A stretch of 64,000 bases of DNA from Planctomycetota bacterium (lineage in GTDB: Bacteria; Planctomycetota; Planctomycetia; Pirellulales; Lacipirellulaceae), in contig JAADGV010000108.1 of assembly GCA_013152205.1 (NCBI GenBank), forward strand, positions 7,127-71,126. Direction: 5' to 3'. Positions 1 to 64,000 of the stretch are shown in pieces; position 1 is the stretch's first letter; every line of letters starts with the position of its first letter. The notes beneath the pieces were generated by a model, which made no database searches, was not told where the DNA came from, and saw only the letters and a list, made by a program, of their open reading frames with translations. The position numbers were made by a program, and so were the translations under genes.

Positions 1-2
1 GA

Positions 3-1556
3 CGTATACCAGAAGAACGACGCAATCGAAGCGACCGTCGCCGGTTCAAGAAACGGCGTCAGGTAGACGAACAATTTGCGGTGATCGAAATTGCTACTAC
101 CGATTTGCGTGTAGTCATTCTGAATCGTAATTCGGAGGATTCCGCAGATAAGGTGCAAATGGCAGTCGTTCCTTGGCGCAACGATGCCACTTCGCTAAAC
201 AGCGAAGCGGGAAAGAAAGAACTAAGTCGTGCTCTTCGCGAATTGTGCCAGGAGTATCACCTGCAAACATCGCAAGTTCGCTTTGTGCTTGGTGGAGCAT
301 TGTGTGTCACCAAAGCAATCCGCGGTACGACCGAAGAAGTCCGTAACGAATTGCAACAGATCAAACAACGAAGTCGCCTTTATCTAATGTTGGGGCCAGG
401 TGAGAAAGTTTCGGTCAGTAGCAGTCGATCGATCGACGCTAGGCATGAGTATGCGATAGCTGCAACCTGTAATCAGAAAACATTAGAGACCATCCACTCC
501 GCTGCAAACTTTGCTGGCATCAAGATTGAATCGATCGAACCTGCTTTGGTCTCGATTAGTCGAATTATTGAGCGACTGAAAGAAGCCCCGACCGAGCCGT
601 GTCTCATCATACATCTGGATAAGAACACTTCGGAGCTAGGAATTTGCCACGAGGGACAACTGTTGCTCGACTATCGCCCTGGGGGGCTTACCGACAGTCG
701 CGACCTTGTTGAATTGGTACAAACCCATCTAAGCCGATTGCAACGCCACGTGGGACGGCAGCTTCGTGAGGCTCCGCCAAAGCTGAAGAAAATCTATCTC
801 TGCGGAGAAAAAGAGGCGGTTGACAGTGCTTACCCTGCTTTCGCTGCATGTGAAGAATTTGAGGTTCAAAGAATCGATCCCGCTGGAATTCAGGCTACGT
901 GGGAGTTTGAGAATGATGTGATCGGGTCGGCCAGTGTGCCGGCACTTGGCACCCTGTTGAGCACCTATCTTCCAGAGGAGGAATGCCATACTCCGAATTT
1001 TATGGAACACATCCTTGCCAGCACACGTGTGCCGCTCGGGCCTATCTTGATTCGGAGTGCTATCCCGCTGGCGGCGGTGTTACTGGTCGCTTGCGGTTTT
1101 TTGCTTGCCAACAATCGAGAACAGGCGGCTGCTAGCGATCTCGAGCAACGAGTTGAGCGTTTGCTACCAGCCCAGGGAAGAGCGAGGGAATTGCGACTCA
1201 GGCTGATATCAGCCGATGCAAAGCTCACTCAGCTAAATCGCATGGCTGAAAAAGTGCATTCATTGCCAGCAAATGAAGTGCTCGGCTGGGTAGGCCATTG
1301 TATGCCTAGCGATGTTTGGCTTAGCAAGCTAGCAATGGACGGGGGACGCACGATCAAACTAGACGGCGTAAGCTATCTTGAGACTGGAGTTTTCGACTTT
1401 GTTCGCTGGTTGGAGCAGTCTCCCCACTTTTCAGATGTTGCACTTCGCAGCACCCGACCCGCGCAATCACCCTCTGGCCCCGCCATCAACTTTGACGTTG
1501 AGTTAAAGTTTGCCGATTTGGAAACTCCCGTAAAAGAGGTAGCTCGCAATGAATGA
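3..1556 (+). CDS. PilM-like (ASKHA) domain fused to TM and PilN-like domain; 5'-partial
   Basis: The frame is open from base 3 (RIPEERRNRSDRRRFKKRRQVDEQFAVIEI), so the start probably lies upstream of the window. PilM-like first strand (AVIEIATTDLRVV) and KKIYLCGE; single TM; PilN-like PSDVWLSKL...FDFVRWLEQSPHFSDV. Confidence 0.75.
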   Translation, partial: RIPEERRNRSDRRRFKKRRQVDEQFAVIEIATTDLRVVILNRNSEDSADKVQMAVVPWRNDATSLNSEAGKKELSRALRELCQEYHLQTSQVRFVLGGALCVTKAIRGTTEEVRNELQQIKQRSRLYLMLGPGEKVSVSSSRSIDARHEYAIAATCNQKTLETIHSAANFAGIKIESIEPALVSISRIIERLKEAPTEPCLIIHLDKNTSELGICHEGQLLLDYRPGGLTDSRDLVELVQTHLSRLQRHVGRQLREAPPKLKKIYLCGEKEAVDSAYPAFAACEEFEVQRIDPAGIQATWEFENDVIGSASVPALGTLLSTYLPEEECHTPNFMEHILASTRVPLGPILIRSAIPLAAVLLVACGFLLANNREQAAASDLEQRVERLLPAQGRARELRLRLISADAKLTQLNRMAEKVHSLPANEVLGWVGHCMPSDVWLSKLAMDGGRTIKLDGVSYLETGVFDFVRWLEQSPHFSDVALRSTRPAQSPSGPAINFDVELKFADLETPVKEVARNE

Positions 1557-2175
1557 GTCGCTAATACGCAAATTTTGCGAAAGTTCCCACCGTAAACTAA
1601 TCGTCGTAATCGCTACTATCGCTATTGGGCTCGTGGTGTTGATCCCTTTGGTCGATGAGTATTTTGACATCAAGGAGAGTTGTAGGGCTCTTGCGGACAA
1701 ATTGGATTGTGCCCATCAAACGGCCAAGACTCTGCCGGACATTGAAGGACAGGTTCTTCGGCTTACTGGTGAGCTGAGAGAGTTGGAGAAACGGGCGGTA
1801 TCAGAAAAAGGCGTGAGCCAGTATCGCCGCAAGCTAGTTGAGTTAATTCGTAGTGCTGATTGTCGTGTCCGTCGGCTTGAGGTTAGCCAGCCAACGCTGC
1901 GGCCTTGGCTAGAAAACGATGACCCGCTTCAGCAAATAGTGCCCAAGGGAATGGCCGTCAAAAAGACGCCCTTCACGCTCGAAAGACGAAGTGTATTGTT
2001 GCTAGTCGACGGAACGATGGGGAATGTCCGGAGTCTCCTGGAACAGCTACATAAAGATAAAGCGTTGGCCTACCCGAGCCGATTGGATTTGCGTACCAAT
2101 GCGGGGCGGGGTGGTTCGGTAACTCTGGAAATGGAAATGTGGCTGTTTGCCTTGGGAAGACAAACAGCGACGTAG
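1549..2175 (+). CDS. PilO/GspM-like inner membrane protein
   Basis: Overlaps the upstream gene by 8 bp; one N-terminal TM, then coiled coil and a ferredoxin-like C-terminus; position after PilN. Confidence 0.6.
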   Translation: MNESLIRKFCESSHRKLIVVIATIAIGLVVLIPLVDEYFDIKESCRALADKLDCAHQTAKTLPDIEGQVLRLTGELRELEKRAVSEKGVSQYRRKLVELIRSADCRVRRLEVSQPTLRPWLENDDPLQQIVPKGMAVKKTPFTLERRSVLLLVDGTMGNVRSLLEQLHKDKALAYPSRLDLRTNAGRGGSVTLEMEMWLFALGRQTAT

Positions 2176-2242
2176 AACCAGGCGTTACCGGCATCGCTGG
2201 ACATAAATAATTGATCTCGTAGAGTCGTGTCAGGGAGGACAC

Positions 2243-4219
2243 ATGCTCAAGCTTGGCGTATGTAAACTACTCGACAGGGTACGTCCGTTTTCGGTGTACA
2301 TGTTGACGGCTTCTGCGCTGATTCTATGCCTTGACTATTCGGCTTTGCTGCTCGCTGCGGAAGGCGTCGAAAGACCCGTCGAAGCGAAGCCTGCTCCCGT
2401 CCCAGCAAAGCGAGTGCAGCTACCCGCGATACCGCTCTCTCAAGCATTAGAGACTCGCGGCGACCTGACTCTCCAAGATACGACGATGGAGAAGGCGCTG
2501 CTTACCATCGGTGTGAGCTGGAGAGTAAACATCGTTATTGGTAAAGATGTGCAGGGGAAAATCAGCTGTGTTTACAGGGATACCCCGTTGCGCGAAGTTT
2601 TGGATGCCATCTTGCTAGCGAATGGTTACAGCTATCGGGCAGTGGGCGAGAGTCTTGTCGTACAAAAGGTGCAGGAAGTAGGCAGTGCCAATCCGCTTTT
2701 TCAATCGGCTTTCATTTCGATTACGCATAGCGATCTGGATGAGATTGTCGAAGGGGCCCGTTTGCTCATCAGTACCCAGGGGCAGATTAGTGCTTTGGAA
2801 TCGGCACGTAGCATCGTCGTTGTCGACTTTGCCGATCGAGTCGCGACCGTCCGAGATTTTGTTGCGAAGATGGATGCGGCTGCGTCGGAGGCTACGGGAG
2901 GCATCCCCGCCGAAACTTATAAACGGCTTGAGGTGGCCTACTTTCACACGCAGTACATTCCTGTCGACAATGTTAAAGACCCCTTAGATGCTGTGCTAAG
3001 CCAGGTGGGGCGAGTTGCTACGATGCCGGACGAGAATCGGATGATCGTTGTCGATTATGCGTCGAATATCGAAATGGTCAAAAGGGTGCTGGAGAAAATC
3101 GATCGACCTCGGCCGCAAGTCCGCATCACGGCGTTGATTTACGACATTAGCCTGCAAGATGTCGAGCAACTGGGATTCAATTGGAACAGCGCTGGCAAAG
3201 GTAATACTCTTGACGCCGATGGCAATGCGAATCAGGCAATTTCTCTCGCCACCCAGACGATGGCGCCTATTACTGCGGGGGCCAATGGCGGGGCTTTTGC
3301 GATTCAGAGCCTCACAAGGAACTTCGACATTCGAACCGTTGCGCAATTTCTGCAAAATGCTAATGATGCTCGCTTGCTTGCCGACCCGCATGTCACGGTG
3401 GAAGAAAACGAAACCGCGGATATGAGCAGCGTCCAGGAAATTCCCTTCCAGCAACTTACTCAGTCGGCGTTGGGCGGACAGATAGGCACAACTGCGTTTA
3501 AGAAGGTTGGCATTATGCTGAAGGTGGTTCCGACAGTGGCCGCCGACGGGACGATCAGGTTAACCATTGAGCAAGAGTTCAGTCGCTTGACCGGATTTAC
3601 CGAGAACGACGACCAGCCAATTATTGATAGCCGTACGGCGAACACCACGGTGCGTGTTGCCAATCGACACACGCTCGTTATTGGCGGTCTTCGGCAGCGA
3701 AGCGATACCGGGGAATTCAACGGTATTCCCTTCTTGAAAGATATTCGGTATATCGGCCCGCTGTTCCGTTCGCGGGATACTACTGTTCGCGAGAGTGAAC
3801 TGATCATCTTTATCATGCCCGAAATCATCGATTACGATCAGGCTTCTCTGGCGCGTGAATATCTGGCCCAAGAAACCATTGGCTGTCGATTACAGCGTAT
3901 TCCCAAGGCAGAAGGCTGTGGTGGTCCGAATGGCCAAGGGGGTGCGAATTGCGAAGTAACCCCGGGTGGCGAGATAGTAGGCGATCAATTGATGCTATTG
4001 CCCGTTGTCGGCGAGAAGGCTGGCGAGCTTGTTTTGCCGCAAGCGACAGAACCCTCGGCCGGTGTGAATACAGTTCCCTTACGACAAGGCTTTGGAGACC
4101 GGTATCGGGCCACTGGGGGTACCGACGCGCGGCGTCAACGTCTGATCGAGTCGGCGCCTAAGCCGCAAGAGCCTCGTAACGCCAAGTCCAGCAAATTGAA
4201 GCGGATTTTCGGCCTGTAA
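2243..4219 (+). CDS. Secretin (GspD/PilQ family)
   Basis: GGAGG RBS; N0/N domains; RPQVRITALI, ARLLADPHVTV, GIMLKVVP, LVIGGL, GIPFLKDI...GPLFRS, ELIIFIMPEII. Confidence 0.92.
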   Translation: MLKLGVCKLLDRVRPFSVYMLTASALILCLDYSALLLAAEGVERPVEAKPAPVPAKRVQLPAIPLSQALETRGDLTLQDTTMEKALLTIGVSWRVNIVIGKDVQGKISCVYRDTPLREVLDAILLANGYSYRAVGESLVVQKVQEVGSANPLFQSAFISITHSDLDEIVEGARLLISTQGQISALESARSIVVVDFADRVATVRDFVAKMDAAASEATGGIPAETYKRLEVAYFHTQYIPVDNVKDPLDAVLSQVGRVATMPDENRMIVVDYASNIEMVKRVLEKIDRPRPQVRITALIYDISLQDVEQLGFNWNSAGKGNTLDADGNANQAISLATQTMAPITAGANGGAFAIQSLTRNFDIRTVAQFLQNANDARLLADPHVTVEENETADMSSVQEIPFQQLTQSALGGQIGTTAFKKVGIMLKVVPTVAADGTIRLTIEQEFSRLTGFTENDDQPIIDSRTANTTVRVANRHTLVIGGLRQRSDTGEFNGIPFLKDIRYIGPLFRSRDTTVRESELIIFIMPEIIDYDQASLAREYLAQETIGCRLQRIPKAEGCGGPNGQGGANCEVTPGGEIVGDQLMLLPVVGEKAGELVLPQATEPSAGVNTVPLRQGFGDRYRATGGTDARRQRLIESAPKPQEPRNAKSSKLKRIFGL

Positions 4220-4355
4220 CGATTCTACGCATAGATCGACTCCTCTCTAGGTCGACCTAAATCTCGCTTGGCAAATTGCTTGGCCCGGGATGACGTAGAT
4301 TTCAGCGGACAAGTTGTTCCCTGTTTATTGAAATCCACTTACTAGGCCCCAAGCA

Positions 4356-4877
4356 ATGTTCAACCGAAATCGAATCGCTTTGGCTATTAGCCTTGGCACT
4401 GCGCTTAGTTTAATTGTCGGATGCGGTGCAGGGAATGCTCCTGGGACGGCACCCTCGGATAGCGAAGAATTGTCTTCTGCGCCAGTTGCAGCACAATTAA
4501 AAGTCGAAGGCGAACAACCGGCCAAAGAGGTTTCACCTTCGGATCAAGTTGTTCCAGGAAATGAGGACCAGCAAGCCACCGAGAAGCCAGAAACCTTGGC
4601 CTATGATCCGCCGTTTCCTGATCGGGTTGATCTGTTTGTGGCTCCAAAACGAAACGGACGCGGGATTGCTGCGACGCCTGAGGGGGTTGAGAGAGCGGTC
4701 GAGTTAATCGGTTTTGTGAATGTCGATTCTCAACAGGTGGTGCTTTCAATTGACGGGAAGGTCACTCCGCTGGGGGTGGGCAGCCAAATCGCAGAGATTG
4801 AAGTGATTTCGATTCAGCCCCCCGTGGTTGTATTGCAGCGAGGACGTCAGCGTTGGCGGGCAACGCTGGAGAATTAG
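4356..4877 (+). CDS. Lipoprotein with PilP/GspC-like C-terminal beta domain
   Basis: Lipobox IVGC, low-complexity linker, C-terminal beta-rich LIGFV...VVLQRG domain, adjacent to secretin. Confidence 0.55.
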   Translation: MFNRNRIALAISLGTALSLIVGCGAGNAPGTAPSDSEELSSAPVAAQLKVEGEQPAKEVSPSDQVVPGNEDQQATEKPETLAYDPPFPDRVDLFVAPKRNGRGIAATPEGVERAVELIGFVNVDSQQVVLSIDGKVTPLGVGSQIAEIEVISIQPPVVVLQRGRQRWRATLEN

Positions 4878-4894
4878 GCTTTGTCCCAAAACCA

Positions 4895-5008
<114 letters not shown>

Positions 5009-5019
5009 CTCTGTGCAGT

Positions 5020-6678
5020 CTAACTTTCCCAGGGGCTCTGGGGCTTCGACTCGGGTGTGGGGTGTAGTTCTGCTTCTTCTTCTGCAACTCGCGTCGGCAA
5101 AGCTTGCCGTTGGTGTTGTATCTCGCCCCAGGTCGCTCGGATATTTAGTAGCACCACCACCAAAGCGGTGGCGATCAACAGGGTGGCCAATGTTATTGGG
5201 TTGGTGGCACCAAAGCCAGACGGGCTTTGGTTGGCCAGTAACGATAACGTCCAAAATGGGTTCGAGATGTGCAGCAGGCTGTACTCAACCCTAAACTGCT
5301 GTGGGTGTGCTAGGTAGTCGAGTATTTGAGGCAGCCCAATGGCTGTCAACATGAGAAGCACATGCAGCAACACCCCGGCTGTCAGCGAGACGTAGATGAA
5401 ACGCCGCGCTAGCCCGATGAGCAACTTTCCTGCACCCAAAAAGATAACAAGGTAGCTCCAGCATACGACGACATAAAACTGCTCTGTAAAGAAACTGGTC
5501 GTGGTACCTGAAGATGTTGCCATGGCAAACATGAGGGCCCAGGCCAGGATAGCGACAAAAGAGAAATTCGCGATGCAGAACATGTAGCCGGTGCCTGGGC
5601 CAGGGTTCAGCCAGGTAAGAAACACTTCGCCAAGTGTGCTTTTCGGCAAGCTGCGCTGAACTCGTCGAGACAGGTAAGGCCATTCGCTTGTAAGGACTGC
5701 TCCCATGGCGTACCAGTAGGCCGCAGATACCGTGAGCGTAAACATCGCCGCATCACCAAAAATGCGCAAGCCCTCGGCCATCAGCATGACCGTTACCCAG
5801 CCAAGAAAACATGCTTGCTGAACAAGCATTGTCCATCTCATCGGGCTTGATCGGTTTTCGCTGTTAAACGCAATATGGGCAGCTGCGGCGGAATGGACGA
5901 GCGCAAAGGTTGTGGCATAGGCGGTAAGAAATGCCAGATTCACAATCCAAAACCAAGGGTCTCTTATAAACCGATAGCTTTCGAGGATGAACATGGTGGA
6001 TGAAGCAATCGCCCCAGCAAGGAAATAGGCAAAAATGAGTACCAAAACCACCGAGAGAATTACCTGTGCGTAGCGAGCCCGTGCTGCTGTGCCAGCCAAT
6101 AAAGCCATCATCGACAGCCCTAGCGAAGTCAGCATAAAGTAGAAAAGCAGCAACGCCACGGTGAGGGTATCGACGCCTCGTAGAAGAAAAGTAAACGCAA
6201 TACACGGACTGACAGCCGACAGATAGACGAGCATTTGTACGACCGCACTACCGAGCTTGCCAGTAATGATTTGCCGAGTTGACAATGCCGAGATGGATAG
6301 CAGCTCGTAGGTGTTGTCTTCTTGCTCGACTGCCAAAGAACGAAACGCCGTGTACGGAACGATCAGCATCAGCGGAAACGCCAGAATGCCAAAGTAAAAA
6401 GAAAGCATCGTCGGACCTTCGGCCACATAGTAGACTTCGGGCCCTACAATAGCGACGACGGCAAAGCTTGTTATCCAACATGCGATGAGGACCAAGAAAA
6501 ACGTCAGCACAAACTGGCGGCTTTTTAGCGCCTGCCGCGTTTCTTTCACCATAATCGGATTGACGCGATCGACAGCAGCTTCTAGCCACTCCAGCCCCCG
6601 ACGCATGACCGCATCCAGGCGGTCGGTGGTTGCTGGTTCTACTGTTTCCTCGGCGGTGGTTAGATCGGAACTGCTCAT
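5020..6678 (-). CDS. ABC-2 type transporter permease
   Basis: NPIMVKETRQALKSR, EQEDNTYELL, IITGKL motifs; more than 10 TM segments; ATGA overlap with the ATPase. Confidence 0.85.
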   Translation of the reverse strand: MSSSDLTTAEETVEPATTDRLDAVMRRGLEWLEAAVDRVNPIMVKETRQALKSRQFVLTFFLVLIACWITSFAVVAIVGPEVYYVAEGPTMLSFYFGILAFPLMLIVPYTAFRSLAVEQEDNTYELLSISALSTRQIITGKLGSAVVQMLVYLSAVSPCIAFTFLLRGVDTLTVALLLFYFMLTSLGLSMMALLAGTAARARYAQVILSVVLVLIFAYFLAGAIASSTMFILESYRFIRDPWFWIVNLAFLTAYATTFALVHSAAAAHIAFNSENRSSPMRWTMLVQQACFLGWVTVMLMAEGLRIFGDAAMFTLTVSAAYWYAMGAVLTSEWPYLSRRVQRSLPKSTLGEVFLTWLNPGPGTGYMFCIANFSFVAILAWALMFAMATSSGTTTSFFTEQFYVVVCWSYLVIFLGAGKLLIGLARRFIYVSLTAGVLLHVLLMLTAIGLPQILDYLAHPQQFRVEYSLLHISNPFWTLSLLANQSPSGFGATNPITLATLLIATALVVVLLNIRATWGEIQHQRQALPTRVAEEEAELHPTPESKPQSPWES

Positions 6679-7622
6679 TGGATTTTGCCCTCCGTCACAT
6701 GCAGGAACACATCTTCCAGACTTTTTTGTTTGCTGGCAAATTCCACGACCTGAAATCCTGCTTCGATCACTTCGCGCAGTAGCAAGGCTTGTGCTTCCTG
6801 GCCCCCCTCATGGGTAAGCGTGATCAGCCCGACATTGACCGAGACATTGGAAATGTCGTTACGCTTCGCAAACCAATCGACCATCGGTTGCTCGTTGCCC
6901 AATAGCCGTAGGCGGACGTGACTTGAGGTTTCTGAAGTCTCGCTAATTTCGTCGACGGTTCCTACTGCCAAAAGGCGGCCGGTTTCGATGATGGCGACCT
7001 TGTCGCAGATTTCTGCCAGTTCGGTAAGAATGTGCGAGCTAATCAGCACAGCTTTGCCCATCGTGGCCAACTGAGAGATCATCTCTCGCAGCTCGATGCG
7101 TGCCCGAGGGTCTAGCCCCGCCGCCGGTTCGTCGAGGATCAGCACTGCGGGGTCATGAATCATCGTGCGGCCCAGGCAGAGCCGTTGTTTCATGCCCTTC
7201 GACAACCCATCGATGGGCTTCTTGGCTAGCTTGTCGAGCATGGTGAACTCCATCACCGAGCCGATGGCCTGCTTTCGCTCATGGCCCCTTAGTCCATAGG
7301 CACGGGCAAAAAAGTCGAGATATTCGCGGACGTTGACATTCTGGTAGGTGCCAAAGTAGTCAGGCATAAACCCTAGACGCCGTCGGACTCGGTCGGGGTC
7401 GTCGATCACCGAAAAACCGTCGACAAACGCATCGCCTGCGGTTGGCTCGTCGAGCGTGGCGAGGATGCGCATGCTGGTCGTCTTGCCGGCGCCATTAGGG
7501 CCGATGTAGCCGAAGACCTCGCCGGAATAAACTTCGAAGCTCATGTCTTGGACGGCGCGCGTGGTGCCGAAATATCGGTGCAACCTTCGCAGCTCGATCA
7601 GCGGGTGACGAGGTTTAATCAT
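6675..7622 (-). CDS. ABC transporter ATP-binding protein
   Basis: Walker A GPNGAGKT, signature LSKGMKQ, Walker B LILDE, ISSH. Start set to ATG 7622, overlapping the upstream stop. Confidence 0.95.
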   Translation of the reverse strand: MIKPRHPLIELRRLHRYFGTTRAVQDMSFEVYSGEVFGYIGPNGAGKTTSMRILATLDEPTAGDAFVDGFSVIDDPDRVRRRLGFMPDYFGTYQNVNVREYLDFFARAYGLRGHERKQAIGSVMEFTMLDKLAKKPIDGLSKGMKQRLCLGRTMIHDPAVLILDEPAAGLDPRARIELREMISQLATMGKAVLISSHILTELAEICDKVAIIETGRLLAVGTVDEISETSETSSHVRLRLLGNEQPMVDWFAKRNDISNVSVNVGLITLTHEGGQEAQALLLREVIEAGFQVVEFASKQKSLEDVFLHVTEGKIQ

Positions 7623-9780
7623 ACGACCAAGCTCCCCGTACAACATGAAAACTGGCGGATTCGGTTGCGTCTTCGAGTCCTAATGAAACTTCGGCGCCCT
7701 CAGCGGTGATGGCAATGTAAACCCCATGATCTAAACCGTCGGATAAGGGCGAAATGAGCGAGCCGATGTAATCTTCGAGTAAGCTTTCCGCATTAGGAGA
7801 ATCCTGGTCGAAGTAGCCATAGCCCCTCGATCGGTTAGTCAACTGAGCCATCTCTAGCCCCGCCGGAAACTCGGGGTCGTTTTCAGTGATGAGTTTGCGT
7901 AATTCGAGTATCGCCGCCAACGATTCGCTGGGTTCTAGCGAGCCAGTTTGGCTGGCATCAATGTCGTTGCCCATGTAAAAATTGCCTTCATGGTCCCGGA
8001 CGATCAACGTCAAAATTTTGGTACCCAGTTGATTGGTGGCGGTAAGATTCTCGTTGGACGATTGGAACGATATTTTTCGAGCCGATGGGCGAGCGCTAAT
8101 CGTGAGATACTGCGTCGGGGTGCGCGAGGCGAGCCAACCGCGGGTGAGTTTCTGCCCGTCGCCCCACAGAACTTCACGCGATTGTAAGGCATGACGATTA
8201 CCCGAGCTTGCTGGAAGGATCGGATAGACCAGTGTGTCGTTGGGCATCGTCAGCCCCTTCGAGGGCGCGATGCCCGCGTAGTAAGACAGCCTGGCCCAGC
8301 AGACGGCTTCGCCGAGGCGTTGGTCAAGAATCGTTATGCTGCGTGCCCTCACACGTACCCCGAATCCGTCGGCGACAAAACCGTAGGCAAATAAAATCAC
8401 CGTGGTCACCAAAGCGGCTGCCGGTACGGTCAATAGCATCAAAGGCAGCCGCTGGCGTCGCTTTAATAACCAGTAATTCAATGGCCCAATGGCAAGGATA
8501 AACAGCGTAATCAAGAGTTGAAATTCGAGGACCGGTGCGGTTCCGACATCGGGGATCAAGAATTTGCCAAATTCTAAATTTCCTGCGCCTGGGTTGTTGC
8601 CATGCCGGTCGACCCAATCGAGTCGGCTGCCCAAGAAGGTTTGATTGATTGTCGCCATCGTGGCGTTCATGTCAGTCGACCCCTTCTTGATGGCGGAATC
8701 AGAGAAAGCAACGAGGGTTCCCATGCCGTAGCCACGGGCAACAAACATGTCCTTAGAATCACCAGCCAAGCTGTTTCCGAGGGCGTCTTTGGGCGATGGC
8801 GTATCGAGCGGGCTTAGCTTATGAAGCCCTTCAAGGCTAACGATGGCGTCGATGCTATCTGTCTGGCCGTGAGTGAGAGCCAGAGGATACCAACCCCGCT
8901 GCGCCATGGTCTTCGGCTCTTGGGCCTCTTGCGATGTTTGTTCCGGCGATGAAAGGAGCAATGCTTTTTCGACGACCTCTAGTTTTTCGTATTTTGCTCC
9001 TGTCTCGACGACCCAAAGGTTTCCGCCGGCGCGTACCCATCGCAGCAAGTGGGCGAATCTAGCGGAGGCGGTGACGCTCCATCGCTTAAGATCGTCGGGA
9101 TAAACAACAACAAGGTCTAGTGTGGAATAGTGTTTCCAATCTTCGGGAAGATTGGTGCTTTGATGCGCAAATGCGGCAATCTCTTGATTTTGTGAAAATG
9201 CGTCAAAATGGTCGTGGTGATCTTTTGATACGAAAAACAGAGCCGCATAGCCCGAGCTTTGGTTGTTCGCAAAAAAAGTAAGAGCATTCGAAGTTCCTGA
9301 AAGCTCCTTGTCTTTTCGGCCATCAATCCACACTTCACAATTGGCAAAATCCAAATCGAGGTACTGGGGAACCAGCATCGTGACCGTGGCGTCGCTCGTA
9401 CCTTGCCGCATCTCGAAGTCTTGCTCGACAGCGATCAATTCGTGTTGGTCCCAACTGAAGCCGGCTAAAAAACGTACGGTAATCTGGGTATCGCCCGTTA
9501 CCGGCTTCGCTGAAGAAACCGTAATTTGCATCGGTCGGTAGCCTCGATTGCCGCCAAACACAGAGCTGGCGGAAATTCGCAAGCCAGATTTTTTTGTGAA
9601 GGTTGGATTTCCTTTATTGTCGATGGGCCAAGCAAAGGAAATGACGTCTACGGCATTGGCAGTATTCTGATTCAGCAGCCCGAAACTCATCGAGCTAAAA
9701 ATAGCCAATAGAAAAAATCGAACAATAATCGTTGCTAGCCCAGGGCAGCCCGGTCGAACGTGTTGGAATTGATCGGGCAT
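7615..9780 (-). CDS. Large membrane-anchored ABC accessory protein (GATase1-like domain plus TM hairpin)
   Basis: 721-aa ORF with signal-like N-terminus, YSTLDLVV...LLRWVRAGGNL, and TM pair FILAIGPLNYWLLKRR. Confidence 0.65.
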   Translation of the reverse strand: MPDQFQHVRPGCPGLATIIVRFFLLAIFSSMSFGLLNQNTANAVDVISFAWPIDNKGNPTFTKKSGLRISASSVFGGNRGYRPMQITVSSAKPVTGDTQITVRFLAGFSWDQHELIAVEQDFEMRQGTSDATVTMLVPQYLDLDFANCEVWIDGRKDKELSGTSNALTFFANNQSSGYAALFFVSKDHHDHFDAFSQNQEIAAFAHQSTNLPEDWKHYSTLDLVVVYPDDLKRWSVTASARFAHLLRWVRAGGNLWVVETGAKYEKLEVVEKALLLSSPEQTSQEAQEPKTMAQRGWYPLALTHGQTDSIDAIVSLEGLHKLSPLDTPSPKDALGNSLAGDSKDMFVARGYGMGTLVAFSDSAIKKGSTDMNATMATINQTFLGSRLDWVDRHGNNPGAGNLEFGKFLIPDVGTAPVLEFQLLITLFILAIGPLNYWLLKRRQRLPLMLLTVPAAALVTTVILFAYGFVADGFGVRVRARSITILDQRLGEAVCWARLSYYAGIAPSKGLTMPNDTLVYPILPASSGNRHALQSREVLWGDGQKLTRGWLASRTPTQYLTISARPSARKISFQSSNENLTATNQLGTKILTLIVRDHEGNFYMGNDIDASQTGSLEPSESLAAILELRKLITENDPEFPAGLEMAQLTNRSRGYGYFDQDSPNAESLLEDYIGSLISPLSDGLDHGVYIAITAEGAEVSLGLEDATESASFHVVRGAWSYD

Positions 9781-9789
9781 GGCAAACCG

Positions 9790-10089
9790 TTACGAGTTCT
9801 CAGGGGTGTCGTCAAGCGTTGGCGGAAACCGTTTGTCGCTGCTGGTTTGCATCCCGCCTTGATTCGTGCGAGCTGGCGACAACGGCGCACCGATGATTTT
9901 GCCAAAGTAAGATGCCAACAGATACAAACTGGCATGAACGGCAAACATCCCTAGAATACTAACTACGGTGATGGTAATCACCACCGCCCACTCATGTCCG
10001 CGAAGGGCTTCGCCAGCAATCAAAAAAAACACGGCGCAGATGGTGACGCCGATAAGCGTGGTGCGCAGCGAATAGCGAGGGATTAGCAT
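9790..10089 (-). CDS. Small two-TM membrane protein (planctomycete RFSLRT-type)
   Basis: PRYSLRTTLI N-terminus with two hydrophobic helices; 9 bp upstream of the next gene. Confidence 0.7.
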   Translation of the reverse strand: MLIPRYSLRTTLIGVTICAVFFLIAGEALRGHEWAVVITITVVSILGMFAVHASLYLLASYFGKIIGAPLSPARTNQGGMQTSSDKRFPPTLDDTPENS

Positions 10090-10166
10090 GAGGTCAATTG
10101 TGTCAGAAAGTAGTCTCGCTCGGCAAGCACCTAGAAGACTGCATAGTCAGTATGATCAAGCAATTT

Positions 10167-10234
10167 TTTGACAGGATTTACAAGATTGACAAGACGGGTA
10201 TAAAAAACCGCTAATGAGCACTGATAAACGCTAA
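10167..10234 (+). repeat. Orphan left arms of tandem-unit IR elements
   Basis: tttgacaggatttacaagattgacaagac, then aaccgctaatgagcactgataaacgctaa, which resembles the 18723 arm. Confidence 0.55.
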
Positions 10235-10447
10235 GAGCTGGACTTTTGCATTTCAAGGTCAATTGTCTCGTCAGTTTAGCTGGCGAGTGCTAGATAGGTG
10301 CGTTCGCCTAGAGGAAGTGGCCGTTTTGGGAACTGAACGACTGATATTTATTTCTCCCGATGCTTTGACACACTTTTCAGTAAGACGATATACTGCGGTT
10401 ACAGTAATCCTTTGTGCCGAAACTTCATTCGAGGTAACCCTCCAGAG

Positions 10448-11191
10448 ATGAATCCTTATAGTTCGCTTGCCGACGATTTTTACGTCAATATGAATCTCAG
10501 CACTGAGATGGAGCTTCCTAGTACCCGCGAAACCGTGTTGCACTTCTTCGAGCAAATGCAAAAGCAGCACCCCGAGATGCGGAATTTTTATTCTCGCGAT
10601 AAGCGAGATTTTGTACTCGAAGAAGATAAAGATCAGGGCAACTACCGATGGTGCAACGTCGAACCCAAGCGGGTCTGTTCGGGCTTCGTCAACCCCGAGA
10701 CGGTCGAAACTGCCATTGAACAGCATCGACACGCCTTAGAAATCGCCCCCTACGCACTCTCGATCAGCGCCCTCGACTGCGAAGCGCTCGACCTACTGTT
10801 TGGTTTTGATTTCTCTTATCGAGGCAACCACAACCAACTGATTGCCGAAGCCCTTGGGGTTTGCCCTGCTCTTGATCGCCTTTCCAACTACCCGGGCACA
10901 ACCATCATCAGCAACGAGCCGAACATCACCTTCGCCCTCGACGAAGATTGTCGCCTGCAATGTCGGCTAAATATTGAATCGCGTACCAACGCCTATCAAA
11001 TTCGCACCGGCGAATACCAAGAAGAGCAGCTCAGCGTCTACGTCACCGCCCGCCAATACGGCAGCTTGGCCACAGGCCAAACCTACGTCGAAACCCTCGA
11101 CCGCCTCCACGAAGTCTCCCGAGAAATCATCGACAACTACGTTATCGAAGCCATTCTGGAGCCGCTGGCTAGGACGATTGCGTTGAAGTGA
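10448..11191 (+). CDS. Conserved hypothetical cytoplasmic protein
   Basis: 247-aa ORF with normal composition; start set to ATG 10448 (MNPYSS). Confidence 0.8.
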   Translation: MNPYSSLADDFYVNMNLSTEMELPSTRETVLHFFEQMQKQHPEMRNFYSRDKRDFVLEEDKDQGNYRWCNVEPKRVCSGFVNPETVETAIEQHRHALEIAPYALSISALDCEALDLLFGFDFSYRGNHNQLIAEALGVCPALDRLSNYPGTTIISNEPNITFALDEDCRLQCRLNIESRTNAYQIRTGEYQEEQLSVYVTARQYGSLATGQTYVETLDRLHEVSREIIDNYVIEAILEPLARTIALK

Positions 11192-11224
11192 GAGTCTCTC
11201 CGAAACCTAGCGCGGCAAGTAATA

Positions 11225-11244
11225 TTTGACAGGATAAACCAGAT
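11225..11244 (+). repeat. Orphan TTTGACAGGAT-type arm
   Basis: tttgacaggat is shared with 10167 in direct orientation. Confidence 0.45.
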
Positions 11245-11511
11245 GAGAGACATCCGGTCGATCACAAAAATTGATTGAAAGAACGCTAGTCTTCGCTAAT
11301 TAGATTCGCTTAGATTAACGAAGATTTGTATTCCAACTCAAACTGAAAAAAAAGGAGCCAGCGAATATACGCGAAAATGGCTCGTTTATCAGAATAGTTG
11401 ACTTTCGACTTGCGGAAAGTTTGAGAAGGTGGGTTCATCGATCATCATTGGCGTGATTCGCGGGCCTTATCGTGCCTGCGTTTTCACTTTGAACTACGAG
11501 CTAAATAGGGC

Positions 11512-11608
11512 TCTCGCAGAGACGGCAGAGCTATGAAATTCCAGTTTTCTCCGCTGTCTCTGCGTCTCTGCGAGACAATTCCTTTTCTTTGCGCCTTAGC
11601 GCCTTTGC
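11512..11608. repeat. Tandem-unit IR element (TCTCGCAGAG type) plus outer right arm
   Basis: Arms at 11512-11530 and 11549-11575; ctttgcgccttagcgcctttgc at 11587-11608; homologous to the reverse complement of 20221-20292. Confidence 0.8.
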
Positions 11609-11770
11609 TATCGTATTAGTTCGTAGGTTCAAAAAGTCTTTATCAAAATGCTGTTATGGGGTATGCTGCCAACTGAGGGGGGCGACTCCCTGTCCGTGCG
11701 CGGGTGCCCATGCAACCCGCAGCTTGGCAATTTCTTCTTTCTTATTCTCGCTCGAACCTGGAGGTATCTC

Positions 11771-12049
11771 ATGTTTTGCCGTTGGATGGTTATCGGTTTG
11801 TTGGGTATTAGCGCTCTTCTGTTCGCTCTCACGTTCGAGACATCGACGGCTGAAGCTCGGCGAGGTTGCCGGGGTCGCCGCGTCTCCAGAAGTCGTGCCT
11901 ACTACGCCCCGTCGTCGTATTACCGCCCAAGAGTCTCTGTAGGCGTCGGATTCTACGGTGGTTTCGGACCTGGATTCTATGGCGGGGGCGGGCATGGATT
12001 TCACGGTGGACATGGTGGACATGGTGGACATGGTGGACACGGGCACTAA
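11771..12049 (+). CDS. Small secreted Arg/Tyr/Gly-rich protein with (GGH)n tail
   Basis: GGAGGT RBS, signal peptide ending AEA, and 9-bp ggtggacat tandem repeats. Confidence 0.75.
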   Translation: MFCRWMVIGLLGISALLFALTFETSTAEARRGCRGRRVSRSRAYYAPSSYYRPRVSVGVGFYGGFGPGFYGGGGHGFHGGHGGHGGHGGHGH

Positions 12050-12054
12050 GCCAG

Positions 12055-12150
12055 GTAGGGTCCGCTGTGCGGACCGAATTCATTCGCTCCACCGAGACGG
12101 TGGGACTATATAGCCCGACCCTCTGGGTCGGAGTGGCGGAACACACAGCA
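12055..12150 (+). repeat. REP-like cluster (GTAG palindrome plus two 3-nt-loop hairpins)
   Basis: GTAG-GGTCCGC-tgt-GCGGACC; ccaccg-aga-cggtgg; ccgaccc-tct-gggtcgg. Inverted copy at 50495-50558. Confidence 0.85.
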
Positions 12151-12198
12151 GTGAAATGCAGGACGATTGTAAAGTCACTGTGGGAGGGTGTTCTCGCC

Positions 12199-12226
12199 TT
12201 GACTTATGGCCGTAGGCGGTTATACT
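12199..12226 (+). promoter_or_regulatory. Sigma70-like promoter, probably leaderless
   Basis: TTGACT-N16-TATACT; ATG 12233 follows 6 nt after the -10 box with no SD. Confidence 0.6.
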
Positions 12227-12232
12227 TTTGGT

Positions 12233-12469
12233 ATGAAAACTGCTGTCTCCATTCCGGATGAAGTCTTTGAGGAAGCGGAGCGTCTTGCGAGTCGATTACA
12301 GACTTCGCGTAGCCAGCTCTATGCGAAGGCTTTGGCCGAGTTCGTTGCTCGACACGACGACGATCGTATCACGGCGGCGATGGATCAGGTGGTTGAAGAG
12401 GTTGGAAACGAAGTCGATGACTTCACTCGCGAGGCTGCCCGTCAAACGTTGCAGCAAGTGGAATGGTAA
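12233..12469 (+). CDS. Antitoxin, ribbon-helix-helix (CopG-like)
   Basis: MKTAVSIPDEVFEEAERLA...SRSQLYAKAL; overlaps the toxin start. Confidence 0.85.
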   Translation: MKTAVSIPDEVFEEAERLASRLQTSRSQLYAKALAEFVARHDDDRITAAMDQVVEEVGNEVDDFTREAARQTLQQVEW

Positions 12470-12807
12470 TCGCCCAGGGCGAAGTCTGGTGGGTCGATTT
12501 CGGTGAGCCGATTGGTTCGGCTCCCGGTTTCAGACGACCCGTTGTTGTGGTGCAGTCGGATGCGTTGAATCGAAGTCGGATCGGAACGGTCGTTTGCGTT
12601 CCCCTGACAAGCAATCTCAAATGGGCCGACGCTCCTGGCAACGTCTTGCTGAAAGGCAAGCAGACCGGGCTGCCCAAGGATTCTGTCGCCAATGTTTCGC
12701 TGATCGTTGCTTTAGACAAGAACCAACTCAGCGAGCGCAGTGGTAAGCTATCGAAGCGGAAAATCGAGGCAATTCTCAGCGGAATCGATGTCGTCCTCGG
12801 TCGCTAA
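12463..12807 (+). CDS. mazF: PemK/MazF family endoribonuclease toxin
   Basis: QGEVWWVDF, RRPVVVVQSDALN, VPLTS, LPKDSVANVS. Confidence 0.92.
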   Translation: MVIAQGEVWWVDFGEPIGSAPGFRRPVVVVQSDALNRSRIGTVVCVPLTSNLKWADAPGNVLLKGKQTGLPKDSVANVSLIVALDKNQLSERSGKLSKRKIEAILSGIDVVLGR

Positions 12808-12817
12808 TGGCGGCTAC

Positions 12818-13204
12818 TCACTCGCCGATCAGCCGCTTTACGCTTTGGATGAGTCGATCCATCGGAAACGGCTTGCGGACATAGTCGTCGACGCCCAGCA
12901 TTTCGGCGTACGACTTATGGCGGGCTCCTTCGTTGGCAGTGATCATGATGATGCGCTGCTTCTTTTCGCCCATCCTCTTCAGACGCTCGAGCACCAAAAA
13001 ACCGCTCCGCTTGGGCATCATCATATCCAGAATCACCAGATCTGGGGCTTCGCGCTCGATCAAAGCCAAGCCCTGATTGCCATCGCGGGCGACCAGAACT
13101 TCGTACCCGTGGGCTTCCAATGCCAGCCGAAGCGACTCGATGATCTCGGCATCGTCGTCGACTAACAGAATCCGTTTGCTACTGTTTTCTTCAGTTTTCG
13201 CCAT
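12818..13204 (-). CDS. Single-domain response regulator
   Basis: LLVDDD, LVILDMMMP phosphoacceptor, MITA, KP. Confidence 0.93.
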   Translation of the reverse strand: MAKTEENSSKRILLVDDDAEIIESLRLALEAHGYEVLVARDGNQGLALIEREAPDLVILDMMMPKRSGFLVLERLKRMGEKKQRIIMITANEGARHKSYAEMLGVDDYVRKPFPMDRLIQSVKRLIGE

Positions 13205-13332
13205 GATTATTGGTGCTACTGCAATAGGTGGGATAGCTGGGTCCGAACGACAACAGCTGGCGGGATTTAGTTATTTTTCTTGCGAGCGACTGCCAAAACT
13301 TCACTGCTGAGAGCCTGAAAGAGCCTAAAGCA

Positions 13333-13367
13333 TGGCAAATCGCTAGCCTCACATTAGCGATTTGCCA
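13333..13367. promoter_or_regulatory. Perfect 13-bp inverted repeat with 9-nt spacer
   Basis: tggcaaatcgcta-N9-tagcgatttgcca, in the divergent intergenic region. Confidence 0.5.
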
Positions 13368-13550
13368 CAGATTTGCAAGCCAATGGATTTTGCACGCCGG
13401 TCGGAGACTGGCCCAGGCGGCATTCTCACCCCGCTATTGCCCGGTGACAAACGCCCGCCCGACTTGCTACGCTAACCACACCGAATGACAGTAGTTCCAA
13501 GTTTGGCGTTTTGCTCGGCGATTCGAGTGTTTTGGGATCGTGACGTTTGG

Positions 13551-13614
13551 AGCTATTAGCGATTAGCCTTTCGTCCGATAAAGCGTGACCTACCAAAGCT
13601 AACAGCTAATAGCT
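13551..13614. repeat. 7-nt tandem-unit IR element
   Basis: agctattagcgattagc and gctaacagctaatagct (15/17). Confidence 0.7.
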
Positions 13615-13727
13615 AACCGCCTGCTTCCACTTGCAAAGACCTGAGTTTTTTCGAGAAAAACAGCGAACTTGGAATTACCGACTTAGGGTATCCCTCTCCA
13701 TTTTTTCGTTATCAATACGCAGCCATT

Positions 13728-14834
13728 ATGCCCCAAAAAACCACACCCTCGTCGATTACTTTTCCTGAGTTGCCGTACTTACCGCGCGACCCAAAAAAAT
13801 ATCGCCCAAAAATTGGCCTGATTGGTTGTGGAGAGATCACCGACTACCATCTACAAGCCTATCAAGCAGCTGGCTACGACGTTGCTGCCTTCTGCGATCC
13901 GAAAATCGAGAATGCAAAAAAACGACGCGATAAATTCTACCCTGAAGCCAAGGTTTTCACCGACCGCAACGACCTACTAAAGCTCGACGACATCGAAGTT
14001 GTCGACGTGGCCACACACCCCGAGGTTCGCTCGCCCATTACCGAAGACGCCCTTCGCGCCGGCAAGCATGTCCTCAGCCAAAAACCGTTCGTGTTGGATC
14101 TTGACGAGGGCCATCGGCTCGCCGATCTAGCCGACAAGCAGGGCGTTCTGCTCGCAATTAACCAAAATGGCCGCTGGGCACCTCACTTTAGCTACATACG
14201 CGAAGCAGTTCGAGCCGGCCTGATTGGCGAAGTTCTCGGCGTCCATTGCGGGGTCCACTGGGACCATAGTTGGACCCGTGGCACCGAATTCGAAAAAGTC
14301 TACCACTTGATTCTCTACGACTTCGCCATCCACTGGTTCGATTTTCTATCGACCATCATGCACGACCAGCGTGCCCAGCGGGTCTACGCTTCGGCCACCC
14401 AAGCGACGGCACAAGACATGATGCCGCCGTTGGTTGCCCAAGCAGTTGTGGAATATCCCCATGCGCAAGCGTCACTAGTTTTCGACGCCTATGTACCTCA
14501 AGGTAGCTGGGACCATGTACTGGTTAGCGGCAGCCGGGGCATCGTCCGTAGCTCAGGCGTTGATTTGGACAATCAACGCGTAGAGATCATTACGAACGAA
14601 GGCACGATCGTACCAAAGGTTGAAGGGACTTGGTTCCCCGATGGCTTTCACGGCACGATGGGCGAGCTTCTCTGTGCGATCGAAGAAAAACGCCAACCCA
14701 CGAATAGCGCGCACAACAACCTGCGCAGCTTAGAACTTTGTTTCGCAGCGCTCGAAAGTTCGCTCAGCCACCAACCGGTCGAGCCTGGCACGGTTCGGAA
14801 AATTCCAGAGCCTATTGCGACTGTGCAAGGTTGA
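13728..14834 (+). CDS. Gfo/Idh/MocA family oxidoreductase
   Basis: IGLIGCG, HVLSQKP, NQNGRWAP, DFAIHWFD. Confidence 0.93.
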   Translation: MPQKTTPSSITFPELPYLPRDPKKYRPKIGLIGCGEITDYHLQAYQAAGYDVAAFCDPKIENAKKRRDKFYPEAKVFTDRNDLLKLDDIEVVDVATHPEVRSPITEDALRAGKHVLSQKPFVLDLDEGHRLADLADKQGVLLAINQNGRWAPHFSYIREAVRAGLIGEVLGVHCGVHWDHSWTRGTEFEKVYHLILYDFAIHWFDFLSTIMHDQRAQRVYASATQATAQDMMPPLVAQAVVEYPHAQASLVFDAYVPQGSWDHVLVSGSRGIVRSSGVDLDNQRVEIITNEGTIVPKVEGTWFPDGFHGTMGELLCAIEEKRQPTNSAHNNLRSLELCFAALESSLSHQPVEPGTVRKIPEPIATVQG

Positions 14835-14888
14835 GCTACGAAGACACAACGAACAGAAGGCCATCCAGCAAAAGTGGGGGATGTTTTT

Positions 14889-14962
14889 GGGTGGCACAGA
14901 CACGGGTCCGGAAAAAGGTTTTTGGCGAGAGACCGGTTGGCGGACCCGTGTCGGTGTTACCC
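14889..14962. repeat. GGGTGGCAC-type inverted repeat
   Basis: 22-bp arms at 14889-14910 and 14941-14962 with a 12-bp perfect core (gacacgggtccg); termini resemble the 4929 element. Confidence 0.7.
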
Positions 14963-15002
14963 TCGTGAGCGAAGGACTTTAGGCCGTAGCTCACGAAACT
15001 TT

Positions 15003-15034
15003 CAAACCCACCTGCTTCAGTGGGGTGGTAGTTG
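15003..15034. mobile_element. Possible orphan IS200/IS605-type end hairpin
   Basis: Reverse strand reads tcaactaccaccccactgaagcaggtgggtttg, resembling the GTCAACTACC-stem-TGAAG-stem ends I recall; the stem is degenerate and no transposase is nearby. Confidence 0.35.
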
Positions 15035-15090
15035 AGTCCCTCATGGGAACTGCAAAGTCACAAATTCACAAAATAAACCGCAACAATTTG

Positions 15091-15166
15091 AACCACAGAG
15101 GACACGGAGGGCACAGAGAAAATCTATTTTTAAGGTACTCTGTGCTACTCCGCGTCCTCTGTGGTT
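15091..15166. repeat. Tandem-unit IR element (AACCACAGAG type)
   Basis: Arms at 15091-15118 and 15138-15166 with an AT-rich spacer. Confidence 0.85.
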
Positions 15167-15451
15167 ATTCTTTTTTCCTTAACTTTGGTCGATCGTACCG
15201 ACTTTGCAGTTGTCCGGTTGAGTCCCTGCCATCGAGTCGTGCTAGCTTTAGCGGCGGCGGGCCATTCTCCAGCATCGCAAGTTCAGGTTGCGAAGAATGC
15301 GGCAAGTTGCAGGATTTCGTAAACTTTCCCGCCTTATCTAGTCGATCAAAGTTAACGCAACTGCTGATTGTAGCGGTTATGCGTACGCGCTCTTTTTGCG
15401 CCGATGATCGAGGGTTTTCTCCTCTAGCTAAGTCGTCCAGGGTGAAATTGC

Positions 15452-18400
15452 ATGACACGAGCGGTCCTCAAGAACCCGTATTTAGTAATCGTGCTAGCAT
15501 TAGCCATTCTGGTGTTGGGTATCTACACCTACCCGAAAATCCCCAAAGACCTGCTACCAATCTTTGAAACCTCAGCGGTTCAAATTGTCACTTTCTATCC
15601 CGGCATGCCGCCGGAAATTATGGAAAAAGACATCATGAGCCGCATGCAGCGGTGGACAGGTCAGTCGGTCGGCATCGAGCATCAAGAAGCGAAAGCGATG
15701 ACCGGTGTCTGTATCGTCAAAGACTTTTTCCGCGAGGGGATTTCGCTCGATACGGCGATGGCGCAAACCACCAGCTACGCCATGAGCGACATGTTCTATC
15801 TGCCGCCCGGGACGATTCCACCGATGTTGATGCCGATCGACCCGACGGCTTCGTTGCCACTGTGCTTGGTGGTCGTCGATAGCCCGGGAATGGACGAACA
15901 GCAGCTCTACGATATTGCTTACTACGAACTACGCAACAAGTTGCAATCGATTCAGGGGGTCATCTCGCCGGCTGTGTTTGGCGGCAAGTTGCGTCGGATC
16001 TATGCTTACATGGATCCGCGCAAGCTTGAAGCGTATGGCTTGACGTTGATGGACGTTCAGCACCAGCTTTCGAAATACAATGTGCTGATCCCCGCTGGCA
16101 ACATGAAGGTGGGCCAGAAAGATTTTCAGCTATTCACCAACGCGGTTCCGGAAACGATCGAAGACCTCAACGATTCGATCGTCAAAACCGTCGATGGCGT
16201 GCCGGTAAAGATTAGTGACATCGGTCGCGTCGAGAATTCGTCGCAGATCCAATCGAATATTGTCCGGATCAACGGTGGCCGAAAGGCGTATATCCCGATT
16301 TATCGTCAGCCCGGGGCAAACTCGATCGAGATCGTGCAGACGATCCAAAAGAACTTGGCAAACATTCTCGCTCGGCTAAAGAACGAACGCGCCGGCGATG
16401 TGGGCATGGACGAGTTGGTGTTGTCGGTTGCGATGGATCAGTCAGGGCCTGTGCAGGAAAGCATCGCAGGCCTGCAATTCGCGGCCGGGCTAGGAGGCTT
16501 GCTGGCGGGAGTTGTCGTGTTCGTTTTTCTGCGGAGCATTACTTCGACTTTGATCGTGATGATCGTGATTCCGCTGTCGGTGTTGGCCGCGATCGTCGGA
16601 ATGTATTTTACTGGGAATACGGTCAACGCGATGACGCTGGGTGGACTGGCGTTGGCAATTGGCATCTTGGTCGACCAATCGATTGTAGTGCTAGAAAACA
16701 TCATGCGCCATGTGCAGATGGGGAAGAACCCGCCCCAGGCAGCGCTCGATGGTACGCAAGAAGTTGTTGTGCCGATTTTTATCTCGACGGTGACGTTTGC
16801 TGTGGTGTTCTTTCCAACCGTGTTTCTTAGCGGCTTGGCATCGTATCTGTTTACGCCCCTAGCGCTGGCGACGATTATCGCGATCGTAGTTTCGTTTGTA
16901 CTGTCAATTACGTTGGTGCCTGCCTATTGTGCCGCGTTTCTTAAAGTGAATCCAAACGCCGACACACAGGCAGCCGCAGCACATGGCCCGTTGACCAACG
17001 CCTTTGGCAAATTGGTCGCCGGCTGTTTAGAAATCCGCTGGCTGATTGCTTTGGGAGCAGCAGGGTTGTTTGCCGGGGCGGCTTATCTCGCCACGCAAAT
17101 GGGGCAAGAGTTGATCCCGCCGATTGATTCCGGCCAGTTTACGGTCTACGTCCGCATGCCCTCGGGCGCAAACATCGACATGACCGACTATCAGATTCAA
17201 AATATCGAGCAAGCGATCATCGAAGAAACGGGAGAACCCGACCCGAGCTTTGCGTTGGGAGTAGAAAAAAACGTTGATTCAGACTTGCAGATTCTCATTT
17301 CGAACATTGGCGTGCTAAACGATTGGCCCGCTGCCTACACGCCAAACATTGGACCTGGCGACGCATTTATGCTGGTCCAATTGAAAGGAAAATCGGGGCG
17401 ACCCGGAGCATTCGACTATGTCGAGCAGTTGCGTGAGAAACTCAATCGAAGATTTCCCGATGTCGAGTTCGCTTTCGATACAGGCGGGATGCTAACGAGT
17501 GCCCTCAACATGGGCGAGCCTTCGCCAATTCATTTTCAGGTAAGTGGCGCGAAGCTCGAAGAAATGCGAGAAATTGCCGAGCACGTCGAGGACGCTGCCA
17601 ATTCGGTGGCCGGGACCGTCGATGTTCGCATTGCTCAGCGACTCGATTACCCGACGATGACGATCACCATGAATCGAGATAAAGCAGCTCGCATGGGGCT
17701 TACGCCCGAAGAGGTCATGCAGAATTTGGTGTCTGCAACGAATAGCTCCGTGGGTTTTGACCCCGCTTTTTGGGTCGATAAATCGAAGGGGAATCACTAT
17801 TTCATCGGCGTGCAGTATCCCGAAGAGCTGCTAACCAACATGGAGACGATTCGCAACATCCCAGTAGGAATGGTCAATGGTGTGCCAATTCGTCTGCGAA
17901 ACATTGCCACCATCGATCGGGCGGAAGGGCCTGGAGTGATCAACCATCGCAACATTACTCGCGTGATAGATATCTACGCGAATGTGGCGCGGGGGTACGA
18001 CGCGGGTTCGATCATGACGGCGATTGAATCTCGGCTGTTGGCCGACGGCAATCCGCTTGGTGCCACGCGAGATCACGACGATCGTGGCGAGGTTTACCGC
18101 CTGAGCAACTACCCCGGCACGGCGTTGCGTTCACAAGGCGAAGTAAAAGAGATGCGGAAATCGTTTGAGCAATTTACGGCCGGCTTTGCTATCGCTGCCG
18201 TGCTGGTCTATTTGGTGATGGTCGCGCAGTTCCGAAGCTTTGTCGACCCCTTTGTGATTCTGCTAACCGTGCCGCTTGGATTTATTGGCGTGGTAGCAGT
18301 ACTGATGCTAACGGGCTCGAACCTGTCGATCATGTCCGCGATGGGCATCATTATGATGGTCGGTATCGTTGTGGAATACTCAATTGTATTGGTGGATTTC

Positions 18401-18679
18401 GCCAATCACCGATTGGCGGAGGGGCTAAGCGTTAAAGAGGCAGTTGTCGACGCGGCCAAAGTCCGTGCGAGACCGATCCTAATGACATCGCTCACCACTT
18501 GGCTGGCACTCTTGCCAATGGCGATTGGCAGCTTTGGCGGCGAGGCGAATGCGCCGCTCGCACGGGCGATCATTGGTGGGGTGATTGCCGCAACGGTTTT
18601 ATCGCTTATTGTCGTGCCATGCTTGTATGTCATCTTCAAGCGGCCACCCAAGGAGCAAAAACAATGGGCGACCACATAA
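15452..18679 (+). CDS. RND efflux permease (AcrB/CusA superfamily)
   Basis: 1075 aa, 12-TM duplicated architecture; NAMTLGGLALAIGILVDQSIVVLEN; RARPILMT. Confidence 0.95.
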   Translation: MTRAVLKNPYLVIVLALAILVLGIYTYPKIPKDLLPIFETSAVQIVTFYPGMPPEIMEKDIMSRMQRWTGQSVGIEHQEAKAMTGVCIVKDFFREGISLDTAMAQTTSYAMSDMFYLPPGTIPPMLMPIDPTASLPLCLVVVDSPGMDEQQLYDIAYYELRNKLQSIQGVISPAVFGGKLRRIYAYMDPRKLEAYGLTLMDVQHQLSKYNVLIPAGNMKVGQKDFQLFTNAVPETIEDLNDSIVKTVDGVPVKISDIGRVENSSQIQSNIVRINGGRKAYIPIYRQPGANSIEIVQTIQKNLANILARLKNERAGDVGMDELVLSVAMDQSGPVQESIAGLQFAAGLGGLLAGVVVFVFLRSITSTLIVMIVIPLSVLAAIVGMYFTGNTVNAMTLGGLALAIGILVDQSIVVLENIMRHVQMGKNPPQAALDGTQEVVVPIFISTVTFAVVFFPTVFLSGLASYLFTPLALATIIAIVVSFVLSITLVPAYCAAFLKVNPNADTQAAAAHGPLTNAFGKLVAGCLEIRWLIALGAAGLFAGAAYLATQMGQELIPPIDSGQFTVYVRMPSGANIDMTDYQIQNIEQAIIEETGEPDPSFALGVEKNVDSDLQILISNIGVLNDWPAAYTPNIGPGDAFMLVQLKGKSGRPGAFDYVEQLREKLNRRFPDVEFAFDTGGMLTSALNMGEPSPIHFQVSGAKLEEMREIAEHVEDAANSVAGTVDVRIAQRLDYPTMTITMNRDKAARMGLTPEEVMQNLVSATNSSVGFDPAFWVDKSKGNHYFIGVQYPEELLTNMETIRNIPVGMVNGVPIRLRNIATIDRAEGPGVINHRNITRVIDIYANVARGYDAGSIMTAIESRLLADGNPLGATRDHDDRGEVYRLSNYPGTALRSQGEVKEMRKSFEQFTAGFAIAAVLVYLVMVAQFRSFVDPFVILLTVPLGFIGVVAVLMLTGSNLSIMSAMGIIMMVGIVVEYSIVLVDFANHRLAEGLSVKEAVVDAAKVRARPILMTSLTTWLALLPMAIGSFGGEANAPLARAIIGGVIAATVLSLIVVPCLYVIFKRPPKEQKQWATT

Positions 18680-18722
18680 ACTTGCCTGGAAATCAATGCC
18701 GACAGAATTACAGAAAAGATGG

Positions 18723-18803
18723 AACCGCTAATGAACGCTAATAATCGCTAATCTTAACTCTGTACTTCACATAATTAGCGAGTATTAGTGTTCATTAGCG
18801 GTT
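18723..18803. repeat. Tandem-unit IR element (AACCGCTAAT type)
   Basis: 30-bp arms at 18723-18752 and 18774-18803 (28/30); three 10-nt CGCTAAT units per arm. Confidence 0.9.
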
Positions 18804-18889
18804 TCCTTTTCCTGTTTGCAGCCCAAGCCGCGATGGGTTCATCAGTGGCTAATTTTTCTACTAAATTTGGTGATGAACCCTCAAAGGGT

Positions 18890-20167
18890 ATGAAAATGAA
18901 CCGACAAAAAAATTTCCTGCACCATACTGGCCTGCTGATGGCCATCGTGATGGCATTTGCCAGCGGTTGCCAGAAATCCGCGCCCTCGCCAGAAAAAAAC
19001 GATGCGGCCATTAAGAAAGAAACGGCCAAGGTGCTGGTCGGGATTGTCCGTGAGAAGAAAATGCAACAGGTCATTGATCTGCCGGCAACGATTGAAAGCG
19101 ACGAGACCGCGTTGCTGATGGCTCGGGTCGAAGCCTATGTGGACGAGGTGTTGGTTGATATTGGCGACGAGGTGGAAGAGGGGCAGGTTTTAATTCAGCT
19201 CGAGGCGCCAGAACTCTTACACCAAGCAGCGGAACAGCGAGCGATGATCCGCCAACTATTGGCTGACGAAAAAGTGTTGCAAGCCGAGGCCGCGGCAGCA
19301 CGTACGCATCTCGACGTGGTGCGGGCAAAATTAAGACTACGAAATTCGGAGCGCGATCGGATTGCACGTTTGGTCAGCACGGGCGCTATCGAGCGTCAAC
19401 GCCTAGAAGAAGCCGAGTCCTCAGCACAATCGGTCACAGCAACGTTGGCGAAGTATACAAACGCAGTTCAAGTGGCTGAGGCGAAGCTGATAAAAAGTAA
19501 ATCTGAAGTGGAGGTCGTCGAGAGCAGACTACAAGCGGCGGAAGCTATGGTGGGATACCTAAGTATCCGAGCGCCGTTTGCTGGCGTTGTCGCTAAACGC
19601 AAGGTCGATCCCGGCAATTTGGTTCGTCCCACGAATCAAGGGAGTGGCCCGTTGTTGGTGATCGAAAAGATCGACAAGCTGCAAGCCATCGTACATGCCA
19701 CAACCGATGTGGCCGGTCAGTTGACCGTTGGTGTCCCCGTGACATTTGTGTCTGACGACTCACCAGATAATCCCATCCGAGCCAAGCTCTCGCGGACTGC
19801 CGGCGCGTACGACGAAAAAACCCGCATGATGCGAGCTGAAATTGATATCGACAATTCGCCCGACCCCGAGACAAACCGTAGACCGCTGCGGTCGGGCAGT
19901 TACGGTTCGGCGCTAATCGTACTACGCGAGGAGACCTTACCCGTTGTGCCCGAGTCGGCATTGCTGCATCGCAGTGGAGAAACTTTGGTGGTCGTCATCC
20001 GCAACGAGACGTGCCAATTGACGCCGGTCGAGATTGCGATCGAAAGCGACGGGTTAGTAGGAATTCGTTCGGGCGTTACCAACGGCGATCAGGTGGTTTT
20101 CGAGAAACCAGGAGCCATCCAGCCCGGCCAAACTCTCACCCGAAGCCAAATGGAGTTAGTACCCTAA
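18890..20167 (+). CDS. RND periplasmic adaptor (MFP), lipoprotein
   Basis: Lipobox ASGC; IRAPFAGVV...VDPGNLV; RMMRAEIDIDN. Start trimmed to exclude the repeat-derived extension. Confidence 0.93.
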   Translation: MKMNRQKNFLHHTGLLMAIVMAFASGCQKSAPSPEKNDAAIKKETAKVLVGIVREKKMQQVIDLPATIESDETALLMARVEAYVDEVLVDIGDEVEEGQVLIQLEAPELLHQAAEQRAMIRQLLADEKVLQAEAAAARTHLDVVRAKLRLRNSERDRIARLVSTGAIERQRLEEAESSAQSVTATLAKYTNAVQVAEAKLIKSKSEVEVVESRLQAAEAMVGYLSIRAPFAGVVAKRKVDPGNLVRPTNQGSGPLLVIEKIDKLQAIVHATTDVAGQLTVGVPVTFVSDDSPDNPIRAKLSRTAGAYDEKTRMMRAEIDIDNSPDPETNRRPLRSGSYGSALIVLREETLPVVPESALLHRSGETLVVVIRNETCQLTPVEIAIESDGLVGIRSGVTNGDQVVFEKPGAIQPGQTLTRSQMELVP

Positions 20168-20196
20168 ATCGGCACCCCCCCTGGCCGGACCACCCA

Positions 20197-20415
20197 GCCA
20201 CAACCAAATAGGTAGGAATTTCTCGCAAAGGCGCTAAGTCGCAAAGGAAACAAGAAAAAGGATTGTCTCGCAGAGGCGCAGAGACAGCAGAGAAAATCGG
20301 AATGTTGTAACTCTGCCGTCTCAGCGTCTCTGCGAGATCCAATTGCCATACGGAGCTGCGTGTGAGGGGCTTCAAAGTATCGATTCGTTTTTTGCGCCTT
20401 AGCGCCTTTGCGAGA
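20197..20415. repeat. Nested composite IR element
   Basis: Outer arms 20221-20245 and 20391-20415 (24/25); inner arms 20266-20292 and 20311-20337 (24/27); gccacaaccaaa leader. Confidence 0.9.
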
Positions 20416-20551
20416 GTCTAAATTTTCAGGTCCGATCATACAAAACCTTTTCTTGTCACATAAATTTGAATCGTTAGTAACACAAAGTAAACCAATTACC
20501 AAATCTCGCAGTCGCGTTTCACAAGTTTGTCCGATCAAGGAAGATCGAAGC

Positions 20552-22213
20552 ATGTTGAGCCAACACGCAATATTACGGCGGTTAACATTAGCCAGCATGA
20601 TGGTGGGCCTAACGGGTTGCATCTCAACCGGAACCCGAGTGACCGAGCAGAAAGATCCCTTCCTGCCAGCAAATCCCGCGGTTGTCTTGAAGAGTAAAGT
20701 AACCACGGAGCATGCACCGTTAGCGCAGCCAACCAAGGCAAAAGGTAGTGCGCAAGCAAACGAGACAAGCAACCAACCGCAAACAAAACTTGTCGCTTTC
20801 GAGGAAGTTCCGCATAGTGCAAATGCTGAGGAGCTTGTCACAAGCCCCATACCGATTCTGGCCTCTCCTTCAGAGATGGATATTTCAAGCGGAGTATTCC
20901 CGATCGACTTAGCCAACTCGCTGAGCCTCGGAGGGGCCGATAACCTGCAAGTCCGGATTGCCCGAACGCAATTATATCAAGCCCAGGCGAAGCATTTCGA
21001 GGCGAAAACCCTATGGTTGCCTTCGATACGAGTTGGGGTCGGCTACAACAAACACGATGGGCGACTGCAAGAGACCGAAGGTGGAGTCCTTGAGATAGGT
21101 CGCAATTCTCTGTTTTATGGAGGCGGGTTGGGATTAGGAGATGCGCCGTTGGCTGCCGGGGCAGGGGGGCCACCACGGATGTTCGTGAATCTCTCGATAG
21201 CCGATGCCTACTTCAAGCCTTTGGCAGCTAGCCAAGAAGTTGCCGCAAGTGGCGCTGCCGAACGGGTGGCAACAAACGATTCGTTGGCCCAGATTGCCAT
21301 CGGTTACCATAGCTTGGTCGAAGCGCACGGACTGTTGGCCAATGCAAACGCAGCTCGCGAAATGACCCAGGAAATGGTGGGGCTGGTCGAGAATTTCGAG
21401 CGAGAAGGCTTTAGCTCGAAAACTGAAGTCCACCGAGCAAGAACCGCCTTGGCAGATCGACGACGCGAAGTCTCCGACTTTCAACGAGAAACCGTAGTCC
21501 GAAGTGCCGAGCTTGCCCGTATCCTCCGATTGCCAGCGCAGGTTCAGCTTGTGCCGGTCGAGGAGTTTGTCTTGCCGGTTGATTTCGTAGACATGTCGAT
21601 GGAAACCGACGGGATGATCGCCGCCGCATGGCAAAGTCGCCCCGAGATTTCGCAGTTTGCCGCTCGACGCGAGGCGGCTTGTTTTCGTGTTCAAGAGGAA
21701 AAGTGGCGACCCTGGATTCCGAGCGTCCAGGTGGGGGCAAGTGCGGGCGGGTTCGGGGGCGGCCCCTCAACGCAGTTTCCCACGGCTGCAGGGCGTAGCG
21801 ATGTTGATTTGATCGCTGTCTGGGAATTGAAAAACATGGGCTTGGGCAACGTTGCTCTGCAACGGCAGCGCCGGGGGCAACTGCACGAGCGAGTGTTAGA
21901 TTTAGAAGCGATTCGAGATCGGATTGCTGCGGAGGTCGTGGCCGCTTCGGCCGACGTTGCCAGTTACCGTCAGCAGGTAGGGTTGGCTCGCGAAGCGATC
22001 GAGTCGGCCCAGGAAAGCTACCAATTGAACGAGCAGCGAATCCGCGCGAACGAAGGGCTCCCCATCGAGTTGCTGCAATCGATTTCTGCCTTGGCAGATG
22101 CACGCGATGCCTATACCGAAGCCGTAGCCAACTACAATCGGGCTCAATATCGCCTGATCCGAGCAATGGGCAACCCCGCCGACGCGCCTACCGAAACCGT
22201 GGCGAGCAAATAG
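20552..22213 (+). CDS. TolC family outer membrane efflux protein
   Basis: AAGGAAG RBS; lipobox LTGC; WLPSIRVG, SRPEI and YNRAQYRLIRAMG repeats. Confidence 0.9.
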   Translation: MLSQHAILRRLTLASMMVGLTGCISTGTRVTEQKDPFLPANPAVVLKSKVTTEHAPLAQPTKAKGSAQANETSNQPQTKLVAFEEVPHSANAEELVTSPIPILASPSEMDISSGVFPIDLANSLSLGGADNLQVRIARTQLYQAQAKHFEAKTLWLPSIRVGVGYNKHDGRLQETEGGVLEIGRNSLFYGGGLGLGDAPLAAGAGGPPRMFVNLSIADAYFKPLAASQEVAASGAAERVATNDSLAQIAIGYHSLVEAHGLLANANAAREMTQEMVGLVENFEREGFSSKTEVHRARTALADRRREVSDFQRETVVRSAELARILRLPAQVQLVPVEEFVLPVDFVDMSMETDGMIAAAWQSRPEISQFAARREAACFRVQEEKWRPWIPSVQVGASAGGFGGGPSTQFPTAAGRSDVDLIAVWELKNMGLGNVALQRQRRGQLHERVLDLEAIRDRIAAEVVAASADVASYRQQVGLAREAIESAQESYQLNEQRIRANEGLPIELLQSISALADARDAYTEAVANYNRAQYRLIRAMGNPADAPTETVASK

Positions 22214-22474
22214 CCGGACCGCCACGCGGTCGAAGGAGCCCCAGAGGCAAGTCTGCCTCCAGCTAGCACGCTGCTATCATATCCTGTTCGTCGTTGATTC
22301 AAGCAAGCTCACGCCCATAAGATCGATCCAACCCAAAATACTGCGCAAATAATACTAGAACATGGTGAAATCCCCTGGGGATAATAGGTATCTCGCGTTA
22401 GACTAAAGCTCTGTCAACTCGTTGCACCTGCAGCGATGACACGGGGCACAGAAAAGCTTGTTTCAAGGAACTTG

Positions 22475-23683
22475 ATGATGCGATTTCTTGCAAAATTGTT
22501 GCTGGTAGGGGTGTTCACGCTTACAGCACTGACCGCTGATCTGACGAAGGCGATAACGATTACTCTTGACTATTCGTACGACACGTCCAACTTTTTCGGC
22601 GCTGGCAACCCCGATGGCGCAGCAGCAGGAACTCAGGCTCGCAACTCGTTAGAAGCCGCTGCCGGTTTCTTTTCTGAAATACTCACCGACTCGTTTTCTT
22701 CGATTCAGACACCGGCAGATTATTATAGCGACGTTTTTAACGGGGTAGTCACATGGCAGTGGCAACTGAGCATCACCAACCCATCCAGTGGCGGAACCAC
22801 TACGCTCTACGACGAGACCATCGCCAGCGACGAGTACCGAATTTACGTGGGCGCCCGAAGCTTGTCGGGCAACACACTAGGTACCGGAGGACCAGGCGGC
22901 TGGGGTTGGTCGAGCAATCCTTCAGGGGAATTTACCCCGGTAGAGATTAACCAAATTGCTGCAATTTCAAGTGCTTTTTCTGATGACGTTTCAATGCGAG
23001 GAGAGCCTAGCGGGTTTGCTCGATGGGGCGGAGCGGTAGCGTTTGATAACGATGCCGGTACCAATTGGAATTACGATAATATATCACTACCCTCGGCTGG
23101 TGAAAGCGACTTTTACTCGGTCGCGATTCACGAACTCGGCCATGCTCTGGGGCTGGGGGCTTCTAACGATTGGAATAATTTGGTCAGCGACACTTCGTTT
23201 GTCGGAGCGGCCGCTAGTAGCGAGTATGGTGGCCCAGTGCCGCTGGATTGTAGCGGTTCCTGCTCGGGGCATTGGGCTGAAGGAACGACAAGCACTATCT
23301 TAGGGACTTCGCTATCGCAAGAAGCAGCGATGGACCCGACCGTGAGTTCGGGCAATCGAAAACGATTGACCGCTCTCGACGCTGCGGCCTTAACCGACAT
23401 TGGTTGGAGTGTAAGTACGCCAACGTATGCCCCGGCAGACTACGACTTCGACGGCGATGTCGACGACGCCGATTTTGCGTCGTTTGAAACTTGGTTTTCA
23501 GTGAATGGCAATGCCGACGCCGACGCCGATGGCGACACCGACGGAGCAGATTTTCTCATCTGGCAACAAAACTACACTGGAACGCTATCGCCCGCGACTG
23601 CCGCAGTCCCCGAGCCAAACACAGCCGCGCTGATGCTGCTGGGAGTTACTCTTTTTGCAAGCCGACGATTCCGGACCACATAG
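22475..23683 (+). CDS. Secreted zinc metalloprotease with dockerin-like Ca-binding repeats and PEP-CTERM tail
   Basis: HELGHALG, distal GHW and AMDP Met-turn; DxDxDG repeats; VPEP-TM-RR. Start reset to ATG 22475 after AAGGAA. Confidence 0.85.
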   Translation: MMRFLAKLLLVGVFTLTALTADLTKAITITLDYSYDTSNFFGAGNPDGAAAGTQARNSLEAAAGFFSEILTDSFSSIQTPADYYSDVFNGVVTWQWQLSITNPSSGGTTTLYDETIASDEYRIYVGARSLSGNTLGTGGPGGWGWSSNPSGEFTPVEINQIAAISSAFSDDVSMRGEPSGFARWGGAVAFDNDAGTNWNYDNISLPSAGESDFYSVAIHELGHALGLGASNDWNNLVSDTSFVGAAASSEYGGPVPLDCSGSCSGHWAEGTTSTILGTSLSQEAAMDPTVSSGNRKRLTALDAAALTDIGWSVSTPTYAPADYDFDGDVDDADFASFETWFSVNGNADADADGDTDGADFLIWQQNYTGTLSPATAAVPEPNTAALMLLGVTLFASRRFRTT

Positions 23684-23700
23684 CCCCGCCGTCTCGGTGG
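23679..23700 (+). repeat. CATAGCCC-type REP-like palindrome
   Basis: catagccccgccgtctcggtgg; its TAG is the protease stop codon; similar to the reverse-strand hairpin at 50540-50558. Confidence 0.7.
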
Positions 23701-23757
23701 AGCGGAACGCTCAAGTGTTCTTGGTGGCTATGCTTTTATAAGAAATGCTCTAGCCGA

Positions 23758-25341
23758 TTACGGCTGCTCAATTGACAGCCGATAACAAGCTGCCTCTTTG
23801 TCGTTACGGACCAACAGGTATTGGCCTGCCAGTGCGGGTGGATTCCAAGTTTTTCCGTTAAGCACAGAAAAGCGAGACAACTCGCGGTGTTCCTCTGGCG
23901 TAGGCTCCAGCAGAACCAAATCGCCACTCTCGGCCATCACAAGCAACAGGTCGCCAGCTTGGATTATCTGCCCGTGCCCATAACGGCCCCGCTTCCATTG
24001 TCGTTTGCCGCTGGCAAGGTCGAGGCAAACAAAGATGCCATCGTCTAGGCCATAGATATAGCCATCGTGAACGATGATGTTGGCGAACTTCGATTTCAGA
24101 CGTTTCGAATCCCATACCTGGCTGGCGGACCAGCTTCCTTGCGGATCTTGGCTCACTTGGACAAGCTGGCTGCCGGTGCCGTAGCCGCTAGAGATCAGCA
24201 CCCGATCATCGGAAAGAACAACCGGCATGACAATGTGTGGATGGCCCCCTCGCCAATCGTATCCCCAAAGAACTTCGCCCGTATTGACGTCGTGCGACTT
24301 CACGCCGGGGCCGTTGAAGATCAGCGTTTGAGAAACGCCATCGAGGGTGGCCAAGACCGGGGAACTGTGGCTAGCGCTATCATCACCCGCAGACCAAACC
24401 AAGCTGCCAGTTTCGACGTCGTAGGCCAACAGCGAGCGACCGCTATCCCCACCGGCACTGACAATCACTTTCCCCTCAGTTACCAACGGCGAGCAACTAA
24501 CTCCCCATCCCGGAGCGGAAGTCTCGTTTTCGATAATAATGTTTTTCGACCAAATCGTGGAGCCATCAGCCAGATCGAGGCAGTTCAGGATACCACTTGG
24601 TCCAAGAGTAAACACTCGCCCATCGACGATGGTTGGCACCGTGCGAGGCCCTTCGCCGGCAATGACCGATGCGTAATGCGATTCGTCGGCATGAGTCCAA
24701 ATCAAGTCGCCAGTTAGCAAATGGTAACAGGCAACCAGTTCGCTTTCGCCCCGTTGTTCCATCGTGATGGCGTACTGACCAACGACCGAAAATCCAGACC
24801 AAGCCGCCCCGATCGGCTGACGCCACAAAAGCTCGGGTGGCTGGGCCTCCCAGTCGCGCGCTAGCTGTGGCCCCGACAACTTACTGGTTCGGTTGGGGCC
24901 AGAAATCTGGGGATAGTCATTCGACGACTCCACCGGCATCGGCAAACCCTGAGGCTCGATCGTCGGCTGTTCGAGGGCCAATAGTTGCGAAGTTGTTTTC
25001 GTCCAACGCCATTCGATCACCGGCAACATATCCCCAGTGACGCCGCGGATTTCTAGGGTGGCTGCCAAAGTGCCGACCAAGCCAACAACTCCCCCGCAGA
25101 AGAGCAACCGCCGCTTCCAAGGCATGCGGGAAAGCAGCAACACCCAAAGAACCAACAAAATGAGTGTCGCAAGAATCAAGATCGTGGTTTGCAGATTTTG
25201 GGTCTGACGATGAACGTCTTGGAATCGCCAAATATAAACCCAAAATCCGGAAGCGAGCGAAACAATAACCACGACCGGCCACCAGCGAATAGCTGGCCGC
25301 TGCTGCACTTGCGTTTCTGTCTGCGTATCGGGGGTACTCAT
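23758..25341 (-). CDS. Membrane-anchored PQQ-binding-like beta-propeller protein
   Basis: Three N-terminal TMs; YPQISGPNR, LLWRQPIG, CLDLADG..W and SSPV repeats. Confidence 0.88.
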   Translation of the reverse strand: MSTPDTQTETQVQQRPAIRWWPVVVIVSLASGFWVYIWRFQDVHRQTQNLQTTILILATLILLVLWVLLLSRMPWKRRLLFCGGVVGLVGTLAATLEIRGVTGDMLPVIEWRWTKTTSQLLALEQPTIEPQGLPMPVESSNDYPQISGPNRTSKLSGPQLARDWEAQPPELLWRQPIGAAWSGFSVVGQYAITMEQRGESELVACYHLLTGDLIWTHADESHYASVIAGEGPRTVPTIVDGRVFTLGPSGILNCLDLADGSTIWSKNIIIENETSAPGWGVSCSPLVTEGKVIVSAGGDSGRSLLAYDVETGSLVWSAGDDSASHSSPVLATLDGVSQTLIFNGPGVKSHDVNTGEVLWGYDWRGGHPHIVMPVVLSDDRVLISSGYGTGSQLVQVSQDPQGSWSASQVWDSKRLKSKFANIIVHDGYIYGLDDGIFVCLDLASGKRQWKRGRYGHGQIIQAGDLLLVMAESGDLVLLEPTPEEHRELSRFSVLNGKTWNPPALAGQYLLVRNDKEAACYRLSIEQP

Positions 25342-25514
25342 CTAGATTCCTCAGTTCCACGTTTCAGGCGAGACGATAGACCTCTACTGAGGTATGCGCC
25401 AGGAAAGTGACAGGCCGACCAACGGGAGTGCCGGATTTTGCGAGTGAATGCTAAGGCCATGCAAAGTTCCTGATGCACACATCAATAATCCCGTCGGCCA
25501 CGATGGTCTGTACC

Positions 25515-27497
25515 CTAACGCTTCGCCACATACTCACGCAACTCCCCCAACTCACGTTCATACCCGCCCGAGAGAATAGGAAATCGACACCAAGTCTTCG
25601 GGTCGAGATTCCCATCATCAAGATGAAACGAAGGGGCGTAGCGTTCGCGCTTCCATTGATTGCGAGACCAGAGCCGAAAGAATCGTTCGACCCAACCGCC
25701 AAGCTGTTCGTCACTGAAATCGGTGAACTGGGGACGTACCGCCTCAAAAACCTCGACCGGCAACAGGCGGTCGCGTATCGCCGCACGCTCGATGGCATCG
25801 AGTACGCGGTACGGCATCAGGTCGCCTTCATCCGTTTGGCTTTGCTCCTGAGGCCGAAGTTCCGCAGTAGGCTGCTGAGCATTCACTGCCGACAAGGCCG
25901 GCACGGGCCCGATACGGGCAGGGCCGATGTTTTCCATCCATCGTAGCCATTCGAGCAAGAACGCTTTGTCGATGCCAGCAATCGGCGAGAGCCCGCCGCA
26001 AGTATCGCCATCCATCGTGGCATAGCCGACGGCCGCCTCGCTCCGATTGCTGGTCGCCAACAGCAACGAACCGCTGAGGTTGGCCAACAGCCACGCACCC
26101 GGGCCGCGCGCCCGAGCTTGGATGTTTTGCAGAGCAATATCATCCGTTTCCCAAGTCAGACTGCGTTCGACCGCTTGCGAGACCGTGTCGACATAAGCAT
26201 CGACCATCGCGTCGACATTCCACTCAAAAAACCGGGCACCGAGGGCCTGGGCAACGCCACAAGCCGCATCGCGTGTGACCTTGCTGCTCTGGCGAGTCGA
26301 TTGATAAACGCAAGTGAGCAACTCGCGTAGAAGGGCCGGCTTATCACGAGCGGTCTGCGCTCCCGAAATATGCGAAATCTTCTCGACGAAATCCCGCTGC
26401 CCCACTTCGGCAGTCCCCAATTCAACCATAAGCCAAACCATCGTAGCAACCGTCGCCGAGTCGGCTCCGCCGCTTAGCGAAACCACAAAGCCACCCACCC
26501 GACTTTTACGCAAATAGTCGTACAGCGCTAAAGGCACCGCCCGAGCAAATTCTTCTTCTTTCGGTGGTGGCGAAGTATCCCACTTCGGAGGCTTGGCCTG
26601 TGCACTGGCTTTGCTGGGAGAGGGAAACGAAAAATCATGCTCAACAGTTGCCCCGCCAGATGGTGGTCGAAGCTTGGCATCATTCGCCCGATCTTGCCGA
26701 GTGGCTACGGGGTCGATGTCCGCGGTCGTCAAGATACGGTCGGCGTAAGAAAACCGCGGCCCCACAGCAAGCATTTCACCACGGCTGGCAATCAGCGTGC
26801 CGCCATCGTAGATCGCCCGGCCCGATTCGTTGCCCAATAAATTGGTATAAGCGTAGCTCACATGAAATGAGCCAGAACCCTCAATCACAAAGTCTCTGCG
26901 GATTTCTTGTTTGGCAAAGGCAAAGTGGCTGGCGCTGGGGTTCAGGATAATGTCGGCACCACGAGCAGCCAAGTTGGCGCCAGGGCGATTTTCCACCCAG
27001 GCGTCGCGGCAGATTTCCATGCCAATAATTGTGCCGCCACAATCAAAAAGCAAGTCGCCAACAGGGTAGGGGCGGCCATCGATTTGTACTTCGCGAACAT
27101 CACCCGCATCCCAAGGATGAAACCAGCGAGGTTCGTAGTGAATGCCATCCCCCGCAAGGTGCTGCTTGCCAACAAAGCCCAGCAGGTGACCATCACACAC
27201 AAAAGCAGCCACATTGTAGAGCTTTCCATCCACCAGCAGCGGCAAGCCCAAGGCCACGGCCATGCCACGGGTTTCAGGAACGATTTCTCCCAAAAGCTGA
27301 ATGGCCGTCTGTTGCACACCGGCGGAGAGAAACGCATCTTCGCAACCATAGCCACTGATACACATCTCTGGCAGGCAGAGGATCGAGGCTTCCGCTTCGC
27401 GTGCTTCGCCAATGGCTGCCAAGATATTCTCGCGGTTGGAATCCCAAGCGAGCGGCGTCTGATTGAGGCTAGCAGCGGCAAGGCGGATGGTAGGCAT
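25515..27497 (-). CDS. nadE: Glutamine-dependent NAD+ synthetase
   Basis: Nitrilase domain (LPEMCISGY, K, EIC) plus SLSGGADS, NIQAR, PTAELR, RWKR..P. Confidence 0.93.
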   Translation of the reverse strand: MPTIRLAAASLNQTPLAWDSNRENILAAIGEAREAEASILCLPEMCISGYGCEDAFLSAGVQQTAIQLLGEIVPETRGMAVALGLPLLVDGKLYNVAAFVCDGHLLGFVGKQHLAGDGIHYEPRWFHPWDAGDVREVQIDGRPYPVGDLLFDCGGTIIGMEICRDAWVENRPGANLAARGADIILNPSASHFAFAKQEIRRDFVIEGSGSFHVSYAYTNLLGNESGRAIYDGGTLIASRGEMLAVGPRFSYADRILTTADIDPVATRQDRANDAKLRPPSGGATVEHDFSFPSPSKASAQAKPPKWDTSPPPKEEEFARAVPLALYDYLRKSRVGGFVVSLSGGADSATVATMVWLMVELGTAEVGQRDFVEKISHISGAQTARDKPALLRELLTCVYQSTRQSSKVTRDAACGVAQALGARFFEWNVDAMVDAYVDTVSQAVERSLTWETDDIALQNIQARARGPGAWLLANLSGSLLLATSNRSEAAVGYATMDGDTCGGLSPIAGIDKAFLLEWLRWMENIGPARIGPVPALSAVNAQQPTAELRPQEQSQTDEGDLMPYRVLDAIERAAIRDRLLPVEVFEAVRPQFTDFSDEQLGGWVERFFRLWSRNQWKRERYAPSFHLDDGNLDPKTWCRFPILSGGYERELGELREYVAKR

Positions 27498-27539
27498 GTG
27501 TAAAATATAAACGCTGGCACATGGAAACGGGAAGACGGC

Positions 27540-28760
27540 CTATTCGATCGAGCCGGTTTGCTGTAGCAACAATCTGAGGGCATTCAACGCCTGTTTGGCT
27601 GTCCTAGGCCGAACAATCGCAGGATGAGCGATACACGGGAACCGCAGCTTTCGCGTTCGCTCTGACAGAGCCACCGCCACGGCAACTTGTGCGCCGGGGC
27701 CATCGAAATCTGGTGGGTAGGCAGCGATTGCAAGCCCGATGTCGGCACCGGTCGATTGCCGGATTGCTTCGGCTAACGCAACAGCCATCGCCGGATCGTG
27801 TGGCGGCGCATCCGTTTGCAGCATGCTTCGGTTGACTTCGCCTTTGATAAATTGCGAGGTATTCTCGCACGCCCGTTCTAGCCACTCGGCGACAAGCCCC
27901 TCGGTTGCCCAATCAGCGACACCAATTGTCAGGCCATGCAGAGCAAGCAAACCGGCGACCGCATCTTCCAGTTCGTCATCTTCCTCACCAAACACCAAAT
28001 CGCCAAGCGACTCACGGATCGTAGCAACCGTAGGTTCGATTGCAGTAAAGCAAGCCGGCTCATCCTTGCCTGTGGCAGTGATACGCAACGTGATCGTTGC
28101 GTCGCTCACCGTGATACCAACACGAGGTTCGCGCCCCCGGCGGATCAGGTCGGGCAGCATCGCCTCCATCTTGCTTTCGCCTACGCCAAAACACTTGATG
28201 CGGCGGTGCCGAATGACAACCGGCTCGGGTTGCAACTGCACAATACGCGGAGCAACCGTCGCCTCCCACATTTCAAACATTTCAGCCGGAACACCAGGAA
28301 GAGCAAACAGCGTGCAGAGCTTGCCCCCTTTGCGCTCGACCGACATCTCGATGCCAGGGGCAGTGCCATGAGGGTTTGGAATCGGCCGTGCCCCAGCAGG
28401 AAAATCCGCCTGCACCTCGTTCCGAGCAGGCATACTACGGCCATGCCGGGTGAACAGTTGACGTATGTACTCCAGCGATTCGCCGTCACGCACAAGCTGC
28501 GTATTGGTGGCTGCTGCGAGGGCCTCGCGGGTGAGGTCGTCGGCAGTAGGGCCTAGCCCACCGGTCACGACAACGATTTCAGCCCGTTCGATCGCCGCAC
28601 GAAACGCAGCAACATTGTCGTCGAGATCGTCACCAATCGTGGTATGAAACGCGACCGGAACGCCCAACTCCGTCAAACGCTGACTCAGCCATTGGCTATT
28701 CGTGTCGAGCCGTTGCCCGGTGGTAAGTTCGTCGCCAATCGCTATTACTTCTGCACGCAT
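27540..28760 (-). CDS. cinA: CinA family protein (COG1058 domain plus degenerate PncC domain)
   Basis: IAIGDEL..G...DTNSQWL, GDD, TGGLGPTADDLT, LPGVPAEM; C-terminal domain lacks AESCTGG. Confidence 0.88.
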   Translation of the reverse strand: MRAEVIAIGDELTTGQRLDTNSQWLSQRLTELGVPVAFHTTIGDDLDDNVAAFRAAIERAEIVVVTGGLGPTADDLTREALAAATNTQLVRDGESLEYIRQLFTRHGRSMPARNEVQADFPAGARPIPNPHGTAPGIEMSVERKGGKLCTLFALPGVPAEMFEMWEATVAPRIVQLQPEPVVIRHRRIKCFGVGESKMEAMLPDLIRRGREPRVGITVSDATITLRITATGKDEPACFTAIEPTVATIRESLGDLVFGEEDDELEDAVAGLLALHGLTIGVADWATEGLVAEWLERACENTSQFIKGEVNRSMLQTDAPPHDPAMAVALAEAIRQSTGADIGLAIAAYPPDFDGPGAQVAVAVALSERTRKLRFPCIAHPAIVRPRTAKQALNALRLLLQQTGSIE

Positions 28761-28841
28761 ACCCCGAAGTTTGGGCCAAGAGAGCCGAAAAGGGAAGGGC
28801 TACTTGGCAAGGGCGCCCCCCAAACACACAATCTCCCCCCC

Positions 28842-28864
28842 CATAGCCCGGCCATCCTGGCCGG
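28842..28864 (+). repeat. CATAGCCCGGCC REP-like palindrome
   Basis: catagcccggccatcctggccgg; copies at 45620 and 46958. Confidence 0.8.
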
Positions 28865-29315
28865 AAACAAAAGCAACGCCACGATCCGAACCCACCGCTA
28901 TTCAACAACCATGCTCCCTACCTACTTGCTTATTAGCGATCATTCGCGAAATTCGCGGGCAAAAAAAGAGGGGGGATAGACGACGTAAGCAAAACTCACC
29001 CCGGCCAAATTTTATAGTGGAATCGAAACCCCATTTCCACGATAATACCGGCTACACCCGCTCTAAGCACCGATCATTACCAAATCGTAAATCAACAATC
29101 AAACATCAAACATTTCACATCAAAAATGACAAAACTACTCCCTTCCGCACTACGATTTCAGCATTCCAAGCTCAGTTTTGTCCGCCTCAATGGGGCTCCC
29201 CAGCGATTCGTGCCAAAACTCACCCGCCGTACACTAGAATTACAGCACTTTGCAACATAGTTTGGTCCACTTTGTGCCATCCCGCCTGCCGAAACCCTAC
29301 TTGAGGTCGCTATCG

Positions 29316-30026
29316 ATGAACCGAATTCACAACCAGGTGTTACCCATGATTAAGATTGCCGTATTTGCCGTAGTCGTTGCTCTAGCCCAACAAGCAACGG
29401 CCGAAAAATTCGAGTCGTTGTTCAACGGTCGCGACCTTACCGGCTGGGATGGCAATCCTGATCTCTGGTCGGTCGAAGATGGGGCAATCACAGGCAAAAC
29501 CACCGCCGAAGCTCCGCTCAAGTTCAATACTTTTTTGATTTGGAAGGGCGAGCCGCTCGAAGATTTTCAGCTTGAGTTGCAATACCGAATCGTTGACGGG
29601 AATAGTGGTATCCAATATCGCAGCCGAGTCATTGACGCCAGTAAATGGGTTGTCGGCGGCTATCAAGCAGATATCGAAGCTGGAAAGAAGTACACCGGCA
29701 TCCTTTACGAAGAGAAGGGTCGCGGAATCCTAACGCTTCGTGGCGAGCGTGTGGTTATCGCCGCAGACGGCAAAAAAACAAAAACATCGTTTGCCAAAAC
29801 CGAAGATTTGCAAAAGAAGATCGTCAGCGAAGATTGGAATGATTATCTAATCGAAGCGCGCGGCAACGTCCTAAAACACACCATCAACGGCCAGCTGATG
29901 AGTGAAACCGACGACGCCGAGACCGCCAAGCGTTCAGCAGCAGGCGTGTTAGCACTGCAAGTGCATCAAGGCCCGCCAATGATCGTACAATTCCGCGCCA
30001 TCCGCCTAAAACGCCTCAACGATTGA
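29316..30026 (+). CDS. DUF1080 (3-keto-disaccharide hydrolase family) secreted protein
   Basis: SLFNGRDLTGW, DFQLELQYR, NSGIQYRS, GYQADI, WNDYLI, LQVH, VQFRAIRLK. Confidence 0.92.
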   Translation: MNRIHNQVLPMIKIAVFAVVVALAQQATAEKFESLFNGRDLTGWDGNPDLWSVEDGAITGKTTAEAPLKFNTFLIWKGEPLEDFQLELQYRIVDGNSGIQYRSRVIDASKWVVGGYQADIEAGKKYTGILYEEKGRGILTLRGERVVIAADGKKTKTSFAKTEDLQKKIVSEDWNDYLIEARGNVLKHTINGQLMSETDDAETAKRSAAGVLALQVHQGPPMIVQFRAIRLKRLND

Positions 30027-30110
30027 ACGGGCAGCAGTCGTTAGCGGTGGCGGCCACGCCATCCCAAACGGAAAACGCCCCCTATCATTCCTCAAAGTGA
30101 AAAGAAAATA

Positions 30111-30224
30111 ACCACGGAGTCACGGAGAACACTGAGAAAACAGTCACTATGTCCAATTTGAAGTAGAGTATGATTCGAGATATTTTTGAATCAAAATGCT
30201 CAGTATCCTCTGTGACTCCGTGGT
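30111..30224. repeat. Tandem-unit IR element (ACCACGGAG type) between convergent genes
   Basis: 26-bp arms at 30111-30136 and 30199-30224 (23/26). Confidence 0.85.
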
Positions 30225-30242
30225 GAAATTTCTTTCTTGTTT

Positions 30243-31085
30243 TCAGTTTGAGTCAATAACTTTGAGACCAGCCTCAGCATCAGGCTCGGCCAGCAGCAAA
30301 TAACCACGACACCCCTCCGGCTTTTGGCAACTGCCACGCGCAATATAAAACCGATCGCCGCCAAGCCCCACGATGCCATAGCCACACTCAAAAGTGTACC
30401 GACCTTCCATTTCGAAGTCGTCGTTCGTGACAAGTAATTGCTCGCCATAACAAGCGAACCACCATTTCCCGTCGATAGAAGCAGCAGCACCTTGAATGCC
30501 TAGGTGCGTATGCCCACTCGCCAGAACGTGCTTTTTAATAAATTTGAAGTCGCGATCGTATTCGTAGAGATAATTTTCATCCACTTCATGTGGCAATCCC
30601 CCTATAACAATAAAACGCCCATCGCGCCAAGCCATGCCGCCTGCCCCGTGCTTCACCTGCGGGACGGCGTGCCGCGCAACTTCCTTTAGGTTTTCGACAT
30701 CGTAAACATAGATCCAGCCGTCCGCTTTGCCTGCCGCGTCGTTGAACCTGCCTAAGTTTACCGCAACATAAACTCGCCCCTCGGCATAACAAAGGTCGCC
30801 GTGATGGTAGACGGCAGGAACTTCCTTGAGTAGTTTTCCCTGAGCATCCGTCTTGACCATCCGCGTGGTGAAGCTCCAGTAAATATTTCCTTCATCATCA
30901 AGACAAACACCTTGCAGGTGGGCCGGGTAGAGACCTTCGCAATCGACTCGCAGCGGCAGAGCGTCAAGTTTTTCAACCGCAGCTTCTGCCGCAAGTAAGT
31001 CGCAAGCGGCAAGAGATATCGCGAGGCCTAACGGCAGGGCAACTAGACAAAGCAGAATTGGGTGGCGTGTCGAAATTGGCATCAT
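30243..31085 (-). CDS. Secreted hypothetical protein, probable beta-propeller
   Basis: Signal peptide; repeated beta-strand blocks; His-containing loops. Confidence 0.7.
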   Translation of the reverse strand: MMPISTRHPILLCLVALPLGLAISLAACDLLAAEAAVEKLDALPLRVDCEGLYPAHLQGVCLDDEGNIYWSFTTRMVKTDAQGKLLKEVPAVYHHGDLCYAEGRVYVAVNLGRFNDAAGKADGWIYVYDVENLKEVARHAVPQVKHGAGGMAWRDGRFIVIGGLPHEVDENYLYEYDRDFKFIKKHVLASGHTHLGIQGAAASIDGKWWFACYGEQLLVTNDDFEMEGRYTFECGYGIVGLGGDRFYIARGSCQKPEGCRGYLLLAEPDAEAGLKVIDSN

Positions 31086-31191
31086 AGAACTCGGGGGAGG
31101 AATGTTGTGACTACGGAAATCATAAGTATATCATGTCGTATGTAACCAAAGCACGGTAACTGTGGGAACCGTAAAGTAGCCGATCCCGTAA

Positions 31192-31250
31192 TAGCCGCAG
31201 GCGGAAGCCGCGGTTTTTTCAGGCTCGCCCGAGGCTTCCGCACACAGCTA
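31192..31250. repeat. REP-like doublet
   Basis: tagc...gcggaagcc and ggcttccgc...gcta in inverted orientation. Confidence 0.55.
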
Positions 31251-31369
31251 GTATGGCTTTGCCATCGTCCTGTCCTTCATACCCAAATAGCATGATATAC
31301 AGCGACCAATCGGATAGAATGGCACACACTCATCCCCATAGCAAGTTTCTTTCATAGGGATTTTCGCCG

Positions 31370-32869
31370 ATGGCCTCAAAACAATTCGATCGACGTTCGT
31401 TGCTCAAAAGGGCAGTCGCAGGTTCGGTAACCCTTTCTTCGGCCAGTGCCATGCAGGCGGCGGCTACACAAACCGGTGTGATCGCCGACGAAAACAAACA
31501 GCCCGGCACACTCGATTGGCTACTAACAAACACCAAGATCGATCCCGAGTCGAAGTTCCGTAGCCCTTCGATCGAAGGTTATTGCTCGCACACAAGTCTT
31601 CGAGCAGGTGAGAAAATCCAGTTCTTCGTCAGCACCAATCCCGCTTCGTCGTTCACGCTCGACATCTATCGAATGGGATACTACGGCGGCAAGGGCGCCC
31701 GGCTGATGAAGCAGTTGGGCTCTATCGAATCGAAGACCATGTCCGATCCCGAGGTCGGCCCCAAGCGATTGCGAAATTGCCAATGGCCGGTTAGCGCCGA
31801 GCTAATCATTCCAAAAGATTGGGTAAGCGGCGTTTATCTAGGAAAACTGTCGACCGTCGGAGAAGACTTGCAGAGCTACGTCATCTTTATTGTGCGAGAC
31901 GACCGCCCTGCCGACATCCTGTTCCAGTGCAGCGACCATACTTGGCAAGCCTACAACCGTTGGCCATCCAATTTCGCCCTGTACGACGATGGCGTGAACA
32001 GTTGGTATTGGGGAGGCAACGTACAAGTCAGCTTCAATCGCCCCTACGGCAAGTACTGCCAGATCCTCGACCAGCCTCTCTCGATCGGCACGGGCGATTT
32101 CATGTTATGGGAATTCCCCTTTGTCTATTGGCTCGAGTCGTTGGGATACGACGCAACCTATCTCTCGAACGAAGATACCCATCACGATCCCGAAGGGCTG
32201 AAACGTGGCAAGGGGTTCTTGAGTGTTGGGCATGATGAATACTGGACCATCGAAATGTTCAGGAATGTCCAGCAAGCGATTGCCGCAGGCGTGAACGTCG
32301 GTTTCTTCTCTGGCAATGCCGTTTTTGGAAAGGTGAAGTACGACCCCTCGGTGCGTAGCTTCGAGCGAGTAGGGCTTTTCGGCCCAGAAAGTGGGACCCG
32401 AGGATTTGCTGATATCTATACCCTGCCAACCGGTCGTCCCTACGGAAACGAATTGATGGGGGCACACAGTACAGGACCGGTGACGGGTGGCGCAGACTGG
32501 ATCTGCACCGCACCCGACCACTGGATTTACAACAATACCGGCATGAAACAAGGCGACACCGTCCCTGGAACAATCGGCTGGGAATGGCACGGCGATCCAG
32601 CCGACATCGAAGGGTTGGAAGTGGTCGCCACCGGCCTGACTCGTACTAGCCCCGGCAAACCAAACGGCGGACAGTATACCGCGACAGTCTACCCTGGGCC
32701 AAAGGGGAACTTTGTGTTTAACGCGGCAACGTGTTGGTGGGCCGACGGTTTAAGCGAGCCGCCAGGTTACGTTCGGCCCTATGTCTACGTAAAACCAGAA
32801 GGCCCAGATGCTCGCATTCAGCAAATCACCCGAAATATCTTAGACCGCATGGTCCGTGGTAACGCCTGA
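31370..32869 (+). CDS. Tat-exported N,N-dimethylformamidase beta-subunit-like protein (DUF6605-type)
   Basis: Tat motif FDRRSLLK; IEGYCS..S, IYRMGYYGG, TWQAYN, VSFNRPY, SVGHDEYW, GWEW. Confidence 0.85.
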   Translation: MASKQFDRRSLLKRAVAGSVTLSSASAMQAAATQTGVIADENKQPGTLDWLLTNTKIDPESKFRSPSIEGYCSHTSLRAGEKIQFFVSTNPASSFTLDIYRMGYYGGKGARLMKQLGSIESKTMSDPEVGPKRLRNCQWPVSAELIIPKDWVSGVYLGKLSTVGEDLQSYVIFIVRDDRPADILFQCSDHTWQAYNRWPSNFALYDDGVNSWYWGGNVQVSFNRPYGKYCQILDQPLSIGTGDFMLWEFPFVYWLESLGYDATYLSNEDTHHDPEGLKRGKGFLSVGHDEYWTIEMFRNVQQAIAAGVNVGFFSGNAVFGKVKYDPSVRSFERVGLFGPESGTRGFADIYTLPTGRPYGNELMGAHSTGPVTGGADWICTAPDHWIYNNTGMKQGDTVPGTIGWEWHGDPADIEGLEVVATGLTRTSPGKPNGGQYTATVYPGPKGNFVFNAATCWWADGLSEPPGYVRPYVYVKPEGPDARIQQITRNILDRMVRGNA

Positions 32870-33032
32870 CCTTGCCCACCGATGTTCAAGCCGCAGGAAA
32901 AATTTCGATGCGGTAAATCGCAATGCCATCGATTGTTGGGCGGTCGCACAATGCAATCGGGTAGCTGGTTTGTTACAATGACACGTCCTGCCTCAGAGCT
33001 GCCCGCCCTACGGATTTCGGAGTCCATGCCCG

Positions 33033-36000
33033 ATGAGAATTGCTTTATTATTGCTTAGTTGTGTTCTTGCCTCACTTCTTTCTCAAGAGGTGCTTGCCGA
33101 GGAGTCGATGCAGTTCGGCTTTGCCCGAATTGATGTCACTCCGACCGAGCCGGTGCGCCTCTCTGGCTATGGCAATCGCGACAAGCCGTTAGAAGGCGTC
33201 GACGAACGATTGCATGCACGAGTCATGGCGCTACGTCATGGCGAAGGGAAAATTCACCTTTTAGTGACCGTCGATACGATTGGCATCCCAGCCACGTTAT
33301 CCAGAGGATTCATCGCAAAGTGGAAGAAAAATATCAGGTCGCCCAAGCGCAATTCGCCTTGTGTGCAACTCATTCGCACACGACACCGCATCTCGATCTG
33401 ATCAATATGATCAATCTCTACGCGACTCCAATGACCAAAGAAGAGCAGGCCGCCACAAAACGATACGGCGAATGGTTGACGGCTCGTATCGTCGAGGCGT
33501 CGGGCAAGGCAATCGAGGATCTCCGCCCTGGCAAGATGTTTACTGCCGAGGGGAAAGCAACTTTTGCTGTGAACCGTCGTGTCATCAAAGATGGAATTGT
33601 GGGAATGAGGCCCAATCCCGATGGGCCGGTCGACCACTCCGTTCCTATTCTCAAGATCACCGACGAATCGGGACAGACGGTGCGTGGCTTGGTATTCAAC
33701 TATGCCTGTCATTGCACAACTTTCAATGGCAATCATAACCGAGTGAATGGCGATTGGGCCGGTTACGCAACAAAATCCTTAGAAGAAACGCATCCCGATG
33801 CCGTTGCACTTTGCACCATCGGTTGCGGTGCGGATGCCAATCCAAAACGCAACTCAGGAAACGATTTGGAGGTCGCCCAGGCTCAGGGCAAAGAGCTGGC
33901 TGATGAGGTCGATCGCCTGCAATCACAACCGATGAAGGAAATCTCGGCAAAAATTCAAAGTACCTTCGGCTATGCCGGCTTGCCGATCCAGCGACCGACG
34001 GCCGACCAACTAAAGGAAAAACTCAAAAACCGTGTACCGCAAGTACGCCGTCACGCTGAGCGGATGCTTGCAACCTTAGCCGAACGAGGAAGGCTGCCCG
34101 ACTCGTATCCGATGCCGATTCAGGTTTGGCGGTTTGGCGATCAGTTGACCATGGTTTTCCTTGGTGGCGAGGTTTGCGTTGAGTATGCTTTGCGTACCAA
34201 ACGAGAGATCACCAAAGGGGCCGTTTGGGTTACCGCTTACGCGAATGACGTCTTCGGCTACGTCGCTCCAGAATCGATGCAGACCGAGGGCGGATACGAA
34301 GTCGACTTTTCGATGATTTTTTATAATCAGCCTGGGCGATGGGCGAACGGTACCGAAGAGATTATCTTTCGCGAGCTGCACCAATTGTACGATGGTAACG
34401 TCTCAGCCAGTCCTCTTTCTCCCGAGGAGGCAATCGGTTCGTTTACCGTACCCGAGGGGTTCTCGGTCGAAGTGGTTGCGGCTGAACCGCTTGTGGTCGA
34501 CCCGATCAACTTTGCCATCGGAGCGGACGGTCGGCTTTGGGTTGTCGAAATGTCCGATTACCCTCGCGGTGCAAACGACGACGGCAAACCCGGTGGCTGC
34601 GTGAAAGTGCTTACCGATGTCGATGGCGATGGGCGATACGACAAAGCCGAGGTGTTTCTCGACGGGCTGACTTACCCAACAGGGGTCTTGCCCTGGCGGG
34701 ATGGGGCCTTGGTTAGCTGTGTGCCCGATATTTTTCTGGCCCGCGACACCAACGGCGATGGCCAAGCCGACCAGCGAGAGGTGCTCGTCACCGGCTTTTC
34801 AGAAGCGAATCCGCAGCACCAGATGAGCGGTTTTACGCGCGGTTTGGATAATTGGATTTATGTGACCTGCGGAGACGATCACGGAACCATTCGCAGCGTA
34901 CGCACCGGCAAGGAAATAAAAATCGGTGGCCGCGACATCCGCTTAAACCCCGACACGGGTGAACTAGAAGCCGTGAGCGGGCGAAGCCAGTACGGTCGAT
35001 GCCGCGACGATTGGAACCGTTGGTTCGGCAACACCAACGGCGAACCTTTGCTGCACTACGTGATTGAAGATCACTATCTAGCCCGCAATTCCTTTGTACC
35101 TGCGCCGTCGCCACGAGTTGCGATGACCGATCCCCCGGTGGCTCCGCCCGTCTACCCAACTAGTCGCACAATCAACCGTTTCAACGATCTATTCGATGCC
35201 AATCGATTCACCTCGGCTTGTGGCCCTTTGATTTTCCGCGATACGTCGCTCGGCCACGACACGCAAGGAGTAGCGTTTATATGCGAACCGGTTCACAATC
35301 TGGTGAGTCGCTTAATGCTAAGCCCGAATGGAGTGACGTTCACTGGGAGCCGTCATCCTGACGAGCAAGATTCCGAGTTCTTTAGCTCCAGCGACACATG
35401 GTGTCGTCCGGTGCGACTGGCGACTGGGCCTGACGGGGCGCTTTGGATTGCCGACATGTACCGTCAGGTGATCGAGCATCCGGAGTGGATTTCTGAGGGG
35501 TGGCAAGCGAAACTCGATCTTTATGCTGGCAACAAGCGAGGGCGTATCTATCGTGTCTTTCGCACCGACAAGCGGCCGACAATGCCCTCCGACATGACGA
35601 AGCTTTCGTCCGCAGAGTTGGTAAAAGAACTCGGAGCAGACAACGGCTGGCGTCGAGATATTGCTCAAGAATTGTTAGTACAGCGTAATGATCCGGCCTC
35701 GATCTCGCTGCTAAACTCATCCGTCTCTGACGACCCCCGCCCACTCGCCCGCCTACATGCCCTGGCAGTGCTGGATGGCTTGTCGCAGATTACTTCTGGA
35801 GTGCTTGAAACGGCAATCAACGATGCCAGCCCACACGTTGTGGCGCGCGCAATACTTCTTACTGAGCCTCTCCTCGCTTCGCATCCAGAGCTTGAAGCGA
35901 AGATTCTCCAGCTAGAAGACCATTCCGACCCGAACGTCAGGTTGCAGTTAGCCCTCACCCTCGGAGAGCTAAAAAATCCTCTGGCCGGTCAGGCTCTATT

Positions 36001-37243
36001 ACGTTTGGCTGTGGAAAACCTTGACGACTTTTGGTTGCGTGCCGCGGTCCTAAGCTCCGCCGGCGACTTTGCCGACGAAATGCTGACGACCTTGTTTCAA
36101 GATACCGAAACGATCGAAGCCCGTGGGCAACTGTTGCAAGATTTGATTGCGACGTCTTTGGGACAAGACATAACTGGCGGAGCGGCGACCATCGTTCAGT
36201 CGATTGCTGCAAGCAACGCGGCTGACCAAATCCAAGATTGGCAATTTACCGCCTTAGCAAGTTGTATTTCCGCCTTGGCGAAACGAAACATAACGTGGAG
36301 TACTAGCGCTGACAAGAATTCTAAGCTCGCGGAAGCGGCCCAATCGCTGTTTAATGCTGCCAGGCAAGCAGCCAACGATGAATCAAGCTCACTCAAACGC
36401 CGACAGGCTTCGATCTCGCTGCTTGGCAACGAGCCAGAAAAACTCGAAGACGACCTTGCGCTACTCGAATCATTGCTGACCCCTCGGGAGCCTCCCGAGC
36501 TACAGCGCTTGGCGGTTCACGTCTTGGCTAGAATCCGTCCCCCGAATCTGGCCGACCGCTTGCTTGCGGATTGGTCTGGTCGCGGCCCGCTCTTGCAGTC
36601 AGAAATCGTCGCCGTTTTGCTAACTCGCGGCGAATGGGTGAACTCGTTAATACAGGCGCTCTCAAAGGGCACGATTCAGCCACATGATCTCAACACCTCT
36701 TCCCGCTGGCGGTTGTTGGGATCTCCCGATCCGCGTGTCCGCGAGACGGCGCTTGAAATCTTCGGCGAAAACAGTTCCGCAGCTCGCGAAGAAATAATCA
36801 ACGATTACAAGGTTGCCGAGTTGCTAGTCGGCGACACAGAAAGCGGTGCAAAATTTTTCAAAAAAATCTGTGCCACATGCCATAGTCACGCGGAGATAGG
36901 CCAAGATGTTGGACCCAAGTTGGCGGCTCTCCAGGATAAATCAGCGGCGTTCCTGACCACGGCCATTCTCGATCCGAACCGTGCCGTCGACGGTAAATTC
37001 TACAGCTATACAGTGGTTACCCAGGACGGAGTGATGCTTGCCGGGATGATTGTCTCGGAAACGGCAAATAGCATCGAGTTGGTCGACCCTCAAGGTAAGA
37101 AACACACAATCCTTCGGATCGACATCGAAGAACTGGCAAGCTCTGGCATCTCTTTCATGCCCGAGGGGCTAGAAAAAGAGTTGTCGCCACAAGACCTTGC
37201 AGATGTCATGGCATTTTTAAGACACGAACCAACGCCAAAGTAG
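33033..37243 (+). pseudogene. Neutral ceramidase-like domain fused to PVC-type heme-binding CxxCH protein, split by a 1-bp frameshift near 33303-33308
   Basis: ORF1 (signal peptide, LSGYGNR, RVMAL) and ORF2 (ATHSHTTP, NYACH, IADMYR..IEHP, HEAT-like repeats, CATCH, SFMPEGLE) form one reading if one base is added. May be a sequencing error. Confidence 0.8.
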
Positions 37244-37258
37244 CTGAAGTCCTTCGCT

Positions 37259-37278
37259 CTCAGTGTTCTCCGTGGTGA
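37259..37278. repeat. Orphan right arm of ACCACGGAG-type element
   Basis: ctcagtgttctccgtggtga. Confidence 0.6.
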
Positions 37279-37329
37279 ATCCCTCCCCCAGCGCAATAAT
37301 TGCCTCTCAAATATGAAAGCGACAACTAG

Positions 37330-39522
37330 ATGAGGAACGATACGGTTATGCAGATACGAAATCTTTTTTTACCCGGCACCACTTGGCTAGTCTGGTTGTT
37401 ACTACTCGCTCCCACAAACACACAGGCCGAGGTGCCTCATGTGGAAATCGGCCAGTTTCCGCAAGAGGTAGCAACCAGCTTTACCTCTACAGACGGTTTG
37501 CCCTCGGACGAGGTGGTTTCAATTCAGCTCGACTCGAAGGGAGACGTTTGGGCCGAAACCAAGAAAGGTTGGGCCGTTTTTCAGGATAAGAAGTGGACTC
37601 CAGCAAATTCCCCACCAACACGGCGGGAGCAAGGCTCGTCTTCGAGGTTGGCCGGAATCAAGGGCAAAGTAAACCAAGTCGCCAGATCGCCGAAAGGAGA
37701 AGTCGTCGTCGCGACCGATCAAGGTTTGCTTATCCAAAAACGTGGCCGTTTTGTTCCCCTTGTTGTCGACGACAATCTTGGCCGACGTTGGGGAACGTCC
37801 GACGTACGCGGCGCCGCCTACGACTCGCACGGCCAACTCTGGTTTGCCACGTTGGCCGGGGCCGCCTGTCAAACTTCGGAGGGATGGAAATTCTACACCG
37901 GTAGCGAAGGCCTGCCTTACAACGATTTTACCGTAATCGAACCCGGCCCTGAGGGCGTGGTGTGGTTTGGAACTCATTTGGGCGCGGTGAGATTCGATGG
38001 CAAAGAATGGGCCTATCGACAGGGGCAGAGATGGCTTCCCTCAGACGATATTCGCGATATTGCGGTCGACCAAGCTGGCAATGCTTGGTTTGCCACCGCG
38101 GGGGGAGTCGGCTTGATCAAACGTCGAATGATGACTCTTGCCGAAAAAGCGGAATTCTACGAAGACGAGATGCAACGCTATATCCGACGGACCCCGTATG
38201 GATATGTTTCCGAAGTCGGCTTAGCCGTAGCGGGCGACAAGACGTCGAAAATCCTCAAGCACGCTAGCGACAATGATGGCCTGTGGACCAGCATGTATGG
38301 TGTAGGCGAATGCTTTGCCTATGCAGCGACGGGCAGCGAGAAAGCCAAAGATCGGGCCAAGCAAGTTTTCGAGGCACTGCGGTTTCTTCAAAAAGTTACC
38401 CAAGGCGGCAAGCATAGCCCGCCAAAGGGATATGTGGCTCGTACGATCCGCTCAATCGATTTGCCAGACCCCAACATCGGGCGACTAGAGCGAGACCAAG
38501 AAGCCCGTTTCCGGGAGGATCGGTTGTGGAAAGTGTACGAACCCCGTTGGCCCAAAAGTGCCGATGGCAAGTGGTATTGGAAGAGCGATACCAGTTCAGA
38601 CGAACTCGATGGCCACTACTTTTTCTATCCCGCGTATTACGATTTGGTTGCTGACACCGACGAAGAAAAAGAGCGTGTCCGCGAAGTTGTACGAGATCTG
38701 ACCGACCATCTGATTGAGCATGGCTATAATTTGGTAGATCACGATGGCACTCCGACTCGTTGGGGTTACTATGGCCCTCATTCGCTAAATCACGATCAGT
38801 CTTGGTGGCTAGAACGTGGATTGAAATCGTTGAGCATGCTCTCCTATCTCACGGTAGCAGAACACATAACGGGCGATCCAAAATACGCCGAGCGAATTAA
38901 CGAACTTATTAACGACCACGCATATCTCACCAATGCGATGATCTACAAAATCCACCGCGGTATTGGTTCGGGAAACCAATCGGACGATGAAATGGCCTTC
39001 ATGTCGTTTTACAACTTGATGAAGTACACCAAGAACGAGGATTTACGCAACCGCTTGATGCTGTCGTTTTTCAGTGCTTGGGTTATCGAACAGCCGGAGA
39101 TGAATCCCTTCTTCAACTTTGCCTATGCCGCATTTGGGGAAGGTACAAAATACAGCGACCAATGGGGGACTCACGATCTGTCTCCCTGGGACGGCTGGTT
39201 AGAAGATTCAATGGCCACCCTGAAAGGTTTTCCATTGGATCGACTGAACTGGGCATGCAAAAACAGCCACCGTCTAGATCTCGTGCGATTGCCCCGACAA
39301 CAGAGCGTCGAAGATCTTGTCGACAAGCTAGAAGGGGATGGCGTTGGGCATCGTGTTAACGGAAAAGTCATTCCCGTAGAGAACCGGCATTTTACTCATT
39401 GGAACACCAACCCCTGGCGATTCGATTACGGTGGCAATGGCAACCAGTTAGCCAACGGCACCGTCTATCTGCTGCCCTACTACATGGGCCTCTACCATGG
39501 ATTTATCCAAGAAACCCCATAG
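37330..39522 (+). CDS. Secreted protein with two-component-regulator-propeller repeats and a helical C-terminal domain
   Basis: GLPSDEV, GLPYND and WLPSDDIRDI repeats; C-terminal SSDELDGH; function unknown. Confidence 0.7.
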   Translation: MRNDTVMQIRNLFLPGTTWLVWLLLLAPTNTQAEVPHVEIGQFPQEVATSFTSTDGLPSDEVVSIQLDSKGDVWAETKKGWAVFQDKKWTPANSPPTRREQGSSSRLAGIKGKVNQVARSPKGEVVVATDQGLLIQKRGRFVPLVVDDNLGRRWGTSDVRGAAYDSHGQLWFATLAGAACQTSEGWKFYTGSEGLPYNDFTVIEPGPEGVVWFGTHLGAVRFDGKEWAYRQGQRWLPSDDIRDIAVDQAGNAWFATAGGVGLIKRRMMTLAEKAEFYEDEMQRYIRRTPYGYVSEVGLAVAGDKTSKILKHASDNDGLWTSMYGVGECFAYAATGSEKAKDRAKQVFEALRFLQKVTQGGKHSPPKGYVARTIRSIDLPDPNIGRLERDQEARFREDRLWKVYEPRWPKSADGKWYWKSDTSSDELDGHYFFYPAYYDLVADTDEEKERVREVVRDLTDHLIEHGYNLVDHDGTPTRWGYYGPHSLNHDQSWWLERGLKSLSMLSYLTVAEHITGDPKYAERINELINDHAYLTNAMIYKIHRGIGSGNQSDDEMAFMSFYNLMKYTKNEDLRNRLMLSFFSAWVIEQPEMNPFFNFAYAAFGEGTKYSDQWGTHDLSPWDGWLEDSMATLKGFPLDRLNWACKNSHRLDLVRLPRQQSVEDLVDKLEGDGVGHRVNGKVIPVENRHFTHWNTNPWRFDYGGNGNQLANGTVYLLPYYMGLYHGFIQETP

Positions 39523-39604
39523 AGAACTTGGGCGCTGAGCAGGCTAGAGACCAATGAAAAATCAGAATATACCGCCTTGCAGTAGCTTTCATATTTTAAG
39601 ATTT

Positions 39605-39818
39605 ACCACGGAGGCACAGAGGGCACGGGGTAAACTGAGAGAAAAAATAGCCGCGGATGAAACAAAGATTAAACACGGATATAGGTGACTACTCCTGAGA
39701 GAACTTTACATCCAATAATAAGTTTGGTTATTTTCCTAGCCGAATATCAGTGTTTCATCCGTGTTCAATCAGTGGCTAAAAAATTACGCTTTCCCCGTGT
39801 CCTCTGTGCCTCCGTGGT
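39605..39818. repeat. Nested composite IR element
   Basis: Outer arms 39605-39630 and 39793-39818 (25/26); inner arms 39648-39680 and 39746-39778 built from ~11-nt aaacacggatg units. Confidence 0.9.
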
Positions 39819-39900
39819 TCCTATCATCCGGCGAATACGAAAGTTATTTTTGAGCAACTCCTACATTTATTATTCGCTGCAAAGCGAGAGAATGCTTCCT

Positions 39901-41046
39901 ATGAAAAACAAACTATCCAAGATGCTTTGCTTTCTTTTGATTCTTAGCGCTGCTTGGCGTAACGCAGACAATTCCCAAGCAGACGAGACGCCCCTAGAAC
40001 CGACAACGGCACTGATGCTCTCGCCAGGAGACGGAAACCCTCGCAACAGCGAAGGCGATTTCATCCGCCTCAAGCAGGGGCGGATCATGTTTGTTTACAC
40101 ACGATTCACCGGTGGTGGCCACGACCACGCGGCCGCTTCTTTGATGGCGAGGTTTTCTGACGATGATGGGAAATCCTGGTCTGATGAAGACGTTGAGGTG
40201 GTGAGCAACGAAGGTGGGTTCAATGTCATGTCGGTTTCGCTATTGCGACTTCAGACCGGGGAGATTGCCTTGTTCTACATACGAAAAAATTCGCATTTCG
40301 ACTGCCGGCCCATGCTTCGGATTTCAAACGACGAAGGGAAAACTTGGAGCGAGCCAACCCTCTGTATCGCTGACGAAGTGGGGTACTACGTCCTGAACAA
40401 CGATCGCGTGATCCAGACGAAAAATGGTCGTTTGATTTTGCCGGTGGCGCTGCACAACAAGCCTGGCGACCCAAAGCCGGATTGGAAAGGACACATTATG
40501 TGTTACTACTCCGACGACAATGGCAAAACATGGCGACGGAGCAAAACGGTCATGGAGGCCTACGACGAAGATGGCAAGCGACTAGTTGCCCAAGAGCCGG
40601 GCTTGGTCGAACTGAAAGATGGCTCGTTGATGATGTTCATCCGTTCCGACGCGGGCAGCCAGCTGCTTTCGTTTTCGCAGGATGGGGGCGACACTTGGTC
40701 TGAAATGAAACCATCAAATATCATCTCGCCAGTTTCGCCTGCCTCGATCAAGCGAATTCCGAAAACGGGAGATTTGCTATTGGTTTGGAACAACCATGAC
40801 AACGTCGACGAGGCCCATCGGGGCAAACGGACGCCATTGAACGTCGCGGTCTCGAAGGACGAGGGCAAGACGTGGGGAAACATCAAAACACTCGCCGACG
40901 ATCCCAACGGCTGGTATTGCTACACCGCTGTCACCTTCGTCGGCGACCACGTGTTGCTCGGGCACTGTACCGGGGATCAAAGCAAGAGAGCTGGCCTCAA
41001 CACGTCCAAAATCACACGCTTTAGCCTCGAATGGCTTTATGAATAA
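39901..41046 (+). CDS. Sialidase-family (BNR/Asp-box) protein
   Basis: Repeated SxDxGxTW boxes; RNSEG, QEP, RTPL and YCYT motifs; signal peptide. Confidence 0.9.
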   Translation: MKNKLSKMLCFLLILSAAWRNADNSQADETPLEPTTALMLSPGDGNPRNSEGDFIRLKQGRIMFVYTRFTGGGHDHAAASLMARFSDDDGKSWSDEDVEVVSNEGGFNVMSVSLLRLQTGEIALFYIRKNSHFDCRPMLRISNDEGKTWSEPTLCIADEVGYYVLNNDRVIQTKNGRLILPVALHNKPGDPKPDWKGHIMCYYSDDNGKTWRRSKTVMEAYDEDGKRLVAQEPGLVELKDGSLMMFIRSDAGSQLLSFSQDGGDTWSEMKPSNIISPVSPASIKRIPKTGDLLLVWNNHDNVDEAHRGKRTPLNVAVSKDEGKTWGNIKTLADDPNGWYCYTAVTFVGDHVLLGHCTGDQSKRAGLNTSKITRFSLEWLYE

Positions 41047-41049
41047 CCA

Positions 41050-42255
41050 CTAGGCCCCGAATTTCCCCAGGCGACCGGCATTCGCCAATGCCAGGGGCAT
41101 GAGATACTTGGCCTCGAACTGCCCCAGCCCGCCTTGCAAACATTCCGCTTCGCCAAAGCTCTCGCAACGGTCGGTGCGGCAATGTTCGGCAACCAACAGG
41201 GTTGGCACCGTGTGCCAACTGTGATTGGACAACATCGCCGGGGTGCTGTGATCGCCAGTGCAGATGAAAACATCGGGCTTCAGAGCCATGATTCGCGGAA
41301 TGCAGGTATCGACCTCTTCGGTTTTCTCAACTTTGGCTTCAAAGTTCCCATCTTCGCCGGTGCTGTCGGTGTACTTGAAATGAATGAAGAAGAAATCGTA
41401 CTTGTCCCAATTTTCTTCTAGCACAGTCATTTGCTCGTCCAAGGTTTGAGCTTCGCCAACGATGTCCATCCCCACGAGGCGGGCCAGCCCCTTGTACATC
41501 GGGTAAACGGCAATCGCGGCTGCACGTAGCCCGTAAATTTCTTCGTAGCTGGGCGGGTTTGGCTTTGGCGAGACGCCGCGTAGCGTGCAGCAGTTTGCTG
41601 CTGGTTGGTCGGCCAGCAACTCACGAGCTTGTCGGATAAACTCTTCGGCAACCTCGGCCGTTTTTTCGCTATCGGGGTTGGTTGCCCGTGGCTTCAGCGG
41701 GGGGACACCCGTCGCTTGAGGATCGGTGTCGGCCATGTTGCCGCCCAACCCTTCGCCACGGAAGACGACAACGAACCGGTGTTCCTTGACCGGCTCAACA
41801 AAAATTTCAACACCCGGAATCGAGATCTCGCGGAGCTTAATCGCCAGCGGCGCACTTTTTTCGGACGGAATTCTGCCCGCTCGGCGATCCGTGATATTGC
41901 CATCAGCGTCGATCGTGCAGAAGTTGCAGCGGATCGCCACGTCGCCTTCCAGCAATTCAAAACCGATGCCTGTGGCTTCCAAAGCACCACGGCCAATGAG
42001 GTACTCCAGCGGATCGTAGCCAAAAAGCCCAAGATGGCCCGGCCCGCTGCCTGGGCTGATCCCCAGTTTGACAGGGATGCTGCTGCCACAGACGCCCAGC
42101 TTGGCCAGGGCATCGAGATTGGGCGTTTTGGCTGTTTCCAATTCGGTAAGCCCACCCGGCTGTTGCGGAAGCCCGCCGAGGCCATCGGCAACCAGCATCA
42201 CAATTTTAGAGTCGTTTTTAACTTGAAGTTGGCGGGTTAGTTGATGCATGTCCAT
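41050..42255 (-). CDS. apgM: Cofactor-independent phosphoglycerate mutase (ApgM family)
   Basis: ADGLGG, LETAKTPNLD, GSGPGHLGLFGYDP, GDHSTP. Confidence 0.92.
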   Translation of the reverse strand: MDMHQLTRQLQVKNDSKIVMLVADGLGGLPQQPGGLTELETAKTPNLDALAKLGVCGSSIPVKLGISPGSGPGHLGLFGYDPLEYLIGRGALEATGIGFELLEGDVAIRCNFCTIDADGNITDRRAGRIPSEKSAPLAIKLREISIPGVEIFVEPVKEHRFVVVFRGEGLGGNMADTDPQATGVPPLKPRATNPDSEKTAEVAEEFIRQARELLADQPAANCCTLRGVSPKPNPPSYEEIYGLRAAAIAVYPMYKGLARLVGMDIVGEAQTLDEQMTVLEENWDKYDFFFIHFKYTDSTGEDGNFEAKVEKTEEVDTCIPRIMALKPDVFICTGDHSTPAMLSNHSWHTVPTLLVAEHCRTDRCESFGEAECLQGGLGQFEAKYLMPLALANAGRLGKFGA

Positions 42256-42431
42256 AGGGAGAGGTCGGGGGGGGAGAGGTCAGAGGTCAGGGGGATTAAA
42301 ACAGTTGCCCCCTTATCGTCTCGATACCGTTGGTCGCTGGCAAGGCCCTAACGCCCAAAGCTTTCGATCGATAGAATCGGGGGTGGACTAGTATTTTTTG
42401 TTGCCTGATGCTGAAGCTGGAGAAGCCGCAC

Positions 42432-43847
42432 ATGTCGATTGAACTGATCACTTACAACCCCGCTGGGCTTTTGCTTCCTGAACATGGCTTGGCCGAAGAT
42501 GCCCTCGCCAACTTGGCCCCCAAATTGCAGGCTGCCCGCGACGAAGTGCTTTCCGACGCCAAGCTCTGGGCCGCTGGCGAAGAGGTACCGGCTGAAAAGC
42601 AGCCTTTGGATGCCGGGTTTCATGAACTGCCAGATCGACTGCTGGCCGAATATCGCGAACTTGGTCCCGAAAGCGAAATAGCACGAATCCAGGCAACCGC
42701 CGACCGCCTTGCGGGGGAGGTTGATCGAGTGGTCGTGCTGGGAATTGGCGGATCGTACATGGGGGCTCGGGCACTTCTCGAAGCCTGTTGTCACCCATAT
42801 TACAACGAAGTGCCCCGCGCTGAACGTAGTGGACGCCCACGGATGTCCTTCGAGGGCAACAATGTCGACAACGACGCCATGCAAGGCCTGTGCGACCTGC
42901 TAGGTCGAGGTCGCGAGGCCACTGAGGTTGCTGATCGTTGGGCGATCGTCGTCATTAGCAAAAGCGGCGGCACGTTAGAGACCGCAGCCGCATTCCGAAT
43001 CTTGCTTAGGCAATTGCGAGCTTCCTGCGGAGACGATGCGGCGCAACTAGCCAAGCTAGTAATCCCTGTGACAGGAACCAGCGGCAAACTTTTTGATCTG
43101 GCTGGTGCGTTGGGTTGCCCAGAGATGTACCATGTGCCCGAAGGCGTCGGAGGCCGGTTTTCGATTCTTTCCGCCGTTGGTCTGCTGCCGGCAGCCATCA
43201 TGGGGCTAGATATCGTGAAGTTGCTCGAAGGGGCTGCTGCAATGAACGAGCATTTTCGATCTGCCGCCGTCGGCGAGAACGTCGTGCTCGATTACACCGG
43301 CGCCTGTCACCTGATCGAAACCCAACGCGGCTGCGACGTTCGTCTGCTCTCGACCTGGGGCAAACGACTCGAGGCGGTAGGGCTTTGGTACGATCAGTTG
43401 CTTGCAGAGAGCCTAGGCAAGCATGAACAAGGCGCGTTGCCTCTGACGATCGTGAACACCCGCGACCTTCATTCCCGCGGCCAACAACATCAAGAAGGCA
43501 AGCGAGACAAGGTGATTACCAACGTCACCATAGGCGCGTGCCAGCGCGAGCCGCTCGCCATTGGTCGTAGCGAACACAACCACGATCAGCTCAACGAGTT
43601 AGCAGACAAAACTTTGCCCGATATTCTCGACGCTGCGACCAGGGGCACCAACCAAGCCTACCAAGAAGACAACCGCCCCACAGCAGATTTGCATTTGCCC
43701 CAACTAGACGAGCACGTACTAGGGCAAGTGTTTCAGATGTTCATGCTCGCCACGGTCGTTGAAGGCCGCCTCATTGGCATCAACCCCTACGGCCAACCCG
43801 GCGTCGAGGCCTACAAGAAAAACATGAACGCGATATTACGAACTTGA
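42432..43847 (+). CDS. pgi: Glucose-6-phosphate isomerase
   Basis: GIGGSYMG, ISKSGGTLET, GGRFS, QLLAESLGK, NPYGQPGVEAYK. Start at ATG 42432 after GGAG. Confidence 0.95.
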   Translation: MSIELITYNPAGLLLPEHGLAEDALANLAPKLQAARDEVLSDAKLWAAGEEVPAEKQPLDAGFHELPDRLLAEYRELGPESEIARIQATADRLAGEVDRVVVLGIGGSYMGARALLEACCHPYYNEVPRAERSGRPRMSFEGNNVDNDAMQGLCDLLGRGREATEVADRWAIVVISKSGGTLETAAAFRILLRQLRASCGDDAAQLAKLVIPVTGTSGKLFDLAGALGCPEMYHVPEGVGGRFSILSAVGLLPAAIMGLDIVKLLEGAAAMNEHFRSAAVGENVVLDYTGACHLIETQRGCDVRLLSTWGKRLEAVGLWYDQLLAESLGKHEQGALPLTIVNTRDLHSRGQQHQEGKRDKVITNVTIGACQREPLAIGRSEHNHDQLNELADKTLPDILDAATRGTNQAYQEDNRPTADLHLPQLDEHVLGQVFQMFMLATVVEGRLIGINPYGQPGVEAYKKNMNAILRT

Positions 43848-43890
43848 GTAAACGCAGTTCAAAATAACCGATGCAAGCGGAGAATTAGCG

Positions 43891-44580
43891 ATGTCCACAA
43901 TCATTACTTGGCTAGGTCATTCTTGTTTCTCGATTCGTGCGGGAAAGCACGAGGTGCTTGTCGATCCATTTCTCGACGACTCTCCAACGGCACCACTAAA
44001 GGCGGCTGACGTCGCTGCTGACTTTATCCTGTTGACGCACGGACATTTCGATCATGTGGCGGATGCTGTCTCGATTGCTACGCGTACCGGCGCTACGGTG
44101 GTTGCAAATTACGAGATTTGCGAGTGGCTTAAAGGCCAAGGCATCGCCGAAGAAAACACGGTCGCTCTTAATTCCGGTGGCGAAGTTCTGCTACCCATTG
44201 GCCGAGTGAAGTTGACCACGGCCCTGCATAGTTCCAGTCTACCGGATGGTACTTACGGCGGAGTTGCTGGCGGGTTTATCTTGTCTCTTGAGAACGAAAC
44301 GCTCTACTTGGCAGGCGACACGGCACTGACTCTCGATCTAAAGCTCATCGGGTTGGTAGGGATCGATCTTGCCGTGATCCCGATTGGCGATCAATTCACC
44401 ATGGGCCCTGACGATTCGGTGGAGGCGGTGAAACTACTCAATCCGCGACAGGTCATGCCTTGCCACTACAATACCTGGCCGCCCATCAAGCAGGATGCTG
44501 CCGCCTGGGCCGATCGCATACGATCGGACACCGCAGCCGAGCCAATTGTTCTGCAACCGGGCGAAGAATTTTCGTTCTAA
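43891..44580 (+). CDS. Metal-dependent hydrolase, MBL fold (UPF0173)
   Basis: WLGHS, THGHFDH, H, AGDT, PCHYNTW. Confidence 0.92.
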   Translation: MSTIITWLGHSCFSIRAGKHEVLVDPFLDDSPTAPLKAADVAADFILLTHGHFDHVADAVSIATRTGATVVANYEICEWLKGQGIAEENTVALNSGGEVLLPIGRVKLTTALHSSSLPDGTYGGVAGGFILSLENETLYLAGDTALTLDLKLIGLVGIDLAVIPIGDQFTMGPDDSVEAVKLLNPRQVMPCHYNTWPPIKQDAAAWADRIRSDTAAEPIVLQPGEEFSF

Positions 44581-44659
44581 GGCTACTTTTCATAGAGTGA
44601 CAGCTCGACTAGGCTTAATTTCCCGCACACATACTCCCTTGTACCATAAGGACTTCGAT

Positions 44660-45613
44660 ATGAATTTACTTGCATCTCAACGACGCGTAATGCACCTTTT
44701 GCTGCTCCTTGCTACTGGCTGGTTGATTTCAGTTGCGGGTGCCCTCTCGGCTGCTGAACCGCTCACTTGGAAGTTCGAAGTCGGTGGCAAATATCATTAC
44801 CAGATGGTGCAAGAGATGAAAATGTCGATGGACCTGGGGCCTGCGGGCGAGACGGTCACCTCGTTCACGCAGACGATGGACATGATTTGGGAAGTCGAGG
44901 CTATCGACGAAAATGGTACGGCAACAGTCACACAGAAAATCAGCCGTATGCGGATGGATATCACCGCGCCTGGGCAAGACACGGTTCACTACGATACCGA
45001 GTCCGACGAAACCCCGCAGGGCTATGCGGCCATGCTCGCCCCCATGTTGAAGGCACTCACGTCGGAAAAGTTTACCACGACCATGTTGCCGAGTGGCGAG
45101 GTCACCGAAGTGGAAGTACCTAAATCGCTTATCGAAGCGATGTCTCGTGGCCCTGCTAGTGCCATGATGGGTGGACTCGCCTCGGAAGAGGGTTTTAAGA
45201 ATATGTTCACTCAAGGGTCATTGACGCTTCCTAAGCCAGAAGACTTGGTCGAAGGGCATAAATGGTCGACTTCGATGGAGATGGCCAATCCGGCGGTAGG
45301 GAAAATCGTCATCGACTCTACTTACCGATACGCCGGCCCTCGGGAGATCGAGGGTCAGCAGTTCGAAGTCTTCATTCCCACAATCAACACTAGCTTTGGA
45401 GTGGCGGAGGAGCCTGGAGCAGCAACCGTGAAGGTAAATAAACAAGAGACCACCGGCGAAATCCTTTTCAACCGCTCAGCAGGTCGGCTAGAGTCTTCGG
45501 CGATCAACCAGCAGATGGACTCAACCATCACTGTCGCTGGCAATACGATGAATCAAAAGATCGACCAGAAAGTAAGCCTAAAATTCGTCGCCCCCAGCGA
45601 CGTTGCCAAGTAA
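44660..45613 (+). CDS. Secreted DUF6263-like protein
   Basis: AAGGA RBS, signal peptide, long beta-strands; family recognised from memory. Confidence 0.65.
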   Translation: MNLLASQRRVMHLLLLLATGWLISVAGALSAAEPLTWKFEVGGKYHYQMVQEMKMSMDLGPAGETVTSFTQTMDMIWEVEAIDENGTATVTQKISRMRMDITAPGQDTVHYDTESDETPQGYAAMLAPMLKALTSEKFTTTMLPSGEVTEVEVPKSLIEAMSRGPASAMMGGLASEEGFKNMFTQGSLTLPKPEDLVEGHKWSTSMEMANPAVGKIVIDSTYRYAGPREIEGQQFEVFIPTINTSFGVAEEPGAATVKVNKQETTGEILFNRSAGRLESSAINQQMDSTITVAGNTMNQKIDQKVSLKFVAPSDVAK

Positions 45614-45619
45614 GCCATC

Positions 45620-45642
45620 CATAGCCCGGCCTTCTTGGCCGG
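45620..45642 (+). repeat. CATAGCCCGGCC REP-like palindrome
   Basis: catagcccggccttcttggccgg between convergent genes. Confidence 0.8.
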
Positions 45643-45653
45643 AGTAACACGCA

Positions 45654-46853
45654 CTAATCAACATCATCAAAGACAAGTGGATCGGAGTCTTTGGCGTTGG
45701 TGATACGGATCGACTTTTTTCCCTCTAGCAGGTCGTCGATGACATTGCCCACAAGCTCGGCACGCCAGCCCCGGGCGAGTACGGGGAGCTTGTCTTTGCC
45801 ATCGCGTCGTGTTTCATCCGAGGCAAATCCCATTCGGTAGGCGACCAAGTCTCGTACGCTGCTGGCCGTACCAACCATGCTGGCGGCAATTTCGGCACGT
45901 CGACAAATCGTACCCAGGGCGGGTGCAAGAAACTGGCCGAGCAGGCTGAGTTGCGAAGGAACTTGGCGTCGTCGCAGCTTTGGCTCGTCTTTGATCGGTG
46001 CTTCCAAGCCCCGACGAACGCAGTCGGCCAACTCGTCGGCCTTCCGCTTGATGGCGCTACGCTCCATACCACGGATGGCTAGGATTTGATCTCGATTGCT
46101 AACTTTACGCTTCGCCAGTTCGACGATCAAATCGTCTCGTAAGACCCGACGTTGAGGCACGTCTCGAGTTTGAGCTTCTTGGTATCGCCAGAGCCATAGC
46201 TCGCGGACAATCGCCAGATTTCGAGAGCCAAGTTTGCCAATGCCCGAGACGCGTCGCCAATCCATGCGTGTTTGAGCTGCGATGACCTCGTCTTGCCAGC
46301 TTTCCAATTCTTCTTCAAACCAGTGGAGCCGTTCTCGCTCGGTGAGAATCTCTACCAGTCGGTGATAGAGCGGAAGGAGGTAACGAACATCTTCGAGCGC
46401 GTAGTTGATTTGAGCCGCTGTCAGGGGCCGTTTCCGCCAATCCGTGCGCTGTTCGCCTTTCGCCGGCTTGTGGCCGACGAATTTCCCGACGACCGATCCG
46501 TAGGCAGACGGAAATTCGTTGCTACAGAACCCTGCTGCGAGCTGGACGTCAAACAGACGCTTAGGAACCGAGTCTACCGCGCGAAGCATAAAGTTGAGTT
46601 CTTCGCGCCCTGCATGGAGAATAGTGACGTGATCGCCTTCAACCAAAACTTTCCAAAACGGCTGAACGTCTTCTAAGGCAATCGTATCGATAACCGCCAA
46701 TTCGTCTTTCGTGGCGATTTGAATCAGGCAGAGTACGGGATAGAAGGTGTCTTCGGAAACGAATTCGGTGTCGATACCAATGAGGTCAGCCGTCTTGAGC
46801 CTTTCGCAAAGCTCGTTGAGCGACTTCATATCGGTAATAGTAGGTGAACTCAC
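45654..46853 (-). CDS. rnd: Ribonuclease D (DEDDy exonuclease plus HRDC)
   Basis: IDTEF, LHAGREE, FDVQLAAG, DWRKRPL...YALEDV; HRDC domain. Confidence 0.92.
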   Translation of the reverse strand: MSSPTITDMKSLNELCERLKTADLIGIDTEFVSEDTFYPVLCLIQIATKDELAVIDTIALEDVQPFWKVLVEGDHVTILHAGREELNFMLRAVDSVPKRLFDVQLAAGFCSNEFPSAYGSVVGKFVGHKPAKGEQRTDWRKRPLTAAQINYALEDVRYLLPLYHRLVEILTERERLHWFEEELESWQDEVIAAQTRMDWRRVSGIGKLGSRNLAIVRELWLWRYQEAQTRDVPQRRVLRDDLIVELAKRKVSNRDQILAIRGMERSAIKRKADELADCVRRGLEAPIKDEPKLRRRQVPSQLSLLGQFLAPALGTICRRAEIAASMVGTASSVRDLVAYRMGFASDETRRDGKDKLPVLARGWRAELVGNVIDDLLEGKKSIRITNAKDSDPLVFDDVD

Positions 46854-46957
46854 TGGATACCGATCAGTAGGAGGGCTTTGGCGGGATGGTCTTTTGAAGC
46901 GTTCAAGTTGCGGGCCCCCATTCTACGAAAGCCCGACGCGATTTGATAGGCAGGCAC

Positions 46958-46979
46958 CATAGCCCGGCCATCCTGGCCG
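46958..46979 (+). repeat. CATAGCCCGGCC REP-like palindrome
   Basis: catagcccggccatcctggccg, identical to the 28842 copy over 22 nt. Confidence 0.8.
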
Positions 46980-47027
46980 AAATTGACGGAACACAACAGC
47001 GATAATCCCAGCTTGGGCCACGCTTTG

Positions 47028-48677
47028 CTAATGCAGAGGAGCCGAAACGCTTACTTGGGGAGCCGCCGCTTGGCTGGCTGCCTCGTCGTCTGGCGATAGG
47101 TAACGCCAGTGGGTTAGCAGCAAGATCGGCAATAAAACCGCACAGCTATAGGCCATGTACCCAAAGAAGCTTGGCATCTTCACGCCCGACTTTTCGGCTA
47201 TGGCTTTCACCATGAAGTTCGGGCCGTTACCGATGTAGGTCATCGCTCCCATAAACACAGCCCCCAGCGCGATGCCAACCAAGATGGGTTCAGGGACACC
47301 GCCCGTGTCTCCACCCAGGGCAGGGTCTTGAGCCGCTTTGAAGAACACCAAATAGGTTGGGGCATTGTCGAGGAATGACGAGAGGCCACCCGTCGCCCAG
47401 AAGAAGCCTGCGGGGCTGAGTGACTCAGCCAACACCTTTCCTTTCTCAGCAAGAATCTGCAATGCAGGTTGCATGCAGAGAAAAATGCCGAGAAATAAGG
47501 CTGCGACTTCCACAATTGCGTGATAGTTAAAGCTGTTCTTTGCGCGAATAATTTTCGACCCTAAGTACAGAGATAGGCCAACCAAGCTCAACTGAACAGC
47601 CTCTCGCAAGAACATCCACGAGTGCCAATCGGTGCCTGGTAGCGGCTTCTTGGGGTCGAGCAGTGCAACCGCCAACACGACGCCCAACAACAGTGGGCCA
47701 TTCAATGCGAGGCCGCTGATCTTCAATCGGCGAGTTTGTGTAACATCGCGTTTGATGTCTCTAACGGTTTCTCTCGGATAGAAAACGAACTGGTCGATTA
47801 GACAATACACGAGCAGTAGCAAGCCGTTAACAAACAGCCAGGGGCTCCAAAGTCCTAAGGTCCAGGTGAACGAGACGCCTTCCAGATAACCAAGGAATAG
47901 GGGCGGATCGCCAATGGGCAACAAGCACCCGCCGCAGTTGCAGACAATGAAAATGAAGAACACAACCGTATGTTTGACGTGTTTGCGTTCTTGATTGGTT
48001 TCTAACAACGGGCGAATCAGCAGCATTGCCGCACCCGTCGTGCCCACAAAGCTGGCCAGTAGTCCTCCTACGGCCATAAACGAAGCATTCGTCAGTGGGT
48101 TTGCTTGCAGGTCGCCTTCAATTCGCACCCCGCCAGCGATCGTGTATAAGCTAAACAGCAGCACAATAAACGGGATAAATTCAGCCAGAAGCGCATTGCC
48201 GAGGATTGCTCCGACAAACCCACCCTGAAGAAAACCGTTCGTTGGGGCTACTACATTATGGGCCGGCCAGTGCGCCTCGATCGGGGAATGGTGGAGAAAC
48301 GCATAGTAGGCCAGCGTGAGGATTCCAAGGCCGGCAGCGACTTTGAATCGGTTCGAATTATGCTCCCACCAATGCTCGGTTGCGCTAAGCAACGGAAACA
48401 AGGCGATCGCTCCGAGAAGCAGAATAAAAGGAAGCACCGTCCAATAGGGTGGGCTTGATGGGCTGCCGTGGTCGGCGGCACTCGCCTCGTGAGTTTCCTG
48501 CGCGGCATCTCCCGCGTGATGAGCCTGAGCACTTACAACAATTTCGGTAGCCTGTTGCGGGAGCCCCACAACTGCGGTGGCCAGATAGATTCCCACGACC
48601 GACGCTATGGCCCAAACGGCCAGATTCCCGCTGCTTTGATGTTCGGTGGGGGTCATACTAGCCATGTCCGTTGCCAT
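47028..48677 (-). CDS. Ion-transporter (IT) superfamily protein (Na+/H+ antiporter or CitMHS_2-like)
   Basis: GTTGAAMLLIRP, GGCLLPIGDPPLFLG, SSFLDNAPTY, TYIGNGPNFMVK. Confidence 0.85.
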   Translation of the reverse strand: MATDMASMTPTEHQSSGNLAVWAIASVVGIYLATAVVGLPQQATEIVVSAQAHHAGDAAQETHEASAADHGSPSSPPYWTVLPFILLLGAIALFPLLSATEHWWEHNSNRFKVAAGLGILTLAYYAFLHHSPIEAHWPAHNVVAPTNGFLQGGFVGAILGNALLAEFIPFIVLLFSLYTIAGGVRIEGDLQANPLTNASFMAVGGLLASFVGTTGAAMLLIRPLLETNQERKHVKHTVVFFIFIVCNCGGCLLPIGDPPLFLGYLEGVSFTWTLGLWSPWLFVNGLLLLVYCLIDQFVFYPRETVRDIKRDVTQTRRLKISGLALNGPLLLGVVLAVALLDPKKPLPGTDWHSWMFLREAVQLSLVGLSLYLGSKIIRAKNSFNYHAIVEVAALFLGIFLCMQPALQILAEKGKVLAESLSPAGFFWATGGLSSFLDNAPTYLVFFKAAQDPALGGDTGGVPEPILVGIALGAVFMGAMTYIGNGPNFMVKAIAEKSGVKMPSFFGYMAYSCAVLLPILLLTHWRYLSPDDEAASQAAAPQVSVSAPLH

Positions 48678-48695
48678 GATTTTTTAGTTATCCTC

Positions 48696-49015
48696 GGCGG
48701 TAGCTTTCTGTCGGCCCCCATTTAATGGGAACAAACAATCCGCTGGACCGCACCAGATGTTCCAAGATTACGAAGTGCATGACTATCCGTCTATGCCCGT
48801 TTACGCATTCTTCAGGCGACTAGATCATTCTTTCGCTGACTCATGTCTCATCAGCCTGCCAAAGCAAATAATCGATTTACCCATTTGTTGCTGGGAAACG
48901 CTACGTTACTGGTTCGATGCTCACTGCCGAAAAAAGCACTCTTCCGGGGCAAAACCTAGCGCTGTCTGTCAGGCATGTCCCGTGAATTCGGCTTGATCGG
49001 CACAAAGCTACCGCC
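48696..49015. mobile_element. Candidate MITE-like segment with 18-bp terminal inverted repeats
   Basis: ggcggtagctttctgtcg and cggcacaaagctaccgcc (16/18); no convincing internal ORF; no obvious target duplication. Confidence 0.45.
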
Positions 49016-49122
49016 TTCATCGAAATGAGCCTAGCAAGTACACTCAAGCATCTTTCAGGTAACTTGCTAGGGAATCCGGCTTCCCCAAACAGAAAATCGT
49101 CCTCCCCCATTTGGTACACCAC

Positions 49123-49647
49123 ATGACCGAGGTTTGGCTGCATTCCAACAGAAGAGTCTTGCTGCTCGCAATGGTGCCGGCTGCCTTGTTGGGGGGGACT
49201 GCTGCTGTGATGTTAGTCCTTGATATGCCAACCGTCACCCGAGTTGTCGCGGGGGTGGTTCTAGCCATGTCGTGTTTGCTATTGGCCGGGCTGGGTCAGC
49301 GAGTGCTTCGGCCACGTATCGCCTACCGGGATGGCTTTGTGTGTTTTTACCTCAAGATAGGAAGCCCATTTGAAGTACCAATCAATATCGTTGAGGCCTT
49401 TTTTCTCGGCCAGGGGCCAGCACATTTGCCGGGAGCTAACCATGATGCCGCCAAGACTGTGAATCTGGTCGCACGCCTTTCGCAGCGCGAAGCGGACTGG
49501 GCCCAAAGAGATGTCAAAGAAGCTCTGGGGAGTTGGGCCGATGGATACGTGACAATACGCGGCACATGGTGCGAGCCTCTCACCACAGAGGTAGTTCATC
49601 GCCTCAACCGTTGTCTGTCAGAAGCTTCAAGTGATAAGATGAAGTGA
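49123..49647 (+). CDS. Hypothetical two-TM membrane protein
   Basis: Two hydrophobic helices followed by a soluble domain; lies upstream of mfnB. Confidence 0.7.
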   Translation: MTEVWLHSNRRVLLLAMVPAALLGGTAAVMLVLDMPTVTRVVAGVVLAMSCLLLAGLGQRVLRPRIAYRDGFVCFYLKIGSPFEVPINIVEAFFLGQGPAHLPGANHDAAKTVNLVARLSQREADWAQRDVKEALGSWADGYVTIRGTWCEPLTTEVVHRLNRCLSEASSDKMK

Positions 49648-49674
49648 GAGCATGCCATCAGGCGAGTATCCACC

Positions 49675-50370
49675 ATGAGTACAAAATTATTGATCAGCGT
49701 ACGCAGCCCCGACGAAGTAGAAGCAGCTGTTGCCGGGGGGGCCGATTGGATTGATCTCAAGGAGCCAATGGCAGGGCCTTTGGGCCCGGTGTCTGCTGAC
49801 GTTGCTAGGCAGGTTATTAACTGTGTCGGGGGCCGTCTGCCCATTTCAGCTGCCTTAGGGGAACTGCGGCAGTGGGACGATTCTTCCTCACGCGAGTTAT
49901 TAAATTTTTCAGCGATTCATGTGGTAAAGCTAGGGTTGGCTGGGGCTACCCGACTCGGCAATTGGCAGGCAACATGGCGTGCTGCGGCAGAAACGGTTTC
50001 AGAATCCGGCCATGAGTTGGTCGCTGTGGCCTATGCAGACTGGCAACGGGCTGAGTCGCCTTCTCCGGCAGAGGTCATTGCCTGTGCAAATGCCGTAAGA
50101 AGTCATTATTTCTTAATCGACACGTTCGATAAAAAATCAGGTTCGCTATTCACTCACCTAACCATTTTAGAATTGAACGAAATTCTCTGCTTGGCTAGAG
50201 AGGCTTCTCTGACCACGGTTATAGCGGGCAGCCTTGGCTTGGCCGACCTTTCCTCATTGTCATTGGCAAAAGCCGATGTTATTGGCGTACGCGGAAGTGT
50301 TTGCGGCGGAGATCGGAATGCCAAAGTCAACCTGCAACGAGTTGCCGATTTCCGTGCGGCACTGCCTTAG
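49675..50370 (+). CDS. mfnB: (5-formylfuran-3-yl)methyl phosphate synthase-like (DUF556)
   Basis: LLISV, GGADWIDLKEP..GPLG, VKLGL, IDTFDKK, AGSL, GVRGSVC. Confidence 0.88.
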   Translation: MSTKLLISVRSPDEVEAAVAGGADWIDLKEPMAGPLGPVSADVARQVINCVGGRLPISAALGELRQWDDSSSRELLNFSAIHVVKLGLAGATRLGNWQATWRAAAETVSESGHELVAVAYADWQRAESPSPAEVIACANAVRSHYFLIDTFDKKSGSLFTHLTILELNEILCLAREASLTTVIAGSLGLADLSSLSLAKADVIGVRGSVCGGDRNAKVNLQRVADFRAALP

Positions 50371-50494
50371 CCTGCATGTTCTCACCAGGATTTTCTGCCA
50401 AGGCCCCTGAGAGGCAACGCCGCAACCAAAGCGGAGGAAACTGAGCCTTTTTTCGCGGCCTTCTTTTTTCAGTTTGAAAAATGTAGAGCGTATC

Positions 50495-50558
50495 GCTGTT
50501 GTGTGTTTCGGCACTCCGACCCAGAGGGTCGGGCTATCTAGTCCCACCGTCTCGGTGG
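50495..50558 (-). repeat. Inverted copy of the 12089-12150 double-hairpin element
   Basis: About 62 bp with about 4 mismatches, between convergent genes. Confidence 0.88.
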
Positions 50559-50583
50559 GCGGAACAATCAACTGATAAAAGCT

Positions 50584-51135
50584 CTAATTTTGATTGTTTG
50601 ACAGCACGGCATGTTTTTCTAGGTCGGCTGGCTCGAGCGCTGCCAGATACGGAAGATTGCGGTACATGTCTTCGTAGTCGAGGCCGTAGCCGACGACGAA
50701 TTCGTCGGGGATGTTGAACGCGGTGAAGTCGGGTATGTAGTCAACCTCGACGCGGCCTTCTTTCTGTAGTAGCACGGCCGAGCGGATCGAGTTTGGGCCG
50801 AACTCGTGCATCTTTTCGATCACCCGGGTTAGCGTACGACCGGTGTCAAAGATGTCGTCGACCAGCAGTACGTCGCGGCCGGAGATATCGATCATCAGTT
50901 CGGAGTTGATGATTAAGTCGCCCCGCTCGGTGGTTGCGCCGCGATAGCTGCTGGCTTGGATGACTCCGACACGCATCGGCAGTTGGATCAAACGAATCAT
51001 GTCGGCCATCAGCACGACGCTACCAGTCAGCACGCCGACGATCGTAAGTTGGCGACCTTCGTACGCCTGCTCGATCTGCTTGGCCATTTTGGACACGCCC
51101 GCGTGGAGGGCTTCTTTTTCCAGCAAAGTTTTCAT
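50584..51135 (-). CDS. hpt: Hypoxanthine phosphoribosyltransferase
   Basis: GVLTGS, SSYRG, VLLVDDIFDTGRT, FVVGYGLDY..YRNLP. Confidence 0.96.
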   Translation of the reverse strand: MKTLLEKEALHAGVSKMAKQIEQAYEGRQLTIVGVLTGSVVLMADMIRLIQLPMRVGVIQASSYRGATTERGDLIINSELMIDISGRDVLLVDDIFDTGRTLTRVIEKMHEFGPNSIRSAVLLQKEGRVEVDYIPDFTAFNIPDEFVVGYGLDYEDMYRNLPYLAALEPADLEKHAVLSNNQN

Positions 51136-51208
51136 TCGCGGTGAATTCCTAGTTGGCTAGTTTTCAAGCGACAAAAAAATCGCTGACCTCTGTCCTCTTC
51201 CCCCAACA

Positions 51209-52462
51209 TCATAGCAACAATCCAGCTACGCAGGCGGTCATAAATGCGGCTAAAGTTCCACCCAGCATCGCGCGGAATCCAAGTTTCGCCAAGTCGGAGC
51301 GTCGCTCGGGGGCAATGCCACCGATTCCGCCTAGCTGGATGCCGATTGAGCCGAAGTTTGCGAAGCCGCAGAGGGCGTAAGTCATGAGCGTTACGGATCG
51401 CGAGTCGAGAGTCCCTCGCTCGACGGCCTCGGTAAGCTGGTAGTAGGCCAGCACTTCGTTGACCACCATTTTTGTGCCCAGCAAACTGCCGGCTTCTTGG
51501 CACTGCTGCCAAGGGATGCCCATCAGCCAAGCAAACGGCGCAAACAACATGCCGAACAGTTTGTTGAGCGTCCAGGCAGCTTCTCCCTCGTAGCCGAGGA
51601 GCGTGCCCAACCAGCCAAAGCCTAAGTCGATCATTGCCACCAAGGCAACAAAGGCGATTAGCATGGCTGCGACGTTGATTGCCAATTGCATGCCGGTCGA
51701 CGCCCCCTCGGCAGCGGCTTCGATTACATTTTCGCATTTCGATTCGTCGGCGATTTTTACGTGCCCGATGGTTTGCGAATGTTCGGTCTCTGGCTGCATT
51801 ACCTTGGCGATGAGCAAGGCTGCTGGGGCAGAGATTACTGAAGCGGTGATCAGATGGCCCGGATCGATACCGACCCGAATGAAAATCGCCAGTACCCCGC
51901 CGGCAATCGTGGCAAAGCCGCCGACCATCACGACGTTTAGCTCCGAGAGAGTCATCCTGGCAACATAAGGTCGCACCACAAGCGGTGCCTCGGTTTGCCC
52001 GACAAAGATGTTGGCCGCAGCCGACAAGGTTTCGGCGCCTGAGGTGCCTAGCGTCTTTTGCATGATGAAGGCAAAGAAGCTGACGATTCGTTGCATGATG
52101 CCGAGGTGATACAAGATTCCCATCAGTGAGGAGAATAAGATAATGGTCGGCAGAACGCCAAACGCGAAGCATCGCCAAAGCGTGTATTGCGGGGGGAGCA
52201 GTTCGTCGCCAGGGTGAGGGTAAATGTCAAACATAAATGCAGTGCCGACATCGGTGCAGTTGATCACCGCTTGAAAAAACGCGCCCAAGGTTGCGAACAA
52301 CATTTGCCCTGGCGAGGTCTTGAGAATCAGCAAGGCAAAAGCGATTTGCAGGCCCAGCCCGCCCAACACAATCCGCCAGGGGAACTGGCGTTTGTGCGAG
52401 CTCATGAGCCAAGCGAGGGCGATGAAGACGACAAGCCCGAGCAAGCAGATCATTCGTTCCAT
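51209..52462 (-). CDS. Concentrative nucleoside transporter (CNT/NupC family)
   Basis: FAFGVLPTIILFSS, ANIFVGQTEAPL, GGFATIAGG, LCGFANFGSIGIQLGG. Confidence 0.95.
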   Translation of the reverse strand: MERMICLLGLVVFIALAWLMSSHKRQFPWRIVLGGLGLQIAFALLILKTSPGQMLFATLGAFFQAVINCTDVGTAFMFDIYPHPGDELLPPQYTLWRCFAFGVLPTIILFSSLMGILYHLGIMQRIVSFFAFIMQKTLGTSGAETLSAAANIFVGQTEAPLVVRPYVARMTLSELNVVMVGGFATIAGGVLAIFIRVGIDPGHLITASVISAPAALLIAKVMQPETEHSQTIGHVKIADESKCENVIEAAAEGASTGMQLAINVAAMLIAFVALVAMIDLGFGWLGTLLGYEGEAAWTLNKLFGMLFAPFAWLMGIPWQQCQEAGSLLGTKMVVNEVLAYYQLTEAVERGTLDSRSVTLMTYALCGFANFGSIGIQLGGIGGIAPERRSDLAKLGFRAMLGGTLAAFMTACVAGLLL

Positions 52463-52499
52463 AACTGTTCCGCTCGTAACTTAGGCTTCAGTTGTTGAT

Positions 52500-52586
52500 T
52501 CACCACGACGGACACAACGTAATTGCGGAAGGATCATTCGGTCTCCAATTGTTTTTTGCTCCGTGTTCTCCGTGCCTCTGTGGTGA
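52500..52586. repeat. Partly decayed ACCACGG-type IR element
   Basis: Right arm ctccgtgttctccgtgcctctgtggtga; left remnant tcaccacgacggacac. Confidence 0.65.
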
Positions 52587-52618
52587 TTAGTCCTGCAACT
52601 ACAGGTAAGGTGCCAAAA

Positions 52619-53467
52619 TTACCCTTGGATAAGGCAATGGTCGAGCATTGCTTCGGGGGTGCAGACGTAGCTGATTAGGAAGGGGCCGAACTCGGCGTAG
52701 CGTGCGCTGGCTTCGTCGAATCGCATGCGATAGACGATGTCTTTGAGATACTCAGGGTTGGCCGCCCAAAGGGTGACGCCCCATTCCCAGTCGTCGAATC
52801 CCAGGCCGACCGAAATGAGTTGGCTGACTTTGCCGGCAAACGCCATCCCGCTGCGAGCATGTTCGCTCATTAGGGCGTTCCGCTCGTCTTTGGTGAGAGT
52901 GAACCAGTTTTCGCCGACCTTGCGTTTCTTGTTCATCGGATAGAAGCAAGTGCTTGGCCATTCTGAAAAATCGGGGGTCAACCGTTGACGGTTCATACTT
53001 ACCAAACGGTTTTCGTAAGACTTTATTTTTGTGGCGTAGGTGGGGCTGTCCTCTTGTTCGCCTTCGGCGATCAATCGCTTGCCAAAGTCTTCGACCGAGG
53101 GAACATACTCGCTAATCTCGGTCATCGAGACAAACGAGTAGCCAGGCACGAGGGCAGGGCCCAAGCCACTTGCCATGAGGCGTTGGTGGACGCTATCGAC
53201 CTTGAGCGGGTTGGGATCCATCAGCATCAGACCAAAATCTGCCTTATGGCCACTGACAACCGAGGTTTGTAGACGCAGGGGGCTGCCTTCGGTGGCAGAA
53301 TCAAGAGCCTCGATCACGCCGGTTCGGCCAGCGGCAATTTGCTCGGTAGACATTTGTGCGAGCGCGGCACGATTCCAGGAATAGTACAGATGGCTGCAAT
53401 GCCAACCGCCCTCGGCGGGGGTGAGCGAGACTTCGGCGGGCGCGGCAGTATGGGCGGGACGATTCAT
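52619..53467 (-). CDS. chdC: Coproheme decarboxylase (HemQ/ChdC, chlorite dismutase superfamily)
   Basis: GWH..H, GHKADF, YPMNKKR, proximal EHARSG, distal Q, DDWEWGVT, SARYAEFGPF. Confidence 0.82.
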   Translation of the reverse strand: MNRPAHTAAPAEVSLTPAEGGWHCSHLYYSWNRAALAQMSTEQIAAGRTGVIEALDSATEGSPLRLQTSVVSGHKADFGLMLMDPNPLKVDSVHQRLMASGLGPALVPGYSFVSMTEISEYVPSVEDFGKRLIAEGEQEDSPTYATKIKSYENRLVSMNRQRLTPDFSEWPSTCFYPMNKKRKVGENWFTLTKDERNALMSEHARSGMAFAGKVSQLISVGLGFDDWEWGVTLWAANPEYLKDIVYRMRFDEASARYAEFGPFLISYVCTPEAMLDHCLIQG

Positions 53468-53567
53468 AGGATTGGCTTAACAGATGGATCAGGCGGTGGA
53501 ATAGTGAAAAATCTGTTGGCATCCTAGCAAATCCTCGCTGGTGGTCGTAGGGGCCTAGTAATCCTAA

Positions 53568-54194
53568 TTACAAATGTTCCTCTTCTACTGCCTTTTGGGC
53601 GTCATTCCATTTCAATAGGAATGCCTTCTGTACGCTTGGGTCGAGCTGATCGGCAAACTCATTGGGAAGTTTTAATGTTTGTATGAGCCGTTGAACGTCG
53701 GTAAGGTCGCCTGATCGATGGGATGCCTGCCCCGAAGCTAGTTTCAATTCGATGATCGGCTTCAGGTCTAAAATGTGAATTCCCTCGGCTTCGACTGCAA
53801 CTTTCGCGGGGTCGGGGAACACAATTGGCCCAGGCTTGCCGTCGCCGGGGTATCCGCCGGCGACGAGGAAGTCGATTCTTACGCCCGTCACCGTGTCGCG
53901 CAGGTTTTTGCTTTTCTCAAACGGCTTGACATATCCGCGGCCCTCTAGCTCCGCGTGAATTTTCGCCAAGCCTTCTGCCGTGACCAGGATATCAACATCC
54001 TCGGTAAATCGCCGATAGCCGTGAAAGAACAGGGCCATGCCGCCGGCAATGGCGTAGTCGATGTTGAGTTCTTCCAGCCGCTCGACAATTCGCCGGAGAG
54101 TTTTGTGAACGGCGCTCTCGCCCTCGAAGTGCATACTTCCCTCTTGTAGGGCCCAATTGAGATCGTTATTCAGAAGTGTTTCGTAGATACTCAT
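53568..54194 (-). CDS. Stand-alone nucleotidyltransferase-fold protein
   Basis: YAIAGGMAL..HG..RFTEDVDILV; LKL...R..DL.DV. Confidence 0.75.
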   Translation of the reverse strand: MSIYETLLNNDLNWALQEGSMHFEGESAVHKTLRRIVERLEELNIDYAIAGGMALFFHGYRRFTEDVDILVTAEGLAKIHAELEGRGYVKPFEKSKNLRDTVTGVRIDFLVAGGYPGDGKPGPIVFPDPAKVAVEAEGIHILDLKPIIELKLASGQASHRSGDLTDVQRLIQTLKLPNEFADQLDPSVQKAFLLKWNDAQKAVEEEHL

Positions 54195-54267
54195 GTTGTT
54201 TGGTGACTATTCTACACTCTGATTCAGATGCGCAGGCTAAAAAAAATCTTGGCTTTTGTGTCGCTGC

Positions 54268-54756
54268 TTAGTTTCCCAAGATTTCCGCTACGGTTGCGTT
54301 GAAATCCTCAGCCAGTCGGCCCAGTACTTCGTGCGTTAGCGTGGCGGGGACTCGTTGTCGGGAAGTGCCGGCCTGCTTTTCGTATCGGCAGAGAGAGACC
54401 GAGCCGCCGCGACGCAATAAGAGTTCGTAGTAGAATCTGCCCGTGTCGTTCTTTTGAGGCGGACTGCTTCGCATTTGGACCACGCATCCATCGGCATCGG
54501 TTTCGATGGGCGAGATTGGCTCTAGTAGGTAGTTTACACGTTGGCACAACGACTGGCTGGCCGATTGGAGTTTCGCGATGTCGACCGACGCCAGTTCGCT
54601 TGTTTCCAGTGCAAGCTGTGTAATGGCAACGGCCAAGGGATCGCATTGCTGGATTTGGCATTTTAGTATGCGCGGCCCGTCGGCAACGACGACCTTGCAG
54701 TTCGTCTGCCCGAGGTTCGCTTGTAGCTCTTGTAGAAAGTCGTTTCGGAGTTTCAT
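54268..54756 (-). CDS. Hypothetical protein translationally coupled to spoVR
   Basis: ATGA overlap with the spoVR stop; 162 aa. Confidence 0.75.
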   Translation of the reverse strand: MKLRNDFLQELQANLGQTNCKVVVADGPRILKCQIQQCDPLAVAITQLALETSELASVDIAKLQSASQSLCQRVNYLLEPISPIETDADGCVVQMRSSPPQKNDTGRFYYELLLRRGGSVSLCRYEKQAGTSRQRVPATLTHEVLGRLAEDFNATVAEILGN

Positions 54757-56297
54757 GCTGCGTCCTCCGAGTCGTCGCCGAGGTCAGTTGGCTCGCCACA
54801 AATCAAGGAGTGTTCCGAACCGTCAAACGAAGCGATGGCCTTGGAGTCTTCTAAGACGGTTTCGATGTGTACTGGCCGATTCCAAAGTCGGTAAAGATTT
54901 TCGAGTGTGTCTTTCGCATTCTCAAGCTGTAGCTCGACGCCGGAGTAGTCGTGCTCGAGGTAAAGCTCGCCGCGGTTTTTGTAATTGCCATCGACCACGG
55001 CGATGATCGGTCGGCCTCGATTGGTTAGGCTTTCGAGCAACTGCTGCTTAACCAGTGGGAATTCGCGGCTTTCGATTTCATAGGCGTCGCTTCCAGGGTT
55101 GTAGCCGAAACGGAAAAAATTGTGTTCTCGTACAAAATCAAGCGTCAAAAATTCGTCGATAAAGGTTAGGTCGTTGTGAATTCGACGTACCTCGAAGATC
55201 TTTTCTCGGCCAAGGCCAGCGCCGGTGTTCCACTTACGTCGTGTTTCGTGGTCGTCGCATTCGTCGTACTCACGCCCAAAAGCGCCTCGATTCCAACGGT
55301 CTTCGATGTTGCGGAATAGCTCGATGCCGACCTTGTAGGGATTGAGTTGGGTCGGCGAACTGGCCATGGTGCCACTGTGATGATCGCAGTAGTTGATCAC
55401 GTCGGCCGAGGTAAGCCCCTGGCGGATCATGATGGTCGAGTGCCAATAGCTGGCCCATCCTTCGTTCATGATCTTGGTTTGGGCCTGAGGGGCAAAGTAA
55501 TAGGCCTCGTCGCGAATGATTGACAGGACATCCGCCTGCCAAGCGTTGAGCGGGGCGTGCTGCAGTAAAAACAGCATGACATCCCGCTCTGGACTCTCGG
55601 GTAATCTTCTCGCAGGCAATTCTTCCTCGCTTGGTTCGTCGTCGGGGTCGATCTGCTTAGGCGGATTGATGAACGGATCGAGGTAGTTTTTGGCTTTGAA
55701 CCGTTGCGGCTCTTTTTTTTGGCTCTCGTCTTCTGGCGGAGTGAAATCGTAGCGATCTTTGGTTTTCTGCCGTTGGATAAAGGGCGAATGGATATCGATC
55801 AGGTCTTCGATGCTAAGGCAGGCGTCGATGAAGTTTTCTACTTCTTCGACGCCAACCTTCTCCATGATACGGCGAATTCGTGTGCCGTGATTTGCCACAT
55901 CGTCCATCATCTTGCGGTTGGTTTTGGCAAACCACTGGTTGTTTTTGAAAAAATCGCAGTGGCCGTAAACATGAGCCATCACGAGCTTCTGGTCGATGAG
56001 TCCATTGCAACGCATCAGGTAGGCATAGCACGGGTCGTTGTTAATGACCATTTCATAGATTTTTTGCAGCCCGTAATTGTACCCTTTGCTGAGTTGTTCG
56101 TACTCCATGCCGAACCGCCAGTGAGGGTAGCGCGTGGGAAATCCACCACGCGCGGCAATGGCGTTCAACTGATCGGCATCGATTAACTCAAAAATCGTCG
56201 GGAAGAAATCAAGACCGTGGCCGCGGGCGTACTCTTCGATCTCTACCTGAATGGCAGCTAATTCTGGTGTCAAGTTTCCTAATTGATCCAAGGCCAT
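54753..56297 (-). CDS. spoVR: SpoVR family protein
   Basis: GFPTRYPHWRFG, KIYEMVINNDP, AHVYGHCDFF, TKIMNEGWASYWH, NPYKVG. Confidence 0.95.
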   Translation of the reverse strand: MALDQLGNLTPELAAIQVEIEEYARGHGLDFFPTIFELIDADQLNAIAARGGFPTRYPHWRFGMEYEQLSKGYNYGLQKIYEMVINNDPCYAYLMRCNGLIDQKLVMAHVYGHCDFFKNNQWFAKTNRKMMDDVANHGTRIRRIMEKVGVEEVENFIDACLSIEDLIDIHSPFIQRQKTKDRYDFTPPEDESQKKEPQRFKAKNYLDPFINPPKQIDPDDEPSEEELPARRLPESPERDVMLFLLQHAPLNAWQADVLSIIRDEAYYFAPQAQTKIMNEGWASYWHSTIMIRQGLTSADVINYCDHHSGTMASSPTQLNPYKVGIELFRNIEDRWNRGAFGREYDECDDHETRRKWNTGAGLGREKIFEVRRIHNDLTFIDEFLTLDFVREHNFFRFGYNPGSDAYEIESREFPLVKQQLLESLTNRGRPIIAVVDGNYKNRGELYLEHDYSGVELQLENAKDTLENLYRLWNRPVHIETVLEDSKAIASFDGSEHSLICGEPTDLGDDSEDAA

Positions 56298-56393
56298 CGT
56301 GCTGTTCTCATTCGAGAGAGATGAAAAAATTCAACTTTTGAAGCATTTCAGCTAAGTGAAGCAAAGTCGTTTTGCAGAGGGAAATACAGAGCC

Positions 56394-56589
56394 TCACGCA
56401 GAGACGCGTAGGAAATTAACTATCAAAAAAACTCTGCTGTCTCAGCGTCTCTGCGTGATACCTTTCACTTGTTTGCTTCAAGTGGCGGAGCCGTTACCAA
56501 TTTCATTATCTCCTATTGGGTGGGCTTGTTTGTGATTTGATCGTATTCTTTGCGCCTTTGCGAGAAAATCCTACCTGTTTGGTTGCGGC
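56394..56589. repeat. Composite IR element inside the prkA-spoVR gene run
   Basis: Inner arms 56394-56407 and 56432-56458 (14-bp perfect core); 56552-56589 is the reverse complement of 20197-20234 (35/38). Confidence 0.85.
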
Positions 56590-56603
56590 GGTGCCGTGCA
56601 GGG

Positions 56604-56795
56604 TTAAGCCGCGTCTTGGACCTCGAATCGTGTTGAGGCGAGGCTGCTTATGACGTCGTAAAATCGAGGCATCTCGGTTGCTAACTGCCGTCGGGCATTT
56701 TCGATCGCTTCTGCTGCCGTTCGTGCAAGTACGGTAACTTCGGTATGCCCTAATTTCACGCGATAGGTATTTTTCTTAGGTTCTTGGTTGTCCAT
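56604..56795 (-). CDS. Small hypothetical protein (63 aa)
   Basis: GAGGA RBS-like sequence; 35 bp downstream of the DUF444 gene; normal composition. Confidence 0.65.
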   Translation of the reverse strand: MDNQEPKKNTYRVKLGHTEVTVLARTAAEAIENARRQLATEMPRFYDVISSLASTRFEVQDAA

Positions 56796-56830
56796 CAGTG
56801 AGTCCTCATGGGTAAGTCAGGCTTTGTAGG

Positions 56831-57940
56831 CTACTTTCCCTTGCCTAAAAAAGTTCGGATCGAATCGTAGATGCCTTCCTTGTCTGGTATTTCCGACAGA
56901 ATAAGTGTGTCGTGTTCCGAATATTGTTTTCGTAGGGCCTCGATAAAATCCCCGCTACCATAGGGGCTTTCGACTTGTCCGTAGCAAAAAAGGTTGGTTG
57001 CCGGGAGTAGTTTTTCGCTCAGTAGGTCGAATGCTTGTTGGTTGTCGTCGCCCCAGTTGTCGCCATCCGAAAACTGGAAGCAGTAAATGTTCCAATCGTC
57101 GACGGGAAAGGACTCGCTAATCAGTTTAGCGCAGACCTTATAGGCGGAGCTGATGCGTGTGCCGCCGCTTTCGCGTGTATGATAAAACGTGTGTTCGTCA
57201 ACTTCTTTCGCCATGGCGTCGTGAATGATGTAGCGAGTTTCTAGCCCTTGGTATTGGCTCGCTAGCCAGGTGTCGATCCAAAACGCCTCGGTGCGGACGA
57301 TTTCTTTTTGGTCGTCGGTCATCGACCCAGAGACGTCCATCACGTAAATCACAACCGCATTCACTTGCGGCTTGGGGACATCGTTCCACGAGCGATATTG
57401 CTTGTCGCTTTTTATCGGGACGATATAAGGATCGTCTGGCTGATAGGTGTTGGTTGAAATCTGACGACGCAGCGCATTCAGATAGGTCCGCTTGAAATGC
57501 CGTAGCGATTCGGGGCCTGTCTGCCGGATGCTGTTGTACTTCGCCTTTTCGGCGGTAATGTTCGCGGTTCCTTTTGGTTCGATGCGAGGTAGTTCCAACT
57601 CGTTGCCCAGCATTTTCGCCAACTCTTCGAGAGTAACTTCCACTTCCATTAAGTGGCCAGAGCCTGGTTCGCTGCCTGCTCCGCCCGAGCCGCCTGGGTC
57701 GTCGCCCGGTTTGCCGATGGGTTGGCCCACCTCGCCCTCGCCTTGCCCGACACCGCCAGAACCATTTTTTCCGAATCGAAAACGAGGGATATCCAACTGG
57801 GGGACAGGGATGCTGACTGCGTCTTTTCCTCGTCGGCCAATCATTTCGCCATGCGTGATGTACTTGCGCAGATTCTCGCGAATCCGCCCGCGCACAATCT
57901 GCTTGAAGCGACGTTGGTCGCGTTCGATATTCAAGAACAT
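56831..57940 (-). CDS. DUF444 / YeaH-YhbH family protein
   Basis: [18 protein letters not shown]-like [21 protein letters not shown]. Confidence 0.93.
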
Positions 57941-57995
57941 AAAATCGCTCCGGAAGAAAAGATTCTCCGCGATGGTTTACCTAAGTGTTGATTCT

Positions 57996-60047
57996 CTAGT
58001 TGCTCTCCTTGGTATCGCCTCGTGCGAAGATGCTGGCTACGTAGTTCAGTACGTCGGTTGCGCTTTCGTCGTTGTAACCGTAGTCTCGGATGAGTCGACC
58101 TTTGACGACGTCGATTTTTTGCTGCGTCTCGGCATCAATCACATTGGAAACGAGGCTTGTCAGCTTGATCGAATCTTTCTGGTCTTCGAACAGTTTGAGT
58201 TCTAGTGCTTTGTTAAGCCGTTCGTTCGTTTTGTAGTCGAACTTCTTGCCATCGATCGCCAGGGCACCGATGTAGTTCATGATCTCCCGACGGAAATCGT
58301 CCTGTCGGCTTTCTGGGATGTCGATTTTTTCTTCGATCGAACGCATCAATCGTTCGTCGGGCTCTTCGTATTGCCCGGTGAATGGGTTCTTTACTTTTTC
58401 CTTTTGCGTATAGGCTTTCACGTTGTCGATGTAGTTGCCGCATAGCCTTGATAGAGCATCCTCGTCGGCAGCAATGGCTCGCTGGACTTCGAGCTTGACG
58501 ATGTTTTCGTATTCTTCTTTGACGACGCAAAGCAGATCTCGGTACTCTTGCTTCAGTTCTTCGTTGTTGATCAAACTGTGGTGTTTCAGTCCCGATTCCA
58601 ATTCATTGAGTACCATGAAGGGGTTGATCGACTTTGCGTCGGGGTGTGCAACCAAGGCATTGGAAATTTTGTCCTGCACGTATCGCGGAGAGATGCCGAT
58701 TAGCCCTTCGCTGGTGGTTTGCTCGCGAAGCTCGGCGATGTTCTCTTCGGTAAAACCGGGGAGCGTCTTGCCGTTGTAGAGCTTGAGTTTCTGGAGTCGG
58801 CTTAGGCCGGCGTGCTTAGGCTCTTCGAGTCGGGTGAGCAGTGCCCACATCGCTGCCATCTCGATGGTGTGCGGGGCAATGTGTTTTCCGTGGACGGTTT
58901 CTGCGTTGTAGTCTTTCTCGTAGATGCGAATTTCGTGTTCGAGTGTCGTCACGTAGGGAATGTCGATCTTTACCGTACGATCGCGCAACGCTTCCATGAA
59001 TTCATTGTTTTGCAGCCGTCGATACTCAGGCTCGTTCGTATGGCCGATGATGACTTCGTCGATATCGGTTTGGGCGAATTTTTTTGGTTTGATGCAATGC
59101 TCTTGGCTTGCACCAAGCAAATCGTAGAGGAAGGCCACGTCGAGTTTGAGTACTTCGACAAATTCGATGATGCCCCGATTAGCGACGTTAAATTCGCCAT
59201 CGAAGTTAAATGCACGGGGGTCGCTGTCGCTGCCGTAGATGGCGATTTTTCGATAGTTGATATCGCCGGTTAGCTCGGTGGCGTCCTGGTTCTTTTCGTC
59301 CTTGGGTTGGAAAGTGCCGATGCCGACGCGATCTTTCTCGCTGAGGATCACTCGCCGTACACGCACGTCCTGGATCACTCGCGTCCAATCGCCGTCGTAT
59401 TTTTTCAGCCGCTGCTGATACATAAACCGACAGAAGGGATCCAGCTCGCCCCGAATCTTTACGTGGAAATCTCCTTCGTTACGCCCGGCGTTCAGTTGGG
59501 CGGCCACTTCTTTCCGAAAACGCTCGGGGATCAGGTGCAACGGTTCTTCGTTCATGGGGCACCAATCCACTTCGTTGGGGTCTTCTTCGTTGACCCAACC
59601 CAAGGTGTACAACGCTCCTTCGTCGGTGGCGGAGTAACGCTGTACCCCCTGCTTCAGCAAGCGGGCAATTGTGCTTTTGCTGCTGCCAACAGGACCATGT
59701 AGCAGTAGCACTCGTTTTTCGATCCCGTACTCGTGGGCGGCACTCTTCAGCGCATTCACTAGCTTATGGAGTGGCTCTCGGAGTCCAAAGACGGCATCTC
59801 GACCATGATTTTCGGGGTCGTCGAAGAAGTGGTAGTGGTGTTCTTTCTCGCGGCCTTTGTTGACGATCTTGACGTCGTAGGAGAGGATCATGTCGTAGAT
59901 CCGTTGATACGCGGTTCGCGTAACTTTCGGGGTGTCGCGGACAATGTCTAGGTATTCCTCGAATGTTCCGACCCAATTCTTGCGTCGAAACTGTTCGCGA
60001 TCTTGGCGTTCAGAAACTAGAGAAATGATTGTGCTACCGTTAGTCAT
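57996..60047 (-). CDS. prkA: PrkA/YeaG family AAA+ serine kinase
   Basis: [46 protein letters not shown]. Start at ATG 60047 after GGAGGAG. Confidence 0.95.
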
Positions 60048-60852
60048 GTCCTGTTTCTCCTCCGTCGGGCCGAGGCCGTGCGACGATCTATTGGCCAGCC
60101 AATGCTGGATGATGCTTAATGAATGCGTTTTACCTTCTTTTAACGGACTGTTTTTACTATTCGCAGCGGCGCGGTCGCCGCTGCGAACGATTACCACTTA
60201 ACGATTCCAAATTACTTGCCGAGGTTATGCGCTTTGTTTCGCTCCGTATCCAACGGCTTGCAGCGTGTCCTCGATTTGGGGAGTTGTGGGAGGCATGCCA
60301 AGGTTCATTCGGGCAAACCGATTCACAACAACTGAAGGTAGCCCGACTGAAAGATGGTGATGCTGTCCGAGAGAGAGGACGTCGGCACGCGTACTGCGCT
60401 GGGCGAACTACTACGCCCCAATTCGCAAGCCGAAATGCACACCTAAGCGAAGATTGGCAAAGAGCACTGAAGTCTATTCCCAGGCACCGCAGCCAGTAGG
60501 TTGGGCCTACGGTGTGCCCGAAACGTGTGTGAGCAGAATCTGATGACGGTTCTGCCCGGTCTCACTCGCTTCTGTTTCTAGTATCAACACAATCGGAAAG
60601 GCAGGCAACATTGAATTCTGCTGCATAGCGCCCCTTTGTTCCGATCTAGGATGCAGGTTGCTAGCGGCCACAACCTTTTTCCCTATAAAAGCTTAGCTCA
60701 AAGTTGGCCTGTGGGGGGCAAGCTCTATTGGCTCGAAAATTGTTGTATTAAAATTTCGTTCCGAGAGTCTTCTGGACAGTTGGCAGTTTCTCTAGGCATC
60801 CAAACGGGGGGTAGGCCCGGGCTATTCACAAACTTTCACACAGCGGATTTAT

Positions 60853-60915
60853 TAGCCAGACGCGCTAGCGAGGGATTTCTCGTGTAATTCCCTTGCTAGC
60901 GCGTCGGGCTAGTGT
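60853..60915. repeat. TAGCCCGACGCGCTAGCGAGGG-type REP doublet
   Basis: Arms at 60853-60875 and 60889-60911; a half copy is at 4895. Confidence 0.85.
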
Positions 60916-61252
60916 GGTATGCCCCTTGCTCAACTTGAAAAAGGTAGATGATCCCCAGGGGAAATGAGAGGGGATGAATGGCGGTTTAGGTGGAATGAGT
61001 GTGTTTTTCTGATTATTTCAAGTTTTCCGAAAGTGTTGCCTTTGCGGGCGCCGATACCGTCTGTACGTGTTACTTCTCGGGGGGGCTACCGAGACACGCA
61101 ATGGCTAGAGAACCGCTGGAGGTAACCTCCAAACGTTCGTGCTACCATGTGTGTCGATGACCAAGGCGGCAGCCAAATCAACGCAGCGAGTGTCACCATG
61201 CCATGCTGGCATGTGAACATTCAAGTGGCGAGCGGTTGCTGAGGGTCGGTCG

Positions 61253-62713
61253 ATGAATTGCTACCTAAGATACTCCCGTCTTCTTATCCCAGCCTCTCTT
61301 GCAGTGTTTTCACTGGCAGTCTTGGCCTCTTCGGCCCAAGCACACGAGACCGGTACTAAGCATCTACACTTCCAAAAGCCAAGCGAAGCGGAACAGGCCA
61401 GCGGGCAGGATGCCAAGCAACCATTTCGCGCACCGAAAACTGCCAAAGCGAAAGCTAAGCCACAGCGCAGTAGAAAAGCTCGAAAGATCGAGCCGGTGAA
61501 TTTTGAAGAGGTCGTTGAGGCCACGCGCAAGCAAACGGTCAAGCGTACGGTTGTTGAGCAACCAGTTGAGCCAGTTCGTATTGCACGTAAGAAGAAAAGA
61601 ACAATTCGCCGCGATATCCATGTCGGGCCAGTTAGCCAAGGCGAAATTGTGTATGAGTCTGGCCCAACTCCAGAATTAGAAATCTATAACGAGGGTTGCG
61701 CTTGTGAAATCAAGGGCGACGTCTGTGAGCCCGGCTGCGGAATCTGCGAACCAAGTTGCGGTTTTGCTGAACCCGGCTGCGGTATCGTTGAGCCCGGTTG
61801 TGGGCTTGGCGAGCCAGGTTGTGGAGTGGCTGATTGCGGCGGCGGCGTTAGCTGCGGCAGTTGCGTTGGTCGGCCGGGGCCTGATTACTGGTGTTTTCCA
61901 GTTTGCATACCTCGGTTCAAGGATCTTACCGTCTGGGCAGGTGTTCACGGCTTCCGAGGTCCGCGAGATTTCTCGCCCAACCCGGCTGCTCCCTTTAATA
62001 ATCGGAGTGACTCCAACTTTGGTTTTCAGGAAGGTATCAACATCAGCGGTCGAGCTCCATTGATTGGCTTGCTGTTTCCACAGTTGAGTTATCAGCTTGG
62101 CTATCAGGCTGTCCAAAGTCGCCTTTCGGGAACGGTTGATTCACCGGATGATCGCTCGCAACAATTTGTTACTGCTGGCCTTTTCCGTCGAGTGCAGACA
62201 GGCCTTCAATTTGGTGTCGTCTGGGATTACCTACGCGACGATCTCGACGAGGAAGTTGATTTTCAACAGATACGCTCAGAGATTAGTTTGAAGAGCCCCA
62301 GAGGACGAGAGATTGGTTTCTTCGCTACCACTAGTACCAATTCTAATACCATCAACGGCATTGCTTATGAAGCAACGGATCAGTTTGCCCTGTTCTTCCG
62401 CTGGAATCTCGGCAACGGCCGTGAATGCCGGTTGTGGGGCGGAGCGACCGGGAGTAGTGAAGGCATCTTCGGTGGCGAGTTTTATGCTCCGCTAAACGAC
62501 CGTTGGTCGCTGCAGTCGAGTTTCAACTACCTAATCACGGACCAGAATGCGGGACTAGCTGGCGTCAGCCAAGAGGGCTGGAATATCGGGATGAATCTGG
62601 TTTGGCATCTGGGACGTACGGCCCGTCGTGGCAGTCGCAGCCCGTATCGACCACTGTTCGCGGTGGCTGACAATGGGTGGATGGTTATCGATAACACGAC
62701 AGCATTCCCCTAA
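61253..62713 (+). CDS. DUF6666-like secreted or outer-membrane protein with Cys-rich heptad repeats
   Basis: Signal peptide; five xEPGCGx repeats; beta-rich C-terminal region (NFGFQEGIN, TAGLFRR, GLQFGVVWDYL). Confidence 0.7.
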   Translation: MNCYLRYSRLLIPASLAVFSLAVLASSAQAHETGTKHLHFQKPSEAEQASGQDAKQPFRAPKTAKAKAKPQRSRKARKIEPVNFEEVVEATRKQTVKRTVVEQPVEPVRIARKKKRTIRRDIHVGPVSQGEIVYESGPTPELEIYNEGCACEIKGDVCEPGCGICEPSCGFAEPGCGIVEPGCGLGEPGCGVADCGGGVSCGSCVGRPGPDYWCFPVCIPRFKDLTVWAGVHGFRGPRDFSPNPAAPFNNRSDSNFGFQEGINISGRAPLIGLLFPQLSYQLGYQAVQSRLSGTVDSPDDRSQQFVTAGLFRRVQTGLQFGVVWDYLRDDLDEEVDFQQIRSEISLKSPRGREIGFFATTSTNSNTINGIAYEATDQFALFFRWNLGNGRECRLWGGATGSSEGIFGGEFYAPLNDRWSLQSSFNYLITDQNAGLAGVSQEGWNIGMNLVWHLGRTARRGSRSPYRPLFAVADNGWMVIDNTTAFP

Positions 62714-62909
62714 ACGTGGGGGCCAATCGGCATAACCGGGACCTCTTAGCACGATATTTTACCTAAACCGAGCAACTTCTCGCGATTTCGGGGCTGTAAG
62801 CTGCCGAACTTGGGTGTAAACTAAGCTGTTTTTCGTAGCTCCGCAGGCGATGTCTGTGCTGCGGGCCGAGTTGACAGTTAGTTGCAATCAAAACAGGAGT
62901 GACCGAGCG

Positions 62910-63176
62910 ATGCACACAATCGAAACGAATTGGGAGGATGAAGAGAACAATCGCCAGGTGTCTTTTTCGGTGGCGTACTCTCGACAAGACGACGCTATTG
63001 AAATTACAGCCGTCACTCCCCGACAAATAACTTTTCTTTGCCCCGATTCCAATGCTCCGGTTCGCACTATCGGTGTTTGGACTGACAAGGGACGCGAGCT
63101 TCTTGCTGGCCAACTACACAAGAGCGGCCACCTGTCGACGATCGAAAAACAGATCGAAGCCTCGCTCGCTGTCTAA
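62910..63176 (+). CDS. Small hypothetical protein
   Basis: AGGAG RBS upstream of ATG 62910; 88 aa. Confidence 0.7.
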   Translation: MHTIETNWEDEENNRQVSFSVAYSRQDDAIEITAVTPRQITFLCPDSNAPVRTIGVWTDKGRELLAGQLHKSGHLSTIEKQIEASLAV

Positions 63177-63206
63177 TTTCTAATAAGTCCAACTTCGGCA
63201 CTCACA

Positions 63207-63244
63207 CAACGAGCGCGATCAGGGATCCCTGGTCGCGCTCGTTG
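63207..63244. terminator. GC-rich hairpin between convergent genes
   Basis: caacgagcgcgatcaggg-at-ccctggtcgcgctcgttg, one mismatch; no clear U-tract. Confidence 0.6.
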
Positions 63245-63355
63245 CGATGATGGGCTGTTTGAATTCAACTATCGTTCTCTCAATGCGACAAGATACTTTT
63301 CTTTGCTTTCAGCGCAACTCCTGTTGGTAGCTCACTTTTTTTGTTACGCAACTTT

Positions 63356-63774
63356 TTACGCCCTACGTCCGATCACATCTCGGACCACATTGCCGTGGAC
63401 GTCGGTCAAGCGGAAACGACGGCCCTGATACTTGAAGGTCAGACGCTCGTGGTCAATCCCCATCAGGTGCAGAAGGGTTGCGTTGAAGTCGTGAACATGA
63501 ACGCCGTCGCGGACGAGGTTGTAACTGAAGTCGTCGGTCTCGCCACAGGTGACGCCCGGCTTGATCCCGCCGCCGGCCATCCATGTGGTGAAGCAGCGTG
63601 GATGATGATCTCGGCCGTGGTTGTCCTTGGTGAGAACTCCCTGCGAGTATGACGTGCGACCGAACTCGCCACCCCAGATGACGGACGAGCGTGTCCTGCA
63701 GAAGGCCTCGCTGCTTGAGGTCTTTTACTAAGGCCGCGGATGCCTGATCGGTTTCCATGGCCTGGCTACGAATA
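63356..63774 (-). pseudogene. DUF1501 gene 3' fragment, frameshifted and IS-interrupted
   Basis: [23 protein letters not shown] / IWGGEFGRT / GRDHHP / MAGGGIKPG / RLTDVHG; a 4-bp duplication at 63680-63687 breaks the frame. Confidence 0.88.
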
Positions 63775-64000
63775 GTCGTCCCTGATAAATGCGCTGCCGG
63801 CATGGTTTTTCACGTTTTTTGGTGTTTGCCGGATGTGGATCAGGCGAGCGTGGTTCGGTTCGAGGCGTTTCGGGGGGCGATAAGGACGTCACGCACCGTC
63901 TTCAACCGCCCGATCACGCCCCAAAAGAGCAAAAAAAAATCCAGCGCAGCAGCTTCCGAAGATTGTATCAGGCGGCGGCCAACAAGGGGTTGATTTGGTC
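63775..64000 (-). mobile_element. Decayed IS5-family (IS1478-like) element end; partial
   Basis: Minus strand reads DQINPLLAAA*YNLRKLLRWIFF; IR-like end gtcgtccctgataaa at 63775-63789. Confidence 0.75.

What the first reader, a model, noticed from the sequence alone, without database searches (positions are those of the whole stretch)
10167..56589. Window-wide family of intergenic inverted-repeat cassettes with tandem-unit arms, some nested
Seen: at least 11 elements (10167, 11512, 13551, 15091, 18723, 20197, 30111, 37259, 39605, 52500, 56394) share one design. Each intact arm is 2-3 tandem copies of a 7-11 nt unit (CGCAGAG, CACGGAG, CGCTAAT, CACGGAT, GCTAATA), the spacer is usually AT-rich, and termini are typically ACCAC/ACCGC/TCTCGC/TCACGC. 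The arm sequences differ but the architecture is conserved, and every element sits at a gene junction. Recollection, not verified: the translated arms (NHRGHGGHRE, RVLCASVV, RKGAKAQK) resemble the pseudo-peptides that flank GxxExxY-nuclease and four-helix-bundle genes in other genomes. Inference: these are empty, cargo-less forms of a poorly described hairpin-targeted mobile or cassette system.
Basis: partly seen in the sequence, partly recalled or inferred. Interest (0 to 1): 0.8.

Follow-up and report, generated by a model that had tools for sequence, protein, structure and literature searches.

The report
Cargo-less hairpin elements with tandem-unit arms
This planctomycete chromosome is peppered with small inserted hairpins whose arms are short tandem repeats, and the same arms enclose two small genes (a GxxExxY nuclease or a four-helix-bundle protein) in bacteria and archaea of many phyla, so they look like empty copies of a widespread, almost undescribed mobile cassette.

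Summary
Nine of the 11 listed sites are hairpins with arms of 2-3 tandem 7-10 nt units. Seven have fold z-scores from -3.8 to -11.7, 39605 was scored only as a nested composite (z -10.6), and 52500 is degenerate (z -1.05). Three are nested composites. Sites 10167 and 37259 are solo arms, and I found two more solo arms. All lie between ordinary core genes, three of them inside conserved operons.

Related Lacipirellulaceae have abutting genes at two of those junctions. Some relatives carry hairpins with different arms at one of them, in one case at the same left boundary.

The arm motif ACCACRGAG x3 (chance expectation about 0.5) occurs in more than 120 genomes across many phyla. In the reverse test, 59 of 79 GxxExxY genes and 64 of 80 four-helix-bundle genes sit between such arms, and each cargo has its own unit vocabulary. 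Both vocabularies occur in the window.

The best reading is non-autonomous, MITE/REPIN-like copies of this cassette family. Its only studied relative is the RNase III-excised 23S rRNA intervening sequence. The mobilising enzyme, the insertion target and the RNA fate are not shown.

The parts
10206..10238 (.). Solo arm AACCGCTAAT-GAG-CACTGAT-AAA-CGCTAAG, with no inverted partner.
   Evidence: Sequence and unit run. The fold of 10160-10305 is no better than shuffles (z +0.12).
11270..11325 (.). Arm-like solo run of units (CGCTAGT, CGCTAAT, CGCTTAG).
   Evidence: Sequence. Fold z -0.7.
11512..11575 (.). Hairpin with CGCAGAG-type arms. It is followed at 11587-11608 by a solo CTTTGCG/CTTAGCG outer arm. 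Together they form a reversed, partial copy of the 20197 composite.
   Evidence: -32.3 kcal/mol, z -3.9.
13551..13614 (.). Hairpin with TTAGCG/ATTAGC ... GCTAAC/GCTAAT arms, the four-helix-bundle-type vocabulary.
   Evidence: z -3.8. Its closest twin lies beside a four-helix-bundle gene in L231 (18 of 20). Relatives carry a 7-nt unit insertion at 13550 and lack or replace 13485-13682.
15091..15166 (.). Hairpin AACCACAGAG-GA-CACGGAG-GG-CACAGAG / mirror, upstream of the RND pump gene.
   Evidence: -51.2 kcal/mol, z -10.6. Multi-copy in metagenomes, with the left boundary at 15086-15092.
18716..18810 (.). Hairpin with three CGCTAAT units per arm (core 18723-18803), between the RND permease and adaptor genes of one operon.
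   Evidence: -48.6 kcal/mol, z -11.7. Most relatives have abutting genes here. Arm depth reaches about 19,000 against about 6 for the flanks, and a relative carries a different arm at the same left boundary.
20197..20419 (.). Nested composite. The outer CGCAAAG/CGCTAAG arms are 20220-20251 and 20391-20419. The inner CGCAGAG hairpin is 20265-20338. It lies between the adaptor and outer-membrane genes of the efflux operon.
   Evidence: (-104 kcal/mol, z -9.4). Relatives have 20-75 nt spacers here. Other copies of the outer arms enclose plain 21-31 nt loops.
28932..28957 (.).
   Evidence: No hairpin forms (z +1.1).
30099..30236 (.). Hairpin with CACGGAG/CACTGAG arms and a 62-nt AT-rich loop, between convergent genes.
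   Evidence: -54.7 kcal/mol, z -7.5.
37259..37282 (.). Solo right arm CTCAGTG-TT-CTCCGTGGTGAA, 16 nt after a stop codon.
   Evidence: No hairpin forms (z +1.0).
39605..39819 (.). Nested composite. The outer arms are ACCACGGAG/CACAGAG/CACGGGG. The inner hairpin with CGCGGAT/CACGGAT arms is 39648-39778.
   Evidence: -99.3 kcal/mol, z -10.6. Inner hairpin alone z -4.05.
52500..52590 (.). Degenerate hairpin. One arm is intact (CTCCGTG x2, CTCTGTGGTG) and the other is eroded. It lies 29 nt after the stop of the chlorite-dismutase-family gene.
   Evidence: z -1.05.
56345..56575 (.). Composite inside the prkA-DUF444-spoVR operon. The inner hairpin TCACGCAGAGACGC / mirror is 56394-56458. The degenerate outer GCTAAG/GCAAAG arms are about 56348-56368 and 56548-56575.
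   Evidence: inner z -4.0. Gene context.

Best explanation
The elements are non-autonomous, cargo-less copies of a pan-prokaryotic family of hairpin cassettes.

Anatomy. A full cassette has a left arm of 2-4 tandem 7-10 nt units behind a short terminus (ACCAC, ACCGC or TC(T/A)CGC). Then comes a small gene, and then the mirror arm. Arms built of CRCNRAG units enclose a GxxExxY PD-(D/E)XK nuclease gene. Arms built of TTAGC/TCAGC/CTAGC units enclose an Avd-like four-helix-bundle gene. The window holds only the empty form, arm - AT-rich loop - arm, plus solo arms and nested copies.

Shown here:
- The elements are discrete insertions in intergenic DNA, some within operons.
- They are multi-copy.
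- They are present, absent or replaced among close relatives.
- They are far denser in this genome than in sister species across the compared 230 kb.

Inferred:
- They are copied or exchanged at the DNA level, probably by proteins supplied in trans that read the arm units. The prime candidate for CRCNRAG arms is the conserved GxxExxY nuclease. This parallels the MITE/IS and REPIN/RAYT relationships.
- Hairpin loops are a favoured landing place.
- Once co-transcribed with their neighbours, they fold into 20-30 bp stems. These are likely RNase III substrates, and partial transcript-end or stabiliser structures. The 23S rRNA intervening sequence, the one studied member, behaves this way.
For: Structure and excess over chance.

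Orthologous junctions:
- In the RND-adaptor-OMP operon, 8 of 11 relatives whose contig reaches the RND-adaptor junction have abutting or closely spaced genes and no hairpin there. The window has hairpins at both junctions.
- L002 and L006 have other hairpins there.
- One metagenomic relative has the same hairpin, another has a different 163 nt, and a third has a different arm (AACC-ACAGATGGACACGGATG) at the same left boundary.
- Relatives show a 7-nt unit indel at 13550.

Copy number and copy relationships:
- Depth over the arms is 10 to 3000 times the flanks. Copies share arms but not loops.
- Paralogous copies in the window share arms, linker and loop.
- Unit runs are 4.7 per 10 kb in the window against 0.69 per 10 kb in relatives.

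Link to cargo genes:
- The motif ACCACRGAG x3 occurs in more than 120 genomes of many phyla, including an archaeon. Most of those hairpins are empty.
- In L083 the arms enclose a TIGR04256 gene.
- 59 of 79 GxxExxY genes and 64 of 80 four-helix-bundle genes sit between tandem-unit arms.
- The vocabulary is cargo-specific: 45 of 51 against 0 of 54 for CRCNRRG units, and 1 of 51 against 37 of 54 for YHAGB units.
- The nuclease catalytic residues D70, E80 and K82 are invariant in the alignment. The model is confident (pLDDT 92.5) and the fold matches are PD-(D/E)XK nucleases.

Precedent: the Coxiella IVS has a 28-bp terminal-inverted-repeat stem containing tandem heptamers, whose copy number varies between strains. 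It holds a four-helix-bundle ORF and is cut by RNase III (PMC4990558).

The arm sequences are present in metatranscriptome contigs.
Against: - No whole genome was available, so it is unknown whether this organism encodes any GxxExxY or four-helix-bundle protein. There is none in the window and none in 230 kb of relatives.
- No target-site duplication is visible, and no transposition intermediate is known.
- The four-helix-bundle cargo has no catalytic domain, so cargo proteins may be passengers rather than mobilisers.
- Most elements sit 7-80 nt after stop codons and are flanked by A-rich and T-rich runs, which also fits a terminator or stabiliser role kept by selection.
- The RNA evidence comes from other organisms, and repeats break the assembled contigs at the arms.
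- Different arms at one site could reflect independent insertions rather than exchange.
Confidence: 0.68

Rival explanations
1. They are ordinary intrinsic terminators or mRNA-stabilising 3' hairpins that evolved in place, and are not mobile.
For: - Most lie 7-80 nt downstream of a stop codon.
- One lies between convergent genes (30099).
- The stems are strong.
- A-rich left flanks and T-rich right flanks give a U-tract in either direction.
Against: - The terminator scan does not call them. Loops are 18-62 nt where 3-8 nt is expected, and terminator-like sites are not in clear excess.
- Three sit inside conserved operons, and relatives have abutting genes at two of those junctions.
- Arms are identical across phyla and multi-copy.
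- The same arms enclose genes elsewhere.
- Solo arms and nested copies exist.
Confidence: 0.1
2. They are REP/REPIN elements mobilised by a RAYT (IS200/IS605-type Y1 transposase).
For: They are intergenic, high-copy, hairpin-forming and often at the 3' ends of genes. Copy number expands in one lineage.
Against: - Each arm is a purine-rich tandem array, not an imperfect palindrome, so a single arm cannot fold as a REP does.
- The arms are shared across phyla with GxxExxY and four-helix-bundle genes rather than with RAYT genes.
- No transposase of any kind was found among the 47 window proteins scanned against Pfam or NCBIfam.
Confidence: 0.08
3. They are arrays of binding sites for a host DNA-binding protein (a global regulator or a nucleoid protein such as IHF/HU). 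This was proposed for paired tandem hepta- and octanucleotide repeats in Geobacter metallireducens.
For: Tandem units spaced about one helical turn apart suit cooperative protein binding. PMC2700814 interpreted similar paired arrays this way. Solo arms exist.
Against: - Presence, absence and arm replacement at orthologous sites.
- The same arms occur in unrelated phyla and in viral contigs.
- Their tight association is with two specific small genes, not with regulons.
Confidence: 0.07
4. They are local products of replication slippage and template switching, in effect self-generating hairpin microsatellites with no transfer between sites.
For: Unit copy number varies. Relatives have a 7-nt indel at 13550, and Coxiella strains carry 2 or 3 heptamers.
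Against: Copies at different loci share arms, linker and loop. Near-identical 19-30 nt arms recur in distant phyla, far above chance.
Confidence: 0.05

Closest known systems
23S rRNA intervening sequences (IVS) of Coxiella, Leptospira, Salmonella and others
   Same: A terminal-inverted-repeat stem of about 28 bp contains tandem heptamers (GACAGAT x2-3, with copy number varying between strains). The loop optionally holds a four-helix-bundle (S23p, PF05635) ORF. The element is regarded as selfish and sits in a helix of the host RNA (helix 45 in Coxiella) (PMC4990558). Four-helix-bundle genes in general carry such arms.
   Different: The window's copies are not in rRNA: Rfam finds no rRNA in the window. 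They lie between protein-coding genes, are mostly of the CRCNRAG vocabulary tied to GxxExxY genes, carry no ORF, and their RNase III processing is untested.
REP / REPIN elements with RAYT transposases
   Same: Short, high-copy intergenic hairpins, often at 3' ends and inside operons. Non-autonomous copies greatly outnumber the protein-coding partner, and copy number expands in particular lineages.
   Different: A REP unit is itself an imperfect palindrome recognised by a Y1 transposase. Here each arm is a tandem array of 7-10 nt units, and the associated genes are a PD-(D/E)XK nuclease and a four-helix-bundle protein.
Bacterial MITEs (Correia/NEMIS, ERIC, RUP, Nezha)
   Same: Size of 60-230 bp, terminal inverted repeats, intergenic insertion, co-transcription with neighbours and presence/absence polymorphism. 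Correia elements are RNase III substrates (my own knowledge).
   Different: No target-site duplication was seen. The arms are built from repeated units, with many sequence variants sharing one architecture. The full-length counterpart encodes no recognised transposase.
Paired tandem hepta-/octanucleotide repeat elements of Geobacter metallireducens (Aklujkar 2009, PMC2700814)
   Same: Multi-copy intergenic elements made of 4-5 tandem 7-8 nt units, occurring as inverted pairs that loop back on the opposite strand. The authors note similar sequences in many other genomes.
   Different: They were interpreted there as IHF/HU or global-regulator sites. No link to cargo genes, mobility or cross-phylum distribution was described, and the unit sequences differ (GTTGCTYN, MTYCTGA).
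TAACTGA direct repeats of Beggiatoaceae and cyanobacteria (PMC4679880)
   Same: Intergenic tandem heptamers shared between distant lineages. The unit is the complement of the TCAGTTA/TCAGC units seen in four-helix-bundle arms, for example in L300. They resemble the solo arms in the window.
   Different: They are almost always direct repeats just upstream of start codons, not hairpins.
Integron attC sites
   Same: Recombination sites in which structure is conserved while sequence varies, and which are associated with small gene cassettes.
   Different: There is one attC per cassette, 3' of the gene, with R/L boxes and a GTTRRRY core read by IntI. Here mirror arms flank the gene on both sides, there is no such core, and no integrase is present.

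Membership tests
Tandem-unit hairpin cassettes of GxxExxY / four-helix-bundle genes (unnamed family) | Two inverted arms, each made of 2-4 tandem 7-10 nt units | tested here: met
   Arm periodicity is 7-10 nt.
Tandem-unit hairpin cassettes of GxxExxY / four-helix-bundle genes (unnamed family) | Unit vocabulary and termini shared with arms that flank the cargo genes (CRCNRAG behind ACCAC/ACCGC/TCNCGC, or TTAGC/TCAGC units) | tested here: met
   Window arms match arms in the fetched GxxExxY or four-helix-bundle loci at 18/19 (56394 with L147) and 18/20 (13551 with L231), with alignment scores of 24 for the 27-28 nt arms of 15091 and 20266. Cargo-specific vocabulary shown.
Tandem-unit hairpin cassettes of GxxExxY / four-helix-bundle genes (unnamed family) | A GxxExxY (TIGR04256) or four-helix-bundle (TIGR02436) gene between the arms | tested here: not met
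   No such ORF is in the window. Simple loops are 18-62 nt, and the nested composites hold only an inner hairpin. The window copies are therefore empty relatives, not full members.
23S rRNA intervening sequence | Inserted in helix 25 or 45 of a 23S rRNA gene | tested here: not met
   No rRNA is in the window (Rfam). All copies lie between protein-coding genes.
23S rRNA intervening sequence | Stem excised from the transcript by RNase III | not testable with these tools
   No RNA data exist for this organism. Contigs from other metatranscriptomes are broken at the arms by the repeats.
REP/REPIN-RAYT | Each repeat unit is an imperfect palindrome able to fold on its own | tested here: not met
   Arms are purine-rich tandem arrays with no self-complementarity. 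Solo arms do not fold.
REP/REPIN-RAYT | A RAYT (Y1 transposase) gene flanked by the same repeats somewhere in the genome | not testable with these tools
   Only 64 kb of this genome is available. No transposase is among the 47 window proteins scanned.
MITE | Terminal inverted repeats, small size, no coding capacity | tested here: met
   Sizes are 64-230 bp.
MITE | Target-site duplication flanking the element | tested here: inconclusive
   No direct duplication is visible at 15091, 18716, 30099 or 39605. No base-exact empty site was available for comparison.
MITE | A parent element with the same ends that encodes the transposase | tested here: inconclusive
   Cassettes with the same ends exist, but they encode a PD-(D/E)XK nuclease of unknown activity, not a recognised transposase.
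Intrinsic (Rho-independent) terminator | Short GC-rich stem, loop of 3-8 nt, U-tract immediately downstream | tested here: not met
   The scans do not call the elements, and loops are 18-62 nt. T-rich tails are present at some.
Integron attC | A single site 3' of the cassette with R''-L''/L'-R' boxes and a GTTRRRY core, plus an IntI integrase | tested here: not met
   Arms flank the cargo on both sides. No such core is in the termini, and no integrase is in the window.

The most novel reading that the evidence does not exclude
These hairpins are the non-autonomous form of a previously unrecognised pan-prokaryotic class of mobile cassette. The arms would be 'written' in tandem 7-10 nt code words that are read by the cassette's own small protein. 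CRCNRAG units would be read by the GxxExxY PD-(D/E)XK nuclease, and TTAGC/TCAGC units by the Avd-like four-helix bundle. Elements would spread by landing in hairpin loops and by swapping arms at occupied sites. The classical 23S rRNA intervening sequences would be just the rRNA-resident members of this class.
Probability: 0.35. Interest if true: 0.85.

Novelty: new variant of a known kind. Interest (0 to 1): 0.7.

Why it matters
If the reading is right, several things that have been reported separately become one phenomenon:
- two of the most abundant 'hypothetical' small gene families in bacterial and archaeal genomes (GxxExxY and four-helix bundle);
- the decades-old puzzle of where 23S rRNA intervening sequences come from;
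- scattered reports of intergenic tandem heptamers in Geobacter, Beggiatoaceae and Coxiella.

That phenomenon would be a hairpin cassette with sequence-coded arms and a large cloud of empty copies.

This gives concrete and cheap experiments: nuclease or four-helix-bundle protein against arm substrates, and RNase III mapping.

There are practical consequences too.
- The arms generate false peptide extensions on called proteins.
- The repeats break metagenome and metatranscriptome assemblies at the arms.
- Copies inserted inside operons, here an RND efflux operon and prkA-yeaH-spoVR, may alter polar expression.

Tried and rejected
- Rfam at gathering and E-value thresholds gave nothing real, only miRNA-like hairpin noise.
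- The window has no tRNA.
- The terminator and promoter scans showed no clear excess, and the elements are not called as terminators.
- No RNA-seq exists for the window's organism, only distant DNA metagenomes.
- The window's proteins are not in the exact-match contig index, so the genome could not be extended.
- The metagenome scan for the RND pump returned only 6 loci, whose upstream regions are not syntenic. It was of no use for the 15091 junction.
- A generic search for any ORF inside long-range periodic inverted repeats was swamped by chance repeats in GC-rich genomes.
- Metatranscriptome contigs over a filled cassette (L201) and an empty hairpin (L048) show that the arms are in RNA. The contigs end at the arms because of the repeats, so neither termination nor processing can be read from them.
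- A reported 2.2-kb 'deletion' joint, 11271 to 13489, rests on a 21-nt anchor. I disregarded it.
- PADLOC gives only sub-threshold Cas4-like similarity for GxxExxY and nothing for the four-helix bundle.
- No solved structure is found by sequence.
- Foldseek gives only generic PD-(D/E)XK neighbours (Cas4 SSO0001, lambda exonuclease, TM about 0.5). It gives no specific hint of a junction resolvase.
- CRISPR and integron attC were considered and rejected on architecture.

Full report
**1. Observation**

Reading the sequence shows arms made of 2-3 tandem units:
- CACAGAG, CACGGAG, CGCAGAG, CGCAAAG and CGCTAAG;
- CGCTAAT and CACGGAT;
- TTAGCG and GCTAAT.

The units are spaced 7-10 nt apart. They sit behind the termini AACCAC, AACCGC, TCTCGC or TCACGC, and the loops are AT-rich.

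RNA folds are far better than dinucleotide shuffles.

| Element | z-score |
|---|---|
| 15091 | -10.6 |
| 18716 | -11.7 |
| 20266 | -7.9 |
| 30099 | -7.5 |
| 11512 | -3.9 |
| 13551 | -3.8 |
| 56394 | -4.0 |
| inner hairpin at 39648 | -4.05 |
| nested composite 39598-39830 (-99 kcal/mol) | -10.6 |
| nested composite 20212-20432 (-104 kcal/mol) | -9.4 |

The window has 17 qualifying inverted repeats against 2.2 +/- 1.5 in shuffles. Six have periodic arms against 0.17 in shuffles. The unit heptamers are 6-14 times enriched in intergenic DNA.

- 10167 and 37259 are solo arms that do not fold.
- 52500 is degenerate (z -1.05).
- Two more solo arms exist, at 28932 and 11270.
- 11512, 20197 and 56394 are copies of one composite. 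The first two share arms, linker and even loop sequence.

**2. Context**

The window is ordinary chromosome from a planctomycete of the Lacipirellulaceae/Bythopirellula group. The RND pump is 80-92% identical in amino acids to the pumps of those MAGs.

The 47 proteins I scanned are housekeeping or transport proteins. None is a transposase, integrase, GxxExxY or four-helix-bundle protein.

Most elements lie 7-80 nt after a stop codon. The gaps are:
- 18679 to 18716;
- 20167 to 20197;
- 30026 to 30099, with 30236 to 30243 on the other strand;
- 37243 to 37259;
- 39522 to 39605;
- 52590 to 52619.

Three sit inside conserved operons. Elements 18716 and 20197 lie between the RND permease, adaptor and outer-membrane genes. 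Element 56394 lies between DUF444/yeaH and spoVR, downstream of prkA.

**3. Comparison with relatives**

The efflux operon is conserved in L001-L012.

At the permease-adaptor junction:
- Six relatives have the stop and start codons overlapping or 5-10 nt apart, and two have short plain spacers.
- The window has the CGCTAAT hairpin.
- L002 has a different hairpin, ACCACGGAG..., with a roughly 90-nt loop.
- L006 has a hairpin of another kind.

At the adaptor-OMP junction:
- Relatives have 20-75 nt ending in a conserved ribosome-binding region.
- The window has the roughly 220-bp nested composite.
- L006 has a GCTAA-unit hairpin there.

Contigs of closer relatives in hydrothermal-vent metagenomes refine this:
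- One relative (X4) has the same hairpin at the same place.
- One (X3) has a different 163 nt in its stead.
- One (X1) matches up to position 18726, the AACC terminus, and then continues ACAGATGGACACGGATG. That is a different arm at the same left boundary.
- A 7-nt unit is inserted at 13550 in some relatives. Positions 13485-13682 are missing or replaced in others.
- Other copies of the 20221 outer arms enclose plain 21-31 nt loops instead of the inner hairpin.

Depth over the arms is 10 to 3000 times that of the flanks. Dozens of contigs share the arms and then diverge exactly at the arm-loop boundaries (18752 and 18774) and at the outer ends (18719-18723, 15086-15092, 20196-20201).

Unit runs are 4.7 per 10 kb in the window against 0.69 per 10 kb in 230 kb of sister-species sequence.

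Taken together, the elements are discrete, multi-copy and polymorphic. They have expanded in this lineage, at least across the compared regions.

**4. Distribution and cargo**

An exact scan of one genome per species for ACCACRGAG-N1-2-CACRGAG-N1-2-CACRGAG has a chance expectation of about 0.5 in 596 Gb (my estimate).

The hits come from Planctomycetota, Acidobacteriota, Chloroflexota, Proteobacteria, Bacteroidota, Verrucomicrobiota, Cyanobacteria and Spirochaetes. One is from a Methanotrichaceae archaeon.

- Of 163 arm occurrences, 103 have a mirror arm downstream, and 81 of those have loops of 150 nt or less.
- In L083 the arms enclose a 131-aa ORF that is TIGR04256 GxxExxY (E = 4e-45).
- Only 2-3 of about 160 arms adjoin such a gene.

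The reverse test is decisive.

| Cargo gene set | Above the 95th percentile of displaced controls | Score >=16 | Controls scoring >=16 |
|---|---|---|---|
| GxxExxY (many phyla, including archaea) | 59 of 79 | 42 of 79 | 1 of 270 |
| Four-helix bundle (TIGR02436) | 64 of 80 | 41 of 80 | 0 of 290 |

The measure is the flank-to-flank inverted repeat around each gene.

The vocabularies differ by cargo.

| Upstream arms | >=2 CRCNRRG units | >=2 TTAGC/TCAGC-type units |
|---|---|---|
| GxxExxY | 45 of 51 | 1 of 51 |
| Four-helix bundle | 0 of 54 | 37 of 54 |

Window arms have near-identical twins beside these genes in other phyla:
- 15091 matches a gammaproteobacterial arm (alignment score 24 for the 28-nt arm).
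- 20266 matches a verrucomicrobial arm.
- 56394 matches a Nostoc arm at 18 of 19.
- 20221 matches a Nodularia arm.
- 13551 matches a four-helix-bundle arm in Emticicia at 18 of 20.

The same arm motif is also common in IMG/VR viral contigs, whereas GxxExxY genes are rare there.

**5. The proteins**

GxxExxY proteins are about 125 aa. In the alignment G25, G27, E30 and Y33 are invariant, as is a D70...E80-x-K82 triad.

The model is confident (pLDDT 92.5). It is a minimal PD-(D/E)XK nuclease. Its nearest solved neighbours are Cas4 SSO0001 and lambda exonuclease, at TM about 0.5. No solved relative is found by sequence, and no defence-system assignment is made.

The four-helix-bundle proteins match PF05635/PF22296. 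They match the DGR Avd model below its cutoff.

**6. Literature**

'GxxExxY' occurs in 3 papers of the library and PF13366 in 2. None deals with this system.

The closest published object is the Coxiella 23S rRNA intervening sequence (PMC4990558):
- It is a 428-nt element with a 28-bp terminal-inverted-repeat stem.
- It has two or three tandem GACAGAT heptamers, depending on the strain.
- It holds a four-helix-bundle (S23p) ORF.
- RNase III cuts within the stem.

Two other papers describe related repeats:
- Aklujkar et al. described paired inverted arrays of 4-5 tandem hepta- or octanucleotides in Geobacter metallireducens. They read them as IHF/HU sites and noted similar sequences in many genomes (PMC2700814).
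- MacGregor described intergenic TAACTGA direct repeats in Beggiatoaceae (PMC4679880).

I found no paper that ties these together or to cargo genes. The library lacks most subscription journals.

**7. How it most likely works**

Shown:
- The anatomy of the elements.
- Insertion, absence and replacement at orthologous sites.
- Multi-copy status.
- Cargo-specific arm vocabularies conserved across phyla.
- Empty copies greatly outnumbering filled ones.

Inferred: the window's elements are non-autonomous copies, analogous to MITEs or REPINs.
- Arm sequences are conserved across phyla, while loops are not conserved even between copies in one community. This implies sequence-specific recognition of the arms.
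- The obvious candidates for that recognition are the equally conserved proteins that live between such arms.
- Units spaced about one helical turn apart would let several protomers bind one face of the stem.
- Nesting occurs at 20197, 39605 and 56345 in the window. Other copies of the outer arms enclose plain loops. The Coxiella IVS sits within an rRNA helix (helix 45). Together these suggest that hairpin loops are favoured landing sites. IS1397 inserting into REP loops is a known parallel (my own knowledge).
- Different arms at one fixed boundary suggest arm exchange, or repeated use of one site.
- At the RNA level the elements are transcribed in other organisms. They would form 20-30 bp stems. 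By analogy with the IVS these are RNase III substrates. The A-rich and T-rich flanks could also give partial, bidirectional termination.

I put 0.68 on the overall reading, about 0.3 on GxxExxY being the mobilising enzyme, and about 0.5 on RNase III processing.

**8. Rivals**

- Plain terminators evolved in place (0.10) fit the position after stop codons. They do not fit the operon-internal insertions, the long loops, the polymorphism or the shared arms around genes.
- REPIN/RAYT (0.08) fails on arm structure and on the associated genes.
- Host regulator or nucleoid-protein site arrays (0.07) fail to explain the polymorphism and the cross-phylum identity of the arms.
- Purely local slippage (0.05) also fails on both counts, although unit copy number does vary.

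**9. Limits**

- Only 64 kb of this genome was available, and there is no RNA data for it.
- There is no base-exact empty site from a near-identical strain.
- Metagenomic depth over the arms mixes copies from many organisms.

Noticed in passing
window 12206-12807: An overlapping gene pair of 87 aa and 114 aa. The second is a PemK/MazF-type toxin (Pfam E = 1e-25), so this is probably a type II toxin-antitoxin module. It lies in a roughly 1.5-kb stretch (11192-12739) that separates two genes only 22 nt apart in relative L005. It is not enclosed by tandem-unit arms.
   Followed up: partly
window ~11772-12049: A small ORF with a signal-peptide-like start and a Gly/His-rich tail (GGHGGHGGHGGHGH). 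It has a weak match to glycine-rich protein families.
   Followed up: no
window 4929-5008, 14889-14962, 60853-60911, 63207-63244, 12091-12128: Other strong hairpins that do not have tandem-unit arms. Examples are 30-nt arms at 97% complementarity (GGGTGCCACTGTCTGG...) and a TAGCC(A/C)GACGCGCTAGCGAGGG type. The heptamers CGGGCTA, GCCCGAC and CGCTAGC are also enriched in intergenic DNA, which suggests at least one more repeat family.
   Followed up: no
window 11835-12201 and 14771-15024: Metagenome contig depth spikes 10 to 100-fold here as well. Many contigs diverge at 15020-15024, so there are additional multi-copy sequences next to the tandem-unit hairpins.
   Followed up: no
L141 (Limisphaerales MAG), flanks of the GxxExxY gene at 596-961: This GxxExxY gene is flanked by two complete hairpins (ACCATGAAG units, each with its own loop) that mirror each other. 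It does not sit in the loop of one hairpin, so this is a second cassette architecture. L144 and L175 look similar.
   Followed up: no
L081 6027-6666 (Thermoanaerobaculales MAG): Three layers of nested tandem-unit arms (CACAGAG outside, CACGAAG inside it, CGCAGAT innermost). They enclose about 400 nt with no convincing ORF.
   Followed up: no
GxxExxY genes are rare there (2 loci). I did not check whether these are true phage sequences or host flanks.
   Followed up: no
window 54000-60000: AT skew is strongly negative (-0.16 to -0.27) over the minus-strand prkA-yeaH-spoVR block, much more so than elsewhere in the window.
   Followed up: no
window 18788 and 39685 (ORF starts from the mechanical ORF list): The longest-ORF starts of the adaptor gene and the BNR-repeat gene fall inside hairpin arms. 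The true starts must lie downstream, near 18885 and after 39820. This shows how the arms create false N-terminal extensions.
   Followed up: partly
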